Made by a program: the position numbers and the translations under genes. A DNA stretch of 64,000 nucleotides, taken from an uncultured Chloroflexia bacterium (GTDB lineage: Bacteria > Chloroflexota > Limnocylindria > Limnocylindrales > CSP1-4). The DNA lies in contig CAVVCZ010000006.1 of NCBI GenBank assembly GCA_963746845.1, positions 384,001 through 448,000 on the forward strand. Direction: 5' to 3'. The notes under the pieces were generated by a model. The model saw nothing but the letters and a program-made list of their open reading frames with translations, was not told the DNA's origin and did not search any database. Within the stretch, counting starts at the first letter, position 1, and every line of letters starts with the position of its first letter. This document shows positions 1 to 64,000 of the stretch, one piece after another.

Positions 1-134
1 GCCTCGAAGGCCGCTGCGAGCTCGTCGATGAACCGCTGCGGCAGCGCGTGGCCGGCGCCCGAGCCGCCGATCACGATCGTCGCGCCGTCACGGACGAGCC
101 CCACGGCATCCCGGACCTCGAGGACCTTCGTCAC
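1..134 (-). CDS. Acyl-CoA:acetate/3-ketoacid CoA-transferase (YdiF/Pct-like), N-terminal part; runs off window
   Basis: Manual translation from GTG at 134 (GTGA overlap with the SDR stop): MTKVLEVRDAVGLVRDGATIVIGGSGAGHALPQRFIDELAAAFE, typical family I CoA-transferase N-terminus. Confidence 0.7.
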   Translation of the reverse strand, partial: MTKVLEVRDAVGLVRDGATIVIGGSGAGHALPQRFIDELAAAFE

Positions 135-886
135 GGCATGTAGCCTCCGGCGTTGGGATTGAGGGTTTGCCCGAGGAACAGGCCAGCGGCGTCCGACAGG
201 AGGAAGATCACCGCCTCCGCCACCTCGTCGGCGCGGCCGAACCGCCCGAGAGCCATGTCCCGCAGCCGGCGCCGGCCTTCGTCGCTCTCGACGAGCTCGG
301 TGGTCATCTCGGTGATCGTGACGCCCGGCGCCACGGCGTTGATCCGGATGCCCTGCGGGCCGAACTCCCGGGCAAGCGACCGGGTCAGACCGATCAAGCC
401 GGCCTTGGCCGCGCTGTAGGCGGCGGTCTCGGCGATCCCCATCTGACCGAGCCGGGAGGCGATGTTCACGATCGAGCCGCCACCCTGGTCGAGCATCACC
501 GGAATGGCGGCCCGGATCGTCCGGAACGAGGCAGTCAGGTTCGTCGCGATGACGGCGTCCCACGTCTCCGGGGCGAGCGCGAGGGTCGGCCCGCGCTGGT
601 CCCTGCCGGCGTTGTTCACGAGCCCGTCCAGCCGGCCGAACCGTTCCACGACCGACCGGACGAGGGCTTCCGCCTGGGCGCCGTCGGCGACGTCGGCCCG
701 GAACGACTCGGCGGTCGCTCCTGTCGCCCGGGCGCGCTCGACGGTTCGCACGGCGGCGTCCGCGGCGTGCCCGTAGTGGACCGCGACGGTCGCTCCGGCC
801 GCAGCCGCCTTCACCGCGACCTCGGCGCCGATCCCCCGGCTGCTGCCGGTGACGAGGACGACGCGACCGTCGAGGACGCCGGTCAT
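131..886 (-). CDS. Short-chain dehydrogenase/reductase (FabG-like)
   Basis: TGSSRGIG Rossmann motif, NNAG, YSAAK catalytic motif, NAVAPG. Confidence 0.9.
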   Translation of the reverse strand: MTGVLDGRVVLVTGSSRGIGAEVAVKAAAAGATVAVHYGHAADAAVRTVERARATGATAESFRADVADGAQAEALVRSVVERFGRLDGLVNNAGRDQRGPTLALAPETWDAVIATNLTASFRTIRAAIPVMLDQGGGSIVNIASRLGQMGIAETAAYSAAKAGLIGLTRSLAREFGPQGIRINAVAPGVTITEMTTELVESDEGRRRLRDMALGRFGRADEVAEAVIFLLSDAAGLFLGQTLNPNAGGYMP

Positions 887-1899
887 GCCGGCGCCGCCGT
901 CGATCCGCGCAGGACGACCACCGTCGGCAGTCGGACCGGGGCGGGCAGGTCGCCGTGGAGCATCCGGTCCGCGTGCTCGAAGCCGAGGCGGCCGAGATCG
1001 CGGAGCGGGAGGCGGACGGTGGACAGGCTTGGCGCCGTCAGGGCGGCGGTCGAGATGTCGTCGAAGCCGGCGACCGAGATCCGGCCGGGGACGTCGATGC
1101 CGCGGACGGCCAGCCGCTGGAGCGTGCCCAGGGCGAGGAGGTCGTTCGCGCAGCAGACGGCGCTGAACGACAGGCCCGACCCGAGCAGCGCGTCCACCCC
1201 GAGGGCACCGCCGTCGACGTCGAACGTGGTCGCGACGACCAGCGCCTCGTCGTACGGGATCCCCGCCTCGGCCAGCCCGCGCCGATAGCCCGCGAGCCGC
1301 TCCCGGGCGACATACAGCGAGCGCGGTCCGGCCAGAAAGGCGATCCGGCGATGGCCCAGCCCCACGAGCGATGCGACCATCGCCGCGATCCCGGCCGCGT
1401 TGTCCACGCCGACCTCCGGCTCGCCACCGGCGTATGGGGAGAGGTGGACGATCGCCGCGCCGTCGGCGCGCATCGCCGCGACGTGCCGCTCCATCTCCGC
1501 CTGGATCTCCGGGTCGTCGAGTCCGCTCCCGGCGAAGACGATCGCCGCGGCCCGCATCGAGCGAACCAGCCGGACGTACGACCGCTCGCGCTCGGCGTTG
1601 CGCTCCGAGCTGCAGGTGATCACGAGATAGCCCGACGACGACGCTCCGTCCTCGACACCCCGGACGATCTCGGCGAAATATGGGTCGGTGATGTCGTGGA
1701 CGATGACCGCGACGACCGGCACCCGGCTCTTCAGGAGGCCGCGAGCCAGGGCGTTCGGGACGTAGTCGAGCTCGCGGGCCGCCTCGAGCACGCGCTCCCG
1801 CGTCGCTGCGCTCACGGGGTAGTCGGCGGCGGACACGACCCGCGACGCCGTCGCGGGCGACACGCCGGCCCGTCGGGCGACCTCGGTGATGGATGCCAC
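883..1899 (-). CDS. LacI-family transcriptional regulator
   Basis: SITEVARRAGVSPATASRV HTH, YVPNALARGL hinge, periplasmic-binding-type C-domain (ISVAGFDD, PSLSTV); start moved to GTG at 1899. Confidence 0.92.
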   Translation of the reverse strand: MASITEVARRAGVSPATASRVVSAADYPVSAATRERVLEAARELDYVPNALARGLLKSRVPVVAVIVHDITDPYFAEIVRGVEDGASSSGYLVITCSSERNAERERSYVRLVRSMRAAAIVFAGSGLDDPEIQAEMERHVAAMRADGAAIVHLSPYAGGEPEVGVDNAAGIAAMVASLVGLGHRRIAFLAGPRSLYVARERLAGYRRGLAEAGIPYDEALVVATTFDVDGGALGVDALLGSGLSFSAVCCANDLLALGTLQRLAVRGIDVPGRISVAGFDDISTAALTAPSLSTVRLPLRDLGRLGFEHADRMLHGDLPAPVRLPTVVVLRGSTAAPA

Positions 1900-1907
1900 G
1901 TGCGGAA

Positions 1908-3395
1908 TCAGTACGGGAACGGATAGGACCGGGGCTCGTCGCGGACGGTCACCCACTGCCACTCGGTGAACTCGTCCCAGTTCGCCGCACCGCCGAACCG
2001 GCTGCCGTTGCCCGACGCACCCATGCCCCCGAACGGGATCGTCGCTTCGTCATTCACGGTCTGGTCGTTGACGTGGACCATGCCCGAGCGGATCCGCTGC
2101 GCGAGCGCCAGCCCGCGCGAGATCGAGCGGGAGTACACCGCGCCCGTGAGCCCGTACTCGCTGTCGTTCGCGAGCGCGAGCGCCTCCTCGTCCGTGTCGA
2201 AGACGACGACCGGCGCGACGGGCCCGAAGATCTCCTCTCGCCAGGCGGCCTGATCGGCGGTGACGTCGGTCAGGACGGTCGGCCGGTAGAAGAGGCCCTC
2301 GTGCGTCCCGCCGACGACGACGGTGGCGCCGCCCTCGACCGAGCGCCTGACAATCCCGTCGACCCGCTCCAGCTGCTTCTGGTTGACGATCGGCCCGAGG
2401 TCCACGTCCTCCCGGAACGGGTCGCCCAACCGCAGCCGCTTCGCCTTCTCGGTCAGCAGGTCCACGTAGTCCCCCGCGACGCTCCGATGGACGATGTGGC
2501 GGCCGGTGGCGAAACAGACCTGGCCCTGGAACTGGAACGAGGCAAAGGCGCCGGCCGAGGCTGCCGCCTCCACGTCCGCGTCGTCGAGCACGACAAAGGC
2601 GTTGTTCCCGCCGAGCTCGAGGCTGACCCGCTTCAGGAGCTCGCCGGCGAGGGCGCCGACCCGGCGTCCGGCGGCCGTCGACCCGGTGAACGAGACGCGG
2701 TTGACGTTCGGATCGGTGACGATCGCCTCGCCGACCTCGGCACCGCCGAGGACGACGTGGAACAGCCCGTCGGGCAGGCCCGCCTCACGGAGGATCGCCT
2801 CGAACACCAGCCCGCCACAGACGGGCGTCTGGGGGTCCGGCTTGAGGATCACGGCGTTGCCGACCGCCAGGGCGGGGGCGACGACCCGCATCCCGAGCAC
2901 GCTCGGCGAGTTCCACGGCGTGATCGCGCCGATCACCCCGGCCGGGACGCGGCGCAGCATCGACAGCCTGCCCGGCACCACGCTCGGCACGAGCTGGCCG
3001 TACGGCTGGAACGGCATCGTCGCGGCGGCGTGCAGCTCGCCGACCGCGAAGTTCTGCTCGTGGTGCATCTTGTTCCGGTGGGCGCCGGTCTCGCGCTGCG
3101 TCCACGTCCCGAACTCCGGCCGGTGCGCCTCGTAGATCTCGGCGGCCCGGCGCAGGATCGCGGCACGCTCCGCATAGCTCGTCTCCGCCCATGCCGGTTG
3201 GGCCGCGGCCGCCGTGGCGGCCGCCCGGGCGACGTCGTCGGGCGTCGCCTGCGCGACGGTCAGAAGCGGCCGGCCGGTTGCCGGCTCGCGAACTTCGCGC
3301 GGCGCGCCGGTTCCCGGGCGCCAGTCGGCGAGGAACGGATCGAGCCAGCCCGGGCTCGCGGACTCCAGGGCCGCCTCAGGCGCCGTCGTGGCCAT
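1908..3395 (-). CDS. Aldehyde dehydrogenase (benzaldehyde dehydrogenase II-like)
   Basis: ITPWN, FTGSTAAG, LELGGN, GQVC catalytic Cys, EEIFGP, PFGGMGASG. Confidence 0.92.
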   Translation of the reverse strand: MATTAPEAALESASPGWLDPFLADWRPGTGAPREVREPATGRPLLTVAQATPDDVARAAATAAAAQPAWAETSYAERAAILRRAAEIYEAHRPEFGTWTQRETGAHRNKMHHEQNFAVGELHAAATMPFQPYGQLVPSVVPGRLSMLRRVPAGVIGAITPWNSPSVLGMRVVAPALAVGNAVILKPDPQTPVCGGLVFEAILREAGLPDGLFHVVLGGAEVGEAIVTDPNVNRVSFTGSTAAGRRVGALAGELLKRVSLELGGNNAFVVLDDADVEAAASAGAFASFQFQGQVCFATGRHIVHRSVAGDYVDLLTEKAKRLRLGDPFREDVDLGPIVNQKQLERVDGIVRRSVEGGATVVVGGTHEGLFYRPTVLTDVTADQAAWREEIFGPVAPVVVFDTDEEALALANDSEYGLTGAVYSRSISRGLALAQRIRSGMVHVNDQTVNDEATIPFGGMGASGNGSRFGGAANWDEFTEWQWVTVRDEPRSYPFPY

Positions 3396-3903
3396 CGCTG
3401 TCTCCTTCCGGCGGTGCGGCGAACCGCTCTGCGTAGGTCCTGGGAGCGTCGTCGACGACCGCCCGCTTGCCGGTCGCAGGGTCGCGCCAGACGGGTCCCC
3501 GGGCGAGGACGGCGTCGATCAGGCCCTCCTCGATGTACGGGGGAACCTCCCAGGTGCGGATCGTGATCGCCGCCTGGCCCGGGTAACCGATCAGCTCTCG
3601 GACCCGCTTGTCGGTGTAGTAGCCGGCCACGATCGCGAGCTGTAGCGCGCCGAGGGCGGCGGGATCGTCCCGCTCGAGCGCCGCGACCCGCGCCGCCGGG
3701 TCGTCGGCGAGGCTCGCACCGAGCGCCGTCCGCACCGGGCCGAGAAGGTCCGGGCGGGCGTTCAGCACGAAGCGCAGCCGATCGTCGGTCAGGACCTCGG
3801 CTGCCGACGGCATGCCGTGCGCGGCCGGGATGAGATGGTCCGCAACGGTCGACAGCGAGGCCCGCTCCGCCTCGGTCAGGATCGTGGCCTCGTCGAGCGT
3901 CAT
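3376..3903 (-). CDS. Gluconate 2-dehydrogenase subunit-3-like small partner of the GMC oxidoreductase
   Basis: ATG at 3903 overlaps the GMC stop; ADHLIPA...MPSA and GYYTDKRVRELIGYPG motifs; C-terminal part of track ORF 3376..5544. Confidence 0.7.
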   Translation of the reverse strand: MTLDEATILTEAERASLSTVADHLIPAAHGMPSAAEVLTDDRLRFVLNARPDLLGPVRTALGASLADDPAARVAALERDDPAALGALQLAIVAGYYTDKRVRELIGYPGQAAITIRTWEVPPYIEEGLIDAVLARGPVWRDPATGKRAVVDDAPRTYAERFAAPPEGDSDGHDGA

Positions 3904-5513
3904 GCCGGCACCTGCTGCTCGAAGCGGGTCTCCACCATGTGATCCGCTGCCCGCAGGGCGATCGCCACGATCGTCGAGGTCGGGTTCACCCCGGACGAGG
4001 TCACGAAGCACGAGCCGTCGACGACATACAGGTTCGGCACGTCGTGGGTCCGGTTCCAGCGATCGAGCACGGAGGTCTCCGGGTCGTCGCCCATCCGCGC
4101 CGTCCCCAGGAGGTGCCAGCCGGAGTACCGCATGAGCCGGTCGACCTCGATCTTGTACGCGCCGGCCGCATCCATCGACTCTTTCGCCCGCTCGATGTGG
4201 AAGTCGAGCATCCGGCGGGCGTTGTCGGCCATCGTGTAGTGGACCTCCGGTGCCGGGATGCCCGACGAGTCGGTGACCGAGCCCGAGAGCACGATCCGGT
4301 TCGCCTCGTCGGGGAGGTCCTCGGCGAAGAGGCCCCAGTTTGCGCCGTGGCCCAGATGGGACTTCACGTGGGTGTGGTGCTCCGGGCCCCAGGCCTGCTC
4401 GCCGGCCCGGCTCGGAAGCGCGGTGTTGATCGGCCCGCCGGTGGGCGCCAGGCCCCAGCGGGCGCCGCGGACGAAGCCGCGCTTCTCGTCCGTCTCGTAG
4501 AACTCCAGACTCTCGATCAGGTCGCCGAACTGGCCCGCCCAGCTCATCAGCGGCTCCTCGAACAAGCCGGCGACGTTCGCGAACGGGTGCATCATCAGCC
4601 GCTTGCCGACGAGCCCCGAGGAGTTCGCGAGGCCATCCGGGTGGCGGGCGCTCGCGGACAGGAGGAGCAGCCGCGGCGTGCCGATCGCGTTCGCGGCGAG
4701 GATGACCACCTTCGCCGCCTCGAAGTGCTCGTTGCCATCGCCGTCGATCCAGGTGGCGCCGGTCGCGAGCCCCTGCTCGTTCGTCTCGACCCTCCGGACC
4801 CGCGCGCCGGTCACGAGCTTCGCCCCCAACCCGATCGCCTTCGGCCAGTGGGTGAGGTCGGTGGACGCCTTCGCGCCCTCGTTGCAGCCCGACTGGCAGG
4901 TGGATCGCTGGACGCAGATCCGGCGACCGTCGTATGGCGTCGAGTTGATCGAGTTGAACTCGGGCCACCAGTGCCAGCCGAGCTTCGTCATGCCCCGCGC
5001 CACCTTCAGGCCCGCCGACCCGATCGGGAGCGGCGGCATCGGTGCGTCCTCGGCGTCCGGCGGATAGGCCGGATCGCCGGGCAGCCCCGACACCCCGAAC
5101 TGCCGGTCGGTCCGATAGAAGTACGGCAGCAGCTCGAAGTAGTCGATCGGCCAGTCGTCGGCCACCCCGTCGAGCGAGCGGACCCGGAAATCGGACGGCA
5201 GTGCCCGTGGCCAGGCCCCCGCGAAGATGATCGTCGAGCCGCCGACCGCGTTGTACATCAGCGGCGAGACGGGGGTGTCGTCCTCGACGATCGGGTAGTC
5301 CGCGGCGAGTCCGCGGATGTTCGGACTGGTCGCCCAGTCCTTGCGCGCCTTCAGCTCCCAGTCGAGCTTGTTGCCGGGATAGTCGTCGCGATCGAGCCAC
5401 CCGCCCTGCTCGAGGCAGACGACCCGGAAGCCGGCCTCGGCGAGCCGCAGCGCGACAACCCCGCCGGACGCGCCGGCGCCGATGATCAGAACGTCTGCGG
5501 GGTCGCTCGCCAC
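3900..5513 (-). CDS. GMC-family FAD oxidoreductase
   Basis: IIGAGASGG, AVGGSTI, C-x3-C-x3-C cluster (CVQRSTCQSGC), HLLGTARMG, NLYVVDGS, NPTSTI; GGAGG RBS. Confidence 0.92.
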   Translation of the reverse strand: MASDPADVLIIGAGASGGVVALRLAEAGFRVVCLEQGGWLDRDDYPGNKLDWELKARKDWATSPNIRGLAADYPIVEDDTPVSPLMYNAVGGSTIIFAGAWPRALPSDFRVRSLDGVADDWPIDYFELLPYFYRTDRQFGVSGLPGDPAYPPDAEDAPMPPLPIGSAGLKVARGMTKLGWHWWPEFNSINSTPYDGRRICVQRSTCQSGCNEGAKASTDLTHWPKAIGLGAKLVTGARVRRVETNEQGLATGATWIDGDGNEHFEAAKVVILAANAIGTPRLLLLSASARHPDGLANSSGLVGKRLMMHPFANVAGLFEEPLMSWAGQFGDLIESLEFYETDEKRGFVRGARWGLAPTGGPINTALPSRAGEQAWGPEHHTHVKSHLGHGANWGLFAEDLPDEANRIVLSGSVTDSSGIPAPEVHYTMADNARRMLDFHIERAKESMDAAGAYKIEVDRLMRYSGWHLLGTARMGDDPETSVLDRWNRTHDVPNLYVVDGSCFVTSSGVNPTSTIVAIALRAADHMVETRFEQQVPA

Positions 5514-5586
5514 GGGCAGCCTCCTCCTGGTGACGGACGGCCACCGGGCTCGATCAGGACCCGGTGAAGGGGCGGATGGTCGTCCG

Positions 5587-5592
5587 ATAGTA
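5587..5592 (-). promoter_or_regulatory. Putative sigma70-type -10 element (TACTAT) upstream of the GMC operon
   Basis: TACTAT on the minus strand in the gap between the DHDPS-family gene and the GMC gene, ~75 nt before the start. Confidence 0.4.
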
Positions 5593-5645
5593 AACCTTTG
5601 CTGCCCCCCGAGGTCGACGTCCTGCCGGGCGATCCGGGCGCGCCG

Positions 5646-6608
5646 TCAGCCGCCGGTCGTGGCCCCCGCGACGGCTTCGCGGGGAGCCGGCTCCGGCAGC
5701 AGGCCGACCTCGGCGAGGACAGCCGCCAGGTGGGCCCGCTCCTCGTCGCCGAGCGGCAGCAGCGGCCGCCGGACATGGGCCCCTTCGAGGCCCGGCACGC
5801 CGAGGATCCGGAGGCATTCCTTCAGCCGCACGCGGTAGTCGCCGACGGGCGCGGCGAAGACGACGTCCGCCAGCCGCTGGACGCGCCGGCCGAGGGCCCG
5901 GGCGTCGTCGATCCGGCCGTCGTTCCAGGCGTGGATCATGTCGACCTGCTCGCGGGTCATCACCGCGCCGAAGCCGATGAGGGCGCCGGTCGCGCCGAGC
6001 ATGAACGACTCGAGGATGAAGTTGTCGTTGCCGGTCAGCAGGGTGATCGGCCGCGGCAGGTCGGCCAGGAGGCGGGCGGTGTCGACGAAGCGGCGAGCGT
6101 CGAAGGACGCCTCCTTCATCGCGACCACGCCGTCGACCGACGCCATCGCGCGCAGCGTGTCCGGCTCGAAGTTCAGCCCGGCCAGGGCCGGCTGGAGCTG
6201 GAAGAGGATCAACGGCAGGCCGACGTCGGCGATGGCCTCGTGGTACCGGACCGGGACGCGTGGGTCGAGCGGCTCGCTCAGGTAGGCCGGGATCGGGAAG
6301 ACCAGGAACGCGTCCGCGCCGGCGGCCTTGAAGTCCCTCGCCTGGCGGACCGCGGCATCGGTCGACGGCCCGGCGAGGCCGGCCACGATCGGCAGGTCGG
6401 TGACGTCGTCGACGATCTCGAGGACGCGGACCTTCTCGTCATGGGTGAGATGCGGCCCTTCGCCCGTGTCGACGTTGATCGCCAGCGCGACCGGGCCCTG
6501 ACCCGCGACCCAGGCGATGTACCGGCGGAGCGCCGGCTCGTTGATCCGACCCTCGGCATCCATCGGCAGGACGGTCGCGGGGATGAGGCCGTCGAGGTTC
6601 AGCGTCAT
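5646..6608 (-). CDS. Dihydrodipicolinate synthase (DapA/NanA) family aldolase/lyase, non-canonical
   Basis: GLIPATVLPMD, NVDTGEG, Schiff-base lysine in AMKEAS; start ATG at 6608 with GGAG RBS. Confidence 0.85.
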   Translation of the reverse strand: MTLNLDGLIPATVLPMDAEGRINEPALRRYIAWVAGQGPVALAINVDTGEGPHLTHDEKVRVLEIVDDVTDLPIVAGLAGPSTDAAVRQARDFKAAGADAFLVFPIPAYLSEPLDPRVPVRYHEAIADVGLPLILFQLQPALAGLNFEPDTLRAMASVDGVVAMKEASFDARRFVDTARLLADLPRPITLLTGNDNFILESFMLGATGALIGFGAVMTREQVDMIHAWNDGRIDDARALGRRVQRLADVVFAAPVGDYRVRLKECLRILGVPGLEGAHVRRPLLPLGDEERAHLAAVLAEVGLLPEPAPREAVAGATTGG

Positions 6609-6731
6609 GGCGTCTCCCGATGGGTGGGCCGAGCGGGACGGAGCGGCGTGTCCGCCCAATGTTCGATAATCGATGGGATGGTGGCAAGCGCCGCCCGCCG
6701 GCGCCGCCGCCCCACGGTCCCGAGGAGCACG

Positions 6732-7517
6732 ATGGCCCAGCTCGACATCTTCAGCCTGCACGGCCGCGTGGCCCTGATCCCGGGCGGCGGTGGCTCGATC
6801 GGTGCGGCGATGGCCGAGGCATTCGCCGGCGCCGGGGCCAGGGTGGCTGTCACGGGCCGGACGGCGGAGACGCTGGCGGCCGCGGTCAAGGGCGTCGAAC
6901 GCGCGGGGTCGGAGGGTCTCGCGATCGTCGGCGACGCGACCGTCGAGGCCGACGCGGACCGGATGGTGGCCGAGACCGTGAAGCGGTTCGGGAAGGTCGA
7001 CATCGTCGTCAACGCCGTCGGCGGCGGCGCCGGCGAGGTGCTCCATCCGGCCGAGTCCTACCCCCGCGACGCCTGGGACTGGATCATGGAGCTCAACGTC
7101 CGGAGCACGATCGTGCCGACACAGGCCGCCGTCCGCTCGATGATCGAAGCGGGCCATCCGGGTGCGATCCTGAACCTGACATCCGTGCGGGCGAACCTCG
7201 GGATCAACGCCGGCTACTCCGCCTACGTCGCGGCGAAGGGGGCGATCAGCTCGCTGACCCGGCAATGGGCGACCGAGTGGGCGAAGCACGGTGTCCGGGT
7301 CAACGCGATCATGCCCACGTTCGTGGACACGCCCCAGGTCGCTTCGATGCTGGCCAACCCCGAGTTCAAGGCCGGCCTGGTGAATCGAATCCCGATGCGC
7401 CGGATCGGCGAGACGCGGGACCTCGTGGGACCGGCGATCTTCCTCTGCTCGGATGCCGCCTCGTTCGTGACCGGCCAGGTCCTCGGGATCGACGGCGGGC
7501 TCACCGCCACCCAGTAG
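6732..7517 (+). CDS. Short-chain dehydrogenase/reductase (gluconate 5-DH/KduD-like)
   Basis: FSLHGRVALIPGGGGSIG, YVAAKG, RQWATEW, VRVNAI; ATG at 6732 after GAGGAG. Confidence 0.88.
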   Translation: MAQLDIFSLHGRVALIPGGGGSIGAAMAEAFAGAGARVAVTGRTAETLAAAVKGVERAGSEGLAIVGDATVEADADRMVAETVKRFGKVDIVVNAVGGGAGEVLHPAESYPRDAWDWIMELNVRSTIVPTQAAVRSMIEAGHPGAILNLTSVRANLGINAGYSAYVAAKGAISSLTRQWATEWAKHGVRVNAIMPTFVDTPQVASMLANPEFKAGLVNRIPMRRIGETRDLVGPAIFLCSDAASFVTGQVLGIDGGLTATQ

Positions 7518-7542
7518 CCCAGCCCCGAAGGAGACCCCGCCG

Positions 7543-8439
7543 ATGCCGACCGCCCCGCTCGAGCTCGAGCAGGTCACCCCGAACGTCTTCACGACGACGA
7601 AGCTCCGCGGTTGCAACCCGAGCTTCGTCGTGACCTCGGCCGGGGTCGTCGCGATCGACACGCCGCAGCTGCCGACGAAAGCGGTCGCGATGCGGGCGGC
7701 GGCGGAGCAGCACGGCCCGATCCGCTACCTGATCAACACCGAGAACCACGTCGACCACATCTTCGGCAACTGGTGGTACCGGGGCGCGGGCGAGATCGTG
7801 AACCACCAGGCCCTGTGGGACATCTTCATGGACCCGAAGGCGGCGCTCGACCCGTTCGCCTACGCCCTCGAGGCGATCCCGACGGACGATCCGGAGGGCG
7901 CGGCGCTGCTCCCCGACCGCGACGCCTACTACGCGGACCTGCCGCGCGGCACGGTCGTCTTCACGGGCGACCTGACCCTGCGGGTCGGCGACCACACGAT
8001 GCACTGCCTGTGGACGCCGGGCCATACCCCGGGCCAGCTCGCCGTCCACGTGCCCGAGGAGCGGGCGGTCTTCACCGGGGACACGATCTTCAGCGGCGTG
8101 CAGACGTGGCTGATGACCTCGAACGTGGACCAGTGGCTGGAGGCGCTCGAGCGGATCCGGGCGCTCGACGTGGACTACGTCGTGCCCGGTCATGGGCCGG
8201 TCGTCGGCCTCGACTACGTCCAGACGCAGCGGGCCGTCCTGATGGCCTGGAAGGCCGCCGTCGCCGACGCGGTCTCGAAGGGCTGGTCGCGCGAGGAGAC
8301 GATCGCCCGGGTCCGGTTCGACGACCAGTTCGGCCCGGTCGACGTGGGACAGGCCTACATGATGGACCACATCCAGAACAACAACGCCGGCTCGCTCTGG
8401 GACAAGCTCACCGCCACGGGCTATTCGAAGGGCCGCTGA
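7543..8439 (+). CDS. Metallo-beta-lactamase-fold hydrolase (cyclase/lactonase-like)
   Basis: INTENHVDHIFGN (variant HxHxDH), PGHT, FTGD, VPGHG. Confidence 0.85.
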   Translation: MPTAPLELEQVTPNVFTTTKLRGCNPSFVVTSAGVVAIDTPQLPTKAVAMRAAAEQHGPIRYLINTENHVDHIFGNWWYRGAGEIVNHQALWDIFMDPKAALDPFAYALEAIPTDDPEGAALLPDRDAYYADLPRGTVVFTGDLTLRVGDHTMHCLWTPGHTPGQLAVHVPEERAVFTGDTIFSGVQTWLMTSNVDQWLEALERIRALDVDYVVPGHGPVVGLDYVQTQRAVLMAWKAAVADAVSKGWSREETIARVRFDDQFGPVDVGQAYMMDHIQNNNAGSLWDKLTATGYSKGR

Positions 8440-8450
8440 GCCGGCTCCCT

Positions 8451-9702
8451 TCAGCTGCGCCAGGGCGACGGCAGGTGGGTGATCGGCTCGTGGTCGGGGC
8501 GGACGTCGGGCTGGAGTGAGGGGTCTGCGGCCGCCACGTAGCGCGGGTCCAGGCCGAGCTCCTTCAGGACGATGTTCCGACCCTGGGCGATGCCCGGCGG
8601 CCTTGAAGAACGCGACCGTCCGGTTGAAGCCCTGCCGGCCGAAGCCGCAGTCGCTCGAGAGGATCAGCTTGTCGGCCGGGATCGCCTCGAGCGCGCGGCG
8701 CGCCCGCCCGGCAACCACCGGCGCCAGGTCGGCTTGCAGCTGGCGATGGCTCACGACGCCGACGGCGATCTTCTTCGACAGGTTGTTCGCGTACGGCTTG
8801 AACAGGTCGATCTGGGCCAGCTCGTTCTCGGTCGCCTCGATGGTCCAGACGTCGCCCTTGAGGCGGTTCAGGTAGATGTCGATCGAGTTCTCATAGGACT
8901 CGCCGCTGTAGACCTTCTGCATGTTCGGGTTGCCCCAGCAGGTGTGGATCCACAGCTCGACGTCGTCCAGGCCCTCCACCTCGTGGTTGAACGCCTCGAC
9001 CATGAAGTCGAGCAGCTCGGTCTGCTCCGGGTGGAAGCAGGCGGTGAAGTGGATCGTCGGCTCCTCGATCTGGATGACCCTGGCGCCGGCCGCCGCGAGC
9101 TGGCGCAGCTCGGTGTTCATCGCGGTCGCCATGTCCCAGATCAGCTGCTTCTTGTCGTCGCGGTCGTACTCGGACGTGTGGCTGTCGAGGAAGATCGCGA
9201 GCACTTGCGACGAGCACGTCCCGAACTTCACGGGCTTGCCGGACGCCGCGCGAGCCTGGGCGATCCGCCACAGCTTGGCGTACTCGAGCGGGTTCTTCGG
9301 GTCGTGTTCGACCTTGCCCACGACGCGTGGCCAGCGCCACGTCGTCTCGATCTCGTTCATCAGCGTCCCGGGCAGGAAGTCGAGCAGCCCGTCCCGCGAG
9401 TCCTCGTACTGGAGCTCCTCGTGCTCGAGGCCCTTCCAGCGCTGGAGTGGGTAGTGATGCCAGGATCGGCCGGCGAAGTCCTCGTCGAGGTGGTAGTCGC
9501 CGTTGGTGAGGATGTCCAGGCCGGCGCGTTCCTGGTCGGCGATCACCGTCGCGTGCGCGTCGAGGAATTGCTCGCGGAAGCGGACGTCGAGCAGCGCGGT
9601 GTCGAGCGGGCGGCCCCACAACCCCTGGTCGTACCAGCGCGGCCGGGGCCACGATCCGGTGACGGTCGCCGGGAGCATCAGGTCCCTGGTCGCAGTGAGC
9701 AT
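8451..9702 (-). CDS. Cobalamin-independent methionine synthase (MetE) C-terminal-domain family Zn enzyme; +1 frameshift near 8593-8595
   Basis: TVTGSWPRP, DQERAGLDILTNG, IQIEEP, HTCWGN and SDCGF Zn ligands; removing one base at 8593-8595 restores ...KAAGIAQGRNIVLKELGL...PWRS* ending at 8451. Confidence 0.82.
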
Positions 9703-9750
9703 GCGGGTCCTCCTGTCGATTGCCGGTGCGTCATGGTGAACGGCTCGACC

Positions 9751-11877
9751 TCAAGCGCGGCCGGCCGCCGTTTCGTCCTCGCGGGTTCGGCCGGCGAGCC
9801 GGATCAGATCCTCGTGGAGCTCGAACCAGGCGCCGTGGAAGCTGTCGACGCGGGGTGAGGCGACGAACCGATGGTCGCCCGCACGGGCCCGATCGAGCGC
9901 GGCCGCGAGGCGAAGGCGGTACGGCGCCAAGCGGGGGTTCGCGGCGGCGATGGGCTCGAGCCATCGATCGGCGTCCGCGCCGATCGATGTCAGCCGGTCG
10001 AGGACCTCCGTGTCGTAGGCCGCGTCGGTGTGGTCGTTGACGACCGGTTCCCCGTCGGTCGGGCGGAGCTGCCACGCGGTGACCGCGTCCTTCATCCGGC
10101 GGTCCAGCTCGAGGAAGCCATCGAGCGCGGCGGTGGCCGCCTCCACGCCCCAGGCATCACGGTCGGCTTCCAGGAGCTCCGCGGCGCGGGTGCTCCCCGT
10201 CTCCGTCAGCCGGTAGGCACCCGCCACGGTCGCGGCGAGGCCGTCGACGACGAGCTGGTCGAGGAGGGGCTGGACCGCGTCGCCCGTCGACAGGAGCGCG
10301 TCGGCCAGGGTCGCGGTCGTCGCGAAGCCCTTCGTCGAGAGGCGGCGCACGGCGTCGTCGAGCGTGGCCGGGGCCGCCGAGCCGGGAGTCGCCGCCGCCT
10401 CCGCGGCCTCCTTGGCGCCGATGTCGACTCCGAGGTCGCGCGCCCAGCCGAGGAGTGTCCGCGCCTCCGCCACGACGTCCGTGCGACCCGGGATCACGCC
10501 GGCGAAGACCTCGCCGGACGAGCCGTCGATCGAGATCGTGTCGCCTTCTCGCAGCTCGCGGTCGGCGATCCGGACCACGCCGTCCCCGACGTGAACGCCG
10601 CCCGCGCCGACAACCGCCGGGATCCCCCACCCCCGCGCCACGACGGCGGCGTGGCTCGCGAGGCCGCCCCGCGCCGTGAGGATGCCCGCGGCCCGGGCCA
10701 TCCCGTGCACGTCGTCGGGCGAGGTCTCGGCGCGAACGAGGATGACGTCGACGCCGGTGTCGGCGACCCGCGCGGCCGCTTCCGGCGAGGTCGCGATCAC
10801 GCCGCTGGCGAGACCGGGCGAGGCACCGAGGCCGGTTGCGAGCGGGAGCAGGTAGCTGCTTCTCCCGGTCGAGACCTTCGGCGGATCCACGAGGAAGTGC
10901 GCCACCCGTTCGACCGCCTCCGTTCGCGACAGCGGGAACGACGGGTCCTCGGCCATGTCGACCGCGATCCGGAGGGCCGCCTGCGGGCTGCGCTTGCCGA
11001 CCCGCGTCTGGAGCATCCACAGGCGGCCCCGCTCGACCGTGAACTCGATGTCGCAGAGGTCCGCGAAGTGGCGCTCGAGCCGGTCGGCGGCCGACCGCAA
11101 CTCGGCCGCGGCCGCCGGGATCCGCTCGTCGAGGGCGGCGATCGGCTCGGTCGCGTGCGTGCCCGCGACGACGTCCTCGCCCTGGGCGTCGAACAGGACG
11201 TCGCCGTAGAGGGTCGGTTCGCCGGTCGCGGGGTTGCGCGTGAACCCCACGCCCGTGGCCGAATCGGGACCGCGGTTGCCGAAGACCATCGCCTGGACGG
11301 TGACCGCGGTCCCGAGGTCGTTCGGGATGCCTTCCTTCGCCCGGTACGCCTTCGCGCGATCGCTGTTCCAGGAGCGGAAGACGGCCTCGACTGCGAGGCG
11401 GAGCTGCGCCCACGGGTCCTCGGGCGGCTCGGCGCCGACGATGTCGCGGAACATCGCGACGAAGCGGCGCCGGCAGTCCTCGGCGAATGCGGCGTCGCCG
11501 GTGACGGCGGCCAGCCCGGCCGTGGTGGCCTCGTTCAGGCCGAGATCCAGGATGGTGTCCATCATCCCCGGCATCGAGACGGGCGCCCCGGACCGGACGC
11601 TGACGAGGAGCGGATCGGCGGCGTTGCCGAACCAACGCCCGACCGCCGACTCGACCTCGGCCATCCGCCCCCGGAGCTCGTCGTCGAGGCCGTCGGGCCA
11701 GCCGTCGGCGAGGAACGTCCGGCAGGCCTCGGTCGTGATGACGAGGCCGGGCGGGACGGGCAGCCGGAGGTCAGGTCCAAGCATCACCCCGAGGTTGGCC
11801 GCCTTCCCGCCGATGAGCGCGAGGACCTCGTCGGGCGGGAGCCCGTGGTCGTGGTCGAGGGGATAGGCCCAGGTCAT
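9751..11877 (-). CDS. ppdK: Truncated pyruvate phosphate dikinase (ATP-grasp plus phospho-His domain, no PEP/pyruvate barrel) fused to a wHTH/Rv1126c-like C-terminal domain
   Basis: GGKAANL, PLLVSVRSGAPVSMPGMMDTILDLGLN, VQAMVFGN, AQGEDVVAG, DIEFTVE, GGLASHAAVVARGWG; last ~200 aa are unrelated to the PPDK barrel. Confidence 0.82.
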   Translation of the reverse strand: MTWAYPLDHDHGLPPDEVLALIGGKAANLGVMLGPDLRLPVPPGLVITTEACRTFLADGWPDGLDDELRGRMAEVESAVGRWFGNAADPLLVSVRSGAPVSMPGMMDTILDLGLNEATTAGLAAVTGDAAFAEDCRRRFVAMFRDIVGAEPPEDPWAQLRLAVEAVFRSWNSDRAKAYRAKEGIPNDLGTAVTVQAMVFGNRGPDSATGVGFTRNPATGEPTLYGDVLFDAQGEDVVAGTHATEPIAALDERIPAAAAELRSAADRLERHFADLCDIEFTVERGRLWMLQTRVGKRSPQAALRIAVDMAEDPSFPLSRTEAVERVAHFLVDPPKVSTGRSSYLLPLATGLGASPGLASGVIATSPEAAARVADTGVDVILVRAETSPDDVHGMARAAGILTARGGLASHAAVVARGWGIPAVVGAGGVHVGDGVVRIADRELREGDTISIDGSSGEVFAGVIPGRTDVVAEARTLLGWARDLGVDIGAKEAAEAAATPGSAAPATLDDAVRRLSTKGFATTATLADALLSTGDAVQPLLDQLVVDGLAATVAGAYRLTETGSTRAAELLEADRDAWGVEAATAALDGFLELDRRMKDAVTAWQLRPTDGEPVVNDHTDAAYDTEVLDRLTSIGADADRWLEPIAAANPRLAPYRLRLAAALDRARAGDHRFVASPRVDSFHGAWFELHEDLIRLAGRTREDETAAGRA

Positions 11878-14132
11878 CGGTCGGCGGCCGCATCCTGGAG
11901 CGCGCGCCAGACCCGCTCGGGGGTCAGGGGCAGGTCGCGGATCACGACGCCGGTCGCGTCGTGGACTGCCGCGGCGACCGCCGGCGACACGGGCAGCAGG
12001 GCGCCCTCGCTCATGCCCTTCGCGCCGTACGGCCCCGGACCGTCCGCGTTCTCGATCGCGTCGCTCTCCATCCGGGCCGGCAGGTCCATCGTCGTCGGGA
12101 TCCGGTAGTCGATCGCCCCGAGGTTCCGGATCCGGCCGCCGTCGTCGAGGATGTAGTGCTCCATCAGCGTGTGGCCGAGGCCCATGATCGCCGCGCCCTC
12201 GTCCTGGCCGCGGACCTGCCCCGGATGGAGCGCCTTCCCGACGTCCGACACCGTGACGTGGCGCGTCACCGCCACGTCGCCGGTCTCGCGATCCACCTCG
12301 ACCTCGACGGCGGTGCAGTTGAACTCGTAGAACGCCGACGTGCCGCCGAGGGGGTGGTCCGGCTCGGCCTCCTTGCGGGACTCGCCGATGCCCATCACCT
12401 CGCCGCCCAGGCGGCCGAGGCCGCGCGCGGCGACATCGCGGATCGGCTCGACGCGGCCGTCCGGCAGCCGGACCTCGCCGCGATCGACGCTCACGCCGGC
12501 CGGATCGATCCCGTCCGCGGCGGCCGCCATCGCCCCGACCTTCGATTGGATGTCGCGACAGGCGGCCAGCACCGCGTTGCCCATCAGGACCGAGGACCGG
12601 CTCGCCGAGGTCTGTTGGTCATAGGGCACGACGGCCGTGTCGCCCATGACGACGGTGACCCAGTCGAGCGGGGCGCCGAGCTCGTCCGCCGCGATCTGGG
12701 CGAAGATCGTCCGGGCGCCCTGGCCCATGTCCGAAGTGCCGGCGTTGACGACGACGCTGCCGTCGACCAGGAGGCGCACGGTCGCGTACGAGAGACCGGT
12801 CGTCGGGCCCGATTTGAGCCCGACGGCGATGCCGCGGCCGCGACCCGGGACCTTCGGCCCGCCCCAGTCGATCAGCTCGGCCGCCCGCCGGACGGCCTGG
12901 GCCCAGTCGCCATCGGCCGGCGTGTCATGGGGGATGAACGCCTCGTCGGGGCGAGCCAGGTTCCGCAGGCGGAGCTCAAGCGGGTCGATGCCCAGCTGCT
13001 CGGCCGCCTCGTTCATGTTCGACTCCACCGCCCAGATCTGCTGCGGATTGCCGAACCCGCGGAACGCCGTCGACGGCACGGTGTGGGAGAGGACGCTCCG
13101 GGCGTGGATCCGGACGCTCGGCACGCGATACGGCCCGTTGGCGGTGTAGCTGCCCTTGGCCACCGTCCGGTCGGCGATGTCGGCGTACGCCCCGATCAGG
13201 TAGTCGGCCTCGATGTCGCGGAAGACGAGCGTCCCGTCGGGGCGGAAGCCGGATCGGACTTGCACGCTCGACGCACCGCGGCGGACGGCCTGGAATGTCT
13301 CCTCGAGGGTCAGGACGAGCCGGACCCGGCGGCCGGTCGCCCGGGCCATGAACGCCAGCAGTGGCTCGTACTTCGCGTGCTGCTTGCCACCGAACGCGCC
13401 GCCCGGATCCGGCGCGATGACCCGGACCTTCGCGAGCGGCAGATGGACCAGCTCGGCGATGACCCGCTGGAGCCAGTACGGGTGCTGGATCGCGCTCCAG
13501 ATCACGAGACCGTCGCCCTCCGGCTCGGCCATGAACGCGTGCGGCTCGATCGCGAACTGGGTGACCATCGGGAAGTCGTACGTCCCCTCGACGACCACGT
13601 CGGCGTCGGCGGCCGCGGCATCGACGTCGCCCCAGCCGTAGTGGTGGTCGTGCAGGATGTTCGTGCCGGCGCACGGGTCCCCCGGCCGGAGCGACGGGTC
13701 CTGGACCAGCGGCGCGTCCGGGGCGAGCGCGGAGGCGATCGTGTGGAGGGCGGGCAGCTCCTCGAACTCGACGCGGACGAGGGCGGCGGCCTCTTCCGCG
13801 GCATCCAGGGTCTCGGCGGCGACCGCGGCGACGGGCTCGCCGTGGTACTTCGTCTCGCCGACCGCGAGGACCGGCCGGTCGCGTCGCTGCGGCCCGAACC
13901 GGGGCATCGGATCGGGCAGGTCGGCGGCGGTCATCACCAGGCGCACGCCGGGCACGGCGAGCGCGGCCGAGGTGTCGATCGCGCCGATCCGGGCCCGCGC
14001 GACGTCGAGCGCGACGAGCTTCACGTGGAGGGCGTCGTCGTGGGGCAGGTCGGCGACGTATCCCTGGGCGCCGGTCACCCGCGCCCGTCCACCCCCACGG
14101 GCAGGCGACGCGCCGACGCCGTCCGCGCTCAC
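11874..14132 (-). CDS. Xanthine dehydrogenase-family molybdopterin-binding (large) subunit
   Basis: GGAFGGK, AFRGFGNPQ, DMGQGARTIFAQIAADELG, GPYGAKGMSE; GTG start at 14132 overlaps the stop of the Fe-S subunit. Confidence 0.92.
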   Translation of the reverse strand: MSADGVGASPARGGGRARVTGAQGYVADLPHDDALHVKLVALDVARARIGAIDTSAALAVPGVRLVMTAADLPDPMPRFGPQRRDRPVLAVGETKYHGEPVAAVAAETLDAAEEAAALVRVEFEELPALHTIASALAPDAPLVQDPSLRPGDPCAGTNILHDHHYGWGDVDAAAADADVVVEGTYDFPMVTQFAIEPHAFMAEPEGDGLVIWSAIQHPYWLQRVIAELVHLPLAKVRVIAPDPGGAFGGKQHAKYEPLLAFMARATGRRVRLVLTLEETFQAVRRGASSVQVRSGFRPDGTLVFRDIEADYLIGAYADIADRTVAKGSYTANGPYRVPSVRIHARSVLSHTVPSTAFRGFGNPQQIWAVESNMNEAAEQLGIDPLELRLRNLARPDEAFIPHDTPADGDWAQAVRRAAELIDWGGPKVPGRGRGIAVGLKSGPTTGLSYATVRLLVDGSVVVNAGTSDMGQGARTIFAQIAADELGAPLDWVTVVMGDTAVVPYDQQTSASRSSVLMGNAVLAACRDIQSKVGAMAAAADGIDPAGVSVDRGEVRLPDGRVEPIRDVAARGLGRLGGEVMGIGESRKEAEPDHPLGGTSAFYEFNCTAVEVEVDRETGDVAVTRHVTVSDVGKALHPGQVRGQDEGAAIMGLGHTLMEHYILDDGGRIRNLGAIDYRIPTTMDLPARMESDAIENADGPGPYGAKGMSEGALLPVSPAVAAAVHDATGVVIRDLPLTPERVWRALQDAAADR

Positions 14133-14629
14133 CGGGATGCGACCTCCGCGGCGCCGGCGTCCGCGGCGTCGGCCGCGGCCAGCACCGCCTCGATGATCTG
14201 CTCGTAGCCCGCGCAGCGGCAGAGGTTGCCCGCCAGCCCCTCCTCGACCTGCGCGCGGGTCGGGTGTGGCACCTCGGCGAGGAGGGCCTGCCCCGAGACG
14301 AGCTGGCCCGGGATACAGAACCCGCACTGGGCCGCGCTCGTGTCGAGGAACGCCTGTTGGAGCGGGCTGAGGGCTCCGGCCGTCGACAGCCCCTCGACGG
14401 TGATGACGATCGCCCCGTCCATCTCGGCCGCGAGCACCAGACACGAATCCACGCTCTGTCCGTCGACGAGGACCGTGCACGCGCCGCACTCGCCGACGAG
14501 GCAGCACTCCTTCGTGCCCGTCAGGCCGAGGTCGTCACGCAGCGCCTGGAGGAGCGTGTGGTGCGCGAGCACCTCCACGCGACGATGACGGCCGTTGACC
14601 GTTAGCTCGATCGAGAGCGGCTCCGTCAT
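14129..14629 (-). CDS. Xanthine dehydrogenase-family (2Fe-2S) small subunit
   Basis: GTKECCLVGECGACTV, QCGFCIPG, GNLCRCAGY. Confidence 0.95.
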   Translation of the reverse strand: MTEPLSIELTVNGRHRRVEVLAHHTLLQALRDDLGLTGTKECCLVGECGACTVLVDGQSVDSCLVLAAEMDGAIVITVEGLSTAGALSPLQQAFLDTSAAQCGFCIPGQLVSGQALLAEVPHPTRAQVEEGLAGNLCRCAGYEQIIEAVLAAADAADAGAAEVASR

Positions 14630-15489
14630 CGAGCGCTCGCCAGGCGCCCGACGGCGGCCGTCACCCCTCGAAGGCCGAGGACCCGGAGCATCGCCAGCCG
14701 GTACTCGGGGCTCGCCCGCATCGACGTCGGCGACGGGCTGGCGCCCGCGAAGAGCGTCTCGAGCAGGTCCCGCTTCGCGTCGTCCGGCGCGGCCGGATCG
14801 GCGAGCGTTCCGGATTCGTCAGCGACCACCACCGGCCGCGGTCCGACGCTGCCGTAGGCCAGCCGCGTCGTGCCGTCCGGCGCGACCGAGACCGCCAGGG
14901 TCACGGACGCGAGGTCGTGACCGCGTCGCCTCGTCCGCCGGAGGTGGACGGATCCCCGCGGCCCGTCGGCCACGGGAAGCTCGATCGCCTCGACCAGCTC
15001 GCCCGGCTCGAGGGTCGTCCGCCCGGATCGGACGAAGAAGGCGTCCAGCGGGATCCGTCGGCCCCCTCCGGGACCGCGAGCCACGATCCGGGCGTCGTGG
15101 ACGAGCAGCGCAGGCGCCGTATCGGCTGCGGGCGAGGCGTTGCACATGTTGCCGGCGAGGGTTGCCCGGTTCCGGATCTGGACCGAGCCGACGAAGAGCG
15201 CCGCTTCCGCCAGGGCCGGATAGTCGCGCCGGACGCGCGGGTTCGCCAGGATGTCGGTCATCGTCGTCAACGCCCCGAACCGGACATGGCCGTCGACCTC
15301 GCGGATCTCGCCGTCCAGCTCGACGACGCGCTTCACGTCGACGACGACGTCGGGCCGGATCGAGCCATCCCGCAGCCGGATGATCAGGTCGGTGCCGCCG
15401 GCCAGCAGCCGAGCCGCGGGCCCGTGCTCGGCCAGCAACGCCACGACGTCGCGAAGCGCCGTCGGTCGCTCGTACGCGAACGGTCGCAT
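14626..15489 (-). CDS. Xanthine dehydrogenase-family FAD-binding medium subunit
   Basis: MRPFAYERP, LLAGGTDL, QIRNRATLAGN, ASPAADT; start ATG at 15489. Confidence 0.93.
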   Translation of the reverse strand: MRPFAYERPTALRDVVALLAEHGPAARLLAGGTDLIIRLRDGSIRPDVVVDVKRVVELDGEIREVDGHVRFGALTTMTDILANPRVRRDYPALAEAALFVGSVQIRNRATLAGNMCNASPAADTAPALLVHDARIVARGPGGGRRIPLDAFFVRSGRTTLEPGELVEAIELPVADGPRGSVHLRRTRRRGHDLASVTLAVSVAPDGTTRLAYGSVGPRPVVVADESGTLADPAAPDDAKRDLLETLFAGASPSPTSMRASPEYRLAMLRVLGLRGVTAAVGRLASAR

Positions 15490-15496
15490 CGGGCGA

Positions 15497-16384
15497 TCAG
15501 AGGACCGCGTCGACCTGATCGAGCAGGACCTGCGGGGTCGCCGCCCGGACGAAGAAGAAGGGCCGGTCCGCGAAGCGCTCCACGAAGGCGGACCGTCGCT
15601 CGCGGAGCACATCCGTGTCGACCAGCGGCATCGGGATCCGCGGCGCGAGGAGCTCGTTCAACAGGAAGTAGTTCTGGAGAGAGTGAAGGGTCTGGAACTG
15701 GCGCTCGAACGGGATCATCTCGGCGAGGCCGGGCTCGAAGTTGCCGTCGATCGCCGGGAGGACGACGACGTCGACCACGCTGGGCTCCTCGTACAGCTCC
15801 CACGACGGCATGTCGCCGAAGAACTTCTGGACGCCGCGCTCCGGGGCCGCCTTGTCGGCCCGTTCGGTGCCCTCGGTCCGCTTCTTCAGGAAGACCGACT
15901 TCGAGCCCATCACGGCCCGCGCATCCTCGTCGATCACCGTCGTCTCGGTCGAGATGAGCGCGGCGCCGCGGCGGCAGGCCTCGATCTGGCCCATCGACTT
16001 GCCATGGTTCGATTCGCCACCGAGGAACAGCACCGTCCGGTCGCGATAGCGCACAGCCGACGAGTGGAATGGATGCAGGCCCAGCTCCTCCATCCGGAGC
16101 GCGAGCATCGTGACGATCACCTTCTGGATCGGGCCGGCGGGCCAGGGGCCGGTGAACGACATCCGCCGACCGTCGTAGGCGATCGACTTCTCGCCGTCCT
16201 GGCGCCAGACGACATCCGGATCCGGCAGGGTCACGTCTGGCGAGATCCGGACGTCGGCGAGCCGGTAGTTGAGGAAGCTGAGGTCGTCGAGGACGTGATC
16301 GCGAGGCTCCGCTCCGTACACGTCCACCCGCAGCCGCGCGGCGCCGGCGGACATCTCCTCGCTGAGCTGCAACGGGTCGTTCAT
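15497..16384 (-). CDS. HPr-kinase-like P-loop protein of unknown function
   Basis: FHSSAV...[12 protein letters not shown] resembles the HxxxV...GxSGxGKS signature of HprK/PEPCK-type P-loop proteins; translationally coupled to the upstream gene. Confidence 0.6.
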
Positions 16385-18135
16385 CCGCCCGCGTTCGTCG
16401 CCTCGAGCACCTCGACGGTCCCCGCCGAGCCGTCGACCCGGATCCGGTCGCCCGTCCGGATCCGCCTCGTCGCGACCGAGGTCCCGACGACGGCCGGGAT
16501 GCCGAACTCCCGCGACAGCACGGCCGGATGGGAGGTCGTCCCGCCGGTGTCCGTGACAAGGCCGGCGATCTTCGTGAACAGGACGACCCAGGCCGGGTTG
16601 GTCATCTGGCAGACGAGGATGTCGCCATCGGCCACGTCGTCGAACTCGTCCACCGTCATCACGACGCGGGCGATCCCGTCGATCCTGCCGGGTGACGCCG
16701 CGATGCCCGTGACGGGTCCTTCGGCCTTCGGCCGACCCTGGTGGAACCGCTCCGGATAGCCCCAGTTCACGAGATACGGGAAGGCGAGCTGGGATGGCGT
16801 CACGGTTCCGATCCAGTTCGGCGGATGGAGCGCCTTCGACGCCTCCCGCTCGGCGCGTCGCTCGGCCACCAGCCGGCGGGCGCCGACCGCCCCGGCGTCG
16901 CCGATCAGCATCCGCAGCTCGTTGTAGCGGAGGAACAGCACGTCGTCCGGCTGGTCCAGCCGGCCGGCCTCCACGAGCTTCCGGCCGAGGGCGATGAGGA
17001 CGAGGCGGACGTGCGCGTTCGCGCCCTGGTCGATGTAGAAGTGATGGTCCGGCGTGAGCGGCGCCATCCGGAGGTTCGTCTCGTTCGCCGCCCGCATCGC
17101 CGCGAGCCCGTCGCCGGTCAGCCCCGCCACGATCTCGTCGGAGGCGGCGGCGATGTCCTGGCGCATCGCGTCGATGGCCTTCGGGTAGTCGTAGTCCGTG
17201 TCGAGGTAGCCCTTGACCAGGTCCAGGACCGGCTCCATCTGCTCGCGGATCGTCGGGAACACGAACTCATGGCTCCAGACGGCATGCCACCCGAACTCGC
17301 GCTGGTACGGGACGACCCGCTCGGCGATGAAGCGGCGCCCGCGTTCCGAGGCACGCAGCCCGGCGGCGATCGCCTCGGCGTCACCGGCTCCGAAGATCGC
17401 CTTCAGCTCGGGGTCGTCGCGGACCTCGTTCTTCATGCGCCAGAGCGCCTCGATCGAGTCCCAGTTCCGATCCGAGGCCGAGTTCTGGAGCCGGCCGAGC
17501 AGCGCCTCGTCCACGGTGCCGCGGGTCTGCTCCATCACCGCCCGGAGCTTCAACGTCGCCGACAGCTGGGCGAAGTTCAGCATCCAGTGGATCTTCCAGT
17601 GCCGGTCATGGATGTCGATCGCATCCTCGAGCAGGGTCGCGGCCTCGGCCAGGGAAATGTCATCGACCGCGTCGAGACGCTCCTCGAGATAGGCGAAGTT
17701 GCGCTGCATCTCGGGGACGAGCCGGTCGCGCCACCAGTCCGCGAAATGCTCGCCGTAGACCGGCAGGACCGTGTCGAGGTAGGCGCCCATCCCGCCGGCG
17801 AACGAGGCGTCGCGGGGCACGCGGGCGGTGTAGGTGGAGCTGTACTCGGTGCCTTCGATCCGGAGGTCAGGGTCGGCGGGGATCGCGGTCGTGTAGACGT
17901 AGCCGTTCACGTTCTTTGCGAGCCAGTCGACGGCGAACGGCGTGCCGAACCGACGGAACATGTGGTCGCAGCTGAGCCACCAGCCGCCGATGTCGAAGAA
18001 CATCGGGCTGACCGGATGCGGGATGTGGAGATCGTCGTAGACCCAGAAGAAGTCCTTCTCCGTCTCGGAGGCCCACGTCACCGGGAACGTCTCGTCGCCG
18101 AGGAACCGGTCGAGGATCTCCTCCGGCTGTGCCAC
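16381..18135 (-). CDS. PEP-utilising enzyme with C-terminal phospho-His swivel domain (phenylphosphate synthase subunit / rifampin phosphotransferase-like), lacking ATP-grasp
   Basis: GIAASPG...[13 protein letters not shown]...[21 protein letters not shown]; long helical N-terminal domain; GTG start at 18135 with GGAGG RBS. Confidence 0.85.
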
Positions 18136-18284
18136 GGGCTGCTCCTCCAGGCGCGCGGACGGGGTTGGCGGCCGGACCTCGATCGGCGGTCGCCGCCGCA
18201 TCTGGTCGAATCCCTGCGTCACGCCATGGTGGCATAACGACCGGCCCCGGACGGCCCGGCCGCCCCGCCACCGCGGGTCCCGCG

Positions 18285-18987
18285 TCAGGCAGTCGTCTTC
18301 GCGGCCGCCTTCTTGCCAGTCCCGTTCGAGGCCTCGAGCGCCTGGCGTGCCTTCTCCCAGTCGGCCCGGAACTGGACGATCCCCGTGGTGGTGAGCGGGT
18401 GATGGACCATCTGCTGGAGGACCTTGAACGGCAGGGTCGCGATGTGCGAGCCGGCCAGGGCCGCCTGGGTCATGTGGAGCGGGTTGCGGATCGAGGCCGC
18501 GAGGACCTCGCTGTCGAGCTCGTGGATCGTCACGATGTCGACCAGCTCGCGGATGACGATCATCCCGTCCTGGTTGATGTCGTCGAGCCGGCCCACGAAC
18601 GGCGACAGGAGCGACGCGCCGGCCTTCGCCGCGAGCAGCCCCTGGTTCGCGGTGAAGATCAGGGTGCAGTTCGTCTTGATCCCCTCGTCCGCGAAGCGCG
18701 AGATCGCCTCGAGACCCTCCTCGCTCATCGGGACCTTGACGACGATGTTCGGGGCGAGCTTCGCGAACGCCCGGCCCTCGGTCAGCATCCCCTCGACGTC
18801 CTCGGCCACGACCTCGGCCGAGACGGGCCCGGGCGTGATCGTGCAGATCTCCTTGAGGACCTCCTCGTACGTCCGGCCGCTCGTCTTGGCGAACAGCGAT
18901 CGGGTTCGTCGTGACGCCATCGAGGACGCCCCAGCGGGCGACGGTCCGGATCTCGTCGATGTCGGCGGTGTCGAGGAAGATCTTCAT
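18285..18987 (-). CDS. tal: Transaldolase (small TalC/Fsa family); +1 frameshift near 18899-18900
   Basis: MKIFLDTAD...DGVTTNP joins SLFAK...[36 protein letters not shown] in another frame. Confidence 0.88.
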
Positions 18988-19017
18988 CGGGCGGGCTCCT
19001 TCAGGCTGTCCGGCACG

Positions 19018-19052
19018 AGTCTACGCGCCGATCGTGAACGCGCGGTTTCACG
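19018..19052 (-). promoter_or_regulatory. Putative promoter of the tal operon: -10 TAGACT plus inverted repeat CGTGAA-N8-TTCACG (candidate operator)
   Basis: TAGACT at 19023-19018; inverted repeat at 19033-19052 directly upstream. Confidence 0.45.
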
Positions 19053-19058
19053 GAATGC

Positions 19059-19133
19059 TCACGCCGTGAACTGCTCGCGCGGAATCTGCTCCGGATGACG
19101 CACCGGGTGGGAATCAGGTGGCGCCGCGGCCAT
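19059..19133 (-). CDS. Possible 24-aa peptide MAAAPPDSHPVRHPEQIPREQFTA
   Basis: GGAGG 7 nt before ATG at 19133; no recognisable homology. Confidence 0.3.
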   Translation of the reverse strand: MAAAPPDSHPVRHPEQIPREQFTA

Positions 19134-19321
19134 GCTGGCTCCTCCCCGAGCGTGGCGCGGGACGGTCGGCGGCGAGCCGGGTCCCGCGGTGCTCACGCCG
19201 TGGGAATTCGGTGTCGCCCGCGCGAGGGCCGCTGGATTCTGCGCCCGAATGCCGACCGAGCCGCTCGTCGCGGCTCGGTCGGCTGGTTCACGGACCGGTC
19301 GGGCCATCGACCGGCGCGATG

Positions 19322-19627
19322 TCACGGGAACAGCGGCTGGCGCTCCTCGGAGCGGAACGCCGCCGCGTCAAAGGACGGGACGGGCGCGGACGGCCAGACC
19401 AGCCGCTCCTCGGCCCGGAACGCCGGGGCATCGAATGCGGGTGCCGGTGCCGCAACCGGGCGGGCCGCGAGGATCGGCTCGCTCGTGACCGGCGTGACAC
19501 GGGTCGCGAGCAACCCGCCGACGAGGCCGCCCACGAGCGCGGCGGCGAACACGAGGGCCGCGAGCGTGCTGAGGGCGATCGAGCGCGACGAGCGGATGGA
19601 CGATGTGGTGCGTTGTGCGACGGTCAT
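19322..19627 (-). CDS. Small membrane-anchored/exported protein with two PxFDAxAFRxEER repeats
   Basis: AAGGAG RBS 6 nt before ATG at 19627; hydrophobic segment IALSTLAALVFAAALVGGLVGGLLA; repeats PAFDAPAFRAEER and PSFDAAAFRSEER. Confidence 0.65.
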   Translation of the reverse strand: MTVAQRTTSSIRSSRSIALSTLAALVFAAALVGGLVGGLLATRVTPVTSEPILAARPVAAPAPAFDAPAFRAEERLVWPSAPVPSFDAAAFRSEERQPLFP

Positions 19628-19691
19628 GGACATCTCCTTCGCGTGTCCTGGATCCTCCACGTCAGCCGGCCGGAGCATGTCGACACCAAGG

Positions 19692-19720
19692 AGAACGCTC
19701 GACGGACTCGATCTGTCCCA
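19692..19720 (-). promoter_or_regulatory. Putative ECF-sigma promoter TGGGACA-N19-TCT facing the small repeat protein
   Basis: Same motif and spacing as the copy on the + strand before the ECF gene. Confidence 0.55.
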
Positions 19721-19752
19721 ACCCGTCGGCGATCCGACAACGGAATCTCGTG

Positions 19753-19781
19753 TGGGACACTTGCGGCCCCAACGGGCCTCT
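19753..19781 (+). promoter_or_regulatory. Putative autoregulatory ECF-sigma promoter TGGGACA-N19-TCT
   Basis: Ends 8 nt before the ECF ATG (19790), consistent with a leaderless transcript; mirrored on the minus strand. Confidence 0.55.
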
Positions 19782-19789
19782 GATGAACG

Positions 19790-20326
19790 ATGGCCACGCT
19801 GATCAGGACCGATGAGGTTGGCTCGACGACCGTCCGGGCTGCGGCGGACGGGGACGTCGTCGCGCTCGAGCGGATCATCACGCGGTACCACCGCGACATG
19901 GCCCGCGTCTGTGTCGTCGTCTGCGGCGGGGATGCGGACCTGGCGGAGGACGCCGTCCAGGTGGCCTGGACCATCGCCTGGCGGAAGCTGGGCGGCCTGC
20001 GTGACCCGGAGCGGCTGCGGCCATGGCTCGTCGCGATCGCCGCCAACGAGGCCCGCCGCCTCGTGAAGTCCCAGCGGCGGCTCGTCGAGATCCCGGTGCA
20101 CGCCCCGACCGAGCTCGGTGACCCGTCCCTCGCGTCGGCGTCGCTCGACCTGCGCGCGGCACTTCAACGCCTGAAGCCCGAGGACCGGACGATCCTCGCC
20201 CTGCGTCATGTGGCCGGACTCGACTCGGTCGAGATCGGCCAGGCAATCGGCATGTCCGCGTCCGGCGTTCGTTCGCGTCTGGAACGCGTCCTCGCGCGGC
20301 TGCGAACGGAGCTCGACGATGGCTGA
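19790..20326 (+). CDS. ECF RNA polymerase sigma factor
   Basis: Region 2 (DLAEDAVQVAW...LRPWLVAIAANEARR) and region 4 (LDSVEIGQAIGMSASGVRSRL). Confidence 0.92.
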   Translation: MATLIRTDEVGSTTVRAAADGDVVALERIITRYHRDMARVCVVVCGGDADLAEDAVQVAWTIAWRKLGGLRDPERLRPWLVAIAANEARRLVKSQRRLVEIPVHAPTELGDPSLASASLDLRAALQRLKPEDRTILALRHVAGLDSVEIGQAIGMSASGVRSRLERVLARLRTELDDG

Positions 20327-21752
20327 CGAACGGTTCGAGACGGCCCTCGCCCGCACCCTCGTCGCGCTTGCGGACGAGGATGTCCGGCCGGTCGATGCCC
20401 ACTCGCTCGCGCTGGACCTCGTCCGCGCCGGTCGACCTGCGCGCGTCCGGATGCTGATTCCGACGCGGTCCAACCGGGTGTGGCTGGTGTTCGCCGCCGC
20501 GGCCCTGCTGCTCCTGGCCATCCTCGGCGCGGCCGTCGTGGGTCGTCTCGTCCTCCCGCACGGCCCGCTGGGACCGCTCGCCTTCATTCGCGATGGCGAC
20601 CTCTGGGCGGCAGCGGCGGACGGGACGGACCAACGGCGGGTTGCCGACCAGGGCGGCGAGCACTTCGAGTACCTCGTCGCTCGCTGGTCGCCGGACGGGA
20701 GCTACCTGCTCGTCGTCCGGGATCTGGGTGACATCGACCTCGTGCCGGCACTGGAGCTGTTCGACCGTGACGGCCGTCGGCTGTGGTCACGGCCGCTCGA
20801 GCCCGGTGGCCTCCCGGATGTGTCCTGGGCGCCGGACAGCCGGCGCTTCGTGGTCGACGAGTTCCCGACGATCGCGGCGACGACCGGCGAGCTCCTCGCT
20901 CCGTACCCGGGCGACGCCGTGTCACCGATGTCTCTGGCGATCTTCCGGGTGGATGGATCCCGGACGAGCTTCTCCATGCGGGCCGCTGCCCCGCCATTTG
21001 TCCGGCCGGGAGACGCCCGCGCCATCGTCCAGTCGGATCAGTGGGTGCGCTGGTCGCCGACCTCGGACTCGATCCTCGTCAAGGCGCTCGACGGGACCTG
21101 TTGCGATCCCCGCTTGTGGATCGTGTCGGCATCCGGATCGGACCGGCAGCGGATCACGAACGCGCAGACGGGCGTGCTCCCGATGTGGTTCGCGTGGCAG
21201 CCCGACGGCAACGCGATCGACGTGCTCGGGATCAGTCGTGACGAGTCCTGTCCCCACGGCGAGGTCGTGGACGGCGTGTGCACGTCGGGGACATGGTCGA
21301 TCGAACCAGCGAACGGACAGTGGACGTTCCACCCGTTCACCGGAGAATCGGGCACGGCGGAACCGGGCGCGGCGTACGTGACGGATCTCGCAGCGACGCC
21401 GGATGAGCGCCAGGTCGCGCTGTCCTGGTCGATCGTCGGCCAGCCGACCTCGGAGGCCCTCGATCACCCTTCGCGGCGGATGGAGGTGCTCGAGACCGCG
21501 ACGTCGACGCGTGCTGTGGTCGCGTCAGGTGCGTGGACCGTCGTCGGGCCAGCAGACCAACCGGCGGATGTGGTGGGGGACTGCGTCCTCTCCGGCTTCC
21601 TCTTCTGGGCCGGAGACGGCAGGCACATCTACCATCTCGGAGTCAGCGCAGGCGAGGCGTCGACCTGGTCGATTAGGTCGGTGGACGCCGCTGGCGGGTC
21701 GGCCACCACCATCGTGACCAGCGTCACGACCTTCGACCTCGCCCGCCGCTGA
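20319..21752 (+). CDS. Putative anti-sigma membrane protein with extracytoplasmic TolB/WD40-like beta-propeller
   Basis: Overlaps the ECF stop; short N-domain, one TM helix, repeated WSPDG/WAPDS/WSPTS/WQPDG motifs. Confidence 0.72.
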   Translation: MADERFETALARTLVALADEDVRPVDAHSLALDLVRAGRPARVRMLIPTRSNRVWLVFAAAALLLLAILGAAVVGRLVLPHGPLGPLAFIRDGDLWAAAADGTDQRRVADQGGEHFEYLVARWSPDGSYLLVVRDLGDIDLVPALELFDRDGRRLWSRPLEPGGLPDVSWAPDSRRFVVDEFPTIAATTGELLAPYPGDAVSPMSLAIFRVDGSRTSFSMRAAAPPFVRPGDARAIVQSDQWVRWSPTSDSILVKALDGTCCDPRLWIVSASGSDRQRITNAQTGVLPMWFAWQPDGNAIDVLGISRDESCPHGEVVDGVCTSGTWSIEPANGQWTFHPFTGESGTAEPGAAYVTDLAATPDERQVALSWSIVGQPTSEALDHPSRRMEVLETATSTRAVVASGAWTVVGPADQPADVVGDCVLSGFLFWAGDGRHIYHLGVSAGEASTWSIRSVDAAGGSATTIVTSVTTFDLARR

Positions 21753-21765
21753 GCGGGCAGCGCGA

Positions 21766-23469
<1,704 letters not shown>

Positions 23470-23560
23470 TCAGGACCTCCGGGGGTTTTTCGAATGCTAT
23501 CGAAAACGGGTCCCGGAGGCAAGACCGAACGATCCCCGATCGACCCGCGCGGAGGTGATC

Positions 23561-24208
23561 ATGGAGTTCGCGGACGTCGTGATGAAGAGACGCGCCGTGC
23601 GCCGGTTCGAGGAGGGCGGGGTCGACCACGAGGTGATCGAGCGGATCGCCCGGCTCGCCCAGCGGGCGCCGTCGGCCGGGTTCAGCCAGGGCCAGCGGCT
23701 CGTCGTCGTGACCGAGCCCAAGCGGCGGCGGGAGGTCGCCCGGGTCTGCGGCGAGGAGTACTACCTGGATCAGTTCGGGCCGTGGATCAGCGAGTGCGCG
23801 GCGCAGTTCGTGCCGTGCGTGTCCGAGGCGATCTACCACCGCCGCTACCAGGAGGCGGACAAGGTCGACGAGGACGGTCGCGAGATCGACTGGCCGGTCC
23901 CGTACTGGTTCGTCGATGTGGGCGCGACGATGCAGAACGTCTGGCTCGCCGCAGTCAACGAGGGCCTCGCCTGCGGGTTCGTCGGGACCGACGACCTCGG
24001 GTCGTTGAAAGAGGTGCTCGGGATCCCGGACGAGTTCACGCCCATCGGAGTGATGCCGGTCGGGCGACCGCTGCCGGACGTGCGGTCACCCAGCCTCAAG
24101 CGAGGCTGGGTGCCGTTCGAGGAGTTCGCTCACTGGGAGCGCTGGAAGCGGCGGTCCGCCGCCCGACGATCCGAGGCCGGCGGTCCGGAGCTACCTAACC
24201 GAACTTGA
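23561..24208 (+). CDS. Nitroreductase family protein
   Basis: RRAVRRF, APSAGFSQ, DVGATMQNVWLAAVNEGLAC; GGAGG RBS before ATG at 23561. Confidence 0.88.
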   Translation: MEFADVVMKRRAVRRFEEGGVDHEVIERIARLAQRAPSAGFSQGQRLVVVTEPKRRREVARVCGEEYYLDQFGPWISECAAQFVPCVSEAIYHRRYQEADKVDEDGREIDWPVPYWFVDVGATMQNVWLAAVNEGLACGFVGTDDLGSLKEVLGIPDEFTPIGVMPVGRPLPDVRSPSLKRGWVPFEEFAHWERWKRRSAARRSEAGGPELPNRT

Positions 24209-25517
24209 AGGACTCGATGATCGGCATCGCCAGCGGGACGAAGGCGTCGATATCGCCGCTTGGTCCTTGGTCATCACGAGGATCTGGAGAACGTCGCCGT
24301 CACCGAGGTCGAGGAGGATCAACCGCTCGCTCTCGGTGCCCATGATGCCGGTGCCCGGCATCATGTACGTGACGATCGGCGTGGTCACGGGTCCCCCGCA
24401 CGTCTTCGTCCAGGCGGGATCGATCCGGACATCGAGCCACTGACCGGAATTGCCGTCGATCATGATCGCGGTCGGTTTGGTGGTGACCAGCCCCGGAACG
24501 GTTCCAACCCACGTGACCAGGGCGTCGACCGTCCGCGTGACGCCGGGCTGGACCGTGTCGGAGCACGGCTCGTCCTGATTCGATCGCGCTTGGTTGCGTG
24601 TTGAGCACGATCTGACGGGATCGGTTGGCAGGGTCGATTGGTGGAAGCTCCGTACCGGCACGAGGTCAAATGACTCGGGCCAGTCGGCAGCGTTGGCCCA
24701 GCCGTCAGGGACCGTGTAGGTCACAGCCCCAAAAACAGGGTTCCACGAGCCGCCCGGATCGAGGCGTGGCGTGATGAACTGGGACTTGTACGTTCCGGCG
24801 TCGACGGCACCGAGGCAGTAGTCGTCAGCGAGCGGGCAGTCCTTCAGCCACCAGGTGCCATCGATGGCACCGGCCCGCGTCGGACAGGCATCTTGCTCCT
24901 CGGTGACCGTGAGGATTCGACCACTTGGATTGAGCGACCACGAGTACGTCCCGACGTCGCCCTTCGCGCACGCATCGGCTGCAGCCGTCGACTGTCCGAG
25001 CCGAACCTTCCCGTCCGCGACCGCCGACGCGCTCGACTGGAGCAACTGGGCGCTCGAGCCCGCGGATTGGGCGAAGTGGAAGGTGGACTCGCTGAATTCG
25101 AGCAAGGACCCGGCCCCGGGCACGACGAGACCGCGGTGACCGCCCATCCAGATCGCCCGGAGCCCACTCGGCACGGGACCGCCCGCGGCGACAGGTGAAC
25201 CGGCCGACGACGATGGCGAGCCGAGTGGTGATCCGCTGGCGCTCGGAATGGCCGATGAGCCGGGCCCTGGCGCGGCCCCCGGATCTGAAGAGGATCAACG
25301 AACCGGCGACGACGACGACCGCGGTCGCGCCGAGCAGGCGGCGATGGAGAGGCGATTCATGGGTGTGGACCTCCAGGTCAGCCATCGCACCGGCCGCCGC
25401 TGCGGCGCGGTCTCGACGGCTCGCGAGGACGGCGGCAATCGCGTGGTCGGGCGCCTCGTCCGGCATCAGGTCGAGCCAGGCTCGAACGATCCGATCGGTG
25501 TCGCGGTTCACGGTCAT
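24195..25517 (-). pseudogene. Putative anti-sigma membrane protein broken by several frameshifts (pseudogene or sequencing errors)
   Basis: ATG overlaps the ECF stop; MTVNRDTDRIVRAWLDLMPDEAPD N-terminus, TM segment, Cys-containing extracytoplasmic domain and C-terminus DAFVPLAMPIIESFKFG* lie in different frames. Confidence 0.6.
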
Positions 25518-26063
25518 GCCATCCGTCCTTCGGGGACGACCGGCGCCGCGTCGGCCTCGATGGCCGCGCGCAGCGTCCGGGTCGCGTAATGCAGATCGCG
25601 AGCGGACCGTCCCGGCCGGGACGCCGAGCGTGTCGGCGATCTCGACCAGGGGCAGCCCGATGTGGTGATGCAGGACGAACACGGCCCGATGCTCGATCGA
25701 GAGCCGGCCGAACGCCCGATCGAGGGCGTCACGGTCGACGACCGAGAGGAGGCCGTCCGGCCCGACCGGCCCGTCGACCGGCAGGACGCGGATGTGGGAT
25801 GCCCATGACCGGCGACGCCTGGCCTCGGCGTAGCAGGCATGAACGAGGAGGCGTCGCAGCCAGGCCTCGAAGCGAGCCGGGTCGCGCAGGGTGGGCAGGT
25901 TCCGCCAGGCCGTGATCAGGGCGCTCTGCAGGGCGTCCTCAGCAAGGTCGGCGTCGCGCAGGATCCGTGCGGCCAGCGCGTACATCCGGTCGCTGGTCAG
26001 CTGGACCAGGTCCGCGAATGCCTCGCGATCGCCGTGTCGGGCCCGCTCGACGAGCTCGTCCAC
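25514..26063 (-). CDS. ECF RNA polymerase sigma factor; +1 frameshift near 25595
   Basis: LVERARHGDREAF, AEDALQSALITAWR, FEAWLRRLLV, EIADTLGVPAGTVRSR continues as LHYATRTLR in another frame; GGAGG RBS. Confidence 0.88.
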
Positions 26064-26366
26064 CCGTTCCCTCCGATGAGCCGCGCCGATGAGGCGCGTT
26101 CACCGTCAATGAGTGTGGGCGTCGGAGCAAACGTTCAGCGGGCGCAGACCACGACCGTCACCAACGTCTCGCGATCGCGTATTGCAAGAAGGCGTTATCC
26201 GAACGCAGTCGACGCCCGTTCGGATCGTTGAAGGCTTCCCGGCGATCGCCGGACGCCTTCTGGCAATGAAGCCGGCCACAAGTGACCGCCAAGCGGACGG
26301 TGGTGATGTCCGTTGCGGGCAACTACGCCTACTTGAGATATCGGGGGCGTGCGCCGGGTGGTCCGG

Positions 26367-26398
26367 CGCCGCGCGGGCCTTACGCCGCGCGGGCCTTA
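26367..26398. repeat. Perfect 16-bp tandem duplication (CGCCGCGCGGGCCTTA x2)
   Basis: Read directly; contains the TAA stop of the EamA gene. Confidence 0.85.
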
Positions 26399-27337
26399 CG
26401 ACCGGCCCGACCCGGCAGCACGCCGCGGGTGATCAGCACACCGGCGACGATCACGACGCCGCCGACGACCTGGCCGGCACGGATCGGCTCGGACAGGAAG
26501 ATCGCGGCGAGGACGACCGCCAACGCCGGGACCAGGAACTGGTACGCCGACGTCCGGGTCGGGCCGACGACACGGACCCCGTTCTGGACGATGACGTTCG
26601 AGACGCCCGCGGCCAGGAAGCCGGAATAGAGGACGGCACCGATGACCTCGGGCGGGACGCTCGCGAGCCCGGCGGCCGAGAGCTGCGCGATCGCGATCGG
26701 AGCGAGCACGACCGTTCCCGCCACTGTGGCCCAGGCCGTCGCCCGGAGCGGGCTGTACCGCCCGAGGAACCGCGCGCCGAACGCGAGATAGACCGACCAG
26801 CAGAACGCCGCAAGGAGCGTGATCGCCTCGCCCGGCGAGCTCGCTCCCGAGGCTCAGCCCGTACCCCGACGCGATGACGATCGCGACGCCGACGAACGAG
26901 ATCACGCCGCCGCCGACCTTCGCCGGGGTCAGGACGTCGGACCGGGCGAGGACGGCGAGGAACGCGACCAGGACGGGGGTCGAGGCGATGATCAGTGCCG
27001 AATCGCCGGCCGGGATGGTCGACAGGCCTGTCGTCCAGAGGATCTGGTAGATCCCGAAGCCCAGCGCGCCGAGGCCGGCGATGCCGAGCAGGTCACGCCG
27101 CGGGAGTCCGACCGATCCTTCCCGCCAGCGGAGCAGCGCGAACAGGGTGAGCGAGGCGATCGCGAACCGGAGGAACGTGAACCCGACCGGCGGCAGGACC
27201 GTGAGCGCCGACTTGACGACGATGAAGTTGGCCGCCCACAGGACCATGACCGCGAGGACCGCGACCTCGGCGACGCGGCGCTCGGAGCGGCTGAACCTGA
27301 CGCGGGAGGACACCGTCAACGGGTGCCCCGGGGACAC
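26380..27337 (-). CDS. EamA/DMT family transporter; +1 frameshift near 26831-26833; start uncertain
   Basis: LWAANFIVVK, FLRFAIAS, SALIIASTP, then ITLLAAFCWSVY...YQFLVP...FLSEPI in a second frame. Confidence 0.85.
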
Positions 27338-27341
27338 CGAA

Positions 27342-27367
27342 ACGCCCGCCGGGGTTCCGGCGGGCGT
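27342..27367 (-). terminator. Putative intrinsic terminator after the small membrane protein
   Basis: Perfect 11-bp stem ACGCCCGCCGG/CCGGCGGGCGT, 4-nt loop, short U tract on the minus strand. Confidence 0.55.
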
Positions 27368-27424
27368 CGAAGCCTCGGTGGTCGCCGCCGCGCCATCCGG
27401 CGCCGCGGCTTCGTTCGTGCGGAT

Positions 27425-27580
27425 CTACGCGCCTTCGCGATCGAGCTCGAGCAGGTCGTCCTCCTGCTCCTCGGTGACCTTCAGCCAGACGAACAGCCCG
27501 GCGAGGACGATGAGCGGGATGACGATCAACGCGGCAAGCGTGATCCCGAGGGCGACGGCGACGGTCTTGAGCGCCTTCAT
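27425..27580 (-). CDS. Small single-TM protein with acidic tail (51 aa)
   Basis: GGAGG RBS, MKALKTVAVALGITLAALIVIPLIVLAGLFVWLKVTEEQEDDLLELDREGA, downstream hairpin. Confidence 0.7.
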   Translation of the reverse strand: MKALKTVAVALGITLAALIVIPLIVLAGLFVWLKVTEEQEDDLLELDREGA

Positions 27581-27654
27581 GGTTCGTTCCTCCGTGTGGT
27601 TGGGGTTGGGCATGACCTGCGATCCTGTGGGTGACGACGTCCGGCTGTGGCGGG

Positions 27655-28179
27655 TCAGGCGGTCGTCTTGGACTTGGGGTTCGGGATCGGCACCCGGAGC
27701 GCCGGCCCCCGCGCCACGAGCTCGGCGATGTCGTCCCGGGTGAACTCGGCGAGGATGTGCTGGCCGCCCTGCTGGGCGGTCTGGAACAGGCGGACGACGA
27801 ACGCCCCGTCCTGCTCGAAGAAGAACACGTCACGCGGCCGCTGCTCGTCCATGTACCGGCCGATCACGCGCAGCGCGGTCTCGTAGAACCCGGCGTCGCG
27901 GTGCGGCTCCGGTCCGGGCTTCCCGCGCCGGGCGACGGACTCCTCCATGAACCGCGAGATGTCGTCGTCGAGGAACGTGAGGGTCTCCTTGGCCTGGTGG
28001 CCGAGCGACTCGGACCAGGCCCCGCCGGCCTCGCCGCTCGTCACGACTCCCTGGACGATGAACCCGTCCGGCGCTTCGACGAGGAGGATCTCGCGCATGC
28101 CCCGCTGGTCGATGAAGGCCCCGATCGAGCGGAAGACCTCCTCGAAGTCCTGGCGCGGGCTTCCCTCGTAGATGCGCAT
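27655..28179 (-). CDS. Hypothetical protein made of two internal repeats
   Basis: GGAGG RBS, normal composition, two similar halves (see findings). Confidence 0.8.
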   Translation of the reverse strand: MRIYEGSPRQDFEEVFRSIGAFIDQRGMREILLVEAPDGFIVQGVVTSGEAGGAWSESLGHQAKETLTFLDDDISRFMEESVARRGKPGPEPHRDAGFYETALRVIGRYMDEQRPRDVFFFEQDGAFVVRLFQTAQQGGQHILAEFTRDDIAELVARGPALRVPIPNPKSKTTA

Positions 28180-28239
28180 CGGGCCTCCCTCTGGGCCTGC
28201 CGGACGCCACGACGCGGCGTGGCTTGCAATCGCCGGTGG

Positions 28240-29208
28240 TCAGGAGCCGGTGGTCCGGTCGAGCAGGCCGCGATCCTTCGCCCGTCGGTCGCTCGCCCGG
28301 AAGACGGCCACTGCCGCGAGTGTAGCCACCGCCCCGCTCAGCAGCAAGGCGAGGACGATCGTCACGGGGTCCGGCGCGGGGCTCCCGGTGAGCTGGGTGT
28401 AGAGCGATCCGGGGCCACCGATCGACGAGACGCCGCCGGGGAACAGGGCGTGCCTGACGCCCTCGATCCACCACGTCAGCGGGGTGATCAGCCCGATCGC
28501 CTGCACGGCGCTCGGCAGGACCGCCAGCGGGAAGACCACGCCGGACACCAGGAACAGGGCGCCGGCGGCGGCCTCCGGATACGACCACGACTCCTGCCGG
28601 GTCTGCAGGCAGATCGCCGCGAGGAGCAGCCCGATCGCGAGAATCGAGGTGACACCGATCACCATGACCGCGGCCAGCAGCGTCCAGTGGACCCGTGCGA
28701 TGTCGAACGGCACGCCGAGCACGGCGACGCCAACGACGAGCGTGATCGCGGCCCCCATCGCGCCAACGCCGATCCGGGCGACGCCGCGGCCGAAGACCAC
28801 CGCGAGGAACTCGCTCGGGCTGACGTAGAGGTACTTCAGCATCCGGTAGCGCTCGCGGTCGTCGAGGATCATCCAGGCGAGGCCGCTGACCCCGGACAGG
28901 ACGAACGACCAGAGCGCGCTGCCCACGACCACGAACGCGCGGTACTCCGGCTTCGAGCCGCCGCTGATGACGTCGAGCATGACGACGAGGATCAGGGCCG
29001 AGGCGAGCGGCTTCGCGACGGAGTAGATGAAGAACAGGATCGGGTCGGTCCAGTTCGCCTCCATCTGCCAGCCGAGGCGCGTCGCGGTCGCGAAGCTCCG
29101 CCGCACGTCGATCCAGCCGCGACCGCGCGTTCTCGCCGGGTCGAACCCGCCCCAGGCCGGGGAGGCCAGACCGGGCGCGTCGGCGCGGATCGCGGGATCG
29201 GCGGTCAT
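28240..29208 (-). CDS. ABC-2 type exporter permease
   Basis: Six hydrophobic segments, LVSGVVFPLAVLP...TPLTWWIEGVR; ATG at 29208 overlaps the upstream stop. Confidence 0.88.
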   Translation of the reverse strand: MTADPAIRADAPGLASPAWGGFDPARTRGRGWIDVRRSFATATRLGWQMEANWTDPILFFIYSVAKPLASALILVVMLDVISGGSKPEYRAFVVVGSALWSFVLSGVSGLAWMILDDRERYRMLKYLYVSPSEFLAVVFGRGVARIGVGAMGAAITLVVGVAVLGVPFDIARVHWTLLAAVMVIGVTSILAIGLLLAAICLQTRQESWSYPEAAAGALFLVSGVVFPLAVLPSAVQAIGLITPLTWWIEGVRHALFPGGVSSIGGPGSLYTQLTGSPAPDPVTIVLALLLSGAVATLAAVAVFRASDRRAKDRGLLDRTTGS

Positions 29209-30116
29209 TGCCAGCGCACCGAGAGCCGCCCTTCCTGGCGGGCCCGTCGCTCGAGCGTCACGAGCGCCCACCGGGCGACCGCGAGGAAGACGACGACCAT
29301 CGCGGCGAGGATCAGGGCCTCGATGCCGGGCGGGGGTGTCCCGGTCGGGTAGGCCGAGCCGGCGAACGCGAGCTGGCGCATCGCGTCCAGCCCGACCGCG
29401 AGCGGGATGATGCTGATGGCCAGGGAGCCCAGCACGCCCAGCCGCGCGATCGGGAAGTTCAGCCCCGACACGAAGTAGACCGGCTCCACGAGCAGCTGGG
29501 TCAGATGCCACGCCTCGCGGCCCCACATCAGGAACAGGCTGGCGAGGACCATCCCGAGTCCGTACAGCGCCGCGAGAGTCAACAGGAACACGGCGAACAG
29601 CAGGGCCCACTGGTCGACCGAGAAGGTCACGCCGAACACGGTGGTCGCGATGATCAGGACGGCGGCCGCGCGGGTGGAGCTCATCACGAACCCGCCGAAG
29701 GCCATCCCGAACAGGACGGCCATGATGTTCATCGGCGCGGCGAAGTAGAGCTCGAGGTTGCCCTGGCTCTTCTCCCACCAGAGCTGCTGGGCCATCATCC
29801 AGATCACGTTCAGCCAGAACGCGGTCATCGCCCCGCCGAGGACGACGAAGCCGATGTACTGGGGTGGCGCCTGCAGCGCCCGGTAGACGAAGACGAACGC
29901 CGCGGTCGACAGAAACGGCAGCAGGATCTCGAAGAAGACCCAGCTCTTCTCCCGGGCCAGGCCCGTGATCCGCGGATAGGCCCGGCCGTGGATCGTCCGC
30001 AGGTTCGTCAGCCAGATCTGGCGGCGCGTCCACTCGGCGGCTGCCTGCGGGCTGGCGGTGGGCCGGTAGACGAACGCCGATCGCGGCGGGAGCGACCCGG
30101 CCTCGCCAGCGCTCAC
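29205..30116 (-). CDS. ABC-2 type exporter permease
   Basis: EKSQGNLELYFAAP, FVSGLNFP, IPLAVGLDAMR; multiple TM helices. Confidence 0.88.
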   Translation of the reverse strand: MSAGEAGSLPPRSAFVYRPTASPQAAAEWTRRQIWLTNLRTIHGRAYPRITGLAREKSWVFFEILLPFLSTAAFVFVYRALQAPPQYIGFVVLGGAMTAFWLNVIWMMAQQLWWEKSQGNLELYFAAPMNIMAVLFGMAFGGFVMSSTRAAAVLIIATTVFGVTFSVDQWALLFAVFLLTLAALYGLGMVLASLFLMWGREAWHLTQLLVEPVYFVSGLNFPIARLGVLGSLAISIIPLAVGLDAMRQLAFAGSAYPTGTPPPGIEALILAAMVVVFLAVARWALVTLERRARQEGRLSVRWQ

Positions 30117-31249
30117 GCGACCTCCTCCGCCTCACGCTCGTGCGAGTCGTCCGTCCCGCGGCTCCCGGCGTCGGCCTCGCCGGGCTCGTTCGGGATCCGC
30201 TCGTCGTCGCCCGCCTCGTCGGCATCGTGGAAGCCGCGTCCGACGAGCTCGACGAAGACATCCTCGAGCGAGGGCTCGGATTTTCGGAGCGCGAGGATGT
30301 GGGAGCCGAGCCCGCCCAGCGCGCCGACGACCCCGCCGAGGGCACCGTCGTCCTCCAGGGCGAGGTTGACCTCGACGGTCCGGCGGTCGGCCTTGCCGTC
30401 GGCCCGGTCGCCGGCGGCCAGAGCGGCGCTGACGACGCCCGGCAGCCGGCGGAGCGCGCCGGCCCCGCCGTCGAGCCGGTCGAGCTCGAGGCGGAACACG
30501 CTCTCGCGCTGGACGCGCCGCTTCAGCTCGTCGGGCGTGCCGAGGGCGAGGATCCGGCCGTGGTCGACGATCGCGATCCGCTCGCACAGCTCGTCGGCCT
30601 CGGCCATGTAGTGGGTGGTGAGGAGGACCGTCCGGCCGGGCACGGCCGCCTTCCAGGCGAGGACCAGCTCTCGGACCGACCGGGCGGCCGACACGTCCAG
30701 ACCGAGGGTCGGCTCGTCGAGGAAGAAGATCCACGGGTCGTTGAGGAGGCCGCGGGCGAAGTTCATCCGCTGGCGCTGGCCGGTCGACAGGGTGCTGACG
30801 CGCTGGAGCGCCTGCTCCTCCATCCCGACGGCCTCGATCAGCTCGTCCACGCGCTTCCAGCCGTCGCGGGACGGCAGGCCGTAGAACTGGCTGAACATCC
30901 AGAGCTGCTCGCGGACGGTGAGGATCCCGTAGCCCGATTGCTCGCCGCCGGCGACCATGTTCATGATCCGGCGGATCTGCCTGGTCTGGCGGGAGACGTC
31001 GAAGCCGAAGATCCGGGCACTCCCCTCGGACGGGAGGAGGAGCGTCGTGAGGATCTTGATCAGCGTCGTCTTGCCCGCACCGTTCGGCCCGAGCAGGCCG
31101 AAGAACTCGCCCGGCTCGACCTGGAGGTCGACCCCATCGAGGGCGACGACGGGCTTCGGCTTGACGTTGTAGACGCGTCGGATTCCGCGGACGTCGATGG
31201 CGAGCGGTGGCCGGGCGTCGGGCTCGGAAGCGGGTTGGACGGGGGACAC
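30113..31249 (-). CDS. ABC exporter ATP-binding protein (DrrA-like)
   Basis: GPNGAGKTT, LSTGQ, FFLDEPTLGLD, TTHYMAEA; start set to GTG at 31249. Confidence 0.92.
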   Translation of the reverse strand: MSPVQPASEPDARPPLAIDVRGIRRVYNVKPKPVVALDGVDLQVEPGEFFGLLGPNGAGKTTLIKILTTLLLPSEGSARIFGFDVSRQTRQIRRIMNMVAGGEQSGYGILTVREQLWMFSQFYGLPSRDGWKRVDELIEAVGMEEQALQRVSTLSTGQRQRMNFARGLLNDPWIFFLDEPTLGLDVSAARSVRELVLAWKAAVPGRTVLLTTHYMAEADELCERIAIVDHGRILALGTPDELKRRVQRESVFRLELDRLDGGAGALRRLPGVVSAALAAGDRADGKADRRTVEVNLALEDDGALGGVVGALGGLGSHILALRKSEPSLEDVFVELVGRGFHDADEAGDDERIPNEPGEADAGSRGTDDSHEREAEEVA

Positions 31250-31492
31250 GGGACACCCCGGGCGGTCATCTGGAGGGATCGGGAGTGTACCCCTCGACCG
31301 GGGGTTTGAGAAGGGCGCCGTCGTCCACGTGTGAGATATCGATCGAACACGAGCGGGTCGGTTGTCGACGGATGTCGATGGCCGTTGGCCACGGAGCGCC
31401 GAGCCCGAAGCGGCCCCCGCGGTCGAGGATGGGACGCGGTCGACGACTCCCCACGTCGACCGTGAATCATCCGTTGAACCGAGGCCCGTCCG

Positions 31493-31654
31493 ATGAGCAA
31501 GAGCTTCTTCGCTGCGCCCGTGCTGACCCGCCACGCGGCGGCGATGCGCGCCCAGCACGCCACCCACCGCCACCCCGTGATTGGCTGCCCCGACTGTCTC
31601 GGGCAGTCGTCCGGCCGGGGCCTCTCGATCCGGTACGCGCCCGCCCGCGTCTAG
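31493..31654 (+). CDS. Small 53-aa protein with His-rich/CxxC putative zinc site (not in ORF track)
   Basis: MSKSFFAAPVLTRHAAAMRAQHATHRHPVIGCPDCLGQSSGRGLSIRYAPARV*; GAGG upstream; hairpin terminator downstream. Confidence 0.55.
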   Translation: MSKSFFAAPVLTRHAAAMRAQHATHRHPVIGCPDCLGQSSGRGLSIRYAPARV

Positions 31655-31673
31655 CCGTTCCGGCAGTCGCCCG

Positions 31674-31704
31674 ACGACCGCCACCAGGTGATCGGCGGTC
31701 GTTT
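31674..31704 (+). terminator. Putative terminator after the small CxxC gene
   Basis: 9-bp stem ACGACCGCC/GGCGGTCGT followed by TT. Confidence 0.45.
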
Positions 31705-32128
31705 GGCGTCGGGCTCCGGTCCGGGCGCTCGACACCGGCCGTTTCCGTCATCCGGCCTGCTGCCGGCCCTTCGTCACGGGATCGTCGTCAGCCGGCCGCC
31801 CCACGGCCCGCCGACAGGTTCCGGCCACTTCGGCGAGCGTGACCCGCACCTCGCCGCCAGCGGCGCGCTGACGAACGGCCTCGGTGAGGCCGGATGGCGA
31901 GAATCGCGAGTCCTCCTGGCGATCCGTCATACGACACCCAGGCGGTCGCAAGACGACTGAGTCGTGTCTTGCGATCAATGAGGCGGTCGGTTGTCAGATT
32001 CCGCACGGACTCCCGTGCGTGGCTGGGCCACGGGCATCGATTCCAGGCTGCCTGACGCCCGGGTGAGATTCGAATGACAGAAGCGCCCGCGATGAGTCGG
32101 TTCGGTGCCGAGCCATCGCGGCAGCCCG

Positions 32129-33070
32129 TCAGGGCGTCGTGGCGAGGGCCACCGCCAGCTCGGCGGCGACCCGGGCGTCGTTGACGATCAGCGCCGTGTT
32201 CGCGCGGACGGAGGCACCGTCCGTCAGCTCGGCGATCCGACCGAGGAGCCACGGCGTCAGGGCCGGCCCGCCGATCCCCGCGGCGTCCGCTTCACGGACC
32301 GCCCGCTCGACGGCGCCCCGTGCCACGTCGCCGGGGAGTGCCTCCGCCTCCGGCACCGGCACGCACACCAGGACCCCGCCGAGCCCCAGCCGCCCCTGCA
32401 TGCCGACGATCCGCGCCGCGTCGGCGACCGTCGGCGCCGTTGCCGGCGAGCGGATCCCGCTCGACCGCGCATAGAACCCCGGCACCTCGTCCTGTCCGAT
32501 GGTCAGCACCGGTACGCCCCGCGTCTCGAGGTACTCGATCGTCGCCGGCACATCGAGGATCGCCTTCGGCCCCGCGCACACGACCGCGACCGGCGTCCGG
32601 GCGAGCTCCTCCAGGTCCGACGAGATGTCGAGCGTCGGGGCGCGGCCGCCCTCCCCCGCGAGCGCGCCCCGATGGACGCCTCCGATCCCGCCCGTCGCGA
32701 AGACGCGGATCCCCGCCGCGTGCGCGGCGATCATCGTCGCGGAGACGGTCGTGGCCGCCCAGCCGGTCCGCGCCACGGCCGCGGCGAGACTGGGCCGCGC
32801 GGCCTTCATCACCGAGCCCTCCGGCGCGGTGGCGAGCGCCTCCAGGTCCGCAGCGTCCAGGCCGACGAGCAACCTCCCATCGCGGATCGCCACCGTCGCG
32901 GGCACGGCGCCACCCGCCCGCACGGCAGCCTCCGACGCCCGGGCGACCTCGAGGTTCGCGGGATACGGCAGTCCGTGGCTGATCAACGTCGACTCGAGCG
33001 CCACGACCGGCGTCCCGGCGGCGAGCGCCTCGCGGACCTCGCCCCGGACGCGGAGCCAGGGCTCGATCAC
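32129..33070 (-). CDS. psuG: Pseudouridine-5'-phosphate glycosidase
   Basis: PVVALESTLISHGLPYPAN, ATTVSATM, FATGGIGGVHRG, DISSDL, KAILD, TPWLL, SVRANTALIVND; GTG at 33070. Confidence 0.95.
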   Translation of the reverse strand: MIEPWLRVRGEVREALAAGTPVVALESTLISHGLPYPANLEVARASEAAVRAGGAVPATVAIRDGRLLVGLDAADLEALATAPEGSVMKAARPSLAAAVARTGWAATTVSATMIAAHAAGIRVFATGGIGGVHRGALAGEGGRAPTLDISSDLEELARTPVAVVCAGPKAILDVPATIEYLETRGVPVLTIGQDEVPGFYARSSGIRSPATAPTVADAARIVGMQGRLGLGGVLVCVPVPEAEALPGDVARGAVERAVREADAAGIGGPALTPWLLGRIAELTDGASVRANTALIVNDARVAAELAVALATTP

Positions 33071-34017
33071 AGGCTGAGCTCCTTGCCCGGGTTGGCCAGC
33101 TGACGACCCGCCGCCCGATGCGCGGCGAGGACCGCCCGGCGCAGTGCCGCCGGTCGCGACCGCACCTCGGCCGGCTGGTCCAGCCACGCGACGAGGAACC
33201 CGGCATCGAACGCGTCGCCCGCACCGGTCGTGTCGGTCGCATCCTTCGCCCGCGCGGCGACGTCGAACGCGAGCCGCGAGGCGCCGTCCCGCGCCAGGAC
33301 CGTCGCCCCGGCCCGGCCCTGCTTCACGACGGCCAGCGGCGCCAGGTCCGTCAGCCCGCTGAGATACGGGCCGCCGAGCAGCGCCTCCGCCTCCAGCCGC
33401 GTCGCGAACAGGACGTCCGGCGCGGCGTTCTCGACCAGCTTCACGGCGGCCCGCCGCCCACGTGACAGCAAGGGGCGAGCGGACGCGAGATCGAGGCTCA
33501 CGAGCGCGCCCGCCTCACGCGCGAGCTCGATCGCTCGGGCGCCCGCCTGCGCGAGCGGCTCGCCGAGCAGCGAATACGCGGGCAGGTGGAGCAGGTCGGC
33601 GCGGAACGTCGACGCCTGGAGGTCCGACGGCGCCAGGCCATCCGCTGCGGCCCGGTCGGCCACGAAGCTGCGCTCGCCGCCCGGCGTGACGACTACCCCG
33701 ATCCGCCCGGTCCGCCCGGCGACGCGGGTCGCGCGGACGCGGACCCCGTCGGATTCGACGGCCGCGACGAGGGCGCGCCCGACCGAGTCGCGGCCGATCG
33801 CGCAGACGAGCGTCGTCCGCACGCCGAGGCGCGCGAGCCAGCGGGCGGTCGTGGCCGCGGACCCGCCCTGGCGCAGCACCACCCGCCCGGGCACGTCCGT
33901 CGCGGTCTCGAGCGTCCGGATCGGGACGATGACCGCATCGAGGACGAGGTCGCCCACGACGACCACGCGCGACCCGGATCGGGCGGTCGGATGCCGGCGG
34001 GAAAGGCCTCTGGGCAT
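33067..34017 (-). CDS. PfkB-family carbohydrate kinase (probable pseudouridine kinase by context)
   Basis: VVVGDLVLD, GGSAATTA, DTTGAGDAFDAGF; coupled to psuG. Confidence 0.85.
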   Translation of the reverse strand: MPRGLSRRHPTARSGSRVVVVGDLVLDAVIVPIRTLETATDVPGRVVLRQGGSAATTARWLARLGVRTTLVCAIGRDSVGRALVAAVESDGVRVRATRVAGRTGRIGVVVTPGGERSFVADRAAADGLAPSDLQASTFRADLLHLPAYSLLGEPLAQAGARAIELAREAGALVSLDLASARPLLSRGRRAAVKLVENAAPDVLFATRLEAEALLGGPYLSGLTDLAPLAVVKQGRAGATVLARDGASRLAFDVAARAKDATDTTGAGDAFDAGFLVAWLDQPAEVRSRPAALRRAVLAAHRAAGRQLANPGKELSL

Positions 34018-34159
34018 GGCCCGAGCATAGCGTCGGGCGCGCCGCATGGGCGCGACGAGGGGGCCGTCCGGAGCCGGTCACGAGCCGGAACGCGCCTACA
34101 ATGGATGCACCGCGCCGGATCCTCCGGAGCTCCACCGGCCCAGCGGGAGCACGCCCACG

Positions 34160-36256
34160 ATGACGACCGCCACGGAGACCCTCGACCGCCTCGCGATCGA
34201 CACCATCCGGACCCTGTCGATCGACGGCGTCCAGAAGGCGAATTCCGGGCACCCGGGCGCCCCGATGGGCGCCGCGCCGATGGCCTACACCCTCTGGACG
34301 CGGTTCCTCCGGCATGCCCCCACCCGGCCGGACTGGCCGGATCGCGACCGGTTCGTCCTGAGCGCCGGCCACGCGTCGATGCTCCTGTACTCCCTCCTCC
34401 ACCTGACCGGATACGAGGTGACCCTGGAGGATCTCGAGAGCTTCCGGCAATGGGGCTCGAAGACCCCCGGGCACCCGGAGTACGCGCTCACGCCCGGGGT
34501 CGAGGCGACGACCGGCCCGCTCGGGCAGGGCTTCGCGAACGCGGTCGGGATGGCGATCGCCGAGGCGCGTCTCGCGGCCGAGTTCAACCGCGACGGCCAT
34601 GACATCGTCGACCATTGGACGTACACGCTCTGCTCGGACGGCGATCTCCAGGAGGGGATCGCTTCGGAGGCCGCGAGCCTCGCCGGCCATCTCCGGCTCC
34701 GGAAGCTCGTCGCCCTGTACGACGACAACCACATCCAGCTCGACGGGCCGACCTCGATGGCCTGGTCCGAGGACGTCGTCGCCCGCTTCGAGGCGTATGG
34801 CTGGCATGCCGTCCGGGTCGAGGACGGCAACGACATCGACGCGATCGCGGCGGCGATCGAGGACGCCCGCGCCGACGACCGGCCGAGCCTGATCGCCGTC
34901 CGAACGCACATCGGCTTCGGCAGCCCGAACAAGCAGGACAGCCAGAAGGCCCACGGGTCACCCCTCGGCCCGGACGAGGTCCGGCTGACGAAGGAGGCCT
35001 ACGGCTGGGATCCCGACCGGACGTTCTGGGTCCCTGACGACGCGCGTGACCTCTTCCGGCGCGCGATCCCGGCCGGCAACGACCTCGTCGACGCGTGGGA
35101 GCGGGCCTTCGCTTCCTACGCCGCCGAATACCCGGACGTCGCGGCCGCATTCCGGCGACGGGTCGTCGAGCGTCGGCTGCCCGACGGCTGGGACGCCGGG
35201 CTCCCGTCGTACGCAGACGGGGTCGAGGTCGCCACCCGCAACGCCAGCCAGGACGTGATCCAGGCGCTCGCGCAACCGCTCCCGCGGCTCTTCGGGGGCG
35301 CCGCGGACCTGTCGGAGTCCAACCTGACCGACGTCAAGGGCGAGGGCTCGTTCGAGGCGGACTCGCCCGGGCGGAACCTCCGGTTCGGCGTCCGCGAGCA
35401 CGCGATGGGCGGGATCGCCAACGGGATCGCCTACCACGGCGGGTTCATCCCGTACGTCGCGACGTTCCTGACGTTCAGCGACTACATGCGCGGGTCGGTC
35501 CGGCTCGCGGCGCTCAGCGGACTCCAGGTGATCTACGTCTGGACCCACGACTCGGTGGGCCTCGGCGAGGACGGGCCGACCCACCAGCCGGTCGAGCACT
35601 ATGCCGCCCTCCGGGCGATCCCGAACCTGTGGTTCGTTCGCCCGGGCGACGCCAACGAGACGGCGGCCGCATGGGCGCTCGCGATCGAACGAGGGCTGGA
35701 CGATCCGTCGGGGCCGATCGCGCTCTCGCTGACCCGCCAGAAGCTTCCGACGCTCGCGGGCACGGACGAGGGGGCCCGCGACGGGCTGCGTCGCGGCGGC
35801 TACGTGCTGCGGGAGGCAGCGGGCCGGTCGCCCCGGATCATCCTCATCGGGACGGGCTCGGAGCTGCAGCTCGCGTTCGGTGCGGCCGAGGCGCTCGAGG
35901 CCGACGGCATCGCGGCCCGCGTCGTGTCCCTCCCGTGCTGGGAGCGGTTCGAGGCGCAGGACGCCGCCTACCGCGAGTCCGTCCTGCCACGCGCGGTCCG
36001 GGCCCGGGTGGCCGTGGAGGCGGGGGTCTCGCTCGGCTGGGATCGCTGGGTCGGTGACGAGGGAGCGATCGTCGGGCTCGACCATTTCGGCGCGAGCGCC
36101 CCGGCGGGCACGATCTTCGAGAAGTTCGGGTTCACGGTCGATCGCGTCGTCTCCGTTGCCCGCGGCGTCCTCGATGGCTCGGTCCGCGGGCCGCAGCCCA
36201 CGCTCGAGCCCGGACATCTGCCTGCGCCGCGCGGCGGCCATCCGGGCCACGGCTGA
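34160..36256 (+). CDS. tkt: Transketolase
   Basis: [51 protein letters not shown]; ATG at 34160. Confidence 0.98.
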
Positions 36257-36266
36257 GCGCGGCCCG

Positions 36267-36725
36267 ATGCGCGTTGCATTCGCCGCGGACCATGCCGGTG
36301 CCGCGCTCAAGGACGAGATGCGTCGTCGCCTGGAGGCAGCCGGTCTCGGCCACGAGTCGATCGACCTCGGCGGCGACGGGTCGGACCCGAACGATGACTA
36401 TCCGGACTTCGCCGCCCGACTCGGCTACGCCGTCCGGGACGGCGAGGCGGATCGGGGCATCCTGATCTGCGGCTCGGGCGTCGGCGCGAGCGTCGCGGCC
36501 AACAAGATCCGCGGCGTGCGAACCGCCGTCTGCCACGACACCTACTCCGCCCACCAGGGCGTCGAGCACGACGACATGAACGTGCTGACGCTCGGCTCCC
36601 GGGTGATCGGGCCGGAACCCGCCTGGGAGTGCGTCGTCGCCTTCCTCGGCGCGACGTTCAGTGGCGAGCCGCGCCATCAGCGCCGACTGGACAAGGTCCT
36701 CGCCATCGAAGCGGCGGAACGCTGA
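36267..36725 (+). CDS. rpiB: Ribose-5-phosphate isomerase B
   Basis: [37 protein letters not shown]. Confidence 0.96.
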
Positions 36726-38125
36726 CGGCCGCCGGTCCGGCCGACCTCTGGGTGGCGTCGGCGTCCGACCTCGCCCACCGGATCCGATCGGGCGAGGTCG
36801 CGTCGGTCGAGGTCGTCGAGGCGTGCCTGGACCGGATTGCTGCAGTCAACCCGTCGATCAACGCGGTCGTTGCGCTCGCCGACGACGCCCTGGATCGCGC
36901 CCGAGGCGCGGACGCCAGGCTGGCGGCCGGCGAGACGGATGGCCCGCTCCACGGCGTCCCGTTCACGATCAAGGACTCGCTGGACACGGCCGGCGTCGTT
37001 ACGACGGCGGGCACGATCGGGTGGCGCGACCGGATCCCCGAGCGCGATGCGACGGTCGTGGCTCGCCTCCGCGCCGCGGGCGGGATCCTGCTCGGCAAGA
37101 CGAACACGCCGGAGTTCACCTGGTCGGACGAGACCGACAACGACGTGTACGGCCGGACGTCGAACCCGTACGACCTCGAGCGCACGCCGGGCGGCAGCTC
37201 GGGCGGCGCGGCCGCGATCGTCGCGGCGGGTGGGTCGCCGTTCGACATCGGCAGCGACACGGGCGACAGCATCCGCCAGCCGGCCCACGTCTGCGGGATC
37301 GCGGGGATCAAGCCGACCCAGGGCCGCGTCCCGCGGACCGGCCACTGGCCCGGGTTCGCCGGGATCGTCGCCGGTCTCCAGCAGCTTGGGCCGCTCGCCC
37401 GGCGCGTCGATGACCTCGCCCTGATCCTGCCGATCATCGCCGGCCCCGACGGCGTGGACCCGCACGTCGCCCCCGCCCCGCTCGGCGATCCCGGCGCGGT
37501 CGACGTCGGCGCGCTGCGGGTCGTCGCCTTCACGGACAACGGCATCCGGACCCCGACGCCCGACACCGTCCGGGCCGTCGAGGCGGCCGTCGCTGCGGTC
37601 GCGAACACCGGCGCGGTCATCGAGTGGGAGGTGCCGCCGGGTCTCGACGAGGCCTGGGAGGCCTGGGACCGGCTGATCCGGAGCGACGGCTTCGGCTGGC
37701 TCCGGCGGCTGATCGCCGAGGCCGGCACGCCCGGCTGGGGGTCATACGCGACGCGCGGCTGGATCGACCCGGGGCCACCCGTGGCCGGTGACGAGCTGAG
37801 CGCGATCGTCGAGGGAGCGGACCGAGCTCGGTCCAGCCTGCTCCAGTGGTTCCAGCGGGCCGACCTGATCATCTGCCCGGCCATGCCCCAGCCGGCGATC
37901 CGCCACGGCGAGAGCACGGCGGCGTGGTTCGACGACACCTACAGCGACGTCCACAACCTGACCGGCTGGCCGGCGGCCGTCGTCCGCGGCGGGACGTCGA
38001 CCGATGACCCGCCGCTGCCGATCGGCGTCCAGCTCGTCGCCCGCCCGTGGCGGGAGGACGTGGCGCTCGCGGCGGCGCGGGTCGTCGAGGCGGCATCGGG
38101 CGGGTGGCGACCGCCGCCGATCTGA
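36722..38125 (+). CDS. Amidase signature family protein (start CTG at 36722 or GTG at 36752)
   Basis: [45 protein letters not shown]. Confidence 0.9.
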
Positions 38126-38225
38126 GCCGGCGGCCGGCACACCGGCCGGCACCACCTGCCGGAACGCCCTGTTCATCGAGTCGCAATGCCCAACACGGCG
38201 TGTCCGGACTACCATGCGAGGACCG

Positions 38226-40010
38226 ATGACCAATTCCGCCGCTTCTCCGTCGATCGCGCCGATTCGCCTGACCCTCGGGGCGGGCGAGGCGGCCTACGAC
38301 GAGGCCGTGCGCCAGGCCCGTGACGAGCACTGGGCGAAGCGCCTGTTCGACCGCGACGCGTCGCTCTGGTCATCGAATGAGCGCGTCCAGGCCGCGATCG
38401 GGGATCGGCTCGGCTGGCTCGACAGCCCGGCCCACTTCACGGACCAGATCGGGGCGCTCGAGGGGTTCGGCGAGGGGATCCGCGATTCCGGGTTCACGAC
38501 CGCGATCGTCGCCGGCATGGGCGGGAGCAGCCTCGCTCCCGAGGTCCTCCGCGAGGTCTTCGGCAAGCTGGACGACTGGCTCGACCTGCGCGTCCTCGAC
38601 ACGACCGACCCGGCGGGCGTCGCCGCGACCGTCGACGACCTCGATCCGCTCGCGACCCTCTGGATCGTCGCGACGAAGTCCGGGACCACGACGGAGCCAC
38701 TCGCCTTCCTCGCCGACTTCTGGGAGCGCGGAGAGCACGCACTGCGTGCCCGCGGTGCGAAGCGTTTCGAGCACGCCGGCGAGCTGGCGATCGCGATCAC
38801 CGACCCGGGCCCGAGCGTCGAGGCGATCCCCCATCACGACGACTTCCGCGAGGTCTTCCTCAACCCACCGGACATCGGCGGGCGGTACTCCGCGCTGAGC
38901 TACGTCGGGCTCGTGCCGGCCAGCCTGCTCGGCATCGACCTGGACCCGCTCCTCGAGTCCGCCCGGGCCATGGAGGACGCCTGCCGCGACGACGACCCGG
39001 AGACGAACCCCGGCGTGTCGCTCGGCCTGGCGTTCGGGACGCTCGCGAAGAACGGCCGCGACAAGCTGACGTTCGTGGCGGACCCGTCGCTCGAGGCCTT
39101 CGGCTCGTGGGTGGAGCAGCTGATCGCCGAGTCCACGGGCAAGCGTGGGGTCGGGATCGTCCCGATCGATCGCGAGCCGCTCGGCGACATCGCCGCGTAC
39201 GGCAACGACCGGGTCTTCGTCCGGCTGGCGCTCGCGCCGCTCGAGGGCGAGACGCCGTACGCCGCAGGTGATGCCTTCGTTGCCGCGGCCGCGGTCGCGG
39301 GCCACCCGGTCATCCGGATCGACGTCGGCGACCCGATCGACCTCGGCGCCGAGGCGTTCCGCTGGGAGGTCGCCACCGCGGTGGCGGGCGCCGTGATCGG
39401 GATCGACCCGTTCGACCAGCCGAACGTCGAGGAGGCCAAGGAGCTCACGCGGCACGTCCTCGCGGCGGCCTCGTCCGGCCAGCAGCCGGCCGCCCCGCCG
39501 CCGCCGATCGTCGTCGACGACGCCGCGGGCCTGACCCTCCACGGCGACGCCCCGATGCGCCTCACCGCGGGCGATGGGACGCTCGTCGGCGAGCTGGCCC
39601 GCCACCTCGCCCGGCGCAAGCCCAACGCCTATCTCGCCCTCCAGGCGTTCATCGCCCCGTCGGCGACGTCGAGCGCCTCGATGGCCCGGATCCGGGCGCT
39701 GCTCCGGGACACGACCCACTGCGCGACGACCGCCGGGTACGGCCCGCGCTTCCTGCACTCGACCGGTCAGCTCCACAAGGGCGGTGCCCCGATCGGGTGG
39801 TTCCTTCAGCTCACGGCGGACCATCCCGTCGATCGGCCGATCCCCGGCTGGCCGTACACGTTCGGCCGGCTCATCGACGCCCAGGCCGAGGGCGACTTCG
39901 CGGCGATCGAGGCCCACGACCTGCCGATCCTCCGCGTCCACCTCGCCGATCCGGAGCGTGGCCTGGCCGCGCTCGAGTCAGCCCTGCGCGAGGCGCTCGC
40001 CGGGGGCTGA
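38226..40010 (+). CDS. pgi: Glucose-6-phosphate isomerase (Pgi domain of Tal-Pgi type, without Tal domain)
   Basis: RLGWL, GMGGSSL, KSGTTTE, IGGRYSALS, WVEQLIAESTGK, PFDQPNVEEAK, GPRFLHSTGQLHKGG. Confidence 0.9.
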   Translation: MTNSAASPSIAPIRLTLGAGEAAYDEAVRQARDEHWAKRLFDRDASLWSSNERVQAAIGDRLGWLDSPAHFTDQIGALEGFGEGIRDSGFTTAIVAGMGGSSLAPEVLREVFGKLDDWLDLRVLDTTDPAGVAATVDDLDPLATLWIVATKSGTTTEPLAFLADFWERGEHALRARGAKRFEHAGELAIAITDPGPSVEAIPHHDDFREVFLNPPDIGGRYSALSYVGLVPASLLGIDLDPLLESARAMEDACRDDDPETNPGVSLGLAFGTLAKNGRDKLTFVADPSLEAFGSWVEQLIAESTGKRGVGIVPIDREPLGDIAAYGNDRVFVRLALAPLEGETPYAAGDAFVAAAAVAGHPVIRIDVGDPIDLGAEAFRWEVATAVAGAVIGIDPFDQPNVEEAKELTRHVLAAASSGQQPAAPPPPIVVDDAAGLTLHGDAPMRLTAGDGTLVGELARHLARRKPNAYLALQAFIAPSATSSASMARIRALLRDTTHCATTAGYGPRFLHSTGQLHKGGAPIGWFLQLTADHPVDRPIPGWPYTFGRLIDAQAEGDFAAIEAHDLPILRVHLADPERGLAALESALREALAGG

Positions 40011-40070
40011 AGGTCAGGGTCACGCCACGCCGGCCGCCGCCGGCCCGACACGACAGGGAGGCGCATCGCA

Positions 40071-40970
40071 ATGCGGATCGGGTTCGTCGGTCTCGGGCGG
40101 ATGGGCGCCAACATGGTCCGTCGGCTCGTGCGGGACGGCCACGAGGTCGTGGCGTACAACCGGACACCGGAGAAGACGAAGGAGATCGAGGGTGAGGGCG
40201 CGATCGCGTCGTACTCGATCGCCGAGCTCGTCTCGAAGCTCGAGAAGCCGCGCGCGGTCTGGGTGATGGTCCCGGCCGGCGACGCGACCGAGGCCCAGAT
40301 CGCGGAGCTGATGGAGCACCTCGAGCCGGGCGACACGATCATCGACGGCGGGAACACGAACTTCCACGACGACCAGCGCCGCCACGGGGAGCTGGCCGCG
40401 AAGGGCGTCCACTACGTCGACGCCGGGACGTCCGGCGGGATCTGGGGGCTCCAGGTCGGGTACTGCCTCATGGTCGGCGGCGAGCCCGACGCCGTCACGC
40501 CGCTCGAGCCGATCTTCGGGACGCTCGCGCCGAAGGACGGCTACCTCCACGTCGGCGGGCCCGGAGCCGGGCACTACGTGAAGATGGTCCACAACGGGAT
40601 CGAGTACGGGCTGATGCAGGCCTACGCCGAGGGCTTCGAGATCATGCATGCCTCGTCGTACCAGCTCGACCTGGCGGCGATCTCGGAGCTGTGGATGCAG
40701 GGCTCCGTCGTCCGGTCGTGGCTGCTGGAGCTCGCGGGCAGGGCGTTCCGGGCGAACGGCCAGGACCTGACCCACCTCCAGGGCTACGTCGAGGATTCGG
40801 GGGAGGGCCGCTGGACCGTCCAGGAGGCGATCGACCACGACGTCCCGGCACCGGTCATCACGCTGTCGCTCCTGACCCGGTTCCGGTCGCGCCAGTCCGA
40901 CTCCTATGGCGCGAAGGTGCTGGCGGCGCTGCGCAACGAGTTCGGTGGTCATGCGGTCAGGACCGAGTGA
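40071..40970 (+). CDS. gnd: 6-phosphogluconate dehydrogenase, decarboxylating (short YqeC type)
   Basis: GLGRMG, IIDGGN, DAGTSGG, GHYVKMVHNGIEYG, DSGEGRW, RNEFGGH. Confidence 0.97.
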   Translation: MRIGFVGLGRMGANMVRRLVRDGHEVVAYNRTPEKTKEIEGEGAIASYSIAELVSKLEKPRAVWVMVPAGDATEAQIAELMEHLEPGDTIIDGGNTNFHDDQRRHGELAAKGVHYVDAGTSGGIWGLQVGYCLMVGGEPDAVTPLEPIFGTLAPKDGYLHVGGPGAGHYVKMVHNGIEYGLMQAYAEGFEIMHASSYQLDLAAISELWMQGSVVRSWLLELAGRAFRANGQDLTHLQGYVEDSGEGRWTVQEAIDHDVPAPVITLSLLTRFRSRQSDSYGAKVLAALRNEFGGHAVRTE

Positions 40971-41000
40971 CCGCGGCGCGATGAGCGCGACCCGCCGGCC

Positions 41001-42710
<1,710 letters not shown>

Positions 42711-42729
42711 TGACCCCGGGGATCCGACC

Positions 42730-43996
42730 ATGAGCCTCGTCATGGGCGGTCTCGTCGCCGTGCCCGCAGGGCGCACGCCCGAACGAGCCTGTGCTGCGCT
42801 GGCGATCGCGCGCCCACAGCATCGAGGAGGTCGAGACCGAGCTCGCCCGGATCTGGTCCGAGATCAGCTTCACGGTCGATGCCGACGGAGACGGCGTCCG
42901 GGAGGAGCGCCACGTCGGGGCGCGGACGAGCGTGATGAACCTCGTCGTGATCGCCGGCCGGCCGGAGGTCGGCGAGCGCTGTGCGGCGATCATCCAGAAG
43001 CTCACGGGCCGCCATCCGTCCCGGACCACGATCGTCCAGCCCGCCGACCCGGACGGCCCGTCGTGGCTCGACGCCCACATCGTCGCCCACTGCGTCATGC
43101 CGCGGGTCGACGCTCCGGAGACCTGCGCGGAGACCATCCACCTGACGTGCGGCGGCGAGGCCGGCCGACACCTCGACGCCATCGTCGCACCGCTCCTGAT
43201 CCACGACCTGCCGGTGACGGTGTGGTGGCCGGACGAGCCGCCGTTCGCGAGCCCGAAGGCGAACGATCTCTTCGCGATGGCCGACCGGCTCGTCGTCGAC
43301 GGATCGGGCTGGCACGGCACCGGCCTGACCCAGCTTCGCCGGATGGCCGGGATGGCCGAGCGGCTGCCGATCGCGATCTCCGACTTCGCGCTCGTCCGGC
43401 AGTCCCGCTGGCGGGAGGCGATCGCGGCGATCTTCGACATCCCGGACTTCCTGCCGTACCTCCGGCACCTCCGCCGGATCGCGGTGACGTACGGCGTCCG
43501 CGACGAGTTCGGCGCGGAGTCGACGAACATCGTGAAGCCGCTCTACCACGCGGCCTGGATCGGGTCGCGGCTCGGGATGCACGTCGTCAAGCCGCTCGGG
43601 GCGACGACCGGCGGGCCGAAGCGGCCGGCGGGTCGCTCCACGACTCTCGCGAACCCGAGCGCCGGGCTCGGCGCGACGCTCCGCCTGGACCGGACGGACG
43701 TCGCGGTCGTCATCCGCCCGGTGCTGTCCGAGATGCCGCCCGGCACGACCCTCCGCGTCGAGCTGCTCGCCGACTGGCGCGGCTCGGAGCTCCGTGCCGA
43801 CGTCACCGCCGAGCAGGAGGCCGTCCACGTCCGGGTCTGGCAGGATGGGGTCCACTGCCTCGAGCGCGGGTTCACCGCCCCGCGCCGGAACGACATCGAC
43901 CTGCTCGCCGAGGCGATCGAGGCGGGCGGGCGCGATCCGGTCGCGATGGGCGCGCTGGCGCTGGCGGCAAGGCTGGCCGGCGGGGTCGGCGAGTGA
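42730..43996 (+). CDS. opcA: G6PDH assembly/regulatory protein OpcA (start ATG 42730 with a probable +1 frameshift at 42769-42771, or GTG 42791)
   Basis: Directly after zwf; RTSVMNLVV, HPSRT, PLLIHDLPVTVWW, RLVVD, WREAIAAIFD. Confidence 0.88.
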
Positions 43997-44051
43997 TCGA
44001 GATCCGGATCGGTCGAACGACCGTCACCGAGAGGCCCGGAGGGACCGCCCG

Positions 44052-44879
44052 ATGAGCGAGCCGACCGTCGTCACCCTGGCCGACCCGGAGGCGTGCTCGC
44101 TCGCGGCCGCGGAGCGGATCGTCGAGATCCTCGACGTCGCGATCGACGACCGGGGCGAGGCCCACTGGGTCACGACCGGCGGGTCCGCCCCGGGCGGCAT
44201 CTACCGCCACCTCGCGTCCTCGCCGCTGCGCACGGAGATCGACTGGCGAAAGGTCCGGCTGTGGTGGACCGACGACCGGTTCGTCCCGATCGATCACCCG
44301 CTCTCGAACGCGAAGCTGGCCTACGACCTGCTGCTCGACTACGCGGCGTTCACCGGGGAATCCGGGACGGGATCGTCGGGGATCGACGTGGAGGCGGGTC
44401 GCGCCGCCGGGGTCCCGATTCGCACGGACGACGTCCACCCGTTCCCGGTCGGTGCCGCGATCGGCGAGGGTCGCGACACGCACTGGTGCGCCGCCCGGTA
44501 TGTCGAACAGCTCCGAGCCGACGGACCGGAGGAGAACGACGACGGGCTGCCCGCCTTCGACCTGATCCTGCTCGGCATCGGGCCGGACGGCCACATCCTG
44601 TCGGTGTTCCCGGAGTCGGAGGCGTTCGACGACCGGGCGTGGGCGCTGGGCGTGCCGGCACCGACGCACGTCGAGCCGCATGTCGCCCGGGTCACGCTGA
44701 ACCCGAAGCTCGTGCCGGCGGCGCACGAGATCCTCGTCGTGGCGACCGGCGCCGAGAAGGCCGACATCCTGTTCGACATCCTGCGGTCGCCGGTGGAGCC
44801 GCGGCGACTGCCCGCCCAGCTGGCTCGTCGCGCCGGCGCGACCTGGATGCTCGATCGGGCCGCGGCCGCCCGACTGTGA
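44052..44879 (+). CDS. pgl: 6-phosphogluconolactonase
   Basis: TGGSAP, DDRFVP..HPLSN, LLGIGPDGHILSVFP, RVTL, GAEKA. Confidence 0.93.
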   Translation: MSEPTVVTLADPEACSLAAAERIVEILDVAIDDRGEAHWVTTGGSAPGGIYRHLASSPLRTEIDWRKVRLWWTDDRFVPIDHPLSNAKLAYDLLLDYAAFTGESGTGSSGIDVEAGRAAGVPIRTDDVHPFPVGAAIGEGRDTHWCAARYVEQLRADGPEENDDGLPAFDLILLGIGPDGHILSVFPESEAFDDRAWALGVPAPTHVEPHVARVTLNPKLVPAAHEILVVATGAEKADILFDILRSPVEPRRLPAQLARRAGATWMLDRAAAARL

Positions 44880-45352
44880 CGCACGGGTCCGACCCGTCGC
44901 GGGTCGCGATCCGGCCGGCCACGGCCGGGGATGCTGCAGCCATCTCGGACGTCTTCCTCGCATCGTTCCACGCGACCTACGACTTCCCGCTCGCGCACAC
45001 GGACGATCAGGTCCGGGCGTGGATCGCCGATGCCGTGGTTCCCACCGGTGACACGTGGGTCGCCGTCGACGGCGACGTGGTCGTCGGGCTGATGGTCGTC
45101 GGCGGTGGAGACCTCGACCAGCTGTACGTCGCGCCGGACCGGCTCGGCGAGGGGATCGGCCGGCGCCTGCTCGACCTCGCGAAGGAGCGCTGGCCCGGCG
45201 GGCTCCGCCTCTACACGTTCCAGGTCAACGAGCGGGCCCGCCGGTTCTACGAGCGCAACGGGTTCGCCGCCGACTGGTTCGGCGACGGGTCGGCCAACGA
45301 GGAGGGCCAGCCGGACGTCCGCTATGTCTGGTCGCCAGTGGACCGCGCATGA
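44876..45352 (+). CDS. GNAT family N-acetyltransferase
   Basis: IRPATAGD, LYVAPDRLGEGIGRRLL, NERARRFYERNGF; GTGA overlap with pgl. Confidence 0.9.
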   Translation: MTHGSDPSRVAIRPATAGDAAAISDVFLASFHATYDFPLAHTDDQVRAWIADAVVPTGDTWVAVDGDVVVGLMVVGGGDLDQLYVAPDRLGEGIGRRLLDLAKERWPGGLRLYTFQVNERARRFYERNGFAADWFGDGSANEEGQPDVRYVWSPVDRA

Positions 45353-46248
45353 CGTTCGAGCCGGGCGCCGAACGCGCGCCCTCGCGCCTCGTCCCGTCCC
45401 CGGACGGCGTCCAGATCGCGGTCTTCACGTCCGGAACCGGGCCGCCCCTCGTCCTCGTCCACGGCGCCACGGCCGACCACACGACCTGGCGCACGTCCGG
45501 GCCCTTGCTCGGAGGGCGCCATGCCCTCCACGCGATCGATCGCCGCGGCCGGGGCGGGTCCGGGGACGGACCGCCGGGCGAGCCGTACGCGATCGAGCGC
45601 GAGTTCGACGACCTGGCGGCCGTCGTCGAGGCGATCGCGGCCGCGACCGGCGAGCCGGTCGACGTCGTCGGGCACTCGTACGGCGGCCGCATCGGGCTCG
45701 GCGCGGCGCTCCGGACGGACCACCTCCGCCGCCTCGTCGTGTACGAGGGTGCGCCGCCGGCGCCGGACGGAGCCGGCTACCAGGACGCCGACGCGGCCAC
45801 GCTGCGACGGGTCGAGACGCTCGTCGCCGCGGGCGATCGCGACGAGGCGCTCGCGACCTTCATGCGCGAGATCGTGGGAATGCCGGCGGCGGAGCTCGCG
45901 GGCTTCCGGGCGAACCCGATCTGGGCGCGTCGCGCGGGAGCAGTCGACACGACGATCCGCGAGCTGCGCGCCGAGACGAGCCCGGCGGGCTCGCTCGCCG
46001 CCCTGGGGGCCGTGCGCCAGCCGGTGCTCCAGATCCTCGGAAGCGCCAGCGCGGCCCCGTTCGCGGAGGCGACGTGGGCGCTGAACGGGCAGCTGCGGAA
46101 CGGCCGCGTCGTCACGATCGAGGGCGCACGGCATGCGGCCCACCACACCCATGCCGCCGCGTTCGCGGACGCCGTCGAGGCCTTCCTGGCGTCCCGTTCA
46201 TCGGCGAGACGGCGCGTCGAGCGCCCGACGGATACCATCGACCCATGA
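45349..46248 (+). CDS. Alpha/beta fold hydrolase
   Basis: LVLVHG, DRRGRGGS, GHSYGG nucleophile elbow, GARH. Confidence 0.9.
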   Translation: MTFEPGAERAPSRLVPSPDGVQIAVFTSGTGPPLVLVHGATADHTTWRTSGPLLGGRHALHAIDRRGRGGSGDGPPGEPYAIEREFDDLAAVVEAIAAATGEPVDVVGHSYGGRIGLGAALRTDHLRRLVVYEGAPPAPDGAGYQDADAATLRRVETLVAAGDRDEALATFMREIVGMPAAELAGFRANPIWARRAGAVDTTIRELRAETSPAGSLAALGAVRQPVLQILGSASAAPFAEATWALNGQLRNGRVVTIEGARHAAHHTHAAAFADAVEAFLASRSSARRRVERPTDTIDP

Positions 46249-47378
46249 CCGACGCCACCGCCGCGGCACCCGTGCCGGCGGCCACCCCCGATGAGCGCCC
46301 GTACTCCCCGGGCCTCGAGGGCGTCCTCGCCGGCGAGACGTCGCTGAGCAAGGTCGACGGGGCGAACGGCCGGTTGATCTACCGCGGCTATCGGATCGGC
46401 GATCTCGTCGAGCATGGTACGTATCACGCCGTCGCAAACCTCCTCTGGACCGGCGACTGGGATCCCCGCGCCCGCCTCAGCACCGCGCCCGTGCCGCACG
46501 CGGTGCTGACGGCGCTGCAGGCACTGCCGACGACGACCAAGCCGATGGACGCGCTTCGCACTGCGGTGTCGGCGTGGGGCGCGACGCAGGCGCTCGCGTA
46601 TCCGCCGACGGTCGAGCAGGCTCGAGCTCTGACGGCCGCGTCCCCGTCCGCGCTCGCCGCGTTCGCCCGGATTCGGGAGGGCAAGGATCCGATCGAGCCC
46701 GATCCGTCCCTCGATCTGGTCGAGGGCTTCCTCTATCAGCTCAAGGGCGAGCGCCCGGACGCCGGGACGGCCCGGGCCCTCGACGCCTATTTCATCGTCG
46801 GCGCCGAGCACGGCTTCAACGCCTCGACCTTCACGGCCCGCGTCGTGACCTCGACCCAATCGGATCTCGCGTCCGCGGTCTGCGCGGCGATCGGGACGAT
46901 GAAGGGGCCGCTCCACGGTGGCGCACCGTCCGAGGTCGTGGACCAGCTCTCCCAGGTCGGCTCGGTCGAGAACGCAGAGAAGTGGCTGACCGAGGCGCTC
47001 GACCGCCACGAGCGACTGATGGGCTTCGGCCACCGTGTGTACCGCGCCTACGATCCGCGTGCCGCGGCCCTCCGCAAGGTCGCCGAGGGCATGGAGCACA
47101 AGCCCGACTGGCTCCAGCTGGCGATCCAGGTCGAGGACGTTGCGCTCCGATTGCTCGCTGAGCGCCATCCGGACCGGCCGCTGAAGACGAACGTCGAGTA
47201 CTACGCAGCGCCGGTGCTCATGGGCGTCGGCCTCACGCCGGACCTGTTCCCGGCGACGTTCTCGCTGGCCCGCCACGCGGGCTGGACCGCCCACGCGCTC
47301 GAACAGGCCGCGAACAACCGCCTGATCCGCCCGGACGTCCGGTACGTGGGCCCCGCGGAGCGCGACCTGCCAGCCTGA
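46245..47378 (+). CDS. Citrate synthase (short type; citrate/2-methylcitrate synthase family)
   Basis: GLEGV, LIYRGY, EHGFNASTF, GPLHGGA, MGFGHRVY, DPRA, TNVEYY. Confidence 0.93.
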   Translation: MTDATAAAPVPAATPDERPYSPGLEGVLAGETSLSKVDGANGRLIYRGYRIGDLVEHGTYHAVANLLWTGDWDPRARLSTAPVPHAVLTALQALPTTTKPMDALRTAVSAWGATQALAYPPTVEQARALTAASPSALAAFARIREGKDPIEPDPSLDLVEGFLYQLKGERPDAGTARALDAYFIVGAEHGFNASTFTARVVTSTQSDLASAVCAAIGTMKGPLHGGAPSEVVDQLSQVGSVENAEKWLTEALDRHERLMGFGHRVYRAYDPRAAALRKVAEGMEHKPDWLQLAIQVEDVALRLLAERHPDRPLKTNVEYYAAPVLMGVGLTPDLFPATFSLARHAGWTAHALEQAANNRLIRPDVRYVGPAERDLPA

Positions 47379-47381
47379 CGT

Positions 47382-48341
47382 TCAGCTGGCGACGCCCCCG
47401 AGGAAGCCGTCGACCAGGCTCGCCACCCGGACGGGGTCGTCGAACCACGGCATATGGCCGGCGCCGTCAACCACGGCGAGCTCTCCCTGCGGCAGGACCT
47501 CAGACATTCGCCGCCATGTCGCGACGCCGCCGACCGGATCGGCCGTTCCGAAGATGTGCCGCGTCGGTGCATCGATCCTCGACAAGTCCGCGTCCTCGAA
47601 CGGGAAGCCGTCGCGCCAGCGCGCTCCCCGGACGAGGCGGCGAACCATGTCGCGTTCATGCCGCATCGCGTGCGTGTCATTGGTCAGGGCCACCCGCCAG
47701 TCGATGAAGGTGTCGGGAATCCGGCCGTCGACGAGGCTCGGCCCGTGCCCGCTGTCGCGAAGGATCGACCGTGTCCGATCGGCGCTCACAGGCAACCGGA
47801 CGATCAGGGCACCGAGGGGCGACGCAAGTAGCCGGATGAACGACGGCGGCGGAACGTCGGCGACGAGCGGCCCTCCGCCGAGCAGGACAATCCGCTCAAC
47901 CCTGGTCCGATGGTGCTCGGCCAGGCTCAGCGCCCAGACGTTGCCGATGGATCCACCGATCACCGAGGCTCGTTCGATCCCAAGGTCGTCGAGGACATCG
48001 CGCAGCAGATCGGCGGCGACGTGTCGGTAGTCCCGAGCATCGACGTCGAGCATGTCGCTCTGTCCCCAGCCCGGTCGCTCGAGGACAATGAAGCGAGCGT
48101 TCCCCAGGGTCGAGATCAGCGACGGCCAGGAGCCCGGGCCCACCGTCCCGTGGACCAGGAGGACAGGGCTTCCTGAACCCACCTCGAGGACCCGGACGGT
48201 CGCGGCCGAACCGGAAAGTCGGACGAGTCGGGAGCTCGGACGCAGGCCGTATGAGGCCCAGAGAGCCTCGTCGACCTGGCCGAACCGACTGGCGGTTGAT
48301 CGACTTGCGATCGATGCGACGTCGTCGACTGACATGTCCAC
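47382..48341 (-). CDS. Alpha/beta fold hydrolase
   Basis: VLLVHG, RPGWGQS, GGSIG, GTADP, GAGHMPW. Confidence 0.88.
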   Translation of the reverse strand: MDMSVDDVASIASRSTASRFGQVDEALWASYGLRPSSRLVRLSGSAATVRVLEVGSGSPVLLVHGTVGPGSWPSLISTLGNARFIVLERPGWGQSDMLDVDARDYRHVAADLLRDVLDDLGIERASVIGGSIGNVWALSLAEHHRTRVERIVLLGGGPLVADVPPPSFIRLLASPLGALIVRLPVSADRTRSILRDSGHGPSLVDGRIPDTFIDWRVALTNDTHAMRHERDMVRRLVRGARWRDGFPFEDADLSRIDAPTRHIFGTADPVGGVATWRRMSEVLPQGELAVVDGAGHMPWFDDPVRVASLVDGFLGGVAS

Positions 48342-48344
48342 TTC

Positions 48345-49481
48345 TCAGTCCGAGACGGGGATCGCGGGCCGGAGACCCGAGCTGGCGGGCATCCGGACCC
48401 GCTCCGCGATGCGGTCGACGACGTACTTCGCATCACGGCCCGCACCCGCGACGAGCATCGACGTGAACGCGTAGCTGAACGGGACGCCGAGGAAGTACAG
48501 CCCGGGGACCGTCCGGCTGACCCCGCGGACCTCGTCGGGGTAGCCGTCGGGACCGGTGATCGGCACGCCGATCCACGAGTAGTCGCGGCGATAGCCGGTG
48601 CACCAGATGACGTTCGCGACGTCGATGATGGTCCCGTCGGCGAGGAGCGGCTTTCCATCCCTGGCACCGACCGTCTTCGCGTTGTGACGCTCGACGCCCG
48701 CGGCGTCCAGGTCGGGCAAGCGGATCCGGAGGAGCGGTCCTCCGCCGTGACGCACGTGCGGGCGCATCGCGCGGCCCATCGGCGTCCGGATGGTCAGGAC
48801 GTGGCCGAAGACGAACGAGACGACCGGCCAGCCGACCCGGCCCCGCCTGGAGTCGACCCCGAACGGCAGCTGGCCGGCGGCCGTGCCCGACACGATCGTC
48901 CGATGCGTCTTCGCGGCCTCGAAAGCGACGTCGGCACCGGAATGGGACAGGCCGACGACCAGGACGGGGCCATCCTGGAGCTGGCTCGGGTCGCGATAGG
49001 CATGGGAGTGCAGCTGGCGGATCGCCGGGTCGAGCTCGCCGGCGAACGGGGGCACGTTCGGGATTCGGAACGCTCCTGTCGCGACGACGACCTGGCGGGC
49101 GGCGATCCGGCGACCGTCGGCGGAGATGACGAAGCCCTCGCCGCCCGGCGCAGGATCGACGCGCTCGACGCGGATTCCGCTACGCACCGGTAGCGCGAAG
49201 CGATCGGCGTAGGCCGTCAGGTAGTCGCCCATCTCGGCGCCGGTCGGAAAGTGGAACGCCCGAGCGGGGAAACGGAAGCCGGGAAGCGAGTCCCAACGGG
49301 CCGGGCTGTAAAGACGCAGCGAATTCCAGTGCTCACGCCAGTGGTCGCCGATCCGCTCATCGGCGTCAAGGATCACAAAGGGCAGGCCACCCCTGGACAG
49401 ATGGTAGCCGGCCGACAACCCGGCCTGGCCGGCCCCGATGACCACGGTGTCGATCGGCTCGATCTCCGTCTCGCTGTTCAT
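48345..49481 (-). CDS. Flavin-containing monooxygenase/FAD-NAD(P)H oxidoreductase (CzcO/ArsO-like)
   Basis: VIGAGQAGL, WNSLRLYSP, VVVATG, VLVVGLSHSG, IWCTGY, GLYFLG; GGAGG RBS before ATG at 49481. Confidence 0.88.
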   Translation of the reverse strand: MNSETEIEPIDTVVIGAGQAGLSAGYHLSRGGLPFVILDADERIGDHWREHWNSLRLYSPARWDSLPGFRFPARAFHFPTGAEMGDYLTAYADRFALPVRSGIRVERVDPAPGGEGFVISADGRRIAARQVVVATGAFRIPNVPPFAGELDPAIRQLHSHAYRDPSQLQDGPVLVVGLSHSGADVAFEAAKTHRTIVSGTAAGQLPFGVDSRRGRVGWPVVSFVFGHVLTIRTPMGRAMRPHVRHGGGPLLRIRLPDLDAAGVERHNAKTVGARDGKPLLADGTIIDVANVIWCTGYRRDYSWIGVPITGPDGYPDEVRGVSRTVPGLYFLGVPFSYAFTSMLVAGAGRDAKYVVDRIAERVRMPASSGLRPAIPVSD

Positions 49482-49587
49482 GTCACGCCTCCGGGTCGAT
49501 CGTTCGAGGATTCGGAGGCGACCGACCGGCCAGCCGGCCGCCGATGACGACCCTAGGTTCGGGGACGGGGAGACGCATCGGCGGAGA

Positions 49588-49618
49588 TACCCAATCGGCC
49601 GAGTGGCCGGTATGGGTA
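49588..49618. promoter_or_regulatory. Imperfect palindrome TACCCA..CGGCC-GAGT-GGCCG..TGGGTA, candidate LuxR-family operator
   Basis: Lies between the LuxR gene and the start of the flavoprotein gene. Confidence 0.45.
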
Positions 49619-49638
49619 CCGCCGGTCTGGAGCAGCCG

Positions 49639-51273
49639 TCACACGAGGCGGTGCTCGTAGGCGAAGGCAGTCGCCGCAGCCCGCGACGAGACATCGAGCT
49701 TCGTGAAGATGTTGCTGACGTGTCGGTCGATCGTCCGCTCGCTGATCCCGAGGTCGGCAGCGATCTCGCGGTTGGTGCGGCCGCTCGCCACGAGTCGCAG
49801 CACCTCCAGCTCCCGCGGGCTCAGACCGCCCGGCGCGGGCGGTGGCGTGCCGGAGATCTCGTCGACGTGGTCGCGATCGGGAACAGCCCCGAGCTCGTCG
49901 AACACGTCGCGGGCGGCGGCGAGCTCGATTGCCGCGCCGTCGGCGTCGCCCAGTGACCGGCGTGCGCGGGCGATCGCCACGCGGACGCGAGCGCCCTCGT
50001 ACGGCGCATCGAGTGCCTGCCACAGCTCCCAGGCCCGTCGCAGCGACACGAGCGCGCCCATTGCGTCACCCGCCGCGAGGCGGACGAGGCCGTCGGCCCG
50101 CGCGGCGATGGCTCGGAGGAGGGGCGGCTTGGCCGCCGGCCCGGCAAGCCCCGCGAGCTCGCGGACACCTGCCTCGGCCGCCGGAATGTCGCCGGCGGCG
50201 AGCATGATCTCGACATAGGGCTCGAGCAGGCGCGGACGAGCGATCGGGTCCGCCTCGTCGAGCGCACGTCGGATGGCCGCGCCGGCCGCGCGGCGGTCGC
50301 CCAGGGCGAGACGGACAAGCGCGAGGCCGGGATCGGGCTTGCGGCCCCACTTCGCGCCCTCACGGTAGGCAGACTCGGCTGCCGCGAAGTCGCCGCGGAG
50401 ACGGTGGAGCTCGGCCTGCTGGTAGAGCGCCTCGCCGACCGCCGGCTGAGGCGGTGGTCGGGAGAGCCAGTCGTGGGCCCGGCCGACCTCGATGACTGCG
50501 TCTTGCCACAGGCCGTGGAACTGCAAGAGCTCCGCCCGGAAGACCAGGCACCGACCGCGGAACGGCACGGCGTCCGGCTGGGAGTCACACCACCGATCGA
50601 GGGCCGCGGTCCACTCCTGGGCCCGGCCGAGGTCGAAGACTGCCTGGTACGCCTCGATCGAGCCGCAATACACGATCCCGACATTCATCGGCGACACCTC
50701 GCCGGTGGTGACCGCGACCATGGCCTCGTCGAGGAGCGCGATCCCGCGGTCCACCTCGCCGAGCGCGATCAGAGTCTCGCCGCGCCCGAGGCACGACAGC
50801 GCCAGCAGGTCGCGATCGCCGAAGCGCTCGGCGACGACGCCGACCTGATCAAAGATCGACATGGACTCGGCCACCTCGCCCTGATCGCGCGCGCGGAGCG
50901 CGAGGGGAACGAGCAACAACCCGCGTTCGACACAGTCGACGCCGGTCTCGTCGAGCAGCCGCGTCGCCCGGGCGTGCCAACCACCGGCCTGGGCGAACTC
51001 CCCGCGCTGACCGAGATTCATGACGATGTGGTAGGCGTGCCGGACCGCCCGGATGGGATTGCCGTCGCGGAGCGCGGCCAGGTGCGCCCGCTCCCACGTC
51101 CGGTAGGCCTCGTCCGGCCGACCGAGCATCTGGAGAGCCGTCGCCAGCCGTTCCAGGTCATCGATCTCGAGCTTGTCGTCGGCGTCCGCCGAGCCGAGGC
51201 GGTCCGCCACCTCGCTCCACGCGCGCCGATCGAACGCGTCGTGAGCGAGGTCGAGATCCGTGGAAGTCTTCAC
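49639..51273 (-). CDS. LuxR-family transcriptional regulator with TPR-like helical N-terminus
   Basis: C-terminal LSPRELEVLRLVASGRTNREIAADLGISERTIDRHVSNIFTKL. Confidence 0.92.
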   Translation of the reverse strand: MKTSTDLDLAHDAFDRRAWSEVADRLGSADADDKLEIDDLERLATALQMLGRPDEAYRTWERAHLAALRDGNPIRAVRHAYHIVMNLGQRGEFAQAGGWHARATRLLDETGVDCVERGLLLVPLALRARDQGEVAESMSIFDQVGVVAERFGDRDLLALSCLGRGETLIALGEVDRGIALLDEAMVAVTTGEVSPMNVGIVYCGSIEAYQAVFDLGRAQEWTAALDRWCDSQPDAVPFRGRCLVFRAELLQFHGLWQDAVIEVGRAHDWLSRPPPQPAVGEALYQQAELHRLRGDFAAAESAYREGAKWGRKPDPGLALVRLALGDRRAAGAAIRRALDEADPIARPRLLEPYVEIMLAAGDIPAAEAGVRELAGLAGPAAKPPLLRAIAARADGLVRLAAGDAMGALVSLRRAWELWQALDAPYEGARVRVAIARARRSLGDADGAAIELAAARDVFDELGAVPDRDHVDEISGTPPPAPGGLSPRELEVLRLVASGRTNREIAADLGISERTIDRHVSNIFTKLDVSSRAAATAFAYEHRLV

Positions 51274-51327
51274 GAGGGCATCGGCTCCGCGGTCAATGTA
51301 CCCCGCGGGGGCGGCCCTGCCGTCAGG

Positions 51328-52329
51328 TCAGAGCCAGCCGCGCCGGCGGAACAGGATCGTCAGCATCACGAGCACGAACGCCATGAGCGCGACCACGACC
51401 CAGAACGAGAACGGCTCGTTCTCGCCCGGCACCGGCACGTTCATGCCGTAGATCGACGCGATCAGCGTGAGCGGCAGCAGGATCACCGAGGTCGCGGTCA
51501 GGATCCGGAGCGAGTCGTTCAGCCGGTGGGACAGGACCGACTCATTCGTGGATTCGAGCGCCTCGGCGACCTCCTTGTAGTTCTCGAGCGTGTCCCAGAT
51601 GCGCTCGGCCGCGTCGGAGATGTCATCGAAGTAGATCTCGAGCTCCTCGGCGAGGTAGCGCTGCTTCGTGCGCTCGAGGTCGCGGAGGACGGCGCGCTGC
51701 GGCCGGACGATCCGCCGGAAGTTGATGATCTCCTGCTTCGCGTTCGAGATCGCCCGGACGATCGCACTCGAGCGGCCCTCGAGGATGTCGTCTTCCAGCG
51801 CGTCCAGCTTGTTGCCCATCTTCCGGAGCATCGGGAAGGCCGCGTCGACGTTCGTGTCGACGATCTTGTACAGGAGATAGCCCGAGCCCTTCGAGAACGT
51901 CGACTCGCGCACCTCCTCACGGGCCTCCATCCGTTCGAACATCGCCGCGAGCGGCGGGAGGGCCGTCTCGGTGAACGTGATCAGGTAGTCGGGCCCGACG
52001 AACATGTCGAGCTCGGCCGTCAGCAGCCGGCCGGACGCCTTCTCGAACACGGGGAAGTGCAGGACGATGAAGAGGTAGTCGTCGTACACGTCCAGCTTCG
52101 AGCGCTGGTTGCGCGAGTAGACGTCCTCCCAGTCGAGTGGGTGGAAGTCGTAGCGCTCCTCGAGCCACTCGCGGTGGGCGAGGCGGGGATCCTCGACATG
52201 GATCCAGCGGAGGCCGCTGGCCTCGACGATGCGGGGCTCGACTACCTCGCCGGGGCCGGGCGCGTTCGAACCGCCGGCCGGGATCGGTCGGCGCAGCCGC
52301 GGGCGTGGGAGCGGCGGCAGGTTCGGCAT
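51328..52329 (-). CDS. corA: CorA-family Mg2+/Co2+ transporter
   Basis: FHPLDWED, RSKLDVYDDYLFIVLH, LPLTLIASIYGMN signature, two C-terminal TM helices; start set to ATG at 52329. Confidence 0.93.
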   Translation of the reverse strand: MPNLPPLPRPRLRRPIPAGGSNAPGPGEVVEPRIVEASGLRWIHVEDPRLAHREWLEERYDFHPLDWEDVYSRNQRSKLDVYDDYLFIVLHFPVFEKASGRLLTAELDMFVGPDYLITFTETALPPLAAMFERMEAREEVRESTFSKGSGYLLYKIVDTNVDAAFPMLRKMGNKLDALEDDILEGRSSAIVRAISNAKQEIINFRRIVRPQRAVLRDLERTKQRYLAEELEIYFDDISDAAERIWDTLENYKEVAEALESTNESVLSHRLNDSLRILTATSVILLPLTLIASIYGMNVPVPGENEPFSFWVVVALMAFVLVMLTILFRRRGWL

Positions 52330-52569
52330 CGACTGGGAGGCTTCATGGCGGTCGGCCGCATGGTAGCCGGTGCGATGCGGACCGCGCCACCCGCCGAACG
52401 ACCCGGCCCAACGACGGGGGCACACCCGCGTCTGCGATCGTCGCGGATGGGCGTGGCTGGCAAGGCGGCGGGGAGGAGCGGAGCGAGCGGGCTTGAAGGC
52501 CCGTGAGCGAGCACCGCAGTCGCCGACGCAGTCCAGCATCGTCCAGGCGCGACAGCCCGGGACGCTACG

Positions 52570-53469
52570 CTAATGCTGTGCCTGGTCCGCGCGGGCCTCC
52601 CACAGGACGTGCTCGGGCGTCTCGAGCTGGAACGTCGAGTGGTTGATGTCGAAGTCGGCCGACAGGCACGTCCCGAGGTGATCGAGGATGTCGCCGGGCT
52701 TGGCCTCCTCGCCGAGCACGACGTGGGCGGACACGACGTTCATCCCGCTCGTGATCGTCCAGGCGTGGAGGTCGTGGACGTCGACCACGCCGGGCGCCTC
52801 GCGGATGTGGCGCTCCACGTCGCCAAGATCGACCCCCTTCGGCGTCGCCTCGAGCAGGACGTCGACACTGTCGCGGAGAAGCAGGCCGGTCCGCGGCACG
52901 ATCAGGATCGCCACGACCAGCGACGCGACGGCGTCCGCCTGGTGCCAGCCCGTGAGGGCGATGACCAGGCCCGCCACGAGGACGGCCCCCGCGCCGATCA
53001 GATCGCCGGCGATCTCGAGATACGCGCCGCGCATCGTCAGGCTTTCGCGCTGCCCGGGCGCGAGGATCCGGAGTGTGACGATGTTGGCCAGGAGCGCGAT
53101 CGCGGCGACGACGATCACGATCCCCGGCCGGACGTCCGGCGGCGCGAAGAACCGCTGGACCGCCTCGATCGCGACGATCAGGGCGATCACGAGCAGGAGC
53201 ACCGCATTGGCGGCGGCAGCGAGCATCTCGAGCCGGTACAACCCGAAGGTGCGGGTGTCGCTCGGCGGCCGGGACGCGAGGCGGATCGCGACGAGCGAGA
53301 GCGTCATCCCCGAGACATCGGCGAAGACGTGCGCCGCGTCGGCCATGAGCGCCAGCGAGTTCGCTGCGATGCCGGCGACCAGCTCGACGACGAGCACGAC
53401 GAGCCCGATGCCGATCGCGGCACGCAGGCTGCCGGCGTGCCGGCCGGCCGCCGAATGGGAGTGGGCCAC
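52570..53469 (-). CDS. Cation diffusion facilitator (CzcD/ZitB-like Zn/Co/Cd exporter)
   Basis: NSLALMADAAHVFAD, TFGLYRLE, LLEATP, VHDLHAWTI, HSTFQLE. Confidence 0.93.
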   Translation of the reverse strand: MAHSHSAAGRHAGSLRAAIGIGLVVLVVELVAGIAANSLALMADAAHVFADVSGMTLSLVAIRLASRPPSDTRTFGLYRLEMLAAAANAVLLLVIALIVAIEAVQRFFAPPDVRPGIVIVVAAIALLANIVTLRILAPGQRESLTMRGAYLEIAGDLIGAGAVLVAGLVIALTGWHQADAVASLVVAILIVPRTGLLLRDSVDVLLEATPKGVDLGDVERHIREAPGVVDVHDLHAWTITSGMNVVSAHVVLGEEAKPGDILDHLGTCLSADFDINHSTFQLETPEHVLWEARADQAQH

Positions 53470-53549
53470 GAACGGAGCGTAGCGCCCCGCGCCCGCTTGA
53501 TCGAGTACCGTCAAGGTGCCGGGCGGACCGGCGGCGACGCGGAGGCTCG

Positions 53550-54473
53550 ATGACGGCGGTCCCGGACGGATACGGGGTGCTCGAGGCCCACGGCTACGGC
53601 AAGCGCTATCGGCGGACCTGGGCGCTGCGCGGTGTCGACCTCACGGTTCCCGCGGGGAGCATCACCGCCCTGGTCGGGCCGAACGGCTCGGGCAAGTCCA
53701 CCCTGATCCGCAGCTGGATCGGCTTCGAAGGCGCGACCGAGGGGCGGCTCCTGACCGGCGGGGTCGATCCGCAGCGCGACCGGGCCGCCGCGGTCGCCCT
53801 CGTCGGCTACGTGCCGCAGTCGCCGTCGCTCTATCGGGACCTGACTGTCGCCCAGCACGTCGAGCTGGCCGCGACGCTTCGCGACGGGTTCGATCCGGCG
53901 ATGGCGAACCGGTACATCGAACGGCTGTCGATCGACCTCTCCGCGAAGGCCGGCGAGCTGTCCGGCGGCGAGGGGGCGCAGGTCGGGCTGGCCCTGGCGC
54001 TGGCGACGCGCGCCTCGATCCTCCTGCTGGACGAGCCCCTCGCGAGCCTCGATCCGCTCGCCCGTCGCGAGTTCCTGCACCTGATGGTCGAGGCGGTCCG
54101 TTCGGTCGGGGCGACCGCGCTGCTGTCCTCGCACGTGATCACCGACATCGAGCAGGCCTGCGATCGGCTGGTCGTGCTCGGCCGGGGCCACACGCTCCTG
54201 GACCTCCCGGTCGCCGACGCGATCGCCCATCACCGCGTGATCGAGGGCTCGCCGGCGGAGGCGGTTCGCGCGGCCGGCCCGAACGCGGTGATCGGCAGCT
54301 TTCCGGCACCCGACGGGGTACCGCTGTCCCTCGTCCGGACGCCGCCGGCCGACGACCCTGGCGCGGCCCCGCTGGGGCGGCCGGCCACTCTGGAAGAGAT
54401 CGTCATCGGGCATCTCGCCGCGGGCCGGATCCGGGCGGCCGCCGCGGCGGCTGCCGCGGGACGGGCGGCATGA
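53550..54473 (+). CDS. ABC transporter ATP-binding protein
   Basis: GPNGSGKST, LSGGE, LLLDEP, SSH. Confidence 0.92.
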   Translation: MTAVPDGYGVLEAHGYGKRYRRTWALRGVDLTVPAGSITALVGPNGSGKSTLIRSWIGFEGATEGRLLTGGVDPQRDRAAAVALVGYVPQSPSLYRDLTVAQHVELAATLRDGFDPAMANRYIERLSIDLSAKAGELSGGEGAQVGLALALATRASILLLDEPLASLDPLARREFLHLMVEAVRSVGATALLSSHVITDIEQACDRLVVLGRGHTLLDLPVADAIAHHRVIEGSPAEAVRAAGPNAVIGSFPAPDGVPLSLVRTPPADDPGAAPLGRPATLEEIVIGHLAAGRIRAAAAAAAAGRAA

Positions 54474-55405
54474 TGCTCCGCGGGGCGCTCCTGTCGTTCC
54501 GGATCCAGCGCTTCGAGACGACGCTCGTCATCCTCGCCGCGGTCCTGTCGGTCCTGGTCTCCGCCGTCGTGATCTGGGCGTTCGGTGCGGGGAACTACGC
54601 TCGGTGTCTGAGCGACGACCCGGCAGCGTTCGGGAGCGCGTGTCAGACCGGCGTCTATCCGTTGCTCAACCGGATCGCGCGACTCTCGCTGTCGATCGTC
54701 CCGGTCTTCCCGCTCGTGGCCGGCCTCCTCGCCGGCAGCCCGATCGTCGCGCGCGAGCTGGAGACGGGGACCGCCCGGCTCGCCTGGTCGCTCGGACCGT
54801 CACGACTACGTTGGCTCGCCCAGCGGGCGCTGCCGATCCTCGCGGTCGTCGCCCTCGCGTCGCTGGCGATCGGCCTGACGGCCGAGGCGCTGACCCATCT
54901 CCTGCGGCCGACGGTCGACCTGGACCAGTCGTTCGTCGGGTTCCGCGGCCGCGGACTCCTGATCGCGGTCGAGGCGATCCTCGTCGCCTCCGTGGCGCTC
55001 GCGCTCGGGGCGATCGTCGGTCGATCGGGGCCGACCCTCCTCTTCAGCCTGATCCTCGTCTTCGCGATCGGGATGGCCGTCGACAAGGTCGAACGCGAGC
55101 TCCTCACGAACGAAGCGGTGGCGGCGGACGCCAACGAGTTCCCGTACGACGACGCGAACTATGTCGTCGACAACCGGCTGCGCTTCCCCGACGGGACGAT
55201 CCTGACGTGGGAGGTGGCGATGGCCACCCATCCCGAAATCCAGAATGGCTGGGACGAATTGAGCGGGATCGCGGGCGTCGTGCTGTATGTCCCCGGGGCG
55301 CGCTACCACGACGTCGAACGACGGGAGGCGCTGGCGATGCTCGCGATCTCCGCCCTGTTCGTCGCGCTGGCCGCCGTGTCGGTCCTCCGACGACGGCCCC
55401 GCTGA
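54470..55405 (+). CDS. ABC transporter permease
   Basis: ATGA overlap; PIVARELETGTARLAWS..SRLRWL motif; several TM helices. Confidence 0.85.
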   Translation: MMLRGALLSFRIQRFETTLVILAAVLSVLVSAVVIWAFGAGNYARCLSDDPAAFGSACQTGVYPLLNRIARLSLSIVPVFPLVAGLLAGSPIVARELETGTARLAWSLGPSRLRWLAQRALPILAVVALASLAIGLTAEALTHLLRPTVDLDQSFVGFRGRGLLIAVEAILVASVALALGAIVGRSGPTLLFSLILVFAIGMAVDKVERELLTNEAVAADANEFPYDDANYVVDNRLRFPDGTILTWEVAMATHPEIQNGWDELSGIAGVVLYVPGARYHDVERREALAMLAISALFVALAAVSVLRRRPR

Positions 55406-55438
55406 GGGATCGCCGGGCCCGGCGTCGATAATCCGCCC

Positions 55439-56389
55439 GTGACCAGCGCCCTCCTCGCCTTCGACGACGCCGGCAACCGGCTGTTCGCCGCGCTCCGGCG
55501 CGCCGCGGTTGCGGCCCGGCTGCCGTCGCTGGCGCGGCTCGAGACGCCGCCCTGGGTCGGGATCGCGCTGGCGATCGCCGGCTGGGCGCTGATCGTGTGG
55601 TTCAGCGAGCCGTGGGGCCGGCTGTGGGGCACCGGCCAGGATGCCCGCTGCTACTGGCAGGCGACCCTCGCCGATCCGTACCTCCACTCCGACTGGAACG
55701 ACCCGATCGCCTTCGTCTACTCGCCCGCCTTCCTCCAGCTCGTCTCGCCGCTGACGGCCCTCCCGTGGCAGGCGTTCATGGCCGTCTGGACGGCGCTCCT
55801 CGTGCTCGCCGTCCGGGTGCTGACCGGGCCGCGTCTGCTCGCCGCCGGGCTCCTCTTCCCGTTCGCGGCGATGGAGGTGGCCGGCGGCAACGTGTCGCTG
55901 CTGCTCGCCGTCGCGATCGTCGTCGGGTTCCGCTGGCCGTGGACCTGGTCGCTCGTGCTCCTGACGAAGATCACGCCCGGCATCGGGCTGCTGTGGTTCG
56001 CGGTTCGGGGCGAGTGGCGCTCGCTGGCCATCGCGCTGGGCGCAACCGCGGCAATCGTCGCCGTGTCCTTCGCGACGATGCCGGACCAGTGGCGGACGTG
56101 GGTCGACGTCGTGATCCGGAACGTCGAGGCGGGCCGGGCCGGGACGTGGGCCTCTCTGCCGATCCCGCTGCTCGTCCGGATGCCGGTCGCGATCGTGGTC
56201 GTCGTGTGGGGCGCGCGGACGGATCGGCCGTGGACGGTGCCCGTCGCGTCGATGATCGCGCTGCCGGCCGTCTGGTACGGCGGCCTGTCGATGCTGCTGG
56301 CCGTCATCCCGCTCCTGGGCGGCGGACGCGGCGTGGGCCGGTGGGCGCTCCGAGGGTTGGAGCCCGCGCCGGCTCCGACGCGCGGCTGA
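55439..56389 (+). CDS. Glycosyltransferase family 87 (DUF2029)-like GT-C membrane protein
   Basis: DARCYW, FVYSPAF, GNVSLLL, LLTKITP, EWRSL; polytopic. Confidence 0.75.
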   Translation: MTSALLAFDDAGNRLFAALRRAAVAARLPSLARLETPPWVGIALAIAGWALIVWFSEPWGRLWGTGQDARCYWQATLADPYLHSDWNDPIAFVYSPAFLQLVSPLTALPWQAFMAVWTALLVLAVRVLTGPRLLAAGLLFPFAAMEVAGGNVSLLLAVAIVVGFRWPWTWSLVLLTKITPGIGLLWFAVRGEWRSLAIALGATAAIVAVSFATMPDQWRTWVDVVIRNVEAGRAGTWASLPIPLLVRMPVAIVVVVWGARTDRPWTVPVASMIALPAVWYGGLSMLLAVIPLLGGGRGVGRWALRGLEPAPAPTRG

Positions 56390-56864
56390 CAGATTCCCGC
56401 CTCACGTCGACTACGGGACGGATCACCCGAATTGGGTGCCAGATCTTCACCGCCGGTCGACGAGGCACGATCGGAGGCTGCTCCGATCGGTCGTGCACGG
56501 CTTCCCACGCTCAGCGGCCGATGAAAGGAGCCGATTCGGAGCGCCGTCTGACGCCGGCTCGACACCCGGTGTCGATCTGTCATCGGATGGGCGGTCTCGG
56601 GCCGCTCCTCGACACGAGGCGCGAATCTGGCAGGCGTGCGTCCGGATCGGGCGGCGCCGGACCTGATCATTCGGCCATGGACGGACCGTTCGCGCGAGCC
56701 GGAACCGCCCCACGGACGCGAAACCCGCAGGCTCGTGCGAGGCCGAAGCGCGGTGGCGAGTGGATGACCCCTTCAGGCGACCCGCTTCGTGTGACAACGG
56801 TCCCGGGGTGACCGTCTGAGCGAGTCCGAGGGCGGGCCACGATGGCCGAATCGGCTCGGACCGC

Positions 56865-58163
56865 CTACGCGGCCGCGCCCTCCCCCATCCGCTCCGGCCG
56901 CACCCGGAGCGCCACGACCGCCGCCCCGATCAGGAACACCGCCGCCCCGGCAAAGAACGGCGCGCTCGTTCCGAAGGCCCCCGCGAGCGTCCCGCCGACC
57001 AACGGCCCGATGATGCCCGCGGCGTAGAGCGGGAGATAGACGAGGTTCAGCGTCTGGGACCGCCGCTCGATCGGCACCTCCGTCGCGAGCAGGCTGAAGA
57101 CCATCGCCCCGACCAGAGCGTTCGCGGCCGTGAACACCATGATCGAGAACGCCAGCGGCGGGATCGCCTGCACCAGCGGCGTCGCGATCAGCGCGAACCC
57201 GCCGACGACGAGCGCCGTCAGGAGCACCGGACGGAACCCGACCCGGTCGCTCACCCACCCGCCGATCGGGGAGAACGAGGCGCCGACCAGGCTCGCCAGG
57301 CCCACGACGACTCCGATCGTGGCCGCCAGCCCGGGCCCGCTCCCGACGATGTCCTCCACGAGGAGGGGCTGGTACGGTCGGCTCATCTGGTTGGCGAGGA
57401 ACGCCACCCCGTAGATCGCGAAGATCCGCCGGACGACGGGGTCCCCGAGGACGCCCCGCACGGCGCCGTACGCCAGCCTCAGGACCGGACCGGTCGGGAC
57501 GACGGCCGGACGGACCTCGGCGGCCCCGAACCACACGAGGAACGCCGTCCCGACCGACAACGCGGCGGAGACCCAGAACATCGCGGGCAGGCCGAAACCC
57601 AGCCCGTCCACGATGACCCCGCCGAGCAGCGGGCCGACGGCGAACCCGATCGGCCCGGCCACGCCGAACAGCGCGATCAGCGTCCCGACCCGCCGGCGCG
57701 GGACGACATCGCGGATCGCGCCGAGCATCACTCCGGTGTTCCCGAGCTGGAAGCCGATCAGGAGGAGGCTGAGCGCGAGCTGCCACGGCTCGCGTGAGAG
57801 CGCGACGCAGGCGAACACGAGCGCCTCGACGAGCGCGCTCCGGGCGATCACCGCCTTGCGCGAGTACTTGTCCGCCCAGACGCCCCACAGCGGCACGAGG
57901 GGCATGCCGACCACGAAGATCAGCGCCGAGAACAGCCCGACGAACGCGGCACGGTCCGCGTCCGGGACCCCCACGACCCGGAGATAGGCCGGAAGGTAGG
58001 CGAACACCTGGCTCACCCCGAGGCCCTCGACGAGCGAGGTGATCCAGTACACGACGAAGACGCGTCGCCAGTCCGATCGACCTTCGTCGCCCACGATGAA
58101 CGCGGGATCGGCGAGTGGGCCGGCGGCCCCCGGGCTGATGGTCGCGAGGTCGGTCGGCGGCAT
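56865..58163 (-). CDS. MFS transporter
   Basis: WGVWADKYSRK and GGWVSDRVGFR motif-A copies; ~12 TM; start set to ATG at 58163. Confidence 0.9.
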   Translation of the reverse strand: MPPTDLATISPGAAGPLADPAFIVGDEGRSDWRRVFVVYWITSLVEGLGVSQVFAYLPAYLRVVGVPDADRAAFVGLFSALIFVVGMPLVPLWGVWADKYSRKAVIARSALVEALVFACVALSREPWQLALSLLLIGFQLGNTGVMLGAIRDVVPRRRVGTLIALFGVAGPIGFAVGPLLGGVIVDGLGFGLPAMFWVSAALSVGTAFLVWFGAAEVRPAVVPTGPVLRLAYGAVRGVLGDPVVRRIFAIYGVAFLANQMSRPYQPLLVEDIVGSGPGLAATIGVVVGLASLVGASFSPIGGWVSDRVGFRPVLLTALVVGGFALIATPLVQAIPPLAFSIMVFTAANALVGAMVFSLLATEVPIERRSQTLNLVYLPLYAAGIIGPLVGGTLAGAFGTSAPFFAGAAVFLIGAAVVALRVRPERMGEGAAA

Positions 58164-58245
58164 GGCGCTGAAGACTATCTGACCCGACCCACGTGAACCG
58201 GCGCCCATCGACCGGACGTAGACTCGGCCAGGGAGGTGGTGAGGC

Positions 58246-59109
58246 ATGCTCGGTCGCTACGTGACCCGCGCCGTGGACGCGCAGAGTCGCTGGTCGAAGC
58301 CGTTCGGGGACTTCAACCACCGCTGGCTCGGCGCCCTCTTCCACGCGATGCGTCCGATCCAGCACTTCCTCAACGGGTCGTGGCTCGGCCACCCGGTCCA
58401 TGCGGTCGTCACCGACGTCCCGGTCGGCGCCCTCACCGTCTCGATCGTCGCCGACTTCATCGGCCAGCCGCTGGTCGCCGACATCTCGATGCTGCTCGGC
58501 GTCCTGGCGATGGTCGCCGCGGCCGTGACGGGCCTCGCCGACTATGCCGAGGTCGACGGGAACCCGCGCTCCCGCGCGACGGTCCACGGGACGCTGATGG
58601 TCGTCTCCCTCGTGCTGTATGCCGCCTCGCTCGTCCTCCGGGCCGGGAGCCCGGCCGATCGGCTCGTCCCGATCCTCCTGGCGGTCATCGGCTACCTGTT
58701 CCTCGCCGTCGGCGCGTTCGTCGGCGGCGACCTCGTCTTCCTCGCCGGGACGCACGTCGACCGGCATGCCTGGCGTGGCGCCGGCGCGAAGTGGATCGCC
58801 CTCGAGCTCGGCGGCCTCCCGGACATCCCGCAGGGCGGCCCGACGAAGCTGCGCGCCGGCATCAACGACCTCGCGGTGATCCGGGACGGCGACGCGATCC
58901 TCGCCGTCCACGCCCAGTGCGCGCACGCCGGCGGCCCGCTCGCGGAGGGATCGGTCGAGAACGGCGTGATCGAGTGCCCGTGGCACGGCTCGCGGTTCCG
59001 GATGGCCAACGGCCATGTCGCCCGTGGCCCGTCGGTGTACGACCAGCCCGCGTACGACGTCCGTCGTTCCGAGACCGGCGGTTGGGAGGTCCGGCGCCAG
59101 ACCGGTTGA
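58246..59109 (+). CDS. DUF2231-type membrane domain fused to a Rieske 2Fe-2S domain
   Basis: GHPVHAVVTDVPVG, TGLADY, VHG, GGDLV; CAHAGG and CPWHGSRF Rieske motifs. Confidence 0.9.
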   Translation: MLGRYVTRAVDAQSRWSKPFGDFNHRWLGALFHAMRPIQHFLNGSWLGHPVHAVVTDVPVGALTVSIVADFIGQPLVADISMLLGVLAMVAAAVTGLADYAEVDGNPRSRATVHGTLMVVSLVLYAASLVLRAGSPADRLVPILLAVIGYLFLAVGAFVGGDLVFLAGTHVDRHAWRGAGAKWIALELGGLPDIPQGGPTKLRAGINDLAVIRDGDAILAVHAQCAHAGGPLAEGSVENGVIECPWHGSRFRMANGHVARGPSVYDQPAYDVRRSETGGWEVRRQTG

Positions 59110-59271
59110 GGCAGGACCGGCTGACGCCGATCCGGGGCAGACCCGGCGATTTCGCCGCGTGTTTGCAACGCGGATCGGTGCATCCCGGCACCGACGACAA
59201 CCCGGGTATTGACGTACGATCGGGCCGGGCGCGATCCGAAGAATCCGAGCGCGCGATGTGGGGGAATCACG

Positions 59272-59805
59272 ATGAGTCACCTGTCCACCTCGGTCTCGGT
59301 GGATGCGCCACCGCATGTGGTCTACGACCTGATCGCGGACCCCGTGCGGGCGGCGGAATGGCAGACCCTTCTGGCGGAGATGGGGCCGATCTCCGGTCGG
59401 GCGGGGGGCATCGGCTCCAGCTACATCGGCTACTACCGGGTCGCCGGACGGAAGCTCCCCGCCCGGTTCGTGGTGACCGCCGCGGAGCGACCGAGCCTCC
59501 TCCAGGTCAACGGCACGACGACCGGCGGCTGGACCCGCTGGACGACGATGATCGAACCGTCCGGCGGCGGCTCGACGATCCGCGTCTCGATGGAGTACGA
59601 GCTGCCGGGCGAGATCGTCGGCTCCCTGTTCGGGATGCTCACCGGCAACCGGATCGAACGCGAGTTCCGGCGGTCGTACGACCAGCTGAAGCGGATCGTC
59701 GAGGGCGACGGCCTGGGCCCGGAGCCGCGCGCGCTCCGTCCGGTCGACGACCCGGCCGCCGACCGGACCGCCGACGAAGGGCGGGCGGAGGCGGCCGTCA
59801 GCTGA
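59272..59805 (+). CDS. SRPBCC/polyketide cyclase family protein
   Basis: SVSVDAPPHVVYDLIADP..AAEW, C-terminal helix YDQLKRIVE. Confidence 0.82.
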   Translation: MSHLSTSVSVDAPPHVVYDLIADPVRAAEWQTLLAEMGPISGRAGGIGSSYIGYYRVAGRKLPARFVVTAAERPSLLQVNGTTTGGWTRWTTMIEPSGGGSTIRVSMEYELPGEIVGSLFGMLTGNRIEREFRRSYDQLKRIVEGDGLGPEPRALRPVDDPAADRTADEGRAEAAVS

Positions 59806-60383
59806 GCCGCCCGCTCGACATCCCGGTTCCGGGCGTGGTCGTCCTCGTCGGCGCGGCCGGCGCGGGCAAGACGACGTTCGCCGCCCGGCGCTTCGACCCG
59901 GACGAGGTGCTCTCGTCGGACGACCTTCGCGCGGCCGTCAGCGGTGATGCGACCGACCAATCCGCGACCCGGACCGCGTTCTCGATCCTCCACCGGGAGC
60001 TGACCCGCCGGGTCGTCGCCGGGCGGCTCGTCGTCGTCGACGCCACGAGCCTCACCCCGGCGTCGCGCGCCGCGGTCCTGCACCGAGCGGCGATCGCCGG
60101 CGCCCGCGCCGTGGCGATCGTCCTCGTCCCGACCGCAGCCGAGGTCCATGCACGGAACCGGCGCCGTCCGGAGCGGACCGTCCCCGCGGACGTCATCGAC
60201 CGCCAGATCGCGGCCGCGGCGTCGCTCGGTGCCGATCCGGCGGCGATCGAGACGCGGCTGCGGTCCGAGGGGTTCGCCGCCGTCCGCGTCGTCTGGGGCG
60301 ACGATCCCGGCGCGGCCGACGATCTCGAGATCCGGCGGGTCGCCCGACCGGCGCGGGGGCAGCGTCCGGCGAACCGGCCCTAG
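59802..60383 (+). CDS. AAA_33 / polynucleotide-kinase-like P-loop kinase (start possibly CTG at 59802)
   Basis: VVLVGAAGAGKTT, LSSDDLR, VVVDAT, RNRRRPER.VP.DVI.RQ. Confidence 0.82.
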   Translation: MSRPLDIPVPGVVVLVGAAGAGKTTFAARRFDPDEVLSSDDLRAAVSGDATDQSATRTAFSILHRELTRRVVAGRLVVVDATSLTPASRAAVLHRAAIAGARAVAIVLVPTAAEVHARNRRRPERTVPADVIDRQIAAAASLGADPAAIETRLRSEGFAAVRVVWGDDPGAADDLEIRRVARPARGQRPANRP

Positions 60384-61300
60384 CTCGCGGGCACGGCCGA
60401 CCCGCCCGCGATCAGCACGACCGCGATGCCGGCCATGACGATCCCGACGAGGTGGCTCCGGGAGACCCGCTCGTGGAGCAGGGCGACCGCCAGCACGACC
60501 GTCGTCACCGGATAGAGCGAGCTCAGGGCCGCCGCGACGTCCAGCCGCCCCGCCTGGGTCGCGAGGACGTACAGGCCGTTGCCCGCGAGGTCGAGGAAGC
60601 CGACGGCGAGGACCGCCGGGAGCACCGATCGCGGGACCCGCCACGGACGGCGGCCCAGGACGACGATCAGGGAGATCGCGACGAGCGCCGCGACCTTGAT
60701 CGCGACGAGCGGCCACACGACGAGGTGCTCCGGGAACGCACCGACCGCGACGTTGAACAGCCCGAGCCCGAACCCGGCCAGCAGCGCGTACTCGATGCCG
60801 GACGGGCGGCCGCTCGGATCGTTGGAGCGGGACACCAGGATCACGGCGACGAGCGCGGCGACGATCCCGACGACCACCTCGGGCGGCGGCAGTCCCTGCC
60901 GGACGAACCCCACCGCGACCGGGATGCTCGCCGCGATCAACCCGGTGACGGGCGCGACCACTCCCATCCGACCGACCGCGAGGCCCTGGTACAGCCCGAG
61001 GATTCCGGCGACGCTCAGCGTTCCGGCGACCAGCGCGAGGGCCAGGGTCGTCGTACCCGGGAACCGCTCACCGGTCAGGATCGCCAGGGCGACCATGACG
61101 AGGACCCCGAGCCCGTCGACCCCGATCGCGATGCCCAGGACGGGCGCGCGGCGTCCGGTCCAGCCTCCCCCGAAGTCGCCGGCTCCCCAGGCGATCGCCG
61201 AGCCGAGACCGAAGGCGACGACGGCAAGCCCGGTGCCGGCCGGATCAGCCAGGAACGGCTCCGGCAGGTGCGGTCGCCGACTCGGCCGCGGGCGCGTCAT
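60380..61300 (-). CDS. EamA/DMT family transporter
   Basis: WGAGDFGGG, GRMGVVAP, SSLYPVTTV, LLHER. Confidence 0.88.
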   Translation of the reverse strand: MTRPRPSRRPHLPEPFLADPAGTGLAVVAFGLGSAIAWGAGDFGGGWTGRRAPVLGIAIGVDGLGVLVMVALAILTGERFPGTTTLALALVAGTLSVAGILGLYQGLAVGRMGVVAPVTGLIAASIPVAVGFVRQGLPPPEVVVGIVAALVAVILVSRSNDPSGRPSGIEYALLAGFGLGLFNVAVGAFPEHLVVWPLVAIKVAALVAISLIVVLGRRPWRVPRSVLPAVLAVGFLDLAGNGLYVLATQAGRLDVAAALSSLYPVTTVVLAVALLHERVSRSHLVGIVMAGIAVVLIAGGSAVPAS

Positions 61301-63452
61301 CGTCCGTCTCGGTCGGACCCTGCAACGAGAGGACCGCGTCGGCGGCGTCGTGGTACCGGTCCGACGTCGTCAGGTAGATGACCTGGAAGTCGCGGGCCAT
61401 CTCGCGGAGCAGCTCGAGGGCGCGGCCGGCCCGCTCCTCGTCGAGGGTCATGAACGGGTCGTCGAAGATCAGTGGCGGCCGCCGATCGCCCGTGACGAGC
61501 CGGACGAGCCCGAGGCGGGCGGACAGGTAGACGAGGTCGAGGGTGCCCTGGCTCAGCGAGCGCACGTCGACCCAGTCGCCCCGCTCGGGGGCGTGGAGGC
61601 GGATGTCGAGGGTCCGATCGTCGACCGAGACGCGTCGATAGCGGCCGCCGGTGATCCGCTCGACGTCGCCGACCATCCGTCGCTCGAGGAACCGGGTCGC
61701 GGTCTTCATCGTGGCCTGCTCCGCCACCTCGATCTCGCGGAGCGTCCGTTCGTAGATCCGGCTCCGACGCTGGAGCGCCACGAGCTGTTCGCGCCAGGCC
61801 GCGAGTCGCTCGGCGGCCCCGGCGACCTGCTCCGAGTCGACGCTGTTCGCATCGACGCGGGCGCGGGCGTTCGCCTCGTCGTCCCGGGCGCGCTCGAGGG
61901 CGATCTCGAGGTCGTGCGTCTCGACCTCCAGCCGCTCCCGCGCCCGGGGCTCCTTGGCGATCGGGCCGAGCGCCTCGACGGCGTGTGTCTTCTGCTCGAT
62001 GTCCAGCGCCGCCGCGTCCCGCAGCTTCGGCAGGGTCTCGATCGGCTCCTTGCCGACCAGCCCGTCCAGCTGGGCGGTCAGACGGTCGATCCGGCTGGCG
62101 TGGTCGCGCTCCGCCTCGAGGAGGGCCTCCGCCGAGGCGAGGTCCGGCAGCCCGAGCCCCATGAGCTGCTGCTCGGTATCCAGCTCGGCCTGGCGGAGGT
62201 CCGCCTCCATCTCGGACCGGCCCCGGAGCCGCCGGTCGATCTCGACGTCGCGCATCTCCTGCTGGACGCGGTCGCTCCGCCGGATCCACCAGGCGATGAG
62301 CGCGACGATCAGGCCGATCGCCGCGATGATCCCGCCGATGATCGTCGGGATCTGGCCGACGTCGACGACCCCGGCCGTGTCGAGCGCGAACGTGACGCCG
62401 GCCACGAGCAGCCCGACGACCAGCAGCACCACGCCGGTCCGCGAGAGCGGGCGCCACGACGGCGGCGGCGGGACCTCGAAGGTCACGTTCACCTCGCCGG
62501 ACAGGGCGCCGGTCAGGTCCTTGATCTTCGCGTCGAGGATCCGTAGCCGGTTGACGATCTGCTCGAGCACCGGCAACGGGTTGGCGGACGGGTGGCTGTT
62601 GCGGAGCCCACCGAGCTCCTGGGACACGGCCACCGCCTGGCGATAGCGGTCGAACCGCTCCTGGGCGCCGGCGCGCTCGACGGTCAGCCGCTCCGCCTGA
62701 CGCGCCTTCTCGAGGAGCGCCCGCCGCTCGACGAGGGACTTCTCCGTCTCCGTTCGGCGCTCGCGGGCGCTCGACAGCATGTCGCGATCGCGATCCAGCT
62801 GGGCCAGGGCCAGCTCGCCCTGCTCGACGGCCGCCTGGGACTGCTCGACCGCCTCCTCGGCGACCTTGAGACGCCCGGGGTTCTTGTCGCCCTTCGTGTT
62901 CAGGGCATAGATCGCCTTCTCGAGCGTCCGGCGCGCCCTCGACGTGCCCCGGTCGCCGCCGCTGATCGACGCCTGCAGCCGGTCACGCAGGGCGGCCTCA
63001 TCCCGATCGAGATCGGCCAGCTCCTGGTGACGGATGCTCGCGGTCGAGCGGAAGAACGCCTCGCTCGGGATGCCCGTCAGCTCCGCGAGCGCCTGGTCGG
63101 CCAGCGTCGGGTCGGTGATCGTCTCGCCATCGATCGAGAGGCTGACGGTGCCACGCGCGCCCCGGAACGCCTTCTCGAGCGTGCCGCTCCGGACGCCCCG
63201 GTCGTCGTCGTCGACCTCGAAGTCGACCGTGATCACCGGACGCGCGTCCTCACCGGCGTCCCATGGGCGGAGCGCGTCCATGTCCGCACCGCCGCTCGTC
63301 ACCTTCCGGGTGAGAGCCAGCTCGATCGCCCGCTGGATCGTCGTCTTGCCCGCCTCGTTCGGGCCATGGATGATCGTCAGGCCGGGCGACAGCGGGATCT
63401 CCAGCTCGCGGTACCGGCGGAAGTCCCGCAGGACCAGCCGGGTGATCCTCAC
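61245..63452 (-). CDS. SbcC/Rad50-like (YhaN-type) AAA ATPase with coiled coil and central TM hairpin
   Basis: MRITRL..RDFRRY, GPNEAGKTT, long coiled coil, LSQGT signature, LIFDDPF. Confidence 0.88.
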   Translation of the reverse strand: MRITRLVLRDFRRYRELEIPLSPGLTIIHGPNEAGKTTIQRAIELALTRKVTSGGADMDALRPWDAGEDARPVITVDFEVDDDDRGVRSGTLEKAFRGARGTVSLSIDGETITDPTLADQALAELTGIPSEAFFRSTASIRHQELADLDRDEAALRDRLQASISGGDRGTSRARRTLEKAIYALNTKGDKNPGRLKVAEEAVEQSQAAVEQGELALAQLDRDRDMLSSARERRTETEKSLVERRALLEKARQAERLTVERAGAQERFDRYRQAVAVSQELGGLRNSHPSANPLPVLEQIVNRLRILDAKIKDLTGALSGEVNVTFEVPPPPSWRPLSRTGVVLLVVGLLVAGVTFALDTAGVVDVGQIPTIIGGIIAAIGLIVALIAWWIRRSDRVQQEMRDVEIDRRLRGRSEMEADLRQAELDTEQQLMGLGLPDLASAEALLEAERDHASRIDRLTAQLDGLVGKEPIETLPKLRDAAALDIEQKTHAVEALGPIAKEPRARERLEVETHDLEIALERARDDEANARARVDANSVDSEQVAGAAERLAAWREQLVALQRRSRIYERTLREIEVAEQATMKTATRFLERRMVGDVERITGGRYRRVSVDDRTLDIRLHAPERGDWVDVRSLSQGTLDLVYLSARLGLVRLVTGDRRPPLIFDDPFMTLDEERAGRALELLREMARDFQVIYLTTSDRYHDAADAVLSLQGPTETDDDAPAAESATAPAGAVPG

Positions 63453-64000
63453 AGCGTGACCTCGTGACCGGCGAGAAGGAGCCGGCCGAGACGGAGGACG
63501 TCACGTAGCTCGGCCGCCTCGTCCGCGGTCGACGGCGAGCCGCCCGCCTCGAGCGTGGCGATCCGCGCCTCGACGTTCCGGATGAACGCGCCGGGGATCG
63601 TGTCCGGCGACGGCAGGACGCCGTTCGTCAGCGCGGGCAGCGATGTGTCCCGGACCCGCACCTTGAGGAAGCTGCTCTTCAGCCGGTCCTCGACCTCCTC
63701 GATGTGGATGTCGAGCTCGTCGGGACGGACGCCGGTGATCCGGGCATCGAGGACCAGGTCCGGGTCGGCGAGCGCGGACAGCCGGGCGAGCAACGCCGGC
63801 TGGTCGCCGATCGCGGCGGCGTCGACGTCCAGCTTGTCGAAGTGCGTCCGCGACACGGACCGCGGGTCGAGATTCACCGTCCGCGCCCCGCCCACCACCT
63901 CCAACGACACGATGACCGCCTTGCCGGCGCCGTCCTGCGTGACGGCCACCGGCTCCGGGGCGCCCGAGTAGGCGTAGGTCGTCGGCCCGGCGGTGCCCTG
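63449..64000 (-). CDS. SbcD/Mre11-like (YhaO-type) DNA repair exonuclease, C-terminal part; 5' end outside window
   Basis: TYAYSGAPEP motif at the window edge; GTGA coupling to the SbcC-like gene. Confidence 0.75.
   Translation of the reverse strand, partial: QGTAGPTTYAYSGAPEPVAVTQDGAGKAVIVSLEVVGGARTVNLDPRSVSRTHFDKLDVDAAAIGDQPALLARLSALADPDLVLDARITGVRPDELDIHIEEVEDRLKSSFLKVRVRDTSLPALTNGVLPSPDTIPGAFIRNVEARIATLEAGGSPSTADEAAELRDVLRLGRLLLAGHEVTL

Follow-up and report, generated by a model that had tools for sequence, protein, structure and literature searches.

Gene content around a split dikinase in a soil Chloroflexota bacterium suggests an operon coupling small-molecule phosphorylation to a molybdenum hydroxylase

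We herein describe a gene island in a 64,000-nucleotide stretch of DNA (the window) from a soil Chloroflexota bacterium, whose core, running from position 18135 down to 9751 with tal upstream, is probably an operon that encodes a molybdenum hydroxylase coupled to a dikinase. The conserved core genes encode PHis, the three subunits of an XDH-family molybdenum enzyme (XDH M, S and L) and a truncated PPDK (PPDKtr), and the co-occurrence of PHis, XDH and PPDKtr is near-obligate. Given this gene content, we think it likely that a kinase for small molecules, made of two proteins and driven by ATP, is coupled in this operon to a molybdenum hydroxylase; such a pairing is known from one genetically studied pathway, the breakdown of 3-hydroxypyridine.

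On the minus strand the genes follow one another in the order tal, PHis, P-loop gene, XDH FAD, 2Fe-2S and Mo subunits, PPDKtr and MetE-like, with 4-base overlaps between PHis and the P-loop gene, XDH-M and XDH-S, and XDH-L and PPDKtr; beyond MetE-like lie the MBL, SDR, DHDPS-family, GMC, 175-aa small ORF, ALDH, LacI and SDR1 genes (Table 1). GC3 frame analysis together with Pfam and NCBIfam scans of the window supports these coordinates and bears out the gene placement of a first-pass annotation made from the sequence alone, whose descriptions hold for the positions but not for the frames of tal and MetE-like. Frames and DNA read directly revealed one extra base in each: in tal at ~18900 (absent from each of the 37 shown relatives that span it), and in MetE-like at ~8593-8602, near a GGG run (missing in 8/8 relatives covering it). 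The longer tal piece scores 231.8 bits with TIGR00875, against a cut-off of 245.95. That both genes are frameshifted in this assembly counts against the operon reading. The CoA-transferase gene that had also been called is genuine, but only ~42 of its codons lie inside the window; the remainder was read from the genome (L133:12575-14128, minus strand; Pfam CoA_trans, E 3e-32).

Table 1. Features of the island in the window.
Feature	Coordinates	Strand	Basis and remarks
tal, FSA/TalC-type transaldolase family	18285..18987	-	Pfam TAL_FSA matches in two frames
PHis, putative acceptor subunit of a split small-molecule dikinase	16381..18135	-	584 aa; Pfam PEP-utilizers at C-terminus
Mini PEPCK-like P-loop protein	15497..16384	-	295 aa; profile and fold matches to ATP-PEPCK
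XDH-family FAD-binding subunit (M)	14626..15612	-	Pfam FAD_binding_5, CO_deh_flav_C; probable start Met42, ~15489
XDH-family 2x[2Fe-2S] subunit (S)	14129..14629	-	Pfam Fer2_2, Fer2
XDH-family molybdopterin subunit (L)	11874..14135, start approximate	-	Pfam Ald_Xan_dh_C, MoCoBD_1, MoCoBD_2
PPDKtr, VadK-type truncated PPDK	9751..11877	-	Pfam PPDK_N, PEP-utilizers
MetE C-terminal-like	8451..9702	-	Pfam Meth_synt_2
MBL-fold hydrolase	7543..8439	+	Pfam Lactamase_B
SDR, gluconate 5-dehydrogenase-like, paired with MBL gene	6735..7517	+	Pfam adh_short_C2
DHDPS/NAL-family aldolase	5646..6608	-	Pfam DHDPS
GMC flavoprotein dehydrogenase	3900..5513	-	Pfam GMC_oxred_N, GMC_oxred_C
Small ORF beside GMC	3376..3903	-	175 aa
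ALDH	1908..3395	-	Pfam
LacI-family regulator	883..1962	-	Pfam
SDR1	131..886	-	Pfam
CoA-transferase, first ~42 codons	1..128	-	Gene runs out of the window

The two dikinase-like proteins appear to be complementary halves. In PHis an RPH/HpeH-like substrate domain (residues ~1-470) is followed by a swivel domain at the C-terminus that bears the motif TDTGGTTSH (His536, codon ~16528-16530), and a Pfam scan of the protein found no PPDK_N, in line with the earlier proposal of a His-swivel protein that lacks an ATP-grasp. NCBIfam models PRK08296, RedH and RPH match PHis in part, and residues 377-578 match rifampin phosphotransferase (PDB 5fbs/5hv1, E 4e-28). PPDKtr possesses an ATP-grasp domain (residues ~1-345) and a swivel motif, GGLASH (His409, codon ~10651-10653), and Pfam detected no PEP/pyruvate barrel in it, which again agrees with what had been read from the sequence. 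PDB PPDKs align to its residues 129-480 only (E ~1e-115), and NCBIfam NF004531 recognises it with 497.4 bits (cut-off 456). At least 500 related loci were found, and we analysed the best 80, of which 50 retain 9 kb or more of flanking sequence downstream; upstream TAL genes were counted in 73 loci. The swivel His of PHis is kept in 79/79 loci and that of PPDKtr in 56/56.

PPDKtr accompanies PHis in 49 of the 50 loci with long downstream flanks, and each of the three XDH subunits (M, S and L) is encoded in 49 of the same 50. Moreover, among 200 further genomes sampled from the phylum, exactly four contain close XDH-L orthologs (at least 62% identity), and these are the four that carry close PHis orthologs (62-71% identity), while beside distant PHis orthologs the XDH M/S/L set adjoins in 9/9 loci with context. 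The host genome, which is 92% complete, contains just two PPDK_N genes, PPDKtr and a second one on contig C4 that also bears a swivel domain, and PPDKtr is its sole ATP-grasp protein without an acceptor domain of its own. Pairs of PEP-utilizing and truncated-PPDK genes recur on Rhodococcus and Diaphorobacter plasmids. The near-constant co-occurrence, the sole free ATP-grasp and the plasmid pairs all favour the first-pass view that the two incomplete proteins belong together; the neighbourhood search that it had suggested recovers PHis, XDH and PPDKtr as co-occurring, and finds MetE-like, DHDPS, GMC, ALDH, LacI and SDR1 each in 1 to 9 of 50 loci. Some of the more distant PHis orthologs are paired with a short gene encoding PPDK_N only (L036, L042 and a Thermomicrobium roseum record), an observation that runs against the reading we prefer.

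We consider a dikinase-coupled molybdenum hydroxylase the best explanation, and a fairly probable one, in which we infer every chemical step, the order of phosphorylation and hydroxylation and the nature of the substrate. ATP would bind to PPDKtr's ATP-grasp domain, and the phosphoryl group would pass to the swivel His of PHis, either directly or via PPDKtr's own swivel His, and from there to a phenolic, lactim or enolic hydroxyl of a small molecule held in the RPH-like acceptor domain. The three-subunit XDH-family enzyme would then oxidise (hydroxylate) the molecule, most likely as the phospho-ester, since masking of the electron-donating oxygen would favour nucleophilic attack by Mo-OH. Possibly, the phosphate is later taken off by the MBL-fold hydrolase or the mini-PEPCK-like protein.

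The gene set had been regarded as of an unrecognised kind; however, two-component dikinases have already been described as HpeHI (Rhodococcus), CreHI (Corynebacterium), PpsAB (Thauera) and, alongside HpdA, orf9/orf10. HpeHI, CreHI and PpsAB use a swivel histidine to phosphorylate phenolic hydroxyls (PMC12167813, available part). As in PHis, their acceptor subunit combines an RPH-like substrate domain with a C-terminal swivel His in the motif T/SxxGGxxxH (the Ser before the His of PHis is shared with CreH and PpsA), and ATP is bound by a separate polypeptide. That polypeptide is an ATP-grasp alone (~40 kDa), whereas the VadK-type subunit of the window has a swivel His and extra domains; HpeHI, CreHI and PpsAB are partnered by carboxylases or P450s instead of a Mo hydroxylase, and Hpe/Cre-like plasmid homologs share only 26-32% identity with PHis. 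PPDKtr itself resembles VadK of Mycobacterium tuberculosis (Rv1127c, NF004531), which likewise has an ATP-grasp and a swivel His without a PEP/pyruvate domain and autophosphorylates on histidine (PMC13400623, available part). VadK is described there as a methylcitrate cycle regulator, while PPDKtr is encoded next to an acceptor subunit in a catabolic operon and carries a fused region of 240 aa made up of winged helix and helical bundle.

The nearest precedent for the whole arrangement is the 3hpd cluster of Ensifer adhaerens HP1, in which the 3-hydroxypyridine dehydrogenase HpdA1-A4 is accompanied by orf9, a 'pyruvate-phosphate dikinase', and by orf10, a 'PEP-utilizing protein mobile subunit'. 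According to the available part of that study, orf9 and orf10 are genetically required for the HpdA-dependent conversion (a hydroxylation) of 3-hydroxypyridine, and 2,5-dihydroxypyridine was the only product detected (bioRxiv 10.1101/2020.01.08.898148). By gene content and annotation, the two systems are alike in that XDH-family Mo enzyme genes adjoin PEP-utilizing and PPDK-like genes, and a GntR regulator and an ABC transporter are found in related clusters. In contrast to 3hpd, neither a separate SRPBCC subunit nor maleamate-pathway genes appear in the Pfam lists of the window operon, which adds the PEPCK-like protein, the winged-helix/four-helix fusion on PPDK, the MBL-SDR pair and the TAL gene. 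What sets the window operon apart is a VadK-type, probably ATP-loading subunit with its own invariant swivel His, fused to a MarR-like winged helix and a four-helix bundle; judged from sequence, the presence of a mini-PEPCK-like protein and the apparent absence of the SRPBCC subunit and maleamate-pathway genes set it apart as well.

The C-terminal fusion, which the earlier description of an ATP-grasp plus His protein had rightly begun but left out, raises a different possibility. This region of 240 aa is conserved (45-65% identity across 45 loci), and in the predicted structure of PPDKtr (pLDDT 92.1) it folds into a winged helix at residues ~503-576 (positions ~10150-10371) and, at residues ~574-701, a four-helix bundle. 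The winged helix superposes on MarR chains (VIA-align, Z 11-12.3, rmsd 1.1-1.7 A over ~72 residues), profiles of the extension match IdeR, MntR and MarR, and its homologs are annotated as MarR regulators. It is therefore conceivable, though unlikely, that PPDKtr is a regulator, a VadK-like autokinase with a MarR-like DNA- or ligand-binding module that senses substrate or energy state and controls the operon or its enzymes, PHis being charged by another donor. Membership of the Rv1127c/VadK family would suit this, as VadK is presented as a histidine kinase with a regulatory role (PMC13400623, available part), and so would the lack, in the window operon, of the GntR/FCD gene found after PHis in 51 of the best 80 loci. 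PPDKtr's own swivel His and winged helix fit a regulatory kinase and an ATP-loading subunit equally well, which weighs against our preferred reading. On the other hand, the genome offers no other free ATP-grasp and PPDKtr hardly ever parts from PHis; most related loci contain a GntR regulator as well as the fused extension, which is therefore no simple substitute for a regulator. The trio of PEP-utilizing gene, ~200-aa extension-like gene and truncated PPDK also recurs in catabolic clusters of other phyla, and on the Diaphorobacter and Rhodococcus plasmids the counterpart of the extension is a separate gene of that size.

Less likely still, the substrate may be a sugar-derived aldehyde or enol instead of a heteroaromatic ring: the XDH-family enzyme would serve as the kind of aldehyde oxidoreductase known from non-phosphorylative sugar oxidation, and the resulting acid or enol would be phosphorylated by the dikinase and reach central metabolism via the TAL-family enzyme. 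In favour of this, NCBIfam glyceraldehyde-dehydrogenase subunit models score about as high as XdhABC models on the XDH proteins, and 57/73 loci have a TAL-family gene upstream of PHis. Two TAL types occur there, a long one that is always divergent and 126-603 nt away and the FSA type (43/73); however, the latter is also linked to CTP synthase in 39/73 loci and may thus be a mere conserved neighbour. Of the route to the pentose phosphate pool that had been proposed earlier, only this TAL link recurs. The GMC protein resembles fructose and glucose dehydrogenase large subunits (PDB, E ~1e-73), the SDR matches 1vl8 (E 9e-46), a DHDPS/KDG-aldolase-like gene and LacI are present in the window, and ROK, SIS, DeoC and PsuG-like genes appear at some related loci. 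Nevertheless, although the genes at 131-9702 have a sugar-acid flavour, MetE-like (9/50 loci with at least 9 kb downstream), DHDPS (9), GMC (6), its small ORF (3), ALDH (3), LacI (1) and SDR1 (3) are variable cargo outside the conserved machine, and the suggested sequence of oxidation, ring opening and aldol cleavage is not supported as a unit. The MBL gene (36/50; best solved relatives glyoxalase II-type, E ~1e-11) and its paired SDR (29/50, a count limited by flank length) recur more often. All characterised PHis relatives act on phenolic or antibiotic hydroxyls (PMC12167813, available part), and the clusters around distant orthologs include genes for VOC, FAA-hydrolase and cyclase proteins, as is typical for ring cleavage. 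The sugar-related look of the accessory genes in the window, unlike those ring-cleavage genes, speaks against the hydroxylase reading.

Among solved chains, 4-hydroxybenzoyl-CoA reductase alpha (1rm6, E 5e-96) comes nearest to the Mo subunit, followed by quinoline oxidoreductase (E 1e-69); that this closest solved relative is a reductase, not a hydroxylase, also counts against our explanation. 4-Hydroxybenzoyl-CoA reductase and phenylphosphate synthase belong to the same anaerobic phenol pathway, and the reductase type is defined by a cysteine-rich 4Fe-4S loop. Phenylphosphate synthase being among the closest characterised dikinases (PMC12167813, available part), phosphate might serve as a leaving group for the reductive dehydroxylation of a ring hydroxyl, but we regard this as very improbable: the reductase models stay far below their cut-offs (TIGR03194, 435 against 994.55; TIGR03195, 120 against 404.55), the FAD subunit has a single Cys after Met42 and hence lacks the loop for the extra cluster, and the sole genetic precedent for pairing a dikinase with a Mo enzyme is a hydroxylation (bioRxiv 10.1101/2020.01.08.898148, available part).

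The P-loop protein, formerly labelled HprK-like, is nearer to ATP-PEPCK. No Pfam or NCBIfam family was assigned to it, PEPCK_ATP staying below threshold at E 0.17, while its profile finds ATP-PEPCK 1j3b in the PDB (E 0.004), in an alignment covering AGExxK...HxSA...GxxxxGK[ST]; the AGExxK, HxSA and P-loop motifs of PEPCK are thus shared. With its structural model (pLDDT 91.2), Foldseek retrieved ATP-PEPCKs with E ~1e-7 and TMq 0.41-0.45; HprK/P, of the same P-loop fold, matched less well, at E 1.6e-4 to 1e-3 (TMq 0.24-0.30). It differs from ATP-PEPCK in size, at 295 aa instead of ~530. Its gene is present in 37 of the 50 loci with long downstream context, and the family is small: out of 1.84 billion, 184 representatives reach E 0.001 or better.

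PHis, the acceptor subunit of the split dikinase (swivel histidine His536), and PPDKtr, a truncated PPDK of the VadK type (swivel histidine His409), are encoded with the FAD (XDH-M), 2Fe-2S (XDH-S) and Mo (XDH-L) subunits of an XDH-family enzyme in a system that is real and strongly conserved. Across the window, which has a G+C content of ~72%, genes were called from third-position G+C per frame and then checked with Pfam and NCBIfam, and the packed, co-oriented run reported by the first-pass annotation was borne out by both (see the table below), with 4-base overlaps between PHis and the P-loop gene, XDH-M and XDH-S, and XDH-L and PPDKtr. The CoA-transferase that the same annotation had placed at the window edge was verified in the adjoining genome stretch, where it is followed by genes for a luciferase-like monooxygenase, an FAA hydrolase, a creatininase, an amidohydrolase and a sugar-type ABC transporter; the island carries on past the window start at positions 6910-14128 of that upstream stretch (L133). 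A creatininase gene also follows ALDH in a related locus (L034). Between the operon and the CTP synthase gene, an ECF sigma factor gene overlaps an ORF without a Pfam family.

Features of the operon, its cargo and other parts of the window
Feature	Position	Strand	Place
FSA-type tal (transaldolase family)	start 18987	-	first gene of the run 18987 to 8451
PHis, 584 aa	16381-18135	-	in the run, after tal
P-loop protein, 295 aa	15497-16384	-	in the run, after PHis
XDH-family FAD, 2Fe-2S and Mo subunits		-	in the run, after the P-loop gene
PPDKtr, 708 aa	9751-11877	-	in the run, after the XDH Mo subunit
MetE C-terminal-like gene	to 8451	-	last of the run
MBL-fold hydrolase and SDR		+	below the MetE-like gene
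DHDPS-family protein, GMC dehydrogenase with 175-aa small ORF, ALDH, LacI-family regulator, second SDR			beyond the MBL/SDR pair
CoA-transferase	start 128		running out of the window; read in the genome beyond its edge
ECF sigma factor	19790-20326		overlaps the 514-aa ORF
514-aa ORF	20208-21752		
CTP synthase	21766-23466		
Pentose-phosphate block	33067-43996		14 kb from the operon
Amidase ORF	36398-38125		overlaps the PGI-domain ORF start
Rieske/DUF2231 membrane protein and SRPBCC (Polyketide_cyc2) protein	58243-59805		adjoining
SRPBCC match	59125-59805		40 kb from the ORFs of 1-19000

Full-length PHis orthologs (49-71% identity) were found in 11 of the 200 other genomes of the phylum sampled, a tally that takes in two unpublished genomes (G038 and G145) used to support none of the claims, and the XDH M/S/L set lay near the ortholog in 9/9 loci with context. 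In a species-level genome collection PHis relatives were confirmed at at least 500 places, the best 80 of which (77-90% identity) belong nearly all to Limnocylindria or other Chloroflexota MAGs, and more than 4,000 metagenome proteins matched PHis. A first alignment for the locus scan, with homologs only 21-25% identical, proved too diverse and was redone with orthologs only, so that the 80 loci represent close relatives and distant phyla lie outside the sample. Downstream genes were counted in the 50 of these best 80 of at least 500 loci that extend at least 9 kb in this direction. PHis relatives co-occur there with the Mo enzyme and the truncated dikinase: XDH-M, XDH-S, XDH-L and PPDKtr were each present in 49/50 loci, the sole locus without XDH and PPDKtr being L054. 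The P-loop gene (37/50), MBL (36/50) and SDR2 (29/50) followed, then MetE-like and DHDPS (9/50 each), GMC (6/50), ALDH, the small ORF and SDR1 (3/50 each) and LacI (1/50); in three loci (L063, L087 and L108) the sugar-type block is wholly or largely present, but on the opposite side of PHis. In the phylum sample, XDH-L orthologs of at least 62% identity turned up in four genomes and no others, namely those with close PHis orthologs. Most of the closest PHis relatives belong to uncultured Limnocylindria from soil, so the operon probably acts on a compound that is common there.

A GntR/FCD gene follows PHis in 51/80 loci and is absent from the window. Other neighbours recur in subsets of the 80 loci (L043-L122), namely an EamA transporter (19), a pseudouridine-5'-phosphate glycosidase-like Indigoidine_A protein (12), HAD (10), GntR/UTRA (9), ROK (8), DeoC (6), SIS (6) and URO-D (5), together with several conserved ORFs near the operon that have no Pfam family.

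PHis matches Pfam PEP-utilizers at its C-terminus (residues 786-856 of the long ORF), has no ATP-grasp, and carries the swivel motif TDTGGTTSH, whose histidine is kept in 79/79 loci. Its sole solved relative beyond the swivel domain is rifampin phosphotransferase (PDB; E 4e-28, PHis residues 377-578), so that an RPH-like substrate domain is joined to a C-terminal swivel with T/SxxGGxxxH, as in the two-component dikinases HpeHI, CreHI and PpsAB, a subfamily that, together with its swivel mechanism, is defined in the HpeHI paper (PMC12167813). However, the ATP subunit of those enzymes is a separate ATP-grasp-only protein of ~40 kDa, whereas the PHis partner in the operon has 708 aa and combines ATP-grasp, a swivel histidine of its own, a winged helix (wHTH) and a helical bundle. 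Enzymes of the HpeHI type use ATP to phosphorylate a hydroxyl of a small molecule and release AMP and phosphate. PPDKtr, composed of PPDK_N and a swivel domain (GGLASH) whose histidine is invariant in 56/56 loci, passed the VadK family model NF004531 (497.4 bits vs a cut-off of 456) and, like VadK, joins ATP-grasp to a swivel histidine with no PEP/pyruvate barrel. The absence of the barrel follows from the alignment with solved PPDKs, which covers just residues 129-480/496 and thus ends at about residue 480, and no Pfam match lies past residue 455. Autophosphorylation of VadK, itself a truncated PPDK, is described in the VadK paper (PMC13400623).

The closest precedent in gene content is the 3-hydroxypyridine cluster (3hpd) of Ensifer adhaerens HP1, in which the Mo enzyme HpdA needs orf9 (PPDK) and orf10 (PEP-utilizing) for the conversion of 3-hydroxypyridine; that study detected no intermediate and left the mechanism open (bioRxiv 10.1101/2020.01.08.898148). 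Why a Mo hydroxylase needs an ATP-driven dikinase has been a standing question since 2020, and we found no later mechanistic work on this pairing in the literature searched. The operon resembles 3hpd, by gene content and description, in that XDH-family subunits are encoded beside PEP-utilizing and PPDK-like genes, but it differs in having neither a separate SRPBCC subunit (HpdA3) nor adjacent maleamate-pathway genes (hpdBCDE). Indeed, Pfam matches to SRPBCC, dioxygenase, deformylase, amidase and isomerase families were absent from the ORFs of positions 1-19000, and the sole SRPBCC match of the window, in a gene adjoining that of a Rieske/DUF2231 membrane protein, is remote from the Mo enzyme. 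Given these precedents, the kind of system is already known and the version described here is new: the first-pass annotation was right in pairing the two dikinase fragments, and not in treating them as an unrecognised kind, since two-component dikinases and 3hpd had been described. Three parts make the variant unusual, namely the VadK-type loader, which gives the system two swivel histidines, the wHTH/helical module and the mini-PEPCK-like P-loop protein.

Architecture and linkage are shown by the analysis, and from the relatives we infer the likely chemistry: PPDKtr would load phosphate from ATP, and His536 of PHis would pass it on to a hydroxyl of the substrate that PHis binds. Once activated in this way, the molecule would be hydroxylated by the Mo enzyme, and the phosphate would come off later. 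The paper on the acetovanillone pathway describes a phosphate that is retained during the following step, after which a HAD phosphatase takes it off.

The last 240 residues of PPDKtr share 45-65% identity across 45 related loci and are modelled (pLDDT 92.1) as a winged helix followed by a four-helix bundle. The winged helix is of the MarR type (VIA-align Z 11-12.3, rmsd 1.1-1.7 A over ~72 residues), and a profile search with the extension returned IdeR, MntR and MarR. In the bundle numerous His, Asp and Glu positions are invariant; its structural match (VIA-align Z 12.5) lies within the usual range for helical bundles, and Foldseek returned no match to the extension model at E 0.001 or better. 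The protein homologue search gave a list full of fragments of the same fused proteins, and stand-alone homologs came from the plasmid search: on Diaphorobacter and Rhodococcus plasmids the region is a separate gene of ~200 aa, annotated as hypothetical or MarR, which lies either next to the genes for a truncated PPDK and a PEP-utilizing protein or between them (Diaphorobacter, 42.5% identity over 181 residues, E 7e-33). This three-gene module outside Chloroflexota (L136 from Diaphorobacter; L138 and L139 from Rhodococcus) neighbours ring-hydroxylating dioxygenases or biotin carboxylases, not Mo enzymes. Rubrobacter and Methylibium plasmid matches were set aside as apparently full-size PPDKs, judged by length, with no Mo enzyme beside them (a gene annotated ppdK, ~900 aa, and a 'pyruvate, phosphate dikinase', ~840 aa, respectively). 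Besides that of PPDKtr, the genome holds only a single PPDK_N gene, which lies on contig C4 and includes a swivel domain as well; a short PPDK_N-only gene is absent from this genome and was found beside distant PHis orthologs only. Possibly, PPDKtr is a regulator, which its wHTH and the VadK precedent would both fit.

A sugar-derived substrate may also be considered, as it would fit both the link with TAL and the sugar-type cargo. Among the 73 loci that extend 1.5 kb or more upstream of PHis, 43 carry FSA-type tal, 26 the long TAL and 57 either of them; the long TAL was divergent in 28/28 cases, 126-603 nt from PHis, and FSA-type tal was linked with CTP synthase too in 39/73 loci. The best solved relatives are glyoxalase II-type proteins for MBL, gluconate/glucose dehydrogenases for SDR and fructose/glucose dehydrogenases for GMC. 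Vitamin B6 catabolism employs a GMC oxidase, an SDR and an MBL lactonase, and was dropped as a candidate because no B6 enzyme was among the solved relatives listed for these three.

Two genes at the ends of the run are frameshifted in the assembly. The tal frame shifts after ~29 codons, where the DNA, read directly, has an extra A at ~18900, and the MetE-like frame shifts ~50 codons before the gene end, near the GGG run 8593-8595 (site ~8593-8602). The longer tal piece scored 231.8 with TIGR00875 (fructose-6-phosphate aldolase/TalC; cut-off 245.95), the first ~29 residues of the protein being in another frame. The extra base is absent from all covering relatives (37/37 shown at the tal site, 8/8 at the MetE-like site). 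One-base indels are scattered in several related long-contig MAG loci too, so both insertions are possibly assembly errors. Short-read contigs of four coded runs over 8000-19100 were short and of low depth: at 18901 one contig of run X4 is without the extra base, run X2 (depth 12.7) shows no such difference, and none of these contigs was usable over the MetE-like site. The DNA was listed for 11 sequencing runs, each with a small share, and no RNA run was among those listed. The window has a pentose-phosphate block nearby (PfkB kinase, transketolase, PGI-domain protein, 6-phosphogluconate dehydrogenase, G6PD and OpcA), so entry into this pathway does not depend on the frameshifted FSA-type tal alone. 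Within the block, the first part of the PGI-domain ORF is shared with an amidase ORF.

The closest solved relative of the Mo subunit is 4-hydroxybenzoyl-CoA reductase, and the Mo enzyme may accordingly work reductively, but membership of that family was rejected on the equivalog scores (TIGR03194, 435.4 vs 994.55; TIGR03195, 120.3 vs 404.55; TIGR03193, 162.9 vs 257.8) and on the FAD subunit, whose mature form has one Cys and hence no Cys-rich 4Fe-4S loop, a defining feature of this reductase.

The P-loop protein has no Pfam or NCBIfam family; for Hpr_kinase_C there was no match even at E up to 10, and PEPCK_ATP (PF01293) gave E 0.17. Its family is small (184 representatives at E 0.001 or better among 1.84 billion), and the gene occurs in 4/201 genomes, every one with PHis. 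Searched against PDB, the family profile found Thermus ATP-PEPCK (1j3b, E 0.004), in an alignment that brings together the AGExxK and HxSA motifs as well as the P-loop, and HprK only at E 0.48. The model (pLDDT 91.2) likewise matched ATP-PEPCKs (Foldseek E ~1e-7, with a modest TMq of 0.41-0.45) better than HprK/P (E 1.6e-4 to 1e-3, TMq 0.24-0.30), and the Atlas gave the same two names, PEPCK and HprK. The name 'HprK-like', given from the first reading, therefore has the fold right, and mini-PEPCK-like is closer, although the protein has 295 aa and ATP-PEPCK is a full two-domain enzyme of ~530 aa with a K/H/D metal site and a P-loop. A PSRP/PDRP-like control, in which the P-loop protein would phosphorylate the Thr two residues before the PHis swivel histidine, was not supported: in the phylum sample this position is T, V, V and V in the genomes with the P-loop gene and mostly T in orthologs without it.

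Returning to substrate activation by the split dikinase, we speculate, although we consider it unlikely, that the whole operon is a phosphoryl cycle around the Mo enzyme. The VadK-type autokinase, docked via the fused wHTH/four-helix module, would relay phosphate from its own histidine to that of PHis and on to the substrate; the Mo enzyme would take the phospho-ester only; and the mini-PEPCK-like protein would treat the resulting high-energy phosphate, aryl or enol, in the way PEPCK treats PEP, either returning phosphate to ADP or coupling its loss to carboxylation. If true, this would be an undescribed substrate activation for Mo-dependent hydroxylation, widespread in soil Chloroflexota.

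Thermomicrobium roseum DSM 5159, a cultured organism, has a distant version on its megaplasmid, with a PEP-utilizing gene, a PPDK_N-only gene and XDH genes, and this opens the dikinase-Mo question to bench testing. The cluster keeps company with cyclase, FAA-hydrolase, ABM, VOC, GntR and ABC-transporter genes, and a Tm-1-like ATP-binding protein and a 'PEP hydrolase family' protein are encoded in it as well (6490-8593 of the megaplasmid record, L134); a UPF0261 gene is also found in a further locus (L036). Between the T. roseum PPDK_N gene and the FAD subunit lies a 205-aa hypothetical gene with a weak DUF4202 match.
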